NCBI RefSeq assembly: GCF_009914755.1
Contig: NC_060936.1
Reading direction: 5' to 3' (one strand)
DNA: 64,000 bases
From: the human T2T-CHM13v2.0 reference genome, Homo sapiens
Made by a program: the position numbers and the translations under genes. Positions 1 through 64,000 of the stretch are shown piece by piece (position 1 is the first letter of the stretch; the number at the start of each line of letters is the position of its first letter). The notes under the pieces are model-generated. The model did not search any database. It was not told the origin of the DNA and worked only from the letters and a program-made list of their open reading frames with translations.

Positions 1-1534
1 CAAGGATAATTTGACTTCTTCCTTTCGAATTGCACTGCCTTTTATTTCTTACTCTTCTCTGATTACTATAGCTAAGGTTTCCAGTAGTATGTTGAATGAC
101 AGTGTTGCAAGTGGGCATCCTTGTCATGTTCCAGATCTATGAGCACAGGCTTTCTGTTTTCCCTATTCAGTATGATACTGCCTGTGGGTCTGTCATATAT
201 GGCTTTTATTATGTTGAGGTATTGTTCTTTCTATAACCAATTTTTGAGAGTTTTTACTATAAAGGATAATTAACTTTATCAAATTTTTTGCAGCATAAAT
301 TCAAATGATCACGATTTTGGTCCTTCATTATGTTGACATGATGTATCACATCGATTGATTTGTGTATGTTAAACCATCCTTGTTTTCCTAGAATAAATCC
401 AACTTGGTCAAGATGAATTATCTTTTTAATGTATTGCTGAAATTGGTTTGCTTGTATTCTGTTGAGGATTTTTGCATCAATATTCATCAGAGATACTGGC
501 CAGGAGTTTCCACTTTTTTTTTTTTTTGATGTGTCTTTATCTGGTTTTTGTATCAGGCTTCATAGAATGAGTTTGGAGGAATTCCCTCCTCCTCTATTTT
601 TCAGAATAGTTTGATAATGATTAGTGTTAGTTCTATAAATATTTGGTAGAATTCAGCAATAAGGCCATTAGGTCCTGGGCTTTTGTCTACTGGGAGACTT
701 CTTTTCACAGATTTGATCTTGCTACTTACTACTGGTCAGTTCAAATTTTGCATTTGTTTATGTTTCCATCTTTGTAGGTTGTATGCACCTAGAAATTTAT
801 CCATTTCTTCCAGATTTTCCAATTTGTTGGCAGATAGCTATTCATAGTAGCCACTAATAGTCTTTTGAATTTCTGCTGTATGAGTTGTAGTGTCTCCTCT
901 TTCATCTCTGTTTTTATCTATGTGGATCTTATCTCTTTTAGTTAGTCTGGCTGAAGGTTTGTCACTTCCTGTTGTCTTTTCAAAAAACGAACATTTTGTT
1001 TCACTGTTCTTCCATAATGTTTTCTTCATTTCAAATTCATTTAGTTGTATTCTAATTTTTATTATTTGTTTTCCTCTACTAACTTTGGGTTTGGTTTGCT
1101 CTTGGTTTTTTATTTCTCTAAGATGAATTATGACGTTACTTATTTGAACTTTCTCTTCTTTTTTCAAACAGGTACCTATAGCTACAAATTTCCCTCTTAG
1201 TACTGCTTTTGCTGTAACCTATAGTTTTGATATGTTGTGTTTTCATTAAAACTTATTTCAAGAAATTTGCCAATTCTCTTATTTTTTTATTGACCCACTG
1301 GTCATTCATTTTCATGTGTTTGTATATTTCCACAATTCCTCTTGTTATCATTTATCAATTTTATTCCACTGCGGTCAGAGAAGATGTTTGATATTATTTA
1401 AAACTTTTGAATGTTTTAAGACTTGTTTTGTGGCCTAACATATGGTCTATCCTTGAGAATAATCCCTGTGCTGAGAACAAAAAGTTGTATTCTGCAGCGA
1501 TTAGATGAAATTTTCCGTAAATATCAATTAGGTC
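1..1534 (-). mobile_element. Old L1 (L1M/L1PB-type) ORF2 fragment, degenerate; continues after the MST insertion
   Basis: Minus ORFs 257-487 ([23 protein letters not shown]) and 838-1167 are ORF2-like but broken. Confidence 0.9.
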
Positions 1535-4055
1535 TGATTTGCTTTGAATCTGTTTCCCAAACCAAATCTCATGTCAAATTTTAATCCCCAGTGTTGGAGA
1601 TGGAGGCTGCTGAGAGGCAATTGGGTCATAGGGGCAGTTTCTAATGGCTTAGCACCACCCCCCTAGTGGTGTCTCATGATAGAGTTCTCACAAGATCTGA
1701 TTGTTTGAAAGTGTGTAGCACCTCCACAATCCCCTTCCCCCTACTCTGGCCATGTAAGATTTGACTGCTTCTTCTTTGCCTTCCAAATGGATAAATGTAC
1801 CCATTCCAAATGGAAGAAATTGGCCAAAATGAAGGGGCTACAGGCTTTGTCCTAGTCCAAAATCCAATGGGGTGGTCAAATCTTAAAGTTCCAAAATTAT
1901 CTCCATTGACTCACATCCAGGTCACACTAATGCAAGAGGTGGGTTCCCATGGTCTTGGGCAGCTCTGCCCCTGTGGCTTTGCGGGGTACAGCCTCCCTCC
2001 CAGATGCTTTCACAGGCTGGTGTTGAGTGTGGCTTTTTCAGGTCTATGGTGCAAGCTGTTGGTAGATTTACCATTCTGGGGTCAGGAGGATGGTGACCTT
2101 CTTCTCAGAACTCCACTAGGCAGTGCCCCAGTGGACTCTGTGTGGGGGCTCTGACCCCACATTTCCGTTCTACACTCCCCTAGCAGAGGTTCTACATGAG
2201 GGCCTGTCCCTGCAGCAAACTTCTACCTGGACATCCAGGCATTTCTATACATCCTCTGAAATCTAGGCAGAGGTTCCCAAACCTCAATTATTGACTTCTG
2301 TGCACCCACCAGCTCAACACCACATGAAAACCACCAAAGCTTAGGACTTGCCCCCTCTGAAGCCATAGCCTGAGCTGTACCTTGGCTCCTTTTAGCTATG
2401 GCTACAGCAGCTGGGTCATAGGACATCAAGTCCCTAGACAGCACACAGCAGGGGAGCCCTTGGCCCAGCCCATGAAACCATTCTTTCCTCCTAGGCTTCT
2501 GGACCTGTGATTATAGGGGATGCTGCAAATGTCTCTGACATGCCCTGGAGACATTTTCCTCATTGTCTTGGAGGTCACCATTTGGCTCCTCATTACTTAT
2601 GCAAATTTCTGCCACTGGCTGCCTTGAATTTCTTCTCAGAAAATGAGTTTCTCTTTTCTATCACGTCATCAGGCTGAAAATTTTCCAAACTTTTATGCTC
2701 TGTTTCCCTTTTAAAACTGAATGCCTTTAACAGCACCCAAGTCACATCTTGAACGCCTTAGTGCTTAGGAATTTCTTCCACCAGATACCCTAAGTCATCT
2801 CCCTCTAGTTCAAAGTTTCACAAATCTCTAGAGCAGAGGCAAAATGCCTCCAGTCTCTTTGCTGAAACATAGCAAGAGTCACATTTACTTCAGTTCCCAA
2901 CAAGTTTCTTATCTCCATCTGGGACCACCTCAGCCTGGATTTCATTGTCGATATTATTATCAGCATTTTGGTCAAAGCCATTCAACAAGTCTCTAGGGAG
3001 TTCCAAGCTTTCCCACATTTTCCTGTCTCCTTCTGAGCCCTCCAAAGTGTTCCAATCTCTGCCTGTTACCCATTTCCAAAGTCACTTCTACAATTTTGGG
3101 TATCTTTACAGCAGCACCTCACTACTAGTACCAATTTACTGTATTAGTCCGTTTTCATGCTACTGATAAAGACATACCCAAGACTGGATAATGTATAAAG
3201 AAAAAAGGTTTAATGGACTAACAGTTCCACGTGGCTGAGGAGGTGTAAGGTAAAAGTCAATCATGGCAGAAGGTGAAAGACATGCCTTACATCACTGCAG
3301 ACAAGAGAGAATAAGAGCCAAGAGAAAAGGGAAACCTCTTATGAAACCATCAGATGTCATAAGACTTATTCACTACCGTGAGAATAGTATGGGGGAAACT
3401 GCCCCCATGATTCAATTCTCTCTCCCTAGGTCATTCCCACAACATATGGGAATTATGGGAGCTACAATCAAGATGAGATTTGGGTGGGGACACAGCCAAA
3501 CCATATCACAGGCTGAAGGGACTACTGTTGTCTCAGATAAGATTTTGGACTTTGGAGTTTTGAGTTTATGTTGGAATAAATTAAGACTTCCAGGACTATT
3601 GAGTAGTGATGATTATACTTTACAATGTGAGAACATGAGATTTGATAGGGGCCAGGGGTGTAATGATATAGTTTGGATCTTTTCCCTGTGTGTCATGTCG
3701 AATTGTAATCCCCAGTGTTGGAGGTGGGGCCTGGTGGGTGGTGATTGGATCATGGGGGCAGTTTCTAATGCTTTAGTACCATCCCCCTAGTGACATTTTG
3801 TGATAAAGTTCTCATGATATATTGTTATTTAAAAGTGTGTGGTACCTCCCCTGCCCTTCTTCCTGCTCTGACTCTGTAAGGTGTGCCTGCTTTTCCTTCA
3901 TCTTCCACCATGACTGAAAGTTTCCTGAGGCCTCCCCAGAAGCCATCATGCATCTCGTACAGCCTGTGGTACCATGGGCTAATTAAACCTCCTATATTTA
4001 TAAGTTACCCAGTCTTGGGTACTTCTTTATAGTGGTGTGAGAATGGACTAACACA
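1535..4055 (+). mobile_element. MST (ERVL-MaLR) provirus remnant: truncated 5' LTR 1535-~1785, end of internal region 3509-3663, complete 3' LTR 3664-4055
   Basis: TG...CA termini; 5-bp TSD AGGTC at 1530-1534 and 4056-4060; polypurine tract ggggccaggggtgtaa before the 3' LTR; host L1 is collinear across it. Confidence 0.85.
1786..3508 (-). mobile_element. THE1 (MaLR) 5' LTR (3140-3508) plus truncated internal region, nested antisense inside the MST
   Basis: Reverse complement begins TGATATGGTTTGGCTGTGTCCCC and ends ACTAATACA, followed by the THE1-int start GTAAATTGGTAC. Confidence 0.85.
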
Positions 4056-4060
4056 AGGTC

Positions 4061-6945
4061 CATTTGGTCTACAGTGCAGATTAAGTCTGATGTTTGTTGA
4101 TTTTGTGCCTGGAAGACCTGCCCAGTGCTGAAAGTAGGATGCTGAAGTTTCCAGCTGTTATTGCATCAGGGCCTATCTCTCTCTTTAGTGCTAGTAAGAT
4201 TAGTTTTATATATCTGGGTGCTCCAGTGTTGGGTATATATATAATTACAATCATCATATCTTGTTGCTGAATCAATCCCTTTATCATCATATAGTGACCT
4301 TTGTTGTTATGGTTTTCATCTTGAAATCTATTTTATCCAATATAAGTGTAGCGACTCATTGATTTCTATTGGCATGAAGTATCTTTTTCCAGTCCTCTAG
4401 TTTCAGTCTATGTGTCTTTATAGGTGAATTGTGTTTTTTGTAAGCAACAGATATTTTGGTCTTGGGATTTTTTTTTTTTCCTTTTTTCTTCCATTCACCT
4501 ACTCTGTCTTTTGATTGGAGAGTTTAGTCAATTTACATTCAATGTTATTATTCATAAGTAGAGACTTATTGCAGCTGTTTTGTTATTTGTTTTCTGTCTG
4601 TTTTGTGGTCTTCTCCTCCTTCTTTTCTTCCTTCCTTTCTTCCTTTTAGTGAAGATAATTTTCCCTGGTGGTATGCTTTAATTTCTTGCTTTTTTGTATT
4701 TGTTTTGTATGTTTTATGATTTGAGATATCCATGAAGTTTGCAAGTACTTCATTATAACCCATTATTTTAAACTGATGACAACTTAGCTGATTGTATAAA
4801 TGAATAAACAAACATGCAATAAAAAACTAACAAAAACTCTACACTTTAAGTTTTGACCTTTTTGTTGTTTCTTTTTATGTCTTATTATATTGCCCATGTC
4901 TTGAAAGTTGTTGCAGCTATTATTTATTATTGGTTCCTCATTTAGTCTTTCTACTTATTTAGTTTTTCTATGTAAGTCAAGAGAAGTTTACATACCACAG
5001 TTACAGTGCAGAATATTTTATGCTTTTCTGTGTGCTTATTATGACTGGTGAGTTTTCTACCTTCAGGTAATTTCTTCTTGCTCATTAACATCCTTGTATT
5101 TCAGATTAAAGAACTCCCTTTCACATTCCCTGTGAATAGGTCTGGTGTTGATGAAATCCCTCAGCTTTTGTTTGTCTGGGAAGGTCTTTAGTTCTTCTTT
5201 ATGTTTAAATCATATTTTCACCAGATATGCTATTCTAAGGTAAAAGTTTTTCATTCAGCACTTTAAATATGTCATGCTGTTCTCTTCTGGCCTGGAAGGT
5301 TTCCACTGAAAAGTCTGCTGCCAGACCTATTGAAGCTCGATTGTATGTTATTTACTCCTTTTCTCTTGCTGCTTTCAAGATCCTTTCTTTACGCTTGATA
5401 TTTGTGTGTTTGATTATTAAATGCCTTGAGATAGTCTTATTTGGGTTAAATCTGCTTAATGTTCTATAAACTTCTTGTATTTTAATGGTAATATCATCCT
5501 CTGGGTTTGGGAAGTTATCGTTATTATCTCTTTGAATAAACTTTCTTCCCCTTTCTCTTTCTCTGCCTTCTCTTTAAGGCCAATAAGTCTTAGATTTGCC
5601 CTTTTGAGGCTATTTCCTATATTTTGTAAGTGTGCTTGTTTTGTTTGGTTTTGTTGGTCTCCTTTGACTGTGTATTTTCAAACAGCCTATCTTCAAGCTC
5701 ACTAATTCTTTTTTCTGCTTTATCAGCTCCACTATTAAAAGACTCATGGATTCTTCAGCATGTCAATTATGTTTCTTAACTCTAAAATTTCTGCTTTATT
5801 CTTTTAAATTATTTCAATCTTTGTTAGATTAATCTCAGAATTCTGAATTCATTCTCAGTGTTATCTTGAATTTCTTTGAGTTTCCTCAGAACAGCTATTT
5901 TGAATTACCTCTCTGAAAGCTCATACATCACTGTTTCTTTGGAATTGGTTCCTGGTACATTATGTAGGTCATGTTTGATAAGGTCATGTTTTCCTGGATG
6001 GTATTGATACTTGTAGATGTTCATCAGTGTCTGGAAATTGAAGAGTTAGGTATTTATTGTAATTTTCACAGTCTGGGCTTCTTTGTGACTGTCCTCAAGA
6101 AGGCTTTGGAAGTATTTGAAGACACTTGGACTCCAAGTGCAATAATGCTATGGTTTTGCAGCCTCATAGAGGTACCGACGTGGTGGTCTTTGATAAGATT
6201 CTGAATAATTCTTTGGAATACCAGGCAGAGACTCTGTTTTTTTCCCTTACTTCCCCCAAACTAATGGAGTCTCCTTCTCTATGATTAGCTACCTGGAAAT
6301 TTGGGTGTGGTGATGCAAGCACTCCTGTGGGCAGCACCACTGGGACTGTGCTGGGTCAGACCTGAAGCCAGCACAGCATTGAGTCTTGTTGCCCCAGGGC
6401 CTTCCCTTCTGGTCAGTAAGTTTTTCCAGGCCCTGGGTGTGTCCAGAGATGCTCTCTGGGAGCCAGAAATTGGAGGCAAAAACGTTAACAGTTTACCTGA
6501 TATTCTCTCCACTCACAACAATACAAAGTTCTTCATGCTCTCCCCTACCCTTCCTACAAGCAGAGGAGACTGTCCCAGTGGATACCACCATCAGTATTCC
6601 ACCAGGCATTCTGCCAGGCCACCACTGATGTTCACTTAAAGCCCAAGGTTTTTTTTTTTTTTGGTCAGCTTATCTTGATTTCTGCCAGGCCTGAGACTTA
6701 CCCTTCAGGGTGGTGGACTCCCCTCTGGTCCAGGGAAGGTCCAGAAATGCTGTTCAAGAGGCTAAGCCTAGATTCTGTGAACCCAGAAGGCTGCTTTTTG
6801 TTCTACCTTACTGTGTCTGAGTTGGGACCTGATTTTTGGTTGCTGTGATGGTGCTTTTCTTTGTGGAGATAGTTGTTAAAATTTGGGTTTCACTGGGGGA
6901 GGATGAACAATGTAGGCTTCTATTCCACTATCTTGCTCTGATCTC
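4061..6945 (-). mobile_element. Old L1: ORF2 endonuclease region, ORF1 and 5' region, degenerate
   Basis: ORF 4081-4290 (IYIPNTGAPRYIK..AGNFS) is L1 EN-like; ORF1-like sequence around 5200-5700; right boundary approximate. Confidence 0.75.
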
Positions 6946-7425
6946 CTTGTCTTCAATTTTGAAGGACAGCTTTGTGAGTTATTTTATGCTTGGTTGGCAG
7001 TCTTTTTTTTTTCTCCTTTTAATGCTTTGAATATATCATCCCACTTCCTCCTGGCCTGGAAGGTTTCTGCCGAAAAGTCTGCTGATAGTTTCATAGAGTT
7101 TCCCTTGAATATAACAAGTCACTTTTCTCTTGCTGCTCTCAAAATTTTCTTTGTCTTTAACTTTTGATAATTTGATTATAATATTTTTTGATGTGGATCT
7201 CTTTGCATTCATTCTATTTTCTGTCCTTTGGGAATTTTGAAACTGATGTTCATTTCTTTCAGCAGGTTTGGGAAATTTTCAGCCATTATTTCTTTGAATA
7301 AACCCTCTTTCTCTTTCTCTTCTTTTTTTGGACTCCCAGAATGCATATATTGGCTCACTTTATTTGGTGTCGTAAGTTTCCTAAGCTATCTTTAGTTATT
7401 TTTCCTTTTATCTTTTTGCTTCTTT
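6946..7425 (-). mobile_element. Old L1M ORF1 fragment that is the target of the L1HS insertion; resumes at 13783-~14990
   Basis: L1M ORF1-type sequence (tcccacttcctcctggcctggaaggtttctgc) continues seamlessly after the right TSD. Confidence 0.7.
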
Positions 7426-7723
7426 TTTTTTTTTTTTTTAAATATATATTTATCAATTTAATTAAAATAACAATAGTAAGCCCATTACATGTTAGCAAAA
7501 ATGACATAGTTTTATGAATTCGTTCCAAAATAAAAACATTTAGTGAGAGTCACATCTTATTTTAGAAAATCTCTAAGTGGAAGACAGCTGGATTCTTATG
7601 TCTTCTGCATTCAATGAGTTGCAATATCACCTGTCATATAACTCCTTGAAAAACTCCATTGCATACTTGAGATAATAAAAATGAAAAACGGAAATAATAT
7701 CTTAACTCATCAAGAAATAATTC
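7426..7723 (-). other. L1-mediated 3' transduction (7440-7723, Charlie1-like DNA transposon fragment) plus a second poly(A)
   Basis: Sits between two poly(T) tracts (7423-7439 and 7724-7739) inside the TSDs; minus-strand ATTAAA at 7457-7462 lies 17 nt before the distal poly(A); ttgaatgcagaag..agaatccagctgtcttc resembles hAT-Charlie1. Confidence 0.9.
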
Positions 7724-7944
7724 TTTTTTTTTTTTTTTTATTATACTCTAAGTTTTAGGGTACATGTGCACATTGTGCAGGTTAGTTACATATGTATACA
7801 TGTGCCATGCTGGTGCGCTGCACCCACTAATGTGTCATCTAGCATTAGGTATATCTCCCAATGCTATCCCTCCCCCCTCACCCGACCCCACCACAGTCCC
7901 CAGAGTGTGATATTCCCCTTCCTGTGTCCATGTGATCTCATTGT

Positions 7945-11796
<3,852 letters not shown>

Positions 11797-11835
11797 TCAT
11801 TAGTTGATGCAGTTTCTTCCTAGTCTCGATGGTCT

Positions 11836-12852
11836 TTACATTTTGGCATGATTTTGCAGCGGCTGGTACTGGTTGTTCCTTTCCATGTTTAGCGCTTCCT
11901 TCAGGAGCTCTTTTAGGGCAGGCCTGGTGGTGACAAAATCTCTCAACATTTGCTTGTCTATAAAGTATTTTATTTCTCCTTCACTTATGAAGCTTAGTTT
12001 GGCTGGATATGAAATTCTGGGTTGAAAATTCTTTTCTTTAAGAATGTTGAATATTGGCCCCCACTCTCTTCTGGCTTGTAGGGTTTCTGCCAAGAGATCC
12101 GCTGTTAGTCTGATGGGCTTTCCTTTGAGGGTAACCCGACCTTTCTCTCTGGCTGCCCTTAACATTTTTTCCTTCATTTCAACTTTGGTGAATCTGACAA
12201 TTATGTGTCTTGGAGTTGCTCTTCTCGAGGAGTATCTTTGTGGCGTTCTCTGTATTTCCTGAATCTGAACGTTGGCCTGCCTTGCTAGATTGGGGAAGTT
12301 CTCCTGGATAATATCCTGCAGAGTGTTTTCCAACTTGGTTCCATTCTCCACATCACTTTCAGGTACACCAATCAGACGTAGATTTGGTCTTTTCACGTAG
12401 TCCCATATTTCTTGGAGGCTTTGCTCATTTCTTTTTATTCTTTTTTCTCTAAACTTCCCTTCTCGCTTCATTTCATTCATTTCATCTTCCATTGCTGATA
12501 CCCTTTCTTCCAGTTGATCGCATCGGCTCCTGAGGCTTCTGCATTCTTCACGTAGTTCTCGAGCCTTGGTTTTCAGCTCCATCAGCTCCTTTAAGCACTT
12601 CTCTGTATTGGTTATTCTAGTTATACATTCTTCTAAATTTTTTTCAAAGTTTTCAACTTCTTTGCCTTTGGTTTGAATGTCCTCCCGTAGCTCAGAGTAA
12701 TTTGATCGTCTGAAGCCTTCTTCTCTCAGCTCGTCAAAATCATTCTCCATCCAGCTTTGTTCTGTTGCTGGTGAGGAACTGCGTTCCTTTGGAGGAGGAG
12801 AGGCGCTCTGCGTTTTAGAGTTTCCAGTTTTTCTGTTCTGTTTTTTCCCCAT
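11836..12852 (-). CDS. ORF1: L1 ORF1p RNA-binding protein, 338 aa
   Basis: MGKKQNRKTGNSK...; REKG, ARR and YPAKLS motifs intact; 63-nt spacer to ORF2. Confidence 0.97.
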   Translation of the reverse strand: MGKKQNRKTGNSKTQSASPPPKERSSSPATEQSWMENDFDELREEGFRRSNYSELREDIQTKGKEVENFEKNLEECITRITNTEKCLKELMELKTKARELREECRSLRSRCDQLEERVSAMEDEMNEMKREGKFREKRIKRNEQSLQEIWDYVKRPNLRLIGVPESDVENGTKLENTLQDIIQENFPNLARQANVQIQEIQRTPQRYSSRRATPRHIIVRFTKVEMKEKMLRAAREKGRVTLKGKPIRLTADLLAETLQARREWGPIFNILKEKNFQPRISYPAKLSFISEGEIKYFIDKQMLRDFVTTRPALKELLKEALNMERNNQYQPLQNHAKM

Positions 12853-13760
12853 CTTTGTGGTTTTATCTACTTTTGGTCTTTGATGATGGTGATGTACAGA
12901 TGGGTTTTCGGTGTAGATGTCCTTTCTGGTTGTTAGTTTTCCTTCTAACAGACAGGACCCTCAGCTGCAGGTCTGTTGGAATACCCTGCCGTGTGAGGTG
13001 TCAGTGTGCCCCTGCTGGGGGGTGCCTCCCAGTTAGGCTGCTCGGGGGTCAGGAGTCAGGGACCCACTTGAGGAGGCAGTCTGTCTGCCCGTTCTCAGAT
13101 CTCCAGCTGCGTGCTGGGAGAACCACTGCTCTCTTCAAAGCTGTCAGACAGGGACACTTAAGTCTGCAGAGGTTACTGCTGTCTTTTTGTTTGTCTGTGC
13201 CCTGCCCCCAGAGGTGGAGCCTACAGAGGCAGGCAGGCCTCCTTGAGCTGTGGTGGGCTCCACCCAGTTCGAGCTTCCCGGCTGCTTTGTTTACCTAAGC
13301 AAGCCTGGGCAATGGCGGGCGCCCCTCCCCCAGCCTCGTTGCCGCCTTGCAGTTTGATCTCAGACTGCTGTGCTAGCAATCAGCGAGATTCCGTGGGCGT
13401 AGGACCCTCCGAGCCAGGTGTGGGATATAGTCTCGTGGTGCGCCGTTTCTTAAGCCGGTCTGAAAAGCGCAATATTCGGGTGGGAGTGACCTGATTTTCC
13501 AGGTGCGACCGTCACCCCTTTCTTTGACTATGAAAGGGAACTCCCTGACCCCTTGCACTTCCCAGGTGAGGCAATGCCTCGCCCTGCTTCGGCTCGCGCA
13601 CGGTGCGCACACACACTGGCCTGCGCCCACTGTCTGGCACTCCCTAGTGAGATGAACCCGGTACCTCAGATGGAAATGCAGAAATCACCGTCTTCTGCGT
13701 CGCTCACGCTGGGAGCTGTAGACCGGAGCTGTTCCTATTCGGCCATCTTGGCTCCTCCCC
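12853..13760 (-). promoter_or_regulatory. L1 5'UTR: CpG-rich internal sense promoter and antisense promoter; YY1 site at 13740-13750
   Basis: CAAGATGGCCG intact; the only CpG-dense segment in the window. Confidence 0.9.
13312..13494 (+). CDS. ORF0: L1 ORF0, truncated to 60 aa by CGA->TGA
   Basis: MAGAPPPASLPPCSLISDCCASNQRDSVGVGPSEPG...RVGVT*; canonical ORF0 is 71 aa. Confidence 0.8.
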   Translation: MAGAPPPASLPPCSLISDCCASNQRDSVGVGPSEPGVGYSLVVRRFLSRSEKRNIRVGVT

Positions 13761-14300
13761 AAGAAATCCTTTTTGCTTCTTTAATTAAATGATCTTAATG
13801 ACTTGTCTTCAAGTTTGCTAATTTTTTCCTATGCTTGATCTAAACTCCTGTTGAGACTCTCTATTGAATTTTTCAGTCTGGTTATTGTATTCTGCAGCCC
13901 CTTGATTTGTGGGGTTGACATTTTAAAAACATTTCCTATCCCTTTGTTGAAATTCTCACTTTATTCATACATTGCTGTCCTGACTTCCATACACATCTTT
14001 ATCCCATTATTTTGAATTCTCTTAGGTAAATCGCATATATCCATTTCATCAGTGTAAGGTTCTGGATTTTTATTTTGTCCTTTTATTTAGAAAATATTTC
14101 ATCATCTCTTCATTTTCCTTGACTCTTTGTGTTGGTTTCTCCACATCAAATAATTCAGCTACCTCTCCCAGTCTTGTCAGGCTGGCCTTGTGTAGGAAAT
14201 TAATCTCACCTATCAGCTTTACTGGAGTTTCTGGGTGCCTCTCAAATTTTTCTACTTGTTCAAACCTTCATCTTTGTACTTAGTGGCCCCAACTAAACTA

Positions 14301-14642
<342 letters not shown>

Positions 14643-15129
14643 CTAGAGTGTACCAAGTTCCATCTGTGCCTAAATATAGGTGAGATAGAAGCCAGTTGCT
14701 CAAGTAGTAGTTGAAAAAATTGTTGTGCTATATATATGTTTCAGTTAATTTTCTTCTCAAGCAGAAGCTTGGAGCTGGAATTTATCTTTCACTAGCTCTG
14801 CACCAAGCTAGGAGAGGATCTGTGGCAAATGCCTGTACTCTTGGTCAGACTTAACACACCTTCAACCCATTGGTTTGTTCTTTGCCACTTCTGGGGTCTA
14901 TAAAACCCTGTGTCTCATCAGCTCTCAGAAACAAGTGGGCTAGATAGAGGCTTGGTTTTATCTCTAGAGTTATCAAGGGGGAAGAGCTGTGTAAAAAGAG
15001 CCACATATCCGTTCAGCTTCACGTAGAACTATTGATTCTACAGGATGCTACATTAGGCTGGTTAGAAGAAAAGGAAGAAGTGATCAGACAGTGGGAAGTT
15101 CAAGTAGGAGTTTTAAAAACGTTGAGAAA

Positions 15130-15340
15130 CAGTGTAATCTAGTGTTTGAGGACACAGATTTCAAAGCCAGATTGCCCAGCTTCAAATTGCAACTCAGTAA
15201 TTTAACACTGGCCAAGTCCACTCAACGTTGTGTTTCCATTTCCTCATTTGTAAAAGGAATACAATGTCTTCTATTCTAGAGTACAGAGTTGTTAGGAACA
15301 CATCAGCCAAATATATATTAAGTAGCATAAGCTAATAGTA
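15130..15340 (+). mobile_element. MIR
   Basis: MIR core-like tttcctcatttgtaaaa; boundaries approximate. Confidence 0.6.
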
Positions 15341-18300
15341 GACGCAATATAAGCATTATATAGTATTAATGTTAGTGATAAGTGAAACTCCAAACATGAT
15401 GTTAGTACCTTTATGAAAAGAAAAGTGTTTTTTAAAGAAAATATTGAAGTTTTATTATTTGGGATTTCATACGGCCCTCAATTTTATTTCCTTAAACATC
15501 TGAATAAATTCTGTATTTTTAGCCAATTCATTTGGAATTGGGTTTGTGCTTTTTTTAAAATAATGGAGGCAGCTCCCATTTTTGAAAAAATTCTTTATTC
15601 ATCTTGTAATTATTAATTGAAACAGATTTAAACTTTATTGGAATTTCTCCTGTGAAGTTATGATATTTAACTTTTCATTTCCTGTCTGATTTTATCTTCC
15701 CAATAAATTTGCCTGAAGGCAAATGACAAAAATGACAAATAGAAGCAAAAAAAAAATTAGTCTGGACAATCATATAGTAGAGAAATTTTTTTTCCTTTTT
15801 TTCAGAGGACTTTAAAAATGTTGACAATCTTTAACATTCATTATCTTACTAGAATCTCACAACATGTGTCTAAATTGCGTGATGGAAAATTAAATCTTGT
15901 TATTTTTCTGTATACTTGACATTAGCTTTGTCTATTATCACATGAAATAGTCATGTACTTATTTTTTAAATGAATTAAAATGTAATAATTGAGCATTATA
16001 CATGCTGAATTAGAGATACAATGCATAAGATATTAGTGATAGAATAATAGAAACAGGGTTTATTATAGTGGCAGAAAATGAAGCACACAGCTAGCAAGAA
16101 CAATTCAGTATTTTAACTCAGGCAATTTCACTCCTGTCTGTGCATTTAATAATCATACTACCTTGTAGAGGGTAATATAACCATTTCATTCCACAACTCC
16201 ATAAAACACCATTCACATTGAAATCTATATGAATCTATATGAATAGTGTTTTCAGGAACATATATATATGTATATTGCATGTTTTGCCATGTTTCTTATT
16301 CTATGTTACAAACACTAGTACAAAATAGTTCTTTTTTAAAATAATGAGAATAAAAGTGACTCAGTAGTATAATTTTTAGTACGAACAAGAATGACTTTCA
16401 TTGCTAATAATAATGAAGGAATGATATTGTACTGGATGATTCCTTTACCTAAAGTAATAAAATAAATTCTTAAGGAAAATATTTCAATAGACAATGAACA
16501 TTGTTCATAGCTGAATTCAAGTAGAAGAGTGTAGTGCTTCTGTCGAGTAGCAAAATAACACATTTTTAATGTTTGTAATTTGCTTAAATGTCCACATTTT
16601 TTCTTTCTGATAAATAACTTCTGGAAAAGATTCCATATTTACTTAATATTTACTTACTTTTTATGTTCTGATTCCAAAGTTTCCAAAAAGAAAAATTTAC
16701 CTGAAAAATTTGAATCACATCTAATATCAGATATTCTGCTTTTAATATTTAGAAAAGCAGTCTGATATGACCCTCATGTGGCTCCAAATGGGTATCAGAG
16801 AAACCAGTGTTAAAAATAATATAATGAAAGACACAGCAACATTATATTTAATTTAGTGAATAACATTTGTTTATTTTCACCTTTCCCTGCCTCACTAAGC
16901 ATCACTGGAGAAAGAATTGAAGTAGGAACATGAGGTGAGCACTAGCTTCACACATTGTTATGTAAACTGTTGCCATTACGTTCTAATTACATCACATCAA
17001 AATTTAAGAAAAAATCACTCCAGTCCTTAATTTCAAAAATTTTTTATAGAAATACAATTTTCTTTCAAACTCTTCTACATAAAATTTTTACCTTTATTTT
17101 CATCTCCGATATAATCATAGCTGAATATACTGACCATCTACTAAGTGCTCATAACTATATGATGAGCCACTTGCAAATTTAGTTCATTTAATATTTGCAA
17201 AGCTCTATGTTATATCAGTTTCTGTGGTTTTCAAACCATTTTCTAAAACATATTCTCATTTGATTCTGACTATAATGTTTTAAAAGAAGAAAAGTTATTA
17301 TTATAGTTTCAGAAGGAAACTGAGAATCAGAAAAAGCCGAGTAATTTGTTCTAGGTCTCACGGTCTATAAGTGGCAGAGATTAGAATCCAACTAAATCTT
17401 CTTTCTAGAGGAGTTTCAACACAGTTAAGAAGCAAGATTATTTACTTCCAAAAACAACTTTAAATTATATACTTTAAATTATATTATTTTGATATTAATC
17501 CAAAAATGTATTCTTCCAAGAAGACAGTCAGTACTCCATTCAATATGAGGTTTTTACTTATATTTTTAACCATTTCCTATGTAATATTTTTTATCGTTCA
17601 TCATGAATGTAACTGGGCTAATTGCCACATAGATTTAGAATTATTTAAGATTTTCACATTTCTCTCTTCTAATTACATTTAATTTTTCTCATGGAAAATT
17701 ATTTATGGGGCATTTAGACTGTAAGCTATGTGGGCAGGAGCCATGAGAATATTTAATTCACTGTTGTATTCCCAGGATTGATCACAGGCTTGACATCTAA
17801 TAGATATTCAGTTAATATTTAATAAACTTAAATCAATGTAATTCAATTTGATACAAGTAATGTGTTTGCTGTGAATCTCTACCAGCAGTATATATATATA
17901 TATTTAAAAGATTATAAAAGTGGATTATTGAAAGTAATATCTATTTTTTATAAAATCTATTATCAAATTTAGGAATAGAGTGGATTTGTCTTGGCACCTA
18001 TTTTGGGACAGTAGTGTTAAAAGCTCTAACTTGTACTTACAGAAAATTAAAAAAATTAGATCAACAATGAAGTAATTGTGTGACATCAAGAAAAATTAAT
18101 TCATTTAATAAATATGAATTATTAATATGGACTAAGAAGAATCAGAGGTAAATATGAGGTTTCTTGTTTCATGGAGTTTATATTTTGATGACAGACAGAT
18201 ATTGAACCCCTAAAAAGAGTAAATATACACTGTGTCAGTCAGAGATAAGTGCAAGAAAATTTCAAAGAAGGAAAATCTGATGGATAAGGAGAGATGCCTC

Positions 18301-20302
18301 AGGAGAGATAGAGGAGGGGTATTTTAGCTAGAGGTAAGTCATGATATTTTGATTAATAGAGGTTCTCAGTAGGGAGACAGGAAGTAACATGAAGTTTGGA
18401 GTAGGATGATGATGTTGGGGATAATGCAGCAAATATTGTGGGGGATCTCATTTAACGCACACGTGCCTGTGTGCCACTACTTCCACCATGGTGTGTTGAG
18501 CATCAATGTACATACAATAGAAATCCATGTCCTCCATGAAAATTCAACTTAGTAATCATTAAGTAATTTACTCTACTTATTTCTTAGAAAAGGGCAGGTG
18601 AGTACAGTGTTTCTTTCTATACACATAGGTCAACTCCTGCCCTGGGATCAACTTACCTTAATTGTATCCACTTCTATAGAAAATATGAAGTGATTCACAT
18701 AGTTTCAAAACCTTTGCCCCACATATTGGTCAGGTATTATTTCTTGAAAATCACAGGTAGAAAAGCTTTTTTGAATATCTGGTCATTTTTTATTGGATGA
18801 CACATATTGTGGATTTTACCTTTTTGAGTTCTGAAAATCCTTAAATTTCAAAAAATACTCTTAAACTTTGCATATAATACACATAATAACACACATATAT
18901 ATTATTACATATACCTTTATATATTATATAATACATATAACACAGACACATAGACTACATAAATATATAACACATATATAATGCATATAACACAGACAAA
19001 TAGGATACGTGAATGTATAACAAAATATTCACGGAAAAATACACACAAGATAACATGTAGAACAGTATGTAGGGTCTTTATCTATTTTGTTCATCTGTAC
19101 AAATACACGATAAATGTATTCATTGAATGAATTACTGAGTGAACAAATAAATATCCTCTGAAATACAATTTATATCATGTCAGATGTATCCCTCCAGGAA
19201 CCATATTCCCTTTTCCTCTACTAACAGTACTCTAAAACACAAGGCATAGCACAAAGGAGTTGAAAGTGATTGTGGATTCCAACTCCACAGAATTAAGATT
19301 GTTGGCATTGATCAAGAACAAGTAGAAAAAAATAAACTTGAGCTATTAATATAACTCTCCCAGAGATTCGGTTCATTTCTTCTCAACCTAAAAAGGGCTT
19401 GGATAAGAGATTGGATTCAATGATAAATGATTTTTAAGGGACAAATTTCTGTCTTATCTTTTCTAACAATTTATGTGATATTAAATACTGCCAAACTATT
19501 GTATTATAATTTTTAATGTTTGAAGGTTTCCAGAATAATAAGTATATTTCTAAATACTAGATACAATTTTAACAGACCAAATTTGCAATACATTTTAACT
19601 GTGATGTGGGTATTTCATCTATATTTGCATTCCCTGGTGTTCCCCAATCCTCGTTATTTCAGAATGATGAGAATTGAGCTTTGCATAAAGTTAAAGTTGA
19701 CAAGGCACATTCTGAATGTTTCTGTATGAAGAAAATATTTGAAATCATGGACATATTCACATGCATAAAATTAATTTTTTTCGTAAGTTGATTCTATATC
19801 CCTGAAATGAGGCTAATTGAAAACCACAAGGATATCAGTTTCTGTACTTAAAATAGACATAGTATAGCCTATTTTCCCCTTTTCCAATAGATGAGTATTC
19901 AGAAAATATCTGGACGTACACAATAGAAATGAACTCCAACTGAAGAGAGAGGAAATTCAACTGCAGAAGAGAAGATTCATAAATAATAATAATGAGATTA
20001 CTTTTTATTGATGACTACTATGTGCCAGGCAGTGTGGTATGCATTTTACATATTTTATCTTATGTCATCCTCACTCTGTTAGGCACATAGGCATAGCACA
20101 GGTTCAGACTGTAGCCCTGGCACTTATTTTGGGCAAGTTACTTAACCTTTCTGGTTTTGATATACTCATCTATAAACATGCAGATAATAATATAACACTC
20201 TTTAATATTGACCTAGGCATTAGAACTCAATCTCGATTAAGCTCTTTGAACAATTATCAGTATACAATTAATAGTTAATAAATGCTACTTCCGAACACTA
20301 TT

Positions 20303-20603
<301 letters not shown>

Positions 20604-20882
20604 TCTGAACACTATTTTTATCCCTAACTTTATAGTCACAGAAAGTGAAGCAAAAAATGAAGAAAATTGCCCTAGTTTACTTCCCTAGAAAGTGGGATTT
20701 GAACTGTAAGGAAAAAATAACTAATAGATATTTAAAACATTTTAATTCATTGATTCACATCTGCCAGTTCAACTGGATTACCTGTGGGTAGGGAGGCAAA
20801 TAGACACGTTAGGCTCAGAGGTTTGAGGGCATGACTACATTGCAAGCTCAGTGAAGCTTGGGGAAAGAGTCCTTCAGCGGGC

Positions 20883-21001
20883 CTAGGATTCACACGTATG
20901 CATTCTCCATTCTTGAGTCTCTACCTCCTTTATCAGACACAGCCCATCCTGCTTAGGAAAAGCCACACATTGTCTGGCGATGGGAAACCTTCTTTCATAG
21001 G
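20883..21001 (-). pseudogene. FAAH-like terminal exon (exon 15 equivalent)
   Basis: Acceptor ctcctttctcttctag; PMKEG/frameshift/PIARQCVAFPKQDGLCLIKEVETQEWRMHTCES* vs FAAH GMKKSVGLPVAVQCVALPWQEELCLRFMREVE. Confidence 0.88.
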
Positions 21002-21971
21002 CTAGAAGAGAAAGGAGATCAGGACTGTACAGCTACCTGACTTGAGTTCCGGCACCTTGTCTCCAAGACACATTCAATTCTGCCTCACTTGTATAGAATG
21101 GACTAGGTTTTAGGACAATGTATAGCAAATTTATTGATTTTATTGATTCTAAAATTTGAAAATCATTTAATATTTCAATTATGATATATTTATCTTCAAC
21201 TTGTTTCTCTTTCTCCCACAGAATCATCTAAAAGAGATTCGCAAAAAGATTAAATGAGTATCTTGAAATTATCTTAGCTACATTATCTATAGTTGAAATT
21301 TATATTTTGGATTTTAGCAAAGACTAAAGGTTACCATCTGCCTGTTTTTTGATCTTCCCTGTGGGATGAAGAGTTTAGGGAGAGAGATGGTCATGTTGCA
21401 GAATTGCTGGACTAAGTGTTAATGACAAGAGACCTTAACCAATATGAAATTTTTTGCAACGAGTTCCAGCCAAGAAAATGAAATTCTAGTTCAGGAGGTT
21501 GCTTCATCTGCCTCACACTAAATGACTGTTCACTTCTTCAGAGATGTTAACCCTTGTAATGTGAATAGATGCCATTGTTTGAAAGTAGTCATCTCTGACT
21601 TTGAGAGCTGATTTTATGACTCTAGGTTTTTAAAAACTTTTTCTAGTCTACTGTTCATTTTTCAAGATATTTCCTTAAAAATGTTGCCTATTTTAACTTT
21701 TTAGAATTAATGCTACTAAGACTATTTTATTCTTATTTTATCTTGTCATTTTATTATAATTCTTAATAATATTTTCTTTAATGTGCTTTTTCAATCTTCC
21801 AGATGGTGATATTTCTATCTCTTATTTATTCTTGGCTTACATTCCAAATCTTTCTCTTCATCTCATTTTCTAATCATTTTATTTTCAAGATTAAATTAGT
21901 CATGTGACATACTTTTATATAATTTCACCAAGTTAGTTTCTCTAGTCTTTTAAACAAATTTACACATTCTT

Positions 21972-22224
21972 TTATTATTATTATTATTATTTTTTATTAT
22001 TATACTTTAAGTTTTAGGGTACATGTGCACAACGTGCAGGTTGGTTACATATGTATACATGTGCCATGTTGGTGTGCTGCACCCATTAACTCGTCATTTA
22101 CATTAGGTATATCTCCTAGTGCTATCCCTCCCCCCTCCCCCCACCCCACGACAGGCCCCGGTGTGTGATGTTCCCCTTCCTGTGTCCATGTGTTCTCATT
22201 GTTCAATTCCCACCTACGAGTGAG
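21972..22224 (-). mobile_element. 5'-truncated L1PA4/5 3' end
   Basis: 17-bp TSD CAAATTTACACATTCTT at 21955-21971 and 22225-22241. Confidence 0.92.
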
Positions 22225-23664
22225 CAAATTTACACATTCTTAAACGTTAAGTTGCTCATATCTATTTATCTTTAACTGTCATTAGTCTATTCATATCAGG
22301 CAGCAGTATCTTCTCTTCACTAATAACTATTGGTTAATTTTAAACGTTTTGTTTATACCCTACGTATATTGCACCTTATTGTACCTATTTTCTTTAGTCG
22401 TAATGTTATCATTAAAATTGAGAAATGGTAAAAATAAGTTTATGCCCCATCTTACAGAATGTCAAGATGGGTTTCATGTGTTTGCTCTTCATGATGTCAT
22501 ATCCAGCACTATAAAGTAGGGACTGATAACCTGATATTCATTTACCCTTTTATTTAATCTGTGCAATCCAAAAGTGAAATTAACCCACAGGAGAAAATTA
22601 AGCCTAGAGTTAGCATAAGCTCCAACATAGTTGGAATTTTTTCCAGAATATACCATGGAGATATGCTTAAAAAAAGAGAATTTGAATAACACATGAGATA
22701 TCTTGAATACCATGGGCCTGCAATAGCTATCCATGTCTATCTATTTATCTATCTTTATTTAAAATTAATATAAAACATAAACATTTTTCAATACCAAGTT
22801 GATAAATTTTGTGGGATAAATATTTAACTGAAGGGCAGTTTCCCAAGCAAGTCCTTTCACTTTTCACTGTAGTTCTCCCTGGATACTAGACACTTGGCAA
22901 CAGGATAAAATTGTTTTATTGTATCGTTTGTTTTTTACTTACGGATTGGGACATGCTGATCCCTGCACCTTACGCTCAACTTTATATGGCTTCCGGAGTT
23001 AGCAGCCTATTTATTAAAAATATTGACGTTCCAAAAATTAATATTTAAAAATACTTCAAACGCATGTGTTTCAGGAGGTTCTTATTAAAGAAGATTCTAA
23101 AGAAAGGCTATTAATGAACCCAAACATTGGTTCTCTAATGTGTGGAGAGGTTATGGAGGGAGATAGAAAGGGTTGTCCATTAACAATAACAATGGCTTTG
23201 TGAAGGCTTGCCTATTGTTTTGTTATATCAAATACAATGAGAAATGTACCTTAAATCAGGACAAATATAAGTGTAACATAAAAGATTTGATGAAGCAAAG
23301 TTTTAATAATTGATCAGGTACAAAACTTTAATAACTTTCTTTTAACTTAAAATATGGAAAGTTAAGAATCCTAGAGATAACATTAGGTGATTCTTTTTCT
23401 AATAAACAGTCAAAGAAAAAAAGGTTGTTTTTACGATTCAATCCTTATTTGATCACAAAAGAAAATAACATTATCTTATAACACTGGCAAATATTTATGA
23501 TACTGTGGCTCAAAGGGACATGAAGGACAGAGAGAGGGTAAAGGTCATTAAATTGATCTCCCTTCAAATCTGGGAAAAGGTAGCAATATCCCTAACACCC
23601 AGGGCAAGAAATCCTTAAATAACCTTTTACATGTTGCCCAGTGCTCTCTAGTGGACTAACTCAC

Positions 23665-23810
23665 CTTCTGAAAAATCCTACTCCGAGAGTCATGGCAGTA
23701 ACCTTGGTATTGTTTCATCTCCTCCTCATCTTCCTCTGTCACTGTGCCAGTGGTGACAATTCCCGCAGGAAACTTTAGAATATTATATAGGTAAACATAG
23801 GATACAAAAC
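23665..23810 (-). pseudogene. FAAH-like exon 14 equivalent (146 nt, open, AG/GT intact)
   Basis: FVSYVYLYNILKFPAGIVTTGTVTEEDEEEMKQYQGYCHDSRSRIFQK vs FAAH AVSYTMLYNCLDFPAGVVPVTTVTAEDEAQMEHYRGYFGDIWDKMLQK; donor AAG/gtgagt. Confidence 0.93.
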
Positions 23811-24180
23811 CTAAAATCCAGTGCACAGACTCATCAGAAGTCCTCCAGATTTATCACTAGTATATTTCTCCCATTCTTCTACTCTTTCTCCTCTGCCTTC
23901 TACAACTCTAAGACTAGTGGCTTTATTTACATTTTACAGTGGACAAGAGGAACTTAATAAGGAGAAATGGTCCCTTCACTGAAGTTACCATAGTTGGGTC
24001 CAGAGTTCTCATCTCGTGTTCATACATCACCTCCACACTAAATAGTATCTTTAAATGTGTAGCAATTTTCACTCCTTAAGGACATTCACAGAAAATTAAC
24101 TCACTTTCAAATATTTACGTAACACTGAGATGTATCTTGTGGATATAATGTGAAAAAGGCATGGTGCTAAATTTCAGGTC

Positions 24181-24738
24181 TTATGGTGAATTTTATGTGT
24201 CAACCTGATGGAGTTAAGAATACCCAAACAGCTGGTAAAACGTTATTTCTGGGAATGTCTGTGAGGGTAATCTCAAAGGAGACTGGCATTTAAATTAGTA
24301 GTCTGAGTAAAGATCAATCCTCACCAATGTTGGTGGGCATCATCCAATCTGTTGAAAGCCCATGAAATGGAATAAAAAGATGGAAGAGGAAGGAATTTAC
24401 ATGCTTCTTGAGCTGGGACACCACCATCTCCTACCCTTGGACATCAGTGCCTCCCTGTTTCTCAAGCCTTTGAAATCTGGGACTTAAACCAGAGGCTTCC
24501 CAGGTTCTGAGATTCTCAGTTTTAGACTGAGAGTTATATTATTGGCTCCTCTGGTTCTTGTGTCTTTAGCCTCAGACTGAATTACACCATCAGCTTTCCT
24601 GGTTCTCCAGCTTGCAGACATTATATCATGAAACTTATAGACCTCCATAATTGCATAAGCCAATTCCTATAATAAATCTTCTCATGAATCTCTCTGTATA
24701 TATCCCATTGGTTCTGTTACTCTGGAGAATGCTAATGC
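24181..24738 (+). mobile_element. MLT2 (ERVL) solo LTR
   Basis: Start ttttatgtgtcaacctga; end aataaatc..attggttctgttactctggagaa. Confidence 0.8.
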
Positions 24739-25479
24739 CGCTGATGTTTATTTATGTTAATAGTGGCCATTCTATTTCATGGCATTTAGTGTACATTCAA
24801 TGAAATGTTGATTGAGTAAAACAATATGCTACTATATAAATTTACAGTACAATTAAGAAATAATTCACCTTTACAATTTAAGTGGAGATGGAAAGAAGAA
24901 CATGGATATAAAACATTTTGCAAATAGAGGCTCATCACCCTTCAGAGTGTAAAGGATAAATTAGTGGGTAAGTACTGAGAGGACATGACCTTGGTCTTTG
25001 CTGTATTATTTTCTAACTATATTAAATTTATTGTTTTCTATTGTTTTCAACTATTTTGCATTTAGATTTCTAAATTATTAAAGAAAGGATTAAAAGGCTT
25101 GTGCTTCATGCTTCATAGTGGTTGTGAAAAAGAAATTAAATAATGCATACCAAAACATATAAAACAGTAAATTCCACGTGGATAAGAACTTTTCTGTTTT
25201 TCTAGAGAAAACAGGAGGAAAGAAAGAATAAAGAAAACAAGAGATTTTGAGAATGATAGAAAATACATTCAGGACAATAACAAGTTCAGAGAAAAGGGAT
25301 AAAGCTAATGGCAATCTCGTAAATAGTAGGTTTTAGAATATTCATTTTTAAGTATAATACATTAAGTTGGTGATAAATCTGGAAATATAATACAATTCTT
25401 ATATTTCTCCATGTATAATATAGTTAGGCTAAGTTTATCTAATCTAAAGAACAAATAAAAGCTAAAAATTATTTATTAC

Positions 25480-25588
25480 CAAGGAGGTCTCCAGTGTAGC
25501 TTAGGTTGAAGGCTAGACACAAGACAGGACAGAGAATAACATTCAACTCCAAGGATTTCCATTTGCCAATGAATTTACACTGATAAAT
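25480..25588 (-). pseudogene. FAAH-like exon 13 equivalent (109 nt, open, AG/GT intact)
   Basis: IYQCKFIGKWKSLELNVILCPVLCLAFNLSYTGDLL vs FAAH VYRKTVIAQWRALDLDVVLTPMLAPALDLNAPGRAT. Confidence 0.9.
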
Positions 25589-25681
25589 CTATAGAGAATA
25601 ATCCAACCCAAATATAACTATTTCTAAGGCAAGAAAAATAGGTTTACATTACTTTGAAAAACCTTGACCTTTAGAATTGCT

Positions 25682-25931
<250 letters not shown>

Positions 25932-26176
25932 GAAGGCAATGTAATAAATAAAATCATAGTTTTACGAAGGAATTTGGTATTTAAAAACACAATAATTTAC
26001 AGAAAAGAATGTAGTGAAATTTTATCTTGATTAGACATGCAAAATGACCTCTAGGAAGAAAAGGGATGGATAATTCTTTTTCTGTATTTTTCCAAAGCCT
26101 GAAAGCCTAAAATATAGGCCCAATGACTAAATATGTAAACAAACAAAAAAACCCCACAGTATTTCTTAACTTATAC

Positions 26177-26402
26177 CAGAGGTCATCAAACTACTGCCCC
26201 TACTGGCCAAATCCAGTCTGCTGCCAATTTTTGTATACAAAGATAAATGGAATACAGTAACGCTCATTCCTTAATGTATTGTATAGGGTTCCTTTTGTCC
26301 TGTAAAAGCATAGTTTAGTGCCCATGAGGGAGACAGTATAGCCCATAAAGCTTAAAATATTTTATATGTGCTCCTTCATCAAAAAAAAAATGCTGACACC
26401 TG
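26177..26402. mobile_element. MER58-type hAT-Charlie MITE
   Basis: cagaggtcatcaaac...ggccaaatccagtctgctgcc...tgctgacacctg. Confidence 0.7.
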
Positions 26403-27019
26403 ATCCGGATAATCGGTAGTCATGAATGAACCTAGAGTAACCTTTCACTGAGCAACTATTATGTGTTAGCCATTACGCTATTTCTAGCTAAAAATATATA
26501 ATCTTCATTTATTTCTCATAACCATAATGTGAAATAAGGATTATTATCTTAAACCTATAAATATAGAAACTGATATTCAAAAAAGCTAAGTAACTGACCT
26601 AAGATTACACTGCTAGAACCAATAGTTTCAATATTTAGATGTTTTTCAATTATTCTGTTATTATTTGTTTTGATCTTCAATTCCAATGATTTTTGTCCTA
26701 AGCTACACAATTTCCCAGAATTCATAGTTACTGAAAACCTCCTTCACAGTCTGAGTGATATAGGTGAAGAGAAGAAAATAAATAAATAAATACATAAATA
26801 AAAAAGGGAATTTTAGAAAAAGCTTTACATAAAAAAGGGAATTTTAGAAAAAGCTGATTTAATGTAATCAGAAACTATGGGAGGACAAGAGAAAAATAGT
26901 GATCATCTCTAATTTGGCAGTGAATGTTTAGCAATCAATCTTCAGCTCACTCCATTTATCACTGGGCCAATGACCAGTAAAACCCTTACCTTAATCTTTA
27001 CTGGGATAATTTAAATTAC

Positions 27020-27059
27020 CTTCAGAGCAACCTGTTGCTTCCAGAGTTTATTCATTAAC
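27020..27059 (-). pseudogene. FAAH-like exon 12 equivalent (40 nt; acceptor TG instead of AG)
   Basis: LMNKLWKQQVALK vs SAGKLWELQHEIE; donor AAG/gtaatt. Confidence 0.75.
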
Positions 27060-27405
27060 CAGCAATGCACATCATGGACATTAAGATAAATCCAGATTAT
27101 CATTTCACTATATATTTTGGAAAGAGTCTTGAACTTTGTCTATATCTACAAATGACTCTCATTTCTTATGATACTTTTAGCCCTGTTACTTTAATTTTTT
27201 TATTCAGAGCTTATTTTGCCTCCTCCTAGTAACTTAATGCTACAATTTTTAAACTCCCATTGTTTAAATTTATTCTGAAATGATAAATATGAAGTAAAAA
27301 TTACCAAGGGGCTTCATTCACATATTTATGTCATATTTTCTTTTTTGAAATTGATGTTAGTAATTCAAGTAATATCCTCTTATACATGCACATCTGTAAA
27401 CTCAT

Positions 27406-27449
27406 CAAATACCACAGCATTTACCTAAGAATTTGTTCATCCATGGGAA
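27406..27449 (-). pseudogene. FAAH-like exon 11 equivalent (44 nt; donor AT instead of GT)
   Basis: FPWMNKFLGKCCGI vs LPRLSAFLSNMKS; acceptor cctgctag; downstream atgagt; ends in phase 2, matching exon 12. Confidence 0.7.
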
Positions 27450-28751
27450 CTAGCAGGTGACAAAAGATTAGATTCATCAAGAAAAATTATAACTCTATCA
27501 AGAAAAGCACAGAGCCTATGTTGGGGCTTTAAATGACTTAAAGTAGATTATAAAATCTCTTTTATGATTAGTGTTATAATATTATAGCATTAGATTCGTT
27601 TATATAGTTTAAGATATATTAAAAGGAAACTAGGTAAATAAACATATTAGAAAAATATTCTCTATTTAAAACATTCATATATATTATACACATATAATAA
27701 TTTGTGTGTATATAATTTGAAAATTTTATATATATATATTACATATATAACACAAAGATTGCCTCTGATTACTAGTATTATAGGTAGTTTTCTTATCAAA
27801 TAAATTTTTTGCTTTTCTAATTTATCTGTAATGAACATGTAATACTTGTATAATAAAGGAAAAACTAGCCATTTAAAATGGTTTATTATAATTCCACTCT
27901 GGCCAAGACACATGTATATTTTAATATACATATATGCATATAATTTATACAAATTATATATGTATGTATTATGTATATATTGCTTCTATATGACTATGTA
28001 TATCTAATTTTTGTGTGTGTATATATATGTATATGAGCTACATATGGAAATTTTTTTTAGATGTTTAAGATCATGTAGTTCAATACTTGGTGCTGGGAAA
28101 TAAAAAAGGAAAAGAAAAGGAAAGCTCCTAGGGATCTGTGAGCTGAAATCTGAAGTTCTCACAGTGTTGGAATACATAGGACGTTCTAAATAGCTAAATG
28201 AGAGATACTTTGCTGAAAAATACAGTCACTTCAGTTGATATTGAAAGAAACTTAGGGAAGGACTTTTCAACCACTATAGTAATGGTTACTCTCTGAAAAT
28301 TCTAACAAAATTTAAGCACAAAATTCAAAAGGATAAGATTAATTGACCACAAAATTAACCATCTGTGAAATAAAAAAAAAAAAAAAGACAAAACAAAAAC
28401 CCAACTCTACTCTCTCTAGAAGAAGACACTAACTCCAGATTCTCAGTCCTCTGGTATCCATAATTTCTGGCAGACAATACAAAAAATCTACACACAAAAT
28501 GAAGCAGATAAATATAAGTAACTGAAGGAAGAGTTCAGTCAGCAGACAAAAACTCTGAGAGATGATCCAACTGCTGGAATTAGCAAGGATTTTAAATCAG
28601 CTAATTCAAAAGTGTTCAAGGACTTTAAAAAATGACCATAATAAATGAGCAGATGAGCATATGAGGGAATATTAGCAGAGATAGAGGGCCTATAGAAAGA
28701 ATCAAATTGAAATTCTAAAAGTAATAAAATATGTAAAATAAAAAAAAAATC

Positions 28752-31700
28752 CATTTAGTGCTATAAATTTCCCTCTTAACACTGCTTTAGCTGCTCCCAG
28801 AGATTCTGATATGTTGTCTTTGTTCTCATTGGTTTCAAAGAACTTGTTAATTTTTGCCTTAATTTCATTATTTACCCAGAGTCATTCAGGAGCAGGCTGT
28901 TCAATTTCCATGTAGTCGAATGGTTTTGAGTGGACTTTTTAATCTTGAGTTCTAATTTGATTATGCTGTGGTCTGAGAGACTGTTATGATTTCAGTTATT
29001 TTGCATTTGCTGAGGAGTGTTTTACTTCCAATTATATGATTGAATTTAGAGTAAGTGCCATGTGGCACTGAATAAAATGTATACTCTGTTGTCTTTGGTG
29101 GAGAGTTCTGTAGATATCTATCAGGTCCACTTGGTCTAGAGCTGAGTTCAAGTCCTGAATATTTTTGTTAATTTTCTGTCTCAATGATCTGTCTAATACT
29201 GACAGTGGGATATTAAAGGCTTCCACTATTTTTGTGTGGGGGTCTAAGTCCCTTTATAGGTCTCTAAAAATTTGTTTTATGAATCTGGGTGCTGTTGTAT
29301 TGGGTGCATATATATTGAGGATAGTTAGCTCTTCTTGTTGAATTGAACCCTTTAACATTATGTAATGCCTTTCTTTGTCTTTTTTGAGTTTTGTTGACTT
29401 AATGTCTATTTTGTCAGTAACTAGGATTGCAAACCCTGCTTTTTTCAGCTTTCCATTTGCATGGTAAGTTTTCCATCATCTCTTTATTTTGAGTCTATGT
29501 GCATCTTTGCACATGAGATGTGTCTCTTGAACACAGCACATAAATGGGTTTTGTCTTTGTATCCTGCTTGCCATTCTGTCTTTTAATTGGGGAATTGAGC
29601 CCATTTACACTTAAGGTTAATATTGTTATGTGTGAATTTGATCCTGTCATCATGATGTTGGCTGGTTAATTTGGCAGACTTGTTAATGTAGTTGCTTCAT
29701 AGTGTCATTGGTCTGTGTACTTCAGTGTGTTTTTGTAGTGGCTGGAAATGGTTTTTCCTATCCATGTTTAGTGCTTCCTTTAGGAGCTCTTGCAAGGCAG
29801 GTGGGGTGGTGACAAAATACCTCAGCATTTGCTTGTCTGAAAAAGATTTTATTTCTCTTTCGCTTCTGAAGCTTAGTTTGGCTGAATGTGAAATTCTGGG
29901 TTGGAATTTCCTTTTTTTTTTTTAAGAATGTTGAATATTGGCCCCCAATCTCTTCTGGCTTGCAGGGTTTTTGCTGAGAGGTCCTTTGTTAGTTTGATGG
30001 ACTTCCCTTTGTAGGTGACCTGGCCTTTCTCTCCTGCTGACCTTAACATTTTTTCCTTCATTTTGACCTTGGAGAATCTGATGATTATGTGTCTTGGGGT
30101 AGATCTTTTCCTTGATTATCTTGTTGGAGTTCTCTGGATTTCCTGAATGTGAATATTGGCCTGTCTTGAAAGATCTCAAATCAACAACCTAACATCACAA
30201 CTAAAACCTAACATCACAAAAGCAAACAAACCCCAAAACTAGCAGAAGACAAGAAATAACCAAGATCAGAGTAGAACTGAAGGAGATAGGGACATAAATA
30301 AAAACTTCCAAAATAATCAATGAATCCAGGAGCTGGTTATTCGAAAAAAATTAATAAAATTGATAGACCACTAATGAGACTAATGAAGAAGAAGACTGAA
30401 GATTCAAATAAACACAATCAGAAATGAGAAGTGGGATACTACCACTGACCCCACAGAAATAAAAACAATCATCAGAGACTACTCTAAATACCTCTATGCA
30501 AATGAATTGGAAAATCTAGAAGAAACAGATACATTCCTGGACACATAAACCTTCCCAAGACTGAACCAAGAAGAAGTTGAATCCCTGAATAGACAAGTTC
30601 TGAAATTGAGGCAGTAATAAATAGCTTACCAACCAAAGAAAAAGCCAAAGTCCAGATTGATTTACAGCTGAATTGTACCAGAGGTAAAAAGAGGAGCTGG
30701 CACAATTTCTTCTGAAACTATTCCAAATAATTGAAAGGGAGTTACTCCTCCCTAACTCATTTCATGAGGCCAGCATCATCCTAATACCAAAACCTGGCAG
30801 AGACAACAAGAAAAAAGAAAACTTCAGGACAATATCCCTGATGAACATTGATGCAAAAATCCTCAATAAAATACTGGTAAACCAAATTCAGCAGCACATC
30901 AAAAAGCTTATCAACCACGATTAAGTTGGCTTTATCCCTGGAATGCAAGGCTGGTTCAACATACACAAATCAATAAATGTAATTCATCATATAAACAGAA
31001 CTAAAAACAAAAACCACATGATTATCTCAATAGACACAGAAAAGGCCTTTCATAAAATTTAACATCCCTCCATGTTAAAAAACTCTCAGTAAACTAGGTA
31101 TTGAAGGAACATACCTCAAAATAATAATAGCCATTTATGACAAACTCACAGCCAATATCATACTGAATGGGCAAAAGCTGAACTCATTCCTCTTGAAAAC
31201 TGGTACAAGAAAAGAATACCCTCTCTCACCACTCTTATTCAACATAGTGTTGGAAGTTCTGGCCAGGGCAATCAGGCAAGAGAAAGAAATAAAGTGTATT
31301 CAAATAGTAAGAGAGGAAGTCAAATTATCTTTGTTTGCAGATGACAGGATCCTATATCCAGAATACCCCATTGTCTCAGCCCAAAAACTTCTTAAGCAGA
31401 TAAGCAACTTTAGGAAAGCCTCAGGATACAAAATCAATGTGCAGAAATCACAAGCATTCCTGTCCACCAACAACAGCAAAGCAAAAACCCAAATCACAAA
31501 AGAACTTCCATTCACAACTGCTGCAAAGAGAATAAAATACCTAAGAATACAGCTAACAAGGGAAGTGAAGCACCTCTTTAAGAACTACAGACCACTGCTC
31601 AAAGCAATCAGAGAGGACATAAGCAGATGCAAAAACATTCCATACTCATAGATAGAAAGAATCGATATCATGAAAATAACCATACTACCCAAAGCAATTT

Positions 31701-33300
31701 ATAGATTCGATACTATTCCCTTTAAACTACTATTGATATTCTTCACAGAATTAGAAAAAATTATTTTAAAATTCATATTGAACCAAAAAATAGCTAGAAT
31801 AGCCACATCCATCCTAAGCAAAAACAACAAAACTGGAGGCTTCATGCTACCTGACATCAAATGATACTATGAGGCCACAGTAACCAAAACGGCATGGTAC
31901 AGGTACAAAAACAGGCACATAAACCAATGGAACAGAATAGAGAGCTTATGAATAAAACCACACATCTACAACCATATGATCTTTGACAAACCATACAAAA
32001 ACAAGCAATGGAGAAAGGATTCCCTATTTATTAAATGGTGCTGGGAGAACTGGCTAGCCATATGCAGAAAATTGAAACTGGATGCCTTCCTTACATCTTA
32101 TACAAAAATTAACTCAAGATGGATTAAATATTTAAATATAAAACCCAAAACTATAAAAACCCTAGAAGAAAATCTAGGCAATACCATTTAGGACATAGGC
32201 ATGGACAAAAACTTTATGACTAAATCACCAAAAGCAATTGCAACAAAAGCAAATATTGACAAATGGTATCTAATTAAACTAAGGCACTCCTGCACAGCAA
32301 ATGAAACTGTCAGAGCAGACAGACAAGCCACAGAATGGGAGAAAATTTTTACAATCTATCCATCTGACAAATGTTTAATATCCAGAATCTATAAAGAACT
32401 TAAGCAAATTTAAAAGAAAAAACACAACCCCATTAAAAAGTGGACAAAGAATAAGAACAGACACTTCTCAAAAAACACATACATGCAACCAACACACGAA
32501 AAATAGTCCAAGATCACAGATCATTAGAGAAATGCAAATCAAAACCACAATGAGATAAATTCTCATGCCAGTAAGAATGACAATTATTAAAAATTCAGGA
32601 AATAACAGATGCTGGCGAGATTGCAGAGAAATAGGAACGCCTTTATACTGTTGGTGGGAATGTAAATTAGTTTAACTATTGTGGAAGACAGTGTGGCAAT
32701 TCCTCAGAGATTTAGAACTGGAAATACCATTTGGCCCTGCAATCTCATTACTGGGTATATACCCAAAGGAATATAAATCATTTTATTATACAGATACATG
32801 CACATGTATTTTCACTGCAGCACTATTCAGAATAGCAAAGACAAGGGATCAAACCAAATGCCCATCAATAATAGACTGGATAAAGAAAATGTGGTACATA
32901 CAAACTGTGGAATACTATGCAGCCACAAAAAGGAACAAGATCATGTCCTTTGCAGGGTCATGGATGAAGCTGGAAGCCAGTATCCTCACCCAGCAAACTA
33001 AGTCAGGAACAAAAAACCAACACCACATGTTCTCACTTATAAGTGGGAGCTGAACAATAAGAATACATAGACATGGTGGGAGAACAACACTTACTAGGGT
33101 CTATTGATGGAGGGAGGAGTGGGAAGTGCATTAGGGAAAAGAGCTGATGCATGTTAGGCTTAATACCTAAATAATGAGTTGACTAGTGCAGTAAACCACA
33201 ATAGCACATGTTTACCTATGCAACAAAACCTGCACACCCTGCACGTGTACCCTGGAACTTAAAAATAAATAAATAATTAATAATAAAATAAAATAAAATG
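28752..33300 (+). mobile_element. L1PA10-13-type element with 5' inversion (28752-30168 inverted; 30168-33300 forward)
   Basis: Minus ORF1/EN pieces followed by plus RT/C-terminal pieces and a tail; TSD core AAAAATCCA at 28745-28753 and 33301-33309. Confidence 0.88.
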
Positions 33301-35200
33301 AAAAATCCACTGGATAGCCTTAACATAAGATTGGATACAGAAGAAGAAAGAGTTGATAAATTCAAAGATTTATGAATAGTTCTTATCTATTCTGAACTGA
33401 AAAAATAAAGAAAGTAAAGCATCAGTAATATATAGAAATTTATTATGAAGTATATCATGTGTGTTGTGGAGTCTGAGAGGAAGAAGAAGAAGAAGTTTAA
33501 TATATACCTAAAGAAATAATGGTCAAAAATCGTCCAAACTTACTAAGAAAAATCCCAACTTATAAATACAGGAAGCATGTTGAACCTCAAAGTGTAAATA
33601 TAAAGAAAAATACCCTTAGGTACAATATAGTCAAACTGGCAAAATCCAAAGATAAGGGGAAAATTTTGAAAACATCTAGCAAGAAAAGATATATATTGCA
33701 TGCAGGAGAAAAACCATGCAAATTACAGCATACCTTAATAAGAAATAGTGTAGGTCAGAACATAATGGAATACCATTATTTAAGTACAGAGGATAGAGGT
33801 AATGAATTGGAATTGTGTGTTCAGTGCAAATATCCTTAAACCATGAGGGAAAATTTAAGACAGTTTTCAGATAAGAAAATTCAAAATTTTTAATTAACAG
33901 ATCTACAGTATAAGAAATATTAAAATGTATTGTTTCCAATGATGAACACTCACATATCATGAAAACCTGTATGTAGAGGATGGAATAAAGACCACCAGAA
34001 ATAGTGAATATATGAGTAAATATAAAAACTACATTTTTCTTCTTAGTTTCTTTAGAGGCCTAGTGACTTTTTAAAACAAAGATTTTAATAATCATTGCAG
34101 GGTTTAATATATATGTGTATATGTATATATGTATATCTCAATTTATTTGAAATAGCACAAGTATAGGGGATTAAAGCAAATGACACAATTGCCAGATTTT
34201 TACATTTCTTGTGAATTGGCATACTTATCAACTGTAAGTAGACTTTAAAAATTAAGGAGGCATATTCTAATCCTTAGAGCAACCAATAAAATAAAAAACA
34301 AAAGGGTAGAGCTTACAACCTCCTAAAAAAATTACAATAGAATTTGAATAAACATTTGTTTATGAGATGGCAAAATGAAATGAACAGAACAACAAACAGA
34401 TTTTGTGTTGAATGAACAGATGGAATAAATAAAAAGTAAACACCAAAATGGTCATTCTAAATTCAGACATATTCATAATTACATTAAATGTAAGTGAATT
34501 TAAAACTCCCAATTATAAGGCAGAGATTGTCAATTTGGATTAAAAAAGAAAACAACAGAGCTATGATCTATCAAAATCACTGCCTTGTTTTTTAGGACTG
34601 GTATAACCAAAATACCAAAACCTGATAAAGATGTTATAAGAAAAGAATATTTTTAAAAAATGTCATTTGCATAAATGTTAAAATTCTCAGAAAAATATTA
34701 GGAAATCAAACACAGTTTATATAAAATAAATAGTACATTACTATCAACTGGGATTTTATACAGAAAATTCAAAGCTGATTTATGTTTCAAAAAATGTAAT
34801 TAAGGAAACTGTATTACCCGGATAAAGAAGAAAGGTAAATATGATATTCTCAATAGATGAAGAAAAAAAATTTGGTAAATAAAAACTCCACTTTTGATAA
34901 AAAAAAATTCTCAGCAAATTAGAAATAAAAGGAAAAATGTTCAGCTTAATTAAGAATATCTATGACAAACCTGCAGCTAATATCATACTTAATAATGAAG
35001 TCATTAATATGCTTTCCTCAGAACAGGGCCAAAGCAAGGACGGCCATTTTTACTACTTGTATTCAACATTATACTGGCTGTCATAGCCAGTGAATACAAT
35101 AAGGCAAAAGAATAAAAAATAAAATAAATAGAAGGCATAATAGAAAGACAGAAGAAAACCTTTCCCATGAAATTATAATTAAATATGTAGATAATCTTTG

Positions 35201-36037
35201 CATGGATTGGCAAACAATTTCCAAGTGTATATATGTGTGTGTGTATATATATATGTATATACATATGTATATTTAGAACCAGAAATACCATTTGACCCAG
35301 CAATCCCATTACTGGGTATATACCCAAAGTAATATAAATAATTTTATTATACAGATACATGCACCTATATATGTCTATATATATATTATATATATATCGA
35401 TATATAATATATATCGATATATAATATAATATATCGATATATATTATATATCGATATATATTATATATATCTATATGTAATATATATAGCTATATATAAT
35501 ATATATCGATATCTATATATATAATATATAGCTATATATAATATATATCTATATATGTCCATATATAATATAGATATTATATATATCTATATATAATATC
35601 TAGAGCTATATCTATATATAATATCTATAGCTATATCTATATATAATATCGATATTATATCTATATATAATATCGATATTATATCTATATATAATATCGA
35701 TATAATATCTATATATTATCGATATATCATATATAATATCGATATTATATCTATATATAATATATAGACATATATATGTGCATGTATCTGTATAATATAT
35801 ATAATATAATATATATCTGTATAATATATATAATTGTATATATAATATATTATATATAGACATATATATATATATATATATATATGGTCTCTATTGCAGC
35901 TATTCAACTTTTTCATAGTGTTAAAGCAGCCATAGCAAATAAGTAAATGGATGGGCATGTCTGTGTTTCAATAAAACTTTATTTTAAAAAAATAAACGTG
36001 GGCTTAGATTTGTCCAGCATGCCAGATTCTCAACTCT
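35201..36037 (+). mobile_element. MER58A-like element interrupted by an L1 fragment and a TA-rich expansion
   Basis: ttggcaaac start; resumes at ~35884 (atggtctctattgcagctattcaac...aataaaactttat). Confidence 0.6.
35345..35885. repeat. (TA)n-rich low-complexity quasi-palindrome
   Basis: TA units with recurring ATCGAT/TAGCTA; inverted arms at 35345-35382 and 35760-35797. Confidence 0.9.
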
Positions 36038-36487
36038 AAGTAGATTTAAAAGAACTATTAAATCTACTATGTAAATTTATGAAGATTACAGGATACAAGA
36101 ACTAAATTAAAATCCATGTATTTCAGTATCATAGCAGAAAAATTTGAAAATGGAATTTTAATAATTTATCTTGATTATATCGCTAAAAATGCTAATTACA
36201 TAGGAATGCATTAAATAAATTGAAAGACCTCTATATTGGAAACTTTAAAAATACTGCAGAAAATTTTAAAAAGACAAATAAATGGAGTTATAACATTTGC
36301 ATGGGTAAAATTACTGAATATTTGTAAGTTATCAATTCTCTTCAAATTGATTTGTAAGTTTACTGCAACCCCAAACATAAATCCAGAGATATTAAAAAAA
36401 TAGAAATGGACAAGCTATTTCCAACTTTTAAAAATCAAAACCCAATGGACCTAGACTAGCCAATACAATCCCTAAAAAGAATTTGTT

Positions 36488-36847
<360 letters not shown>

Positions 36848-37205
36848 TCACTGATCAAGATAGTATAAAAAAGATAGTATAATATTGGCTTAAGATCATG
36901 AAGGAATAGGATCTAGAAATAGATCTACACATATACAATTAATTAATTTTTGACCAAGACACCAATACAACTACAATGGAGGATTAAAGTATTTCAACAA
37001 ATGGTGCTAGAAGAACTGGATATCTATACAGAATAAAAAGACTCTCAACCCTTACCTCACAGTATACACAAACATTAATTCTAGATAGTAATATATGTGT
37101 AAATATGGAAGCTAAATATGTAATGCTTCTAGAATAAAACGTAGGAGATTGTGACTTTAGATAGGCAAAGGTGTTTTGGACAGCACACAGAAAGCAATAG
37201 CCATA

Positions 37206-37623
<418 letters not shown>

Positions 37624-39060
37624 TCAAAAATTCAAACATCTGCTTATCAAATTATATCACTAAGAAAATAAGAAGGCAAGCAATGGATTGTGAGAAAATA
37701 TTTGTACTATGTCTGACAAAGGACTTTATTTAGAATGCATACGTGGTAGAAAGTAGTTTTTAAAAAGAACTAAGAAGTGAATACCTAGTTCACAAAGAAA
37801 GATATACGAATGGTTAATTCGTGTATAAGAGATACTCAACATCATCAATCACCAGGAAAATATAAATTAAAACCACAATGAAATTCCATAAGACACACCA
37901 GAAATAGCTAAAATAAAAAATATTGACAATATCAAGCATTGATAAGATTGCAGAGCAACTGGAACTCTCATACATTGCTGGTAGAAACATAAAATGATAA
38001 AACAATGTTGTAAAATAGCTTGACAGTTTTTAATAAAGTTAAACATATTCTGTTCTATGACTTAGCAATTCCACTCATAATTATGCACTCAAGGAAAATG
38101 AAAACAGTATGGTTTATAGGAGCTGTATAAAAAACTACCCACATATTGGAGAATGGATTTTAAAAATATGGCATATTTATGCAATGGAATATTAGTAGCC
38201 ATGAAAGAATGAACTACTACACTGATATTACACAAAACACATGGATAAATTTCATAGACATGTTGAGCAAAAAGAAGCCATACACATAGAGTGCAAATTA
38301 TAATTTCATCTACGTGAAGTTCCAGAACAGCTAAAATTAATATATGGTGAAAAAAATTAGAAAGGGAAATGAAGAACATTTTAGGACAAAGAAAATACTC
38401 TATGTCTTAATAAGATATGGGTTACATAGGTGAACTCATTTGTCAAACTCCATCAAATTGAACACAACCTTTTTACATTTCATTGTATGTAAATATTACC
38501 AAAAATAACTGACAATAAATATTGAACTCTGAAGTTTCGTTCACAGTAGTATTTTATATAAATACATAAATGACAAATACTAAAATACACTCTATGGTTT
38601 TGGATTGGAATTGTACCAGTATGCACCCATGATTTTTAATATATTGAATATGGGAATGTATAATTTATAGAAATATATATATCTATATTTATCTTTTTCT
38701 TAGCTCTTTTAGAAACAATGACATACCACTTGCAACGAGTCTGTTGAAATGAACAGACTCTCCATTAAAAGGAAACCGGGTTGTTATGTGCAGAGCTGAG
38801 GCAGAGAAAATATAAACTGAGCCTGGAGCGTCTTGCTGGAGCAAAAAACTTTAAAGTACACAAAAATGATGAGGCCATAATAAGGAGACCCAAGAGTTAG
38901 TTGGAAGGGATTCCTACTGGCCAGATCTTGAATAATTTAAACATGGAGATAAATAGCAATAGTAAATGTAAATGCTATGACCCATTTCACAAAATAAGAG
39001 TGAATTAGGCCATATGTATAAAAATAGGGTGAACAGATAAAATATTTAGGGGGAAAGGAA

Positions 39061-39258
39061 AAACTGTTCTCCACAATAGCATGAATACTAATAAATATAT
39101 GGCATTGAGGCTAGTAGATGATAAAACAAGTAGGTGAAATTTTGATTACAAACAGGATTACAAACTCTTCTCTACAATAGCATGAATACTAATAAATATA
39201 TGGCATTGAGGCTAGTAGATGATAAAACAAGTAGGTGAAAATTTGATTACAAACAGGA
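39061..39258. repeat. Tandem duplication with 101-bp period
   Basis: 39061-39157 vs 39162-39258, 3 mismatches. Confidence 0.92.
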
Positions 39259-41779
39259 AACTTGCATCATCTCAAAATGTCTTCTCACATATTATGCATT
39301 AATAAATTGGAAAAAAATAGAAAATTTACAATAGAAAAGCCTAGCAGTTATCACTTTCACCAATTAATCAAAGCTAATTGGGAGAAACTGATATCATAGG
39401 CCTCCTTATATAATGCATTAAGAAAAACAGCCTTATGTCGGTGATTTTCCTGACCAAAAATGCATGATCTCATTCTAAGGAAACATCAGACAACAATCAG
39501 GGACATTCTACAAAATAACTGCCTGTACACCACAAAAATGTCAAGTTCAAGAAAGCCAAAGAAAAACTAAGGAATTGTTCCACATTAAAGGAGACAAGAG
39601 ATTTGACAACTAAATGCAATATAGAATCCTGAAAGAAATTCTGTTCTGCAGAAAAAAAATGCCATAAAGAATGTTATTGAGAAAAATTTTTTAAATTTGA
39701 ATATAAACTCTAGATTAAATAATAGTATTATATTAATGTTAAATTTCCTGATTATGATAACTATTCTTTGGTTCTGTTAAAAAATCTCATTTTTCTTAAG
39801 AAAAACACACTAAATAGTAATAAGGGTATATAGTATCTCTAACTGTCTTTCAAGGTTCAGAAATAAATAATTCAGAAAAATACACATATAGAGAGAAAAA
39901 TGATAAAGCAACTGGAACAATATGTAAACCACTGATACACCTGGGAGTTTGTTGTATTATATTTGCATTTTTTCTATAAGTAACAAATTATATGAATACA
40001 CCAAGTGACCAAAGAAGTGTTTTATTCATTTGCGGGTAGTAGAGGCATGTATTAGACATTTTGAAGGGGTCTAGTGAGCTCAAACTTTTGCTTTTCTTTG
40101 GTGTCCTGCCCCCAGTTCCAACGAAGGTTGTTTCTGGCAGTGAAATTTGTCCTGTATAGTACATCTACCTCAGGCCCTCACTGATTGAAGCTGAAAACAA
40201 CTGATTCAAACTAAGTAACTATGATTTTTTTCATCAGGTTTTTAAAAATAGGATTAAATGATTGCTTTGAGAAGAAATGCACACCCTTTTGTTCTCACAG
40301 GTAGCTTTCTCCAGAATAACACTTTCAGTCCCCCTTTCACCCATTACTTATAATCATTTAGCTGCATGGTTAGATAGTGAGACTGGCCTTCATTGTCCCT
40401 TACTTTTCTATTGAGCAGAGATAAAACCTTGTAGCTCCTCTCCCTAGAATCTCCTTTCCTCACCTTTTTCTTTATGTAAGTTTCCTGGAAAGACTCTGTC
40501 CCTGCAGGGATGAGAGCTGTATCTCTGAGAGGGTTTAGTTTAGGAAGTAAAATTGTAGAAAGTCCATTTGGCCTTAAATCCAACGCATATTCTCTAATCC
40601 AGTCTTATCAGGAATAAATATTTTTATCTTCATCTGTATGATTCCTACAACTCTAAAATTGGTTTCCCATAAGGAGAAAGGGGTGTGATTAATTATCACC
40701 CTCAAACTGCCAGGCAGTCACCACAAAGTGACTGGAAAAGCAAAGAAAACAGCTATAGGAAGAGACACAAATTTGAAAAGACAAACGATGAAACATTTAG
40801 TTCTCATGGATTTTTAATTTATTAACTAATTCCTTCTTCAATTCCAGCTATATTTATCTCCCCCTTAGGATTCCAAAAGACACACACATGTCTTTAAAAT
40901 AAATCCTGGGACTTAGACTTGGATTCAAAGAGACTGAACTGATTTCAGGCATTATTCTTCCTGCTAGTATGATAAATTTTAAAAATTATATTTCCATAAA
41001 TTTCACAATAGTGAATTTACTTCTATTCTCTTATTTGTTAGTTACTGGAAAACCTAGTCAAAGAGCCATTTAAACTCCAAGACCATGGAGAAAGACACCA
41101 TTTAGGGCAGGCTGATTATAGATGTGTATTGCAACATGAATGTCTTCAGTATAAGCCTTTGAAGTAAGGAAGAGAAGACAGGGAATATCAAGAAAGGGAT
41201 GGTACAGACTGGACAAACTAACACTGGTGCAATCAAGACCTACCCTTTGACTTAATCCCCAGTGTCCTGAGTTCTGAAAGTCAAGGTGGAAAAAAAATGA
41301 ACTCCAAATCCATTGAAAACAACTTTTACTGGATGATGGTACAGGGTGTAATTTCAGCAGAGAAATAAATGATTTAAAATTAATTAAGAATGTTACATAA
41401 GGAACTTGCTGACATTTAGTTATATTTATATCTTCTTGAGTCACTTCTGAGATCCCCTGGGATGAGTTAAAGGGTATAAAATCACTTGAGCAGACTAGAT
41501 TAGACTTCCCAGATTTTTAAATGGACAGATAATGTTCAGATCTTCTTTTTAATAATGAAATGTATTTTACTCACTTAAAATTCCGTGTCAGAATCATGTG
41601 CACTGGGTTTACCAAATAATGATGGTGTCCATTGTCAAAGTTGTTTAGAACAAGAAAGGAAAAAAAATTCAATTGACACAATTCTTTTCATGGAAACAAA
41701 TTAGGCAGGGACAGAAGTGAAAATCCTGTCTTTCTGCCATAAAATGGAAGCTGGATTTCTCTATAGTCTCTTCCAAAAT

Positions 41780-43745
41780 ATAAAGGCAAAGTAATACTGC
41801 CCACTCATTCTACCAGGCCAGCATTATTTTAATACCCAAACCAGGCAAGGACATTACGAGAAATGAAAACCGTAGAGTAATATATCTCATAAACATAGAT
41901 GCAAAAAACTTCTACAAAATATTAGAAAATTAAGTCCAACACTGTATAAAAAGAATGATAAACTATGATCAAGTGGCATTTATCCTAAGTACGCATGATA
42001 GCTTCAACATCCACAAATCAATTAATGTATTGCATCATATCAACAAGCTAAAACAGAAAAATCACACGAACTTATCCACATATGTGAAAAAAGTATTTGA
42101 CAGACCCAACACCTACTTATGACAAAAACTATCAGTCAACTAGGAATACAGGGGAATTTCCTCAACTTGATTAAGAATATCTACCAAAAAAACTTTACAG
42201 CTAATATCATAGTTAATGGTAAGAAACTTAGAGCTTTCTAAGATCAAGAACAAGGCAGGGATGTCCTCTATCACCACTACTTTTCAACATTGTACTGAAA
42301 GTCCTAGCTAACTTGATTAGAGAAGAAAAGGAAATAAAAGGCGTACAGATTGGGAAGGAAGAAATAAAGCTGTGTTTGTCTACACTCTACAAGATCAACT
42401 TCATGGAAAATTTGAAGGAATTGAAAAAAAAACTTCTTGGAACTAATAAGCAATTATAGCAAGATTGCAGGATGCAAGGTTAGTATACAAGAATCAATCA
42501 CTTACCTTTATAACAAAAATAAATGAGTATAATTTGAAATTAAGACCACTTTACCACTTATGTTAGCACTCCTCCCAAAATAAAATACTTAGATATGAAT
42601 CTTACAAAACATGTATAAGAGCTATATGAGGAAAATTACAAAACTCTGATGAAAGATTTCAAAGAACTAAATATGTGGAGAAATATTTCATGATCATAAA
42701 TGGGAAGACTCAATATTGTCAAGATTTCGTATTTTACACCTTGATCTACAGATTCAAGCCAATTAAAAATCCCAGCAAGTTATTTTGTGGGTGTTTACAA
42801 GGTAATCCCAAATTTCATATGGGAAGGCAAAAGACTCAGAGTAGCCAACTGAATATTCAAGAGAACACGGTTGCCTCCATGTGATACTACATGACTGTAA
42901 GATTTCCTATAAAGCTATAGTAATAATGACAGCGTGGTATTGGTTGAAACCGACAAAATAGATAAATGGAGCAGAACTAAAAGCCTGGAAATAAATCTAC
43001 ATAAATAAAGATAACCAATCTTTGACAAAGAAACAAAGGCAATAAAATGAAGTTAAAGATAGACTTTTAACAAATGGTACTGGAACAACTGGATATATGT
43101 ATGCCAAAAAAAAAAAAAAATCCAGACACAGTTCTTACATTCTTCACAAAACATTGCTCAAAATGGACAAGGGACCTAAATGCAAAGTACAAAACTATAA
43201 AATTCTTACAAGATAACATAGAAGAAAATTAAGATGGCCTTGGGTTTGGTGATGACTTTTTGAATATAACATCAAAGACATGAGCTAATTGGTAAGCTGG
43301 ACTTTATTAAAAGCAAAACTTAATACTCTGTATAAGACAATTTCAAGAACATAAGAAAACAAGCCAAAGACTGGGAGAAAATATTAGCAAAGCACACATC
43401 TGATAAAAAAAAGTTATCTAAAATATACAAAGCCCTCTTAAAACTCAACAATGAGAAACAAACAACCAGATTAAAATATAGGGAAAAGATCTGAACAGGT
43501 ATGTCAGCAAGAAGATATAGAGATGACAAGGAAGCATATGAAAAGATGTTCAACATCATATGTCATTAGGGAATTATAAATTAAAACATCATTGAGATGC
43601 ACACCTATTAAAGAGAGCAATCTCCAAAACACTGAAAATACCAAATGCCAGCAAACACTCATTCATTAAAGGTGGGAATGGAAAATGATACAGATGTTTT
43701 GGAAGACAGTTTGGTAGTTTCTGACAGAATTATGTGTACTGTTAT
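41780..43745 (+). mobile_element. Old L1M (MB/MC-type) ORF2 fragment
   Basis: Degenerate RT (ggcagggatgtcctctatcaccactacttttcaac) through C-terminal region. Confidence 0.75.
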
Positions 43746-47400
<3,655 letters not shown>

Positions 47401-47404
47401 ATCC

Positions 47405-47716
47405 TTTATTTCAACCCATTATTTCAATCCTTTTAATGGCTGAGTAGTATTCCATGGTGTGTGTGTATGTGTGTGTGTGTGTATGTGTGTGTATATATAC
47501 ATACCACATTTCTTTATCTACTCATTAGTCAGTGGGTACTTAGGTTGGTTTCACGTCTTGGCAATTGTGAGTTTTGCCATTATAAACATACATGTGCAAG
47601 TGTCTATTTTATATAGTGACTTATTTTCCTTTGGGTAGATACCTAGTAGTGGGATTGCTGGATCAAATGGTAGATGTACTTTTAGGTCTTTAAGGTATCT
47701 CCATACTGTTTTCCAT
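47405..47716 (-). mobile_element. L1PB/MA fragment in opposite orientation, with a (TG)n tract
   Basis: ttttaatggctgagtagtattccatgg...ccatactgttttccat. Confidence 0.75.
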
Positions 47717-47720
47717 CAAG

Positions 47721-47945
47721 GTCCATGTCCATGTGTTCTCATTGTTCATGGACACAGGATTGGAACATCACACACTGGGGCCTGTCAGGGGGTGGGCCAC
47801 CAGGGGAGGGATAGCATTAGGAGAAATACCTAATGTAGATGACGGGTTGATGGGTGCAGCAAACCTCCATAGCACGGTATACCTATATAACAAACCTGCA
47901 CATTCTGCACATGTATCCTAGAACTTAAAGTATAATTTAAAAAAA
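47721..47945 (+). mobile_element. L1PA7-type 3' end with a 21-nt 5' micro-inversion
   Basis: gtccatgtgttctcattgttc is the reverse complement of the sequence preceding catggacacagg in L1. Confidence 0.82.
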
Positions 47946-48276
47946 GATATACAGATGGCAAATAAGCATATAAAAAGATGCTTCCCATCATATGTCATCA
48001 GGGAAAAGCAAATTAAAATTTATTATCTTTATTATTTATGTATTGATTTGGTAAGATATTGCTTTAAGAAAAGCTATTAGACTATAAGTGCCCCCAATAT
48101 TTATGTATGTTGCCTCAATGTTCAAAGCTTATCTTTTTTTTTAGCAAGTTGATCTGTGTCTTAACTTTAATTCTATGCTAATTAGAAAATCTAAGAGAAT
48201 AACTAAAAGAAAGGACAATTTACTCAGTCCATCAGTGGTAGTCATGGCAGGAAATAGAATGCACAAACTAATTATT

Positions 48277-48529
48277 GCCAAACGCCACATGTTCCCACTC
48301 ATAAATGGGAGTTGAACAATGAGAACAGATGGACACAGGGAGGGGAATATCACACACCGGGGCCTGTCGGGGGTTGGGGGGCTAGCGGAGGGATAGCATT
48401 AGGAGAAATACCTAATGTAGATGATGGGTTGATGGGTGCAGCAAACCACCATCATATGTGTATACCTATGTAAAAAACCTGCGAGTTCTGCACATGTATC
48501 CCAGAACTTAAAGTATAATAAAAAATAAA
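48277..48529 (+). mobile_element. L1PA7-type 3' end
   Basis: gggatagcattaggagaaatacctaatgtagatgatggg...cccagaacttaaagtataat. Confidence 0.88.
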
Positions 48530-50149
48530 GTCATGTAGAAAATGACTGCTATGAAAGAAACAATATAACTTATAATTCAATGGTTAATGTGATAGTAAAT
48601 ACATGGAAACGGAATTATAGAATTATAATATAGCAGATTCTATATTCAGGTACAGTTACTCTTTTTACTTGTAAAAATGGTGTAATCAAAGGAAATATTT
48701 TTATGCTATTTTTCTTAGTTTTTCATTTTCAAAGTCCCATTCCTAAATTACTACACTTACTGTACTAAAAATTCAAAACAAAAAATTGCTATGTACACAA
48801 AATATGAAAATTATCTGTAGATAAAATAGCTAGTTCATTAAGCGTCATTCCAATCATTTCAACCAGTAATGAAAATGCAATTACAATTTAATTTGTTTTA
48901 ATACCACCTTGCACTTCTTGGGCTGGAAAACACCATAAGGGAAGAAATCATATGTATCCTGTCTCCAGGGTCTACAATATTATGCTATTGAAATACTCAA
49001 TAAATATTTATTTAACAAAGAACATATTACAAGCATTATAGATTTTAACTACTTTCTCATTATGACACCAGTCTTATTTTTTCATTATTTAGATATCCAC
49101 ACAAATAATTCTTCCAGCATCCTGGTTTCTTGGTAACTTGACCTCCTTCCTTTTCTCCAAATATCTTGATCTCCATTATACCTTAGCTAACCACTCCCAC
49201 AGTCACACTCTTGAATGTGTCACTACCAATTACTGCACCCATTCCATAATCTCTGTTCTAAGCTTACTGTTCTTTGACTTTTACCTCCTATCTTTCTCTT
49301 AGCTCATTACTCTCACTAATACCTCGCTCCTACTATTTTTCAACTCTCCATCCAGTACACATAACCTATTGATTCTACCATCAATACACTGTCCCTTTTC
49401 ACCCTTATGTCCTCACTTGCCAAGTGACACAGCTTAAAATTCATAATATATCACTATAATAACTCCCTTTGATATATAATTTTAACCCCCTCACTTTGAC
49501 TTATTCTAGTAAAATTTAACTCTCTACCGGTTCTTACAAAATGCAGGTGAACATAGCTAGAGTCAAATATACAAATGCTTCATGTTCTCACTCTATAGAA
49601 TCATAATCACTTGTCACAAAAGGATTTTCAGTATCACCCCACAGCAATTGCATTACATTTGCTAATCAGTTCACTCTCCCACTTTGCCAAGCAATTCTTT
49701 TATGCATTCTCCTCTCTCTTCATACAACACTATCTCTCCTTTCTTTGCTCTCAGCTGATGACCTTGATTCCTATTTTCTTGAGAAAGCAGGGGAATAAGA
49801 AGAGAACTCTCACAGCCTCACATTTAAGTTTCACTTGCATCTGTGTTCTTTGACTATTCTTTGGGTCTTATTCAATTCACTACTATACTTCTATACTAGA
49901 TTTCATTCCCTTCTTATCTATGCAAGGACATTGCTTAAGTTACATTCTCATTCCTCTCCTTCTCCTTTCTCCTCCTATATCATCATATTTTTCTCTTTGT
50001 TCTGGCTGATTTGATTAAAATATATGCATTAATATGTTTAATCTTCCTATATTAGGAAAAAATGTTCTCGCAATCTCATATTCCTCCTCTACATACTAGC
50101 TTCTTTCTCTGCTTCCAGCAGAAATCTTTGAAAAAGTAGTTGACATTTA

Positions 50150-50199
<50 letters not shown>

Positions 50200-50444
50200 C
50201 TCATTCTTCTTTGAACTTACTCCAATTAGTTCTTTGTTCCCAGCATGGTGAAGAAATGACCAGTGACCTCTGCACTGATTAATCCAATGACCAATTCTCA
50301 GCTTTCATTCTACTAGACCTATCACCAGTTCATTGCTTCATTCTTCCTGATACAGTTTTCATTTAACCTCTAGGTCATTATATTTAAATTTGTTCCTTTT
50401 TGGTTTCCATTATTGGATTCTCCTTATCTTCCCTGTCTCCATAA

Positions 50445-50643
50445 GAGCTTCCCAGTAGATTATTCTGCATTATGAAAATGTTCAATAGTTCAATTCTCAG
50501 ATATGGTAGTTATTAGCCAGATGTGGCTATCAAGACTTGAAAAGTAACAATTGCACCAGAGGAACTGAAATTTCAACCTAATTTTAATTAATTTAAATGT
50601 TAACTTTTAGTAGCCACATCTGACTAATGCCGATCACAGCTCT
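50445..50643. mobile_element. MER3 (hAT-Charlie)
   Basis: tagccagatgtggctat...gaggaactgaaattt...tagtagccacat. Confidence 0.7.
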
Positions 50644-50801
50644 GTACTATTCCAGTCATTAGGCCTTGGAGCTTCCTTATCTATACTTAGTCCCTTACAA
50701 ATTACATTAATTTTCATACCTTTTAAGGGACGAAGTATAGATAAGAAAGCTCCAAGGCCTAATGACTGGAATAGTACAGAGCTGTTTTTTCACACCTTTT
50801 A

Positions 50802-52036
50802 TGCTGGGAAAACTGGCTAGCCATATGTAGAAAGCTGAAACTGGATCTCTTCCTTAAACCTTATACAAAAATTAATTCAAGATGGATTAAAGACTTACAT
50901 GTTAGACCTAAAAACCATAAAAACCCTAGAAGAAAACCTAGGCATACAATTCAGGACATAGGCATGGGCAAGGACTTCATGTCTAAAACACCAAAAGCAA
51001 TGGCAACAAAAACCAAAATTGACAAATGGGATCTAATTAAACTAAAGAGCTTCTGCACAGCAAAAGAAACTACCATCAGAGTGAACAGGCAACCTACAGA
51101 ATGGGAGGAAATTTTTGCAATCTACTCATCTGACACAGGGCTAATATCCAGAATCTACAAAGAACTCAAACAAATTTACAAGAAAAAAGCAAACAACCCC
51201 ATCAACAAGTGGGCGAAGGATATGAACAGACACTCTCAAAAGAAGACATTTATGCAGCCAAAAGACACATGAAAAAATGCTAATCATCACTGGCCATCAG
51301 AGAAATGCAAATCAAAATCACAATGAGATACCGTCTCACACCAGTTAGAATGGCGATCATTAAAGAGTAAGGAAACAACAGATGCTGGAGAGGATGTGGA
51401 GAAATAGGAACACTTTTACACTGTTGGTGGGACTGTAAACCAGTTCAACCATTGTGGAAGACAGTGTGGCGATTCCTCAAGGATCTAGAACTAGAAATAC
51501 CATTTGACCCAGCCATCCCATTACTAGGTATCTACCCAAAGGATTATAAATCATGCTGCCATAAAGGCACATGCACACGTTTGTTTATTGCGGCACTATT
51601 CACAATAGCAAAGACTTGGAACTAACCCAAATGTTCATCAATGATAGACTGGATTAAGAAAATGTGGCACATATACACCATGGAATTCTATGCAGCCATA
51701 AAAAAGGATGAGTTCATCCTTTTTTTGTGGGGACATGGTTGAAGCTGGAAACCATCATTCTCAGCAAACTATCACAAGGACAAAAAACCAAACACCACAT
51801 GTTCTCACTCACAGGTGGGAATTGAACAATGAGAACACTTGGACACAGGAAGGGGAACATCACACACTGGGGCCTGTTGTAGGGTTGGGGAAGCAGGGAG
51901 GGAAGGCATTAGGAGATATACATAATGTAAATGACGAGTTAATGGGTGCAGCACACCAACATGGCACATGTATACATATGTAACAAACCTGCACGTTGTG
52001 CACATGTACCCTAGAACTTAAAGTATATATAAAAAA
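50802..52036 (+). mobile_element. 5'-truncated L1PA5-type element
   Basis: ORF2 C-terminal ORF 50964-51272 and 3'UTR; TSD AATTTTCA(T/C)ACCTTTTA at 50709-50725 and 52035-52051. Confidence 0.92.
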
Positions 52037-53198
52037 TTTTCACACCTTTTAAACATAATCTATATGCTGATAACCCCCAATTTACATCTCCAGCTTGGAC
52101 CTCTCCCCTGACCTCCAAAACACTGCCTATTAGCTTTTCCACTTGCAAATCTAATAGGAATCATATACTTCACAAACATATCCAAAACTGATTTAGTGGT
52201 TCTGTAATCCTTCTCTTCCCGCTGTCTTCCCTATCTCTCAGTAAATTGCAACCACACCCCTCAAGATGCTTGGGCCAAGAACCCTGGAATTCTCCTTGAC
52301 ATCTGTCTTATTCCCATACCTTAATTACAATCCATCAGGACATCCTTTTGTTCTAGTAAAAATTAATAAGTGTTCCCACACTTTTCACCACTCCCATCAT
52401 CTCTTACCTAGATTATTGTAATAATCTCATAACTGGTATTTGCTTAAGCCCTTGACCCTTCCTCACCCTATATTCTCAACATAACAGCCAAAGTAATCGT
52501 TAAACACAAATCAAATCCTATTACTCCTCTGATCAAAATCTCTCAATAGCTTTCATAACACTTACAATAAAAGCCAATTTCTTCAAAATAGCTTTCAAAG
52601 CTCCACACAATCTAGCCTTCCTGATACTTCTCTCTTATCTCTTACTACTCTCCTATTTACTCATATTATAGTCCATCCATGCTGGCCTCCTTAATACTTT
52701 TTAAAAACATTACGCAAAGCATTTCCACAGGGCCTTTGCACTTGTCATTTGCTCTGCCTAGAGTAATTTTTACACAGTCAAGCTTATGGCTCATCTTCAG
52801 GCCTTAGAGATGTCAACAAGCCTTGCTTGTCCAATCTATTTAAATTTTCATCACTTTCTCTTTTCAAAGAGTTATCTCCTTAATTTTTTTCCTATAACAT
52901 TTACCATCACTGATATATTTGTTTGCTTATTGTCCATCTTGCCTCTGGTAGAATATAAGGTATAAAGGGCATATATTACTTATATCATTTATATTACCTA
53001 ATAGAGAACTTGGCAGAAGGTAAATATAACTCTGATATTTGATGTATAAACAAATTAATCAATTAATTGCTAATCAATGAAAAAATACCTAACCAAAAGA
53101 ATGGCATATAAAATTATTAGGGAAACGGTTTTTGTCTAATTAATAATCTACATTTGAGCTGACTCTTTTTATGGGCTAGAGTCATAGGAAATTAATTA

Positions 53199-53324
53199 TC
53201 TATGTCCTGCCTTCTCTAGTAGTTGCTTGATCTACTGGACAGCTCTTTTTATGTTGGGAGCTGGTTAGCTAAAACCATTTTATTCATAATAGCCAATGCA
53301 CAGGGCCTTGGATCTGAAGTACAT
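53199..53324 (-). pseudogene. FAAH-like exon 8 equivalent (126 nt; three stops, both splice sites damaged)
   Basis: MYFRSKALCIGYYE*NGFS*PAPNIKRAVQ*IKQLLEKAGHR vs VYTSSQPLRVGYYETDNYTMPSPAMRRAVLETKQSLEAAGHT. Confidence 0.9.
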
Positions 53325-54680
53325 TTGTAGAGAAAGAATATTTAAACATATCACAGGGAAGAAAATATGGTTAATGAGATACCATAGATTTTACTGGAAA
53401 AATAAAGACTTTGACAAAATATTTTCATTGTTTCTTATTGGTGACTTGGTTTATAGCAAGAAACATATGGCTTCAAATCCCCCACATGCTGCTAACTAGT
53501 TAGATCTAAACGGATTGTTTTATCTCCTGAATCTGTTAGCCCTGGAAAACTGGATAATGACATCTAACTTCTGGGGTTGCTGTGGAATTAATGTCACCCT
53601 ATTTATCATATAGGAGACATTCATAAATGATGCCTATTATTGTTTTAGTAGCAATGATATAATCGCTCTAAAATAATCATTTCTTTCAAGAAGCAGTGCA
53701 GGGCTTGGAGTTGCCAAGTTTATTTAATTCAGATAACAACTACTAAGTCCAACTTCTCAAGTCAATTTCCCAACATGCCAATCATTTTTGCTTGATTTAC
53801 TGACCAACAATCAACATAACCCTGAGTAGCCAACCTGAAAATGTAAGCTACAGTGCTAAGTAAGAGAAGTGATCAGAATCAGATGGAGCAGAGGAAGTGT
53901 ATCAAACCCAGGGCAATAGCAGCTCAGAAGTAAGCTAGCAGCAATATCATAAAGCTGATTAGACTAGTTGCTTGGAGGAGGCTGGGAAGATTGCCCAGTT
54001 TTCTAGACACAAGACAAATGTCCACAGGCAAAAGAGAATGACAGATTAAAGGTAGACCTCCGTAAGTGTAGCAGTGCCTAGGAAGCCCTAGTTAACATGA
54101 GTGCTGAATCTGGTAGGAGAGTTGCCACAACCTGTGCCCCCATTGGGCATTTCATTCAAACAGGGATCTCTGGTGAATGATTCAGAAGGTCTTGTTCTGT
54201 AAATGAGAAGAAATCTAGAGGCTTATTTAGTTACTCACTCTCTGTGACTGTTTTGACCTGGTATACTTGCTGAGCACTTACTATGTATTAATGGATGTAA
54301 CCCTCACCACGATGCCATGAGTTAGGTACCATGAATATTTCCACTTTACAAATGATTAAACTAAAGCAGAGAGCCAGTGGCTAGCTCAAGATAACACAGC
54401 TTATTATGGCAGAATTGGTATTCGAACTTAGGCAGTCAGGCTCCTGGGTGGAGTAAATCTGACTCTTTCAGATTTTTAGAACAGATAGAAAAATAAGATG
54501 ATTTTCCACTATGTTCAAATAAAGAAAACTGAAATACAATGAGCATCAAAATTTTTTTCAAAGTCAAATCATGTGTCTGAATTTGAAAACTGATTCCAAT
54601 GTTAATGGAGAATATTTTGCCCAGAGAGTAAAACACCTTTAGAATTCCCATCCCAATAAGGTCTTAGTGCTCTGCCTTAC

Positions 54681-54804
54681 CTCATCATTGAAGGAGAGAG
54701 GTGGCACTGAGGGATCTAGATGGTGCATTTCTGCACACAGCAATGCCTTCATGCACAGGGCCAGGCTGTCACATTTTTGGCTGCTGGCTGTAAGTTAGAA
54801 GTCA
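54681..54804 (-). pseudogene. FAAH-like exon 7 equivalent (124 nt; 1-nt deletion near 54771)
   Basis: TSNLQPAAKNV/DSLALCMKALLCAEMHHLDPSVPPLSFNDE vs RLSVGPMARDVESLALCLRALLCEDMFRLDPTVPPLPFREE; sites ttcactttcag and GAG/gtaagg. Confidence 0.93.
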
Positions 54805-55517
54805 CTGAAAGTGAAAGAATAAAATCATATTTAGATGTACCCTGGGAATGAGAAATAACCACTCCTGCTTCTGTTACTCCATGACCATCTCAAGAATTTT
54901 TAGGTTTTGGGAGGTGTTTTAAAAAATGTCCCTCGGTTATTTTCCATTACAGAAAAAAGTAACTTCTTGGGCAATCATACCAAATTCCATATGCTTTGTC
55001 TGAACATTTTTAGTCTGCCCAAGTGCATGTTCTAGGTGTTCTTTTATTCTTCTCCTACTTGAAATGTTATTTTGAGGATCACTGATCCAGAAAACAGTTC
55101 CTGATTAAGCTCATTTGTTAACAATATCACTAATGTACCTTAAAATTCTATGATAATGAGTATCATCACTGTACTAAAGCTCAAACTCAATCCATTATCA
55201 ACTTCTATCCTGCAAAAGTACAGGACATATTTTCATAAAGAGGGTGAGTTGATATGGTTGTTTCCAGATTCTGTGATATTCTAAATTCTCTTTAGTCATT
55301 CCATTTATATATACTGAATACCTGTTATGGATCAGATACTCAGATAGAGACTAGGGATACAGGAATAAATCAAAGTACAGAGATAGAAGCATGCCAGGAA
55401 GCAGATAATCACATTATGACAAAAATCACTGCCTTGAAGAGCAAGCACATAGGAGAGCCTCCCTACTCAGATCTTGTGGAGCAAGTCAAGAAACCTTTCC
55501 TGGAAGAGCTACTCTTT

Positions 55518-55890
55518 TTTTTTTTTTTAAATCAGTCACACTTTATTTTAAAATCTATTCTCTATTTTATTTTATTTTATTATTATTATACTTTAAGTTT
55601 TAGGGTACATGTTCATCCATGTCCCTACAAAGGACATGAACTCATCATTTTTTATGGCTGCATAGTATTCCATGGTATATATGTGCCACATTTTCTTAAT
55701 CCAGTCTATCATTGTTGGACATTTGGGTTGGTTCCAAGTCTTTGCTATTGTGAATAGTGCCGCAATAAACATTTATGCAGCCAAAAAACACATGAAAAAA
55801 TGCTCACCATCACTGGCCATCAGAGAAATGCAAATCAAAACCACAATGAGATACCATCTCACACCAGTTAGAATGGAAATCATTAAAAAG
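55518..55890 (-). mobile_element. L1PA3-type mini-insertion with 3' transduction, internal deletion and 5' inversion
   Basis: TSD TCCTGGAAGAGCTACTCTTT at 55498-55517 and 55891-55910. Confidence 0.9.
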
Positions 55891-56004
55891 TCCTGGAAGA
55901 GCTACTCTTTAACTTTTTATAGAAGTTTAAGATGTGTGTGGCTGTACAGGCTGACTTCATATTGATTTTTTAGATACAAAACTTAAAACAGGCAAAGGGA
56001 CTTA

Positions 56005-56045
56005 TAGTTTTCACGCCTGCCAAGGGACCAGTGATACTGAGCATA
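56005..56045 (-). pseudogene. Probable FAAH-like exon 6 equivalent (41 nt; splice sites damaged)
   Basis: MLSITGPLAGVKT; expected size, phase and position upstream of exon 7; followed by taagt, preceded by GG. Confidence 0.5.
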
Positions 56046-58308
56046 CCATAAAATAATTTTTTGCCATGTAAGTAATAGAGACCAAAGCTATTCACCTAAT
56101 TTTTCTATCATCTATGAAATAGAATCTACTTATACATTTATATAATGCAAAACCAGTTACTGAATGCTTATGGAGTTTAACTAACAAACGAAGCAGATAC
56201 AAATATTAATAATATGTAGTTTCCATACTCAAGAAGTTTTCCGCTTAGTGGAAGGCGGTTTTAGAACAGAACAGATAGGAAAAAATAAGCCCCTAGCATA
56301 TTTCAGATGTTAACAGAATAGAAGGAGCATGAAATAGGAAAACAAAGAGAAAAGAACAATGGGGGGAAATGAGTAGAAAGAAGACTTTCACTATAGCAAT
56401 TTTGCTTGTATACAAAGATCAGCATGATCTAATGAAGTTGAGTTATGGACAGAGGGTTCAGATTATCATATTAAGAAGCCACAATTATCTAAGCACTGTA
56501 AAAATTAAAGGCAAGCAACCCTAGCATGCTGCAGAATCTACCAAGAAAATATCTCTGTTAATAAGATAAGCAGTGAAGCACTGAGATGAAATAGCAGTGG
56601 CAATAAGTGATGGATGGTACGAAATGGAGCATCTCTCAATGTAATGTGTATGGCTCATTGATTTTAACCAAGAGCAGTTTGAAACAGAAACCACATAAAG
56701 TATATTAAGTAGTTGGGAAAACACTGAATGTTTAAAAATAACTTCGCAATTACCATATATAGGAAAATTCAATTCTGGGATTAAAAAAAAAGTGGGATTT
56801 TTCAGGGGATCCAGAAGTGAAATTATTAGGATTCATTAGGCTAATTAGAAGAATAAAAGCCCTATTCCCATCAACTTCTATGTTTGTGTCTTCCCTGCAC
56901 TCAAGAGCCTTTGTTGTGGGTCTAAACCACATTAGAAAGTCGTTGTTTTCTGGAAACTAGTCTGTAATTCTGGAAACATAGTGTAACAGACAATATTTTT
57001 TATTTGTACAGTACATTAAAACTTCCTTGATGCTCACAATAGCCATGACTGACATTATATTTTAAAAACCAAAGAATTATCAATTTTATCACCCAAGTAT
57101 AATATACTAATTCCTCCTCTCAATATGATTTGGGTCATTATATAAATTAATCTTTAAAATGTTTGTTCATTTTTATCTTGAAGTCAGCTTTAAAGGATCA
57201 TTCCCTAGTTTTAGACTTACTATTCAGGACTTAACTATTGCAAGAGTCAGAAGACTTGTTGGGATTGACAATTTTAAAAATAGTATAGTCAGTCTTCAGT
57301 AAAATTAATTGCAATTAATACAAGCAAGATTCTGCTTTCCTCATTTCAGTATATTTGTTTCTCTCTTGCTCTGAGAGATACCAGCCCAAGATTAGAAAAG
57401 CTACTAATGTTAATAGAGTACAAAAAAATGGTCTTCATGTAACAGTATTCCAGTGGTAGCCCTAATTATAGAGTGGCTATGACATTTTACAAAAAAAAAA
57501 AAAGGGTGCTGACTTATTCAGATGTCAAAGTATCTAGTTCTTAATTAAACAGGACTAAATTATTTGCTGAGAGCCTATTGAATTGCATACGACTCACTGT
57601 GGATAATTTATTGGAAGGGATAAGGATGTAGAAGGAGCCAGAATAAGTAATCCTCACTTTATTCAAAACCTAGAGTTAATTTCCACCCTCTGAAGGACAT
57701 ACTATGTCACTTACCTCAACTGAAAAAAAACGTTAACATAGTAAGCATTGGGAACCTAATAAATATTAGATGTTGCTCAAACACTTACACCATTCTCTTT
57801 TTTCCAGTTATTATTCTTTTGATTATAAATATTTGTAGTGTACCTTGCTTTAAATTGCATACATTCACATACACATTCAAGTCAAGAATGCAAGAACATT
57901 AGATCTCATGCATAACAGTACAAAAGGCAAGTGTTTTTAAAAGCTGTTTAATTATCACTTATGATCTAGCTATCATTATGCCTTTCTTTTGCACATTCCT
58001 TTGTGCCAGCTGAACAGAAATCTTCCCTGCTTTTCTATGTGTGCCACCCTTTCCTACTTTTTGGTTGCTTTGTGGTCTCAGTCTGACATTCCCTCTTCCG
58101 TCTTTGACCTATACAAATTTTCTCTGCTCTTTAACTCCTAGAATGATTCCATTTTATCGTGGAGCTTTTGTCATAGCCTCTACCATAGTGAAAATATTTT
58201 TTAGAGAAAATAAGAATGATATACATAACAACTGGAAAATAGTACAAGACAGCCTTTTTTGCCACCTCTCCTGCAACATTTTCTGTTCCTCAATTAAAAA
58301 AAAAAAAG

Positions 58309-58489
58309 AGTCTGGGTGCTCCTGAATTGGGTACATATATATTTAGGATAGTTAGCTCTTCTTGTTGAATTGGTCCCTTTAGCAGTATGTAATGCCCTTC
58401 TTTGTCTTTTTTGATCTTTGTAGGCTTAAAGTCTCTTTTGTCGAGACTAGGATTGCAACCCCTGCTTTTCTTTGTTTTCCATTTGCTTG
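58309..58489 (-). mobile_element. Isolated internal L1PA ORF2 (EN) fragment with no tail or TSD
   Basis: ORF 58290-58517 contains [27 protein letters not shown]. Confidence 0.85.
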
Positions 58490-58923
58490 CTACAAAGGAA
58501 TGTGCAAAAGAAACCAAGAAGTATGGGTGGAAATGTAGGTTAAAGTAAGGTTGTGGAGGGTCTTGATTTCTATATTAAGAAGCATAAACTTATCGGCATG
58601 AAATAAAATTTTACAAGAAGGAATGGTATAATGCTTTAGTGAGGGACCAACAATAGCTTTGTGTTTAACTTCCCTGTTCTGAGAAGCTTAGCAAAAAACA
58701 AATTCAGATATTTTTTTTCCCCTGGAAACTCTATGAAAGTTCTACTTTATATTCACCATACTAAGCCAAGAGTTCTAGAAGTTGTCTTCAAATAAATGTG
58801 TTAAAGTCCTTTAGTTCTTACATAGCTAGTACCCCTTAAACAATCTGGTCATAAAAATTGCCTCTCGATCTGAAAATATATCATTTAATTCAACAATGCC
58901 ATCTCTATTTATTTTATCGAAGC

Positions 58924-59170
58924 TAGTGTTTCTCAGTGTGATCACAGGACTCCTGGAGGTCTCAAAGAGTTTTATTGGGAATCGGTGAGGCGAAAACTAT
59001 TTTCATGATAATACTGAGATGCCATTTGCCTTTTGTTCTGTGTTGACATTGGCACTAATGGTAAAAAGCAGTGATGCACATAATAGATAGAATTGATGAC
59101 ATCTTAATCAGTAATTAAGTCATTGGCATCAAACTGTATTGGCAGTCATTGTATTCACACTCACACAAGG
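58924..59170 (+). mobile_element. Charlie1-type DNA transposon 5' end
   Basis: tagtgtttctcagtgtg...aaaactattttcatgataatactgagatgccatttgcc. Confidence 0.7.
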
Positions 59171-59461
59171 GCAGGGTTTTTTTTCCTTAATAATAACTTT
59201 TAAGAGGAAAAAGTGGTCTTGACAAAAAAGTTTGAAAGCACTAATGCAAAAAAGTAATGATGTAGGTGTAGAAAGTAAGAACAACAAAAAAAAAAGAAAA
59301 CAATCTGAACATCCAACCATAAAGGCTTCATTACATAAATTATGGCATACCCAAATAACAGAACACTGGAATCACTTCAAAGCGTGAAGAATTTCTCTGA
59401 GTATAGATGTTTAAATGTGTTCACAATATATTTTAATTGCAAAATCACAGACCAAAGAACA

Positions 59462-59515
59462 ATATATGTAGTACAATGGCATTTATCCATATATGTAGTA
59501 CAATGACATTTATCC
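59462..59515. repeat. 27-bp tandem duplication
   Basis: atatatgtagtacaatg(g/a)catttatcc x2. Confidence 0.9.
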
Positions 59516-59634
59516 ATATATGTATATAAAATTATACATAGAAATACTTGAAAATCAAATGGTATCTGATTATATTAATGAATTACATGTAGAAAATAAT
59601 TTTATTCACTTCCATTTGGGTTTTTCTGGTGTGT

Positions 59635-59985
59635 TTTTTAAACTTTTTTAACTCTAATTTTAGGTTTTGGGGTACATGTGCAGGTTTGTTATATAGATAA
59701 ATTGCATGTCACAGAGGTTTGGTACACAGATTTTTTTCACCCAGAAAATAAGCATAGTACCCAATAGACAGTTTTTCAGCCTTCAGTCTCCTTCCACCCT
59801 CCACATTCAAGTAATCCCTGATGTTGTTGTTCCCTTCTTTGTGTCCATATGTGTTCAATATTTAGTTCCCACTTAAAAGTGAGAACATGCAGTATTTGGT
59901 ATTATCTTCTTGTGTTACTTCACTTAGGATAATGCCCGCCAGCTCCGTCTATGTTACTGAAAAGGACATGATTTAATTCTATAAA
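59635..59985 (-). mobile_element. L1PA15/16-type 3' end
   Basis: ggggtacatgtgcaggtttgttatatagataaattgcatgtc. Confidence 0.8.
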
Positions 59986-60827
59986 AAATAATTTTAAATG
60001 GATATAAGAATTTAAATAAGAATGCCCATCGCAGTGTTATTTATCATTGTGAAAAATTGCAAAACTAATTATAATATTTTATAACATAAATCATAGTATA
60101 TCTGTCTATTCAAGGAAATACTTTACAACTATTAAATAAGGTTATAGAAGGATACATTGTCATAAGGAAATATGTTTATAATTCATGGTTTAGTAAAACA
60201 ATTAAAATAGAACATATTTCTGAAAAAACTCATATACATATATAAATATTAATAGCTTTATGTCTGCTTAATTGTATTGTCAGTGATTTTTATTTTCTTA
60301 TTATCTGCTTTCTGATTTTTTTACTTAGTAATCTTTGTTAATTGGTAAATGATCCTATGCTACCAAATACCAAATTGAATAACACTTCAGAAGAAGAAGA
60401 AAGGTTCTGAGAATAATATAGAATATTGTGTTTTTGGTTGTAGGAAGATTTAAGAGATTACCTTATTTTTATTTCATTGTCATTATATTTGTGCTGTGGC
60501 TTTGTAGTTACCATATAGTTTCACATGTATTGCTTAATCCTCAAAACTCCTCTCCATCTGTAGAAATACCTGTGTACAGCAGGTATTTTTATCATTATTT
60601 TTTATATAAGAAAATTGGGCATGTGTTTTATGTTATGATTTGCCTTCTGTCACTAGGCATGTACGTTATAACATATGCTGCCTCCAAATTCAGGGCTCTT
60701 TCTAATACATCATGATATTTAACAGGAAATTTGTTCATGTGACATTTGAGAAAGAAGATATTACATCTAATTATTATTATTATTCATAGGTGCTGAAAAT
60801 TGCACATAGACTTTTTTTAGTGAAAGA

Positions 60828-63800
60828 ATTTTAACTTTTATTTTAGGTGCAGGATTTCATGTGCAGGTTATATAGGTAAACTTGTGTCATGGGGGTTTGG
60901 TGTACAGAATGTTTCATCACCCAGGTACTAAGTTTAGTACCAGATAGTTTTTTTTTTCCTTATGCTCTCCTTCCTCCCATCCTCCACCCTCAAATAGGCC
61001 CCAGTATCTGTTGTTCCCTTTTTTGTGTCACTATGTCCTTATTATTTAGCTCCCATTTGTAAGTGAGAACATGTGGTATTTGGTTTCTGTTCCTGTGTTC
61101 ATTTACTAAGGATAATGGCCTCTAGCTTCATCTATGTTCCTGCAAAAGACATAATCTTGCTCTTTTTTGTGGCTGCATAGTATTCCATGGAGTATATGTA
61201 CATATTTTCATTATCCAGTCTACCATTGATGAGCATTTAGGTTGGCTCCATGTCTTTGTTATTGTGAATAGTGCTGCAATGAACATACATATTAATATGT
61301 CTTTAGGAATGATTTATATTCCTTTGGGTATATATCCAGTATTGAGATTGCTGTATTAAGTGGTAGTTTTGTTTTTAGGTATTGGAGGAATTGTCATGCT
61401 TCTTTCCACAATGGTTGAACTAATTTACACTCCAACCAATAGTGTATAAGTGTTTACTTTTTTTGGCAACCTCGCTAGTATCTGTTGTTTTTTGACTTTT
61501 AATAGTAGCCATTCTGACTCATGTGAAATGGTATCTCATGGTGGCTTTAACTTGCATTTCTCTAATGAGCAGTGATACTGAGCTTTTTTCATGTTTCCTG
61601 CCCACATATGTTTTCTTTTATAAAGTATCTGTTCATGTCCTTTATTCATTTTTTAATTTTTTTGCTTATAAATTTGTTTAAGTTAGACTTTTGTCAGATT
61701 CATAATTTGCAAGTATTTTCTCCCATTCTAGAGACTGTTTACTCTGTTGATAGTCTCTTTTGCTTTGCAAAAGCTCTTTAGTTTAATTAGATCCCATTTG
61801 TCATTTTTGCTTTTGTTGCAATTGCTTGTGGTGTTTTTGACGTGAAATCATTGCCATTTTCTATGTCCAGAACAGTATTTCTTAGGTTGTATCCCAAAAG
61901 TTTTATACATTTGGGTTTTACATTTAAGTCTTTAATCCATCTTGAGTTGATTTTTGTACATGGTGTAAGGAAAGGAAACTTTCTCTTTTTTTTATTTATA
62001 CTTTACTTTCTAGGGTACATGTGCACAACAGGCTGGTTTGATACATAGGTATACATGTGCCATGTCAGTTTGCTGCACCCATCGACTCATCATTTACATT
62101 AGGTATTTCTCCTAATGCTATCCCTCCACCAGGCCGCCACCCCCCGACAGGCCCCAGTGTGTGATGTTCCCCTCCCTGTGTTCAAGTGACCTCATTGTTC
62201 AGTTCCCACCTATGAGCCAGAACATGCAGTGTTTGGTTTTCTGTCCTTGTTATAGTTTGCTGAGAATGATGGTTTCCAGCTTCATCCATGTCCCTGCAAA
62301 CATATGAACTCATCCTTTTTAATGGCTCCATAGTATTCCATGGTGTATATGTGCACATTTTCTTTATCCAGTCTATCATAGATGGACATTTGGGTTGGTT
62401 CCAAGTCTTTGCTATTGTGAATAGTGCCACAATAAACATATGTGTGCGTGTGTCTTTATAGTAGCATGATTTATAATCCTTTGTGTATATACCCAGGATT
62501 GCTGGGTCAAATGGTAATTCTAGTTCTATATCCTTGAGGAATTGCCACACTGTCTTCCACAATGGTTGAACTAATTTACACTCCCACCAACAGTGTAAAA
62601 GCATTCCTATTTCTCCACATCCTTAAGGAAAGAAAACTTTCAAATGCAGAACTTTCAATCTTCTGCATAAGACTAGCAAGTTATCCTAGCACCATTTATT
62701 GAATAAAATGTCCTTTTCCCATTGCCAGTTTTGCCAAAAATCAGATTGCTGTAGGTAGGAGACCTTTTTTTGGGGCTCTCCATTCTGTTCCATGGGTCTG
62801 TGTGTCTGCTTTTGTTCCAGTACAATGCTATTTTGATTACTGTAGCCCCTTAGTATAGTTTGAAGTCGAGTGGCATGATGTCTCCAGATTTGTTCTCTTT
62901 GCTTAGAATTGCCTTGGCTATTTGGGCTCTTGATTACATGAATTTTAAAATAGTTTTTTTTTCTAATACTGTAAAGAATGAATGTCATTGGTAGTTTGAT
63001 AGGAATAGCAATTTAATCTGTAAATTGCTTTTGGCAGTACGACCATTTTAACGATATTGATTCTCCCTATCCATGAGCATGGAATATTTTTCCATTTGTT
63101 TACATTATCTCTGATTTCCCTGAGCAGTGTTTTATGGTTCTCATTGTAGAGATCTTTCACCTTTCTTGTAGCTATAGTTCTAAGCATTTTATTTTATTTG
63201 TGGCAATTGTAAATGAGATTGCATTTCTGATTTGGCTCATGGCTAGGCTGTTGTTTGTATATAGAAATGTGAAAATTTTTGTACATTGATATTGCATCTG
63301 AAACTTTGCTGAAGTTGTTTATCTGCTTAAGGAGCTGTTGGGCAGAGACTATGGGGTTTTCTAGATGTAGAATCATGTCATCAGCAAATAGGAATATTTC
63401 GACTTCCTCTCTTCCTATTTGGGTGCCCTTTATTTCTTTCTCTTGCCTGATTGCTCTGGCCAGGACTTTCGATAGTATTAAAATATGTCAAACAGAAGGA
63501 GAGGGCATCCTTGTCTTGTGCTGGTTTTCAAGGAGAATGCTTCTAGCTTTTGCCCATTCAGTATAATGTTGGCCATGGGTTTTTCATAGATGACCCTTTT
63601 AATCATGAGGTACATTCCTTTAATACCTAGTTTGTTGAGAGTTTTTAACATTTTGAATTTTATCAAAAGACTTTCCTGCATCTATTGATATAATCATGTG
63701 GTTTTTGTCTTTAGTTCTCTTTATGTGATGAATCACATTTATTGATTTGTGTATGTTGAAGCAACCTTACATTGCAGGGATAAAACCTACTTGATTGTGG

Positions 63801-64000
63801 TGGATTAGCTTTTTAATGTGCTGCTGGATTTGATTTTCTAGTACATTTTTTAGGATTTTTGCATCAATGTTCATCAAGGGTATTGCCCTGAAGTTTTTTG
63901 TTGTTGTTGCTGTGTCTCTGACAGGTTTTGGTATCAGGATGATGTTAGACTCATAGAATGAGTTGGGGGGATTCCCTCCTTCTCAAATTTTTGGAATAGT
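60828..64000 (-). mobile_element. L1PA15/16-type element (3'UTR and ORF2), runs off the window
   Basis: Degenerate ORF2 ORFs at 62686-63681; 3'UTR at 60830-61100. Confidence 0.85.
61983..62623 (-). mobile_element. L1PA6/7-type 3' fragment nested in the older L1
   Basis: TSD TAAGGAAAG(G/A)AAACTTT at 61966-61982 and 62624-62640. Confidence 0.9.

What the first reader, a model, noticed from the sequence alone, without database searches (positions are those of the whole stretch)
20883..56045. Hidden intron-containing FAAH/VDHAP-like amidase gene fossil, possibly a lost lipid-amide hydrolase
Seen: eight minus-strand exons at 56005-56045, 54681-54804, 53199-53324, 27406-27449, 27020-27059, 25480-25588, 23665-23810 and 20883-21001. 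None appears in the ORF track. Their translations line up in order with the C-terminal half of FAAH (DSLALCMKALLC..LDPSVPPL, IGYYE, SY..LYN..FPAG, QCVA.P.Q..LCL). Knowledge (recalled): the sizes 41/125/126/41/40/109/146 and the intron phases match FAAH exons 6-8 and 11-14. The observed sizes are 41/124/126/44/40/109/146. Divergence from FAAH is deep (~19/30 identities in the best block), and residues such as DSLALCMKALLC look more like bird/fish VDHAP-type paralogues. Inference: this is an ancient genomic paralogue rather than a retrocopy, and may be a unitary pseudogene of an amidase-signature (endocannabinoid/N-acylethanolamine-type) enzyme that is still functional in other vertebrates.
Basis: partly seen in the sequence, partly recalled or inferred. 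Interest (0 to 1): 0.92.

Follow-up and report, generated by a model that had tools for sequence, protein, structure and literature searches.

The report
Dead third FAAH-family gene relic
This stretch of human chromosome 12 holds the decayed, intron-containing remains of a third FAAH-type lipid-amide hydrolase gene; its closest intact relatives are in horses, rhinos and shrews, so humans have most likely lost an enzyme those animals still make.

Summary
Seven of the eight minus-strand exons are clearly homologous to FAAH-family proteins. They are collinear and share FAAH's intron positions. The eighth (56005-56045) is only tentative.

The gene runs past the finding and the window. A degraded exon 3, and possibly exon 2, lie about 9-10 kb beyond the window end.

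I could not detect exons 4-5, which encode the catalytic Ser-Ser core, nor exons 9-10 or exon 1. The retained exons carry stop codons, frameshifts and broken splice sites, so the gene is dead.

It is not FAAHP1, not a retrocopy, and probably not a recent copy of FAAH.

Its closest intact relatives are eutherian proteins that NCBI names "vitamin D3 hydroxylase-associated protein-like":
- donkey, 66% identity over 262 aligned residues
- rhinoceros, 63-67%
- human FAAH, 47%
- human FAAHP1, 44%

A maximum-likelihood tree puts the relic inside that eutherian clade with 100/99 support. The best reading is a unitary pseudogene lost long ago on the human lineage.

Synteny with the horse and rhino genes could not be tested here. 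Chicken VDHAP itself sits beside DMBX1, which matches the position of FAAHP1 rather than this locus.

RefSeq annotates nothing here and I found no paper on it. This is a new member of a known kind, of moderate interest.

The parts
56005..56045 (-). Tentative relic of exon 6 (41 nt; MLSITGPLAGVKT). The acceptor reads GG instead of AG, and the donor is reduced to 'taagt'.
   Evidence: It is the top-scoring site for the donkey and rhino exon-6 peptides in the 18-kb interval between exons 3 and 7 (25 against 19, and 23 against 18). However, 11-16% of shuffled peptides reach that score. The codon phase fits exon 7. MAFFT instead placed it over the GPMARDV segment, so its assignment is ambiguous.
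54681..54804 (-). Exon 7 relic (124 nt). It reads VTSNLQPAAKNV in one frame, then DSLALCMKALLCAEMHHLDPSVPPLSFNDE in another. A 1-nt deletion near 54770-54773 causes the frameshift. The AG acceptor and GT donor are intact.
   Evidence: Profile E=4e-14. PDB rat FAAH E=4e-7. Identity to rhino is 30/38 and to donkey 29/38. DNA alignment to FAAHP1 shows GT-GA against GTGGA and a coinciding GAG|gtaag donor.
53199..53324 (-). Exon 8 relic (126 nt; MYFRSKALCIGYYE*NGFS*PAPNIKRAVQ*IKQLLEKAGH). It has three in-frame stops, at 53282-53280, 53267-53265 and 53234-53232. The acceptor AG has become AA and the donor is lost.
   Evidence: Profile E=2e-11. Identity to rhino is 28/43. Sequence read.
27406..27449 (-). 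Exon 11 relic (44 nt against 41 in FAAH; FPWMNKFLGKCCGI followed by two stops). The AG acceptor is present; the donor GT has become AT.
   Evidence: Identity to donkey FPRLAKFLDKTCGI is 9/14. BLOSUM score is 47 against a next best of 25 in 27.6 kb, and 0 of 300 shuffles reach it.
27020..27059 (-). Exon 12 relic (40 nt; LMNKLWKQQVALK). The acceptor AG has become TG; the donor GTAAT is intact.
   Evidence: Identity to rhino VKKLWKQQYALK is 9/12. Score is 48 against a next best of 21, and 0 of 300 shuffles reach it. DNA alignment to the FAAHP1 exon ends at the same |gtaat donor.
25480..25588 (-). Exon 13 relic (109 nt; IYQCKFIGKWKSLELNVILCPVLCLAFNLSYTGDLL). The frame is open, with AG and GT intact.
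   Evidence: Profile E=3e-9. Identity to donkey is 26/36.
23665..23810 (-). Exon 14 relic (146 nt; FVSYVYLYNILKFPAGIVTTGTVTEEDEEEMKQYQGYCHDSRSRIFQK). The frame is open, with AG and GT intact.
   Evidence: Profile E=2e-13. Identity to donkey is 31/43. The CAGAAG|gtgag donor coincides with FAAH's. A search of 1.84 billion representative proteins gave 97 hits at E<=1e-3. All those I inspected are FAAH/VDHAP-type proteins or fragments.
20883..21001 (-). Terminal coding exon 15 relic (YERRFPIARQCVAFPKQDGLCLIKEVETQEWRMHTCES, then TAG). It has two in-frame 2-codon deletions relative to donkey and rhino.
   Evidence: Profile E=3e-3. Identity to rhino is 21/33, including the C-terminal TQEWR motif shared with rhino and not seen in the other sequences compared. 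The acceptor coincides with FAAH's.
27450..53198 (-). A 25.7-kb interval where exons 9 and 10 should lie. Neither is detectable. The interval is largely filled with L1 3' fragments and Alu elements.
   Evidence: There is no collinear hit in profile or sensitive tblastn searches. Repeat families D2-D19 look like L1 and Alu; I assigned them by eye.
56046..64000 (-). The in-window part of the 17-kb interval (up to 73062) where exons 4 and 5 should lie. These encode the amidase-signature core with both catalytic serines. Neither is detectable.
   Evidence: A Pfam Amidase scan of the whole genome gives no chr12 hit. Profile and tblastn searches find nothing collinear. The one candidate, at 62727-62813, is L1 ORF2 sequence.

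Best explanation
The locus is a non-processed, most likely unitary, pseudogene. It is the decayed human copy of a eutherian FAAH-family amidase gene. NCBI calls the intact versions 'vitamin D3 hydroxylase-associated protein-like' in donkey and other equids, white rhinoceros, shrews and hedgehog.

The ancestral gene had FAAH's 15-exon layout. It encoded a roughly 595-aa Ser-Ser-Lys amidase with an N-terminal hydrophobic segment. By homology it was presumably a hydrolase of fatty-acid amides, but its substrate is unknown.

On the lineage to humans the gene died and has since drifted neutrally.
- Exons 4-5 (catalytic serines), exons 9-10 and exon 1 are gone or unrecognisable.
- Exons 3, 7 and 8 carry frameshifts and stops.
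- Several splice sites are broken.
- The introns have swollen with L1 and Alu insertions, so the relic now spans more than 52 kb. The detected coding exons of FAAH span about 9 kb.

Shown: homology, exon structure, the disabling lesions, and phylogenetic placement among intact eutherian genes.

Inferred: orthology (synteny was not tested), the great age of the loss, and the absence of any present function.
For: - **Homology and collinearity:**
- **Intron positions shared with FAAH and FAAHP1:**
- **Lesions:** three stops in exon 8, a 1-nt deletion in exon 7, and frameshifts and stops in exon 3. In one reading the codon aligned to the catalytic Lys reads AAT.
- **Missing catalytic exons:**
- **Closest relatives:** donkey P0275 150/212 (70.8%) and rhino P0274 153/229 (66.8%) over six exons. 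Over all aligned columns, identity is 172/262 = 65.6% to donkey, 46.6% to human FAAH and 43.9% to FAAHP1. Sauropsid and amphibian VDHAP-likes give 53-60%.
- **Careful ML tree:** the clade (Sorex x2, Ceratotherium, Equus, relic) has support 100/99. The relic's terminal branch is 0.68, against 0.043 for donkey.
- **The donkey protein looks functional:** it aligns end to end with rat FAAH (E=4e-190) and keeps the K, S and S motifs.
- **No closer human locus:** searching the whole human genome with the donkey protein finds only FAAH, FAAHP1 and this locus as close matches. That search ran with reduced sensitivity.
- **Names and species of relatives:**
Against: - Synteny of the horse, rhino and shrew genes with the SYT10/ALG10 region could not be checked. 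The relic could therefore be a paralogue of those genes rather than their ortholog.
- The AU test did not formally reject a tree that forces the relic together with the FAAHP1 clade (delta lnL 23.8, p=0.066).
- The relic is a long branch covering only 44% of the alignment columns. Its position inside Perissodactyla, next to donkey (88/83), is surely an artefact.
- Exons 6 and 2 are only tentative.
- I could not see GENCODE/Ensembl pseudogene tracks, so it may already be annotated there.
- I examined no transcription data.
Confidence: 0.8

Rival explanations
1. It is a duplicated (non-unitary) pseudogene: a DNA-level copy of FAAH or FAAHP1 that moved to chr12 and decayed. In that case no gene was lost from the human repertoire beyond those two loci.
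For: All three human loci share the same exon structure. The AU test does not quite reject relic+FAAHP1 as one clade (p=0.066). All three rows are long branches.
Against: The relic is only 44-47% identical to FAAHP1 and FAAH, but 66% identical to donkey. FAAHP1 has its own intact mammalian relative, P0061, with support 100/98. The relic shares clade-specific motifs with perissodactyls, such as PSVPPLSFNDE and TQEWR.
Confidence: 0.08
2. The relic is an older paralogue of the horse/rhino/shrew genes. Those genes lie elsewhere in their genomes, and their human orthologue has been deleted without trace. On this reading the chr12 relic has no intact orthologue anywhere.
For: Synteny was not tested. 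Sauropsids and amphibians carry several tandem VDHAP-like copies, so hidden paralogy is possible.
Against: The relic nests within the eutherian clade at 100/99, not outside it. No further FAAH-like locus was found in the human genome, though that search ran with reduced sensitivity. The 66% identity is about what a long neutral branch from a shared eutherian ancestor would give (my rough estimate).
Confidence: 0.1
3. The relic still does something as RNA, for example as a lncRNA that regulates neighbouring genes, as FAAH-OUT (FAAHP1) regulates FAAH.
For: The precedent of FAAH-OUT (PMC10473560). Two exons, 13 and 14, remain open with intact splice sites.
Against: RefSeq annotates no gene or lncRNA in the window (program note in the finding). 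Exon 1 and any promoter were not found. Most splice sites are broken. No functional FAAH-family gene sits nearby to be regulated.
Confidence: 0.03
4. It is a processed retrocopy, or a chance resemblance.
For: None beyond the shortness of individual exons.
Against: The exons are spread over more than 52 kb, with AG/GT boundaries at FAAH's intron positions. Per-exon profile E-values go down to 4e-14, and all exons are collinear on one strand.
Confidence: 0.01

Closest known systems
Eutherian 'vitamin D3 hydroxylase-associated protein-like' genes (Equus asinus P0275, Ceratotherium simum P0274, Sorex P0305/P0344, Erinaceus P0036)
   Same: Same clade in the tree (100/99). Identity is 63-71% in the retained exons. 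They share motifs such as PSVPPLSFNDE and the C-terminal TQEWR. The exon order is the same.
   Different: The donkey and rhino genes encode complete 595-aa proteins, and the donkey protein keeps the Lys/Ser/Ser catalytic motifs. The human locus lacks the catalytic exons and is riddled with stops and frameshifts. Whether these genes lie at the syntenic position is untested.
FAAHP1 / FAAH-OUT (human chr1, next to FAAH)
   Same: Also an intron-containing, decayed FAAH-family gene in the human genome with the same exon layout.
   Different: It is a different chromosome and a different clade: FAAHP1 pairs with P0061 at 100/98. Identity to the relic is only 44%. FAAHP1 retains nearly all exons, is annotated, and is transcribed as a regulatory lncRNA (PMC10473560). 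By position next to DMBX1 it matches chicken VDHAP.
FAAH (FAAH1), the anandamide hydrolase
   Same: Amidase-signature family. Intron positions are shared, and there is recognisable homology across the C-terminal half.
   Different: 47% identity. FAAH is intact and functional, spans about 9 kb for exons 3-15, and belongs to a separate tetrapod FAAH1 clade.
Classical human unitary pseudogenes such as GULOP and the urate oxidase pseudogene (from general knowledge)
   Same: A single-copy enzyme gene that is dead in humans but intact in other mammals, with missing exons, stops and frameshifts in place.
   Different: For those genes, the synteny, the timing of loss and the physiological consequence are established. 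Here none of these is.

Membership tests
FAAH subfamily of the amidase-signature (AS) family | Significant sequence homology to FAAH-type proteins | tested here: met
   Profile E-values of 4e-14 to 3e-3 for five exons. PDB rat FAAH E=4e-7 for one exon. Pfam's Amidase model does not reach these C-terminal exons.
FAAH subfamily of the amidase-signature (AS) family | AS signature with the Ser-Ser-Lys catalytic triad (rat FAAH K142, S217, S241) | tested here: not met
   The exons encoding both serines (exons 4-5) are undetectable. In the degraded exon 3, the codon aligned to the catalytic Lys reads AAT in one plausible alignment. The locus descends from the family but cannot encode an active member.
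FAAH subfamily of the amidase-signature (AS) family | FAAH-type gene structure (15 exons, conserved intron positions and phases) | tested here: met
   Donor and acceptor sites coincide with FAAH and FAAHP1 for exons 7, 12, 14 and 15. Exon sizes are 124/126/44/40/109/146 nt.
Unitary pseudogene | Non-processed structure with disabling mutations | tested here: met
   Introns are retained. There are three stops in exon 8, frameshifts in exons 3 and 7, broken splice sites and missing exons.
Unitary pseudogene | No functional parent copy in the same genome from which it was recently duplicated | tested here: met
   Whole-genome searches find only FAAH (47% identity) and FAAHP1 (44%) as relatives, though the donkey-protein search ran with reduced sensitivity. 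Both fall in other clades. The AU test against FAAHP1 is borderline (p=0.066).
Unitary pseudogene | Intact orthologue in other species at the syntenic locus | not testable with these tools
   Intact closest relatives exist and cluster with the relic. No vertebrate genome other than the human one could be read, so their chromosomal neighbourhood is unknown.
Processed pseudogene (retrocopy) | Intronless copy of the mRNA, often with a poly(A) tail | tested here: not met
   The exons are spread over more than 52 kb, with splice-site remnants at FAAH's intron positions.
FAAHP1 / FAAH-OUT | Locus immediately downstream of FAAH on chr1 | tested here: not met
   FAAHP1 maps to C1:46301117-46322531. 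This locus is on chr12:33.75-33.80 Mb.

The most novel reading that the evidence does not exclude
Eutherians ancestrally had three FAAH-type amidases: FAAH, the FAAHP1/VDHAP-type gene, and this chr12-type gene. The third survives only in scattered lineages (seen here in perissodactyls and eulipotyphlans). It was lost very early on the line to primates, and this locus is its unannotated relic. If so, the surviving enzyme would be an unstudied mammalian lipid-amide hydrolase. Species would then differ in their set of targets for FAAH inhibitors.
Probability: 0.55. Interest if true: 0.5.

Novelty: new member of a known kind. Interest (0 to 1): 0.4.

Why it matters
It adds a second dead FAAH-family gene to the human genome, beside FAAH-OUT. 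It also points to an uncharacterised intact enzyme in horses, rhinos and shrews.

For endocannabinoid and N-acyl-amide biology, this means the number of FAAH-type hydrolases differs among mammals. That bears on comparing lipid-amide metabolism and FAAH-inhibitor selectivity across species.

For genome annotation, it is a candidate unitary pseudogene in a stretch that RefSeq leaves empty. It does not change what is known about any working human gene.

Tried and rejected
- **Pfam on the exons.** The Pfam Amidase scan of the genome and of the exon peptides found nothing on chr12. The model does not cover the retained C-terminal exons well, so this is not evidence against homology.
- **First tblastn of FAAH-locus pieces.** It was swamped by Alu and L1 translations, so I moved to protein queries.
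- **First hmmalign of concatenated pieces.** It misplaced the N-terminal exons. I replaced it with MAFFT --addfragments.
- **Two of three protein searches.** The queries P0065 (newt) and P0089 (bird) returned only sauropsid and amphibian proteins. Only the hedgehog query P0036 revealed the eutherian relatives.
- **Candidate exon 4/5 at 62727-62813.** Rejected as L1 ORF2 sequence.
- **Candidates for exons 9-10 at 32898-32948 and 33120-33164.** Weak and not collinear, so rejected.
- **Exon 1.** Not found up to 60 kb beyond the window.
- **ESM Atlas search on P0029.** P0029 is a sister-group sequence of unknown species. The search gave no useful taxonomy.
- **Paper searches.** Searches for VDHAP, FAAHP2/FAAH3, and unitary pseudogene plus FAAH found nothing on this locus.
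- **AU test against a FAAHP1 grouping.** Borderline, p=0.066.


Full report
**1. The observation**

I read the eight claimed minus-strand exons directly.
- DSLALCMKALLCAEMHHLDPSVPPLSFNDE at 54681-54770
- ...IGYYE*NGFS*... at 53199-53324
- FVSYVYLYNILKFPAG... at 23665-23808
- ...QCVAFPKQDGLCL... at 20886-20999

The exon at 54681-54804 alone matches rat FAAH in the PDB at E=4e-7.

Stop-to-stop pieces of the human FAAH locus hit the window at 54669-54770 (E=2e-9) and 53202-53339 (E=1e-10).

A profile of 107 full-length FAAH/VDHAP-like proteins was searched against the six-frame translation of the window plus 60 kb beyond it. It gave collinear minus-strand hits:

| Coordinates | E-value |
|---|---|
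| 54657-54782 | 4e-14 |
| 53184-53327 | 2e-11 |
| 25475-25594 | 3e-9 |
| 23665-23811 | 2e-13 |
| 20913-20987 | 3e-3 |
| 73060-73134 (outside the window) | 6e-4 |

The two tiny exons at 27406-27449 and 27020-27059 are each by far the best match to the donkey or rhino peptide in the 27.6-kb interval between their neighbours. Their scores are 47 and 48, against next-best scores of 25 and 21, and no shuffled peptide out of 300 reached them.

The exon at 56005-56045 is also the best site in its interval. However, 11-16% of shuffles do as well, so I call it tentative.

**2. Gene structure**

DNA alignments of each exon plus flanks to FAAH and FAAHP1 show the similarity ending at the same donor sites. 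This holds for exon 7 (GAG|gtaag), exon 12 (|gtaat) and exon 14 (CAGAAG|gtgag), and at the acceptor of the last exon.

Running the same profile on the FAAH/FAAHP1 region gives FAAH's exon series. In FAAH's 15-exon numbering the relic keeps:
- exon 3 (window-equivalent 73063-73189, that is chr12:33,801,063-33,801,189)
- exon 6 (tentative)
- exons 7, 8, 11, 12, 13, 14 and 15
- perhaps exon 2 (about 73,69x-73,737; ILSMSLL/ELAA against ILSLSLLELSE with one frameshift)

This structure excludes a retrocopy.

**3. State of the gene**

The gene is dead.
- Exon 8 has three in-frame stops and a mutated acceptor.
- Exon 7 has a 1-nt deletion (GT-GA against GTGGA in FAAHP1).
- Exon 3 needs at least two frameshifts and contains stops. 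In one alignment the catalytic lysine codon reads AAT.
- Several splice sites are lost.

Exons 4 and 5 encode the amidase-signature core with both catalytic serines. Three searches failed to find them: the whole-genome Pfam scan, the profile and sensitive tblastn with the donkey and rhino proteins. Exons 9, 10 and 1 were also not found.

The one apparent candidate for exons 4/5, at 62727-62813, is L1 ORF2 sequence.

The 26-kb gap between exons 8 and 11 is full of L1 and Alu fragments.

**4. What it is related to**

A search of 1.84 billion representative proteins with exon 14 returned FAAH/VDHAP-type proteins and fragments. Three word-indexed searches supplied names.

Amphibian, reptile and bird 'vitamin D3 hydroxylase-associated protein(-like)' proteins are 53-60% identical to the relic over six exons.

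The decisive result came from the hedgehog query. It revealed eutherian proteins of the same name in Ceratotherium simum (P0274, 595 aa), Equus asinus (P0275, 595 aa, a cluster of 11 members), Sorex fumeus, Sorex araneus and Erinaceus europaeus (low quality).

Over six exons the relic is 70.8% identical to donkey (150/212) and 66.8% identical to rhino (153/229). It shares specific motifs with them, namely PSVPPLSFNDE and the C-terminal TQEWR.

Identity over all aligned columns:

| Relic compared with | Identity |
|---|---|
| Donkey | 65.6% (172/262) |
| Human FAAH | 46.6% |
| Human FAAHP1 | 43.9% |

A careful ML tree (55 rows, 587 columns, LG+C20+F+G4) gave these results:
- The clade (two shrews, rhino, donkey, relic) has ultrafast bootstrap/SH-aLRT support of 100/99.
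- FAAHP1 pairs with a different intact mammalian protein (P0061) at 100/98.
- Human FAAH sits with tetrapod FAAH1 sequences.
- The relic's terminal branch is 0.68 changes per site, against 0.043 for donkey.

The relic's exact position beside donkey is not credible in detail, because it is a long branch with 44% column coverage.

An AU test that forces the relic together with FAAHP1 and P0061 costs 23.8 log-likelihood units. Its p-value is 0.066, so that alternative is disfavoured but not formally rejected.

**5. The intact relatives look functional**

The donkey protein aligns end to end with rat FAAH (E=4e-190). It keeps the VSLKE lysine, the GGSSSGEGALI serine motif and the GSD.GGSIR.PS serine. 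By homology it is a Ser-Ser-Lys amidase. Its substrate is unknown.

**6. Genomic context and the VDHAP name**

A whole-genome search with the donkey protein finds only FAAH, FAAHP1 and this locus as close matches. That search ran with a stricter first look, so weak matches may have been missed.

ALG10 lies at chr12:33,900,287-33,904,368, about 99 kb from the relic's exon 3.

Chicken VDHAP is reported on chicken chromosome 8 next to DMBX1 (PMC13700731, Table 4). In the human genome an OAR-domain match, of the kind DMBX1 carries, lies 67 kb beyond FAAHP1. The match is weak (E=0.008), and the identification with DMBX1 rests partly on my recollection of the gene order.

So chicken VDHAP proper appears to be the positional counterpart of FAAHP1, not of the chr12 relic. 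How the chr12-type eutherian lineage relates to the two sauropsid VDHAP subclades is unresolved in the tree (support 60-68).

**7. Age of the loss (rough inference)**

Donkey and rhino differ at 11.4% of residues. I used recalled values: divergence times of about 55 My for equids and rhinos and about 90-95 My for human and horse, and a human-lineage neutral divergence of about 0.15 per site.

With those values, the roughly 34% difference between relic and donkey is about what fully neutral drift along almost the whole human branch would give. The many lesions and missing exons point the same way.

The loss is therefore probably ancient and shared well beyond humans. This needs other genomes to test.

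Among the 120 best relatives of the hedgehog protein, the only other mammals were a rhinoceros, an equid cluster and two shrews. This hints at patchy retention.

**8. Novelty**

RefSeq annotates nothing in the window (program note in the finding). I found no paper on a chr12 FAAH-like relic in the library searched. I could not consult GENCODE.

It is a new member of a known kind, a unitary-type pseudogene. The side observation that some eutherians retain a third FAAH-type enzyme gives it moderate interest.

**9. Limits**

- No vertebrate genome other than the human one could be read, so synteny, shared lesions and dN/dS were not tested.
- For the phylogeny I built a joined translation of the relic inside scripts, with X at stops and breaks.

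Noticed in passing
G000 chr1:46301117-46322531 (loci L015-L017), outside the window: FAAHP1 (FAAH-OUT) groups at 100/98 with an intact mammalian protein, P0061, whose species I could not identify. It lies between FAAH and an OAR-domain (DMBX1-like) match at chr1:46389626. Chicken VDHAP is reported next to DMBX1 on chicken chr8. FAAH-OUT therefore looks like the dead human counterpart of the VDHAP-type gene, not a recent FAAH duplicate.
   Followed up: partly
G000 chr14:29953616-29954730; chr1:221495927-221496769; chr1:167803264-167804649 (loci L001-L003, L005, L006): Long, single-block Amidase-domain matches with internal stops, far from any of the four amidase genes. They look like processed pseudogenes, possibly of QRSL1. 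I did not check the parent gene.
   Followed up: no
window 30600-33300, 42100-43600, 45300-48500, 50800-52050, 55770-55890, 62727-62813, 8968-9048: Multiple L1 fragments (ORF2-like translations and 3' ends) fill the relic's introns. One of them mimicked an FAAH exon in tblastn.
   Followed up: partly
window 14290-14600, 25680-25940, 36470-36800, 37190-37510, 44240-44550: Alu elements. They dominated the first translated comparison with the FAAH locus, which is also Alu-rich.
   Followed up: no
window 35333-35850: An AT-rich tandem array built on TATATCGATATA-like units, about 0.5 kb long, inside the large intron.
   Followed up: no
G000 chr12:33900287-33904368 and chr12:38266645-38270730: ALG10 and its duplicate ALG10B match the ALG10 family almost equally well. 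By my recollection of the centromere position they lie on either side of the chr12 centromere. Only the ALG10 side has the FAAH-like relic nearby; the donkey-protein search showed no second copy.
   Followed up: partly
proteins P0029, P0002, P0006: These three partial FAAH-family proteins share the motif LSVQCVALPYQDELCLRLM. P0029 and P0002 were in the tree and fall as a weakly supported sister group (65/74) to the eutherian chr12-type clade. Their species could not be determined, so it is open whether the lineage predates eutherians.
   Followed up: partly
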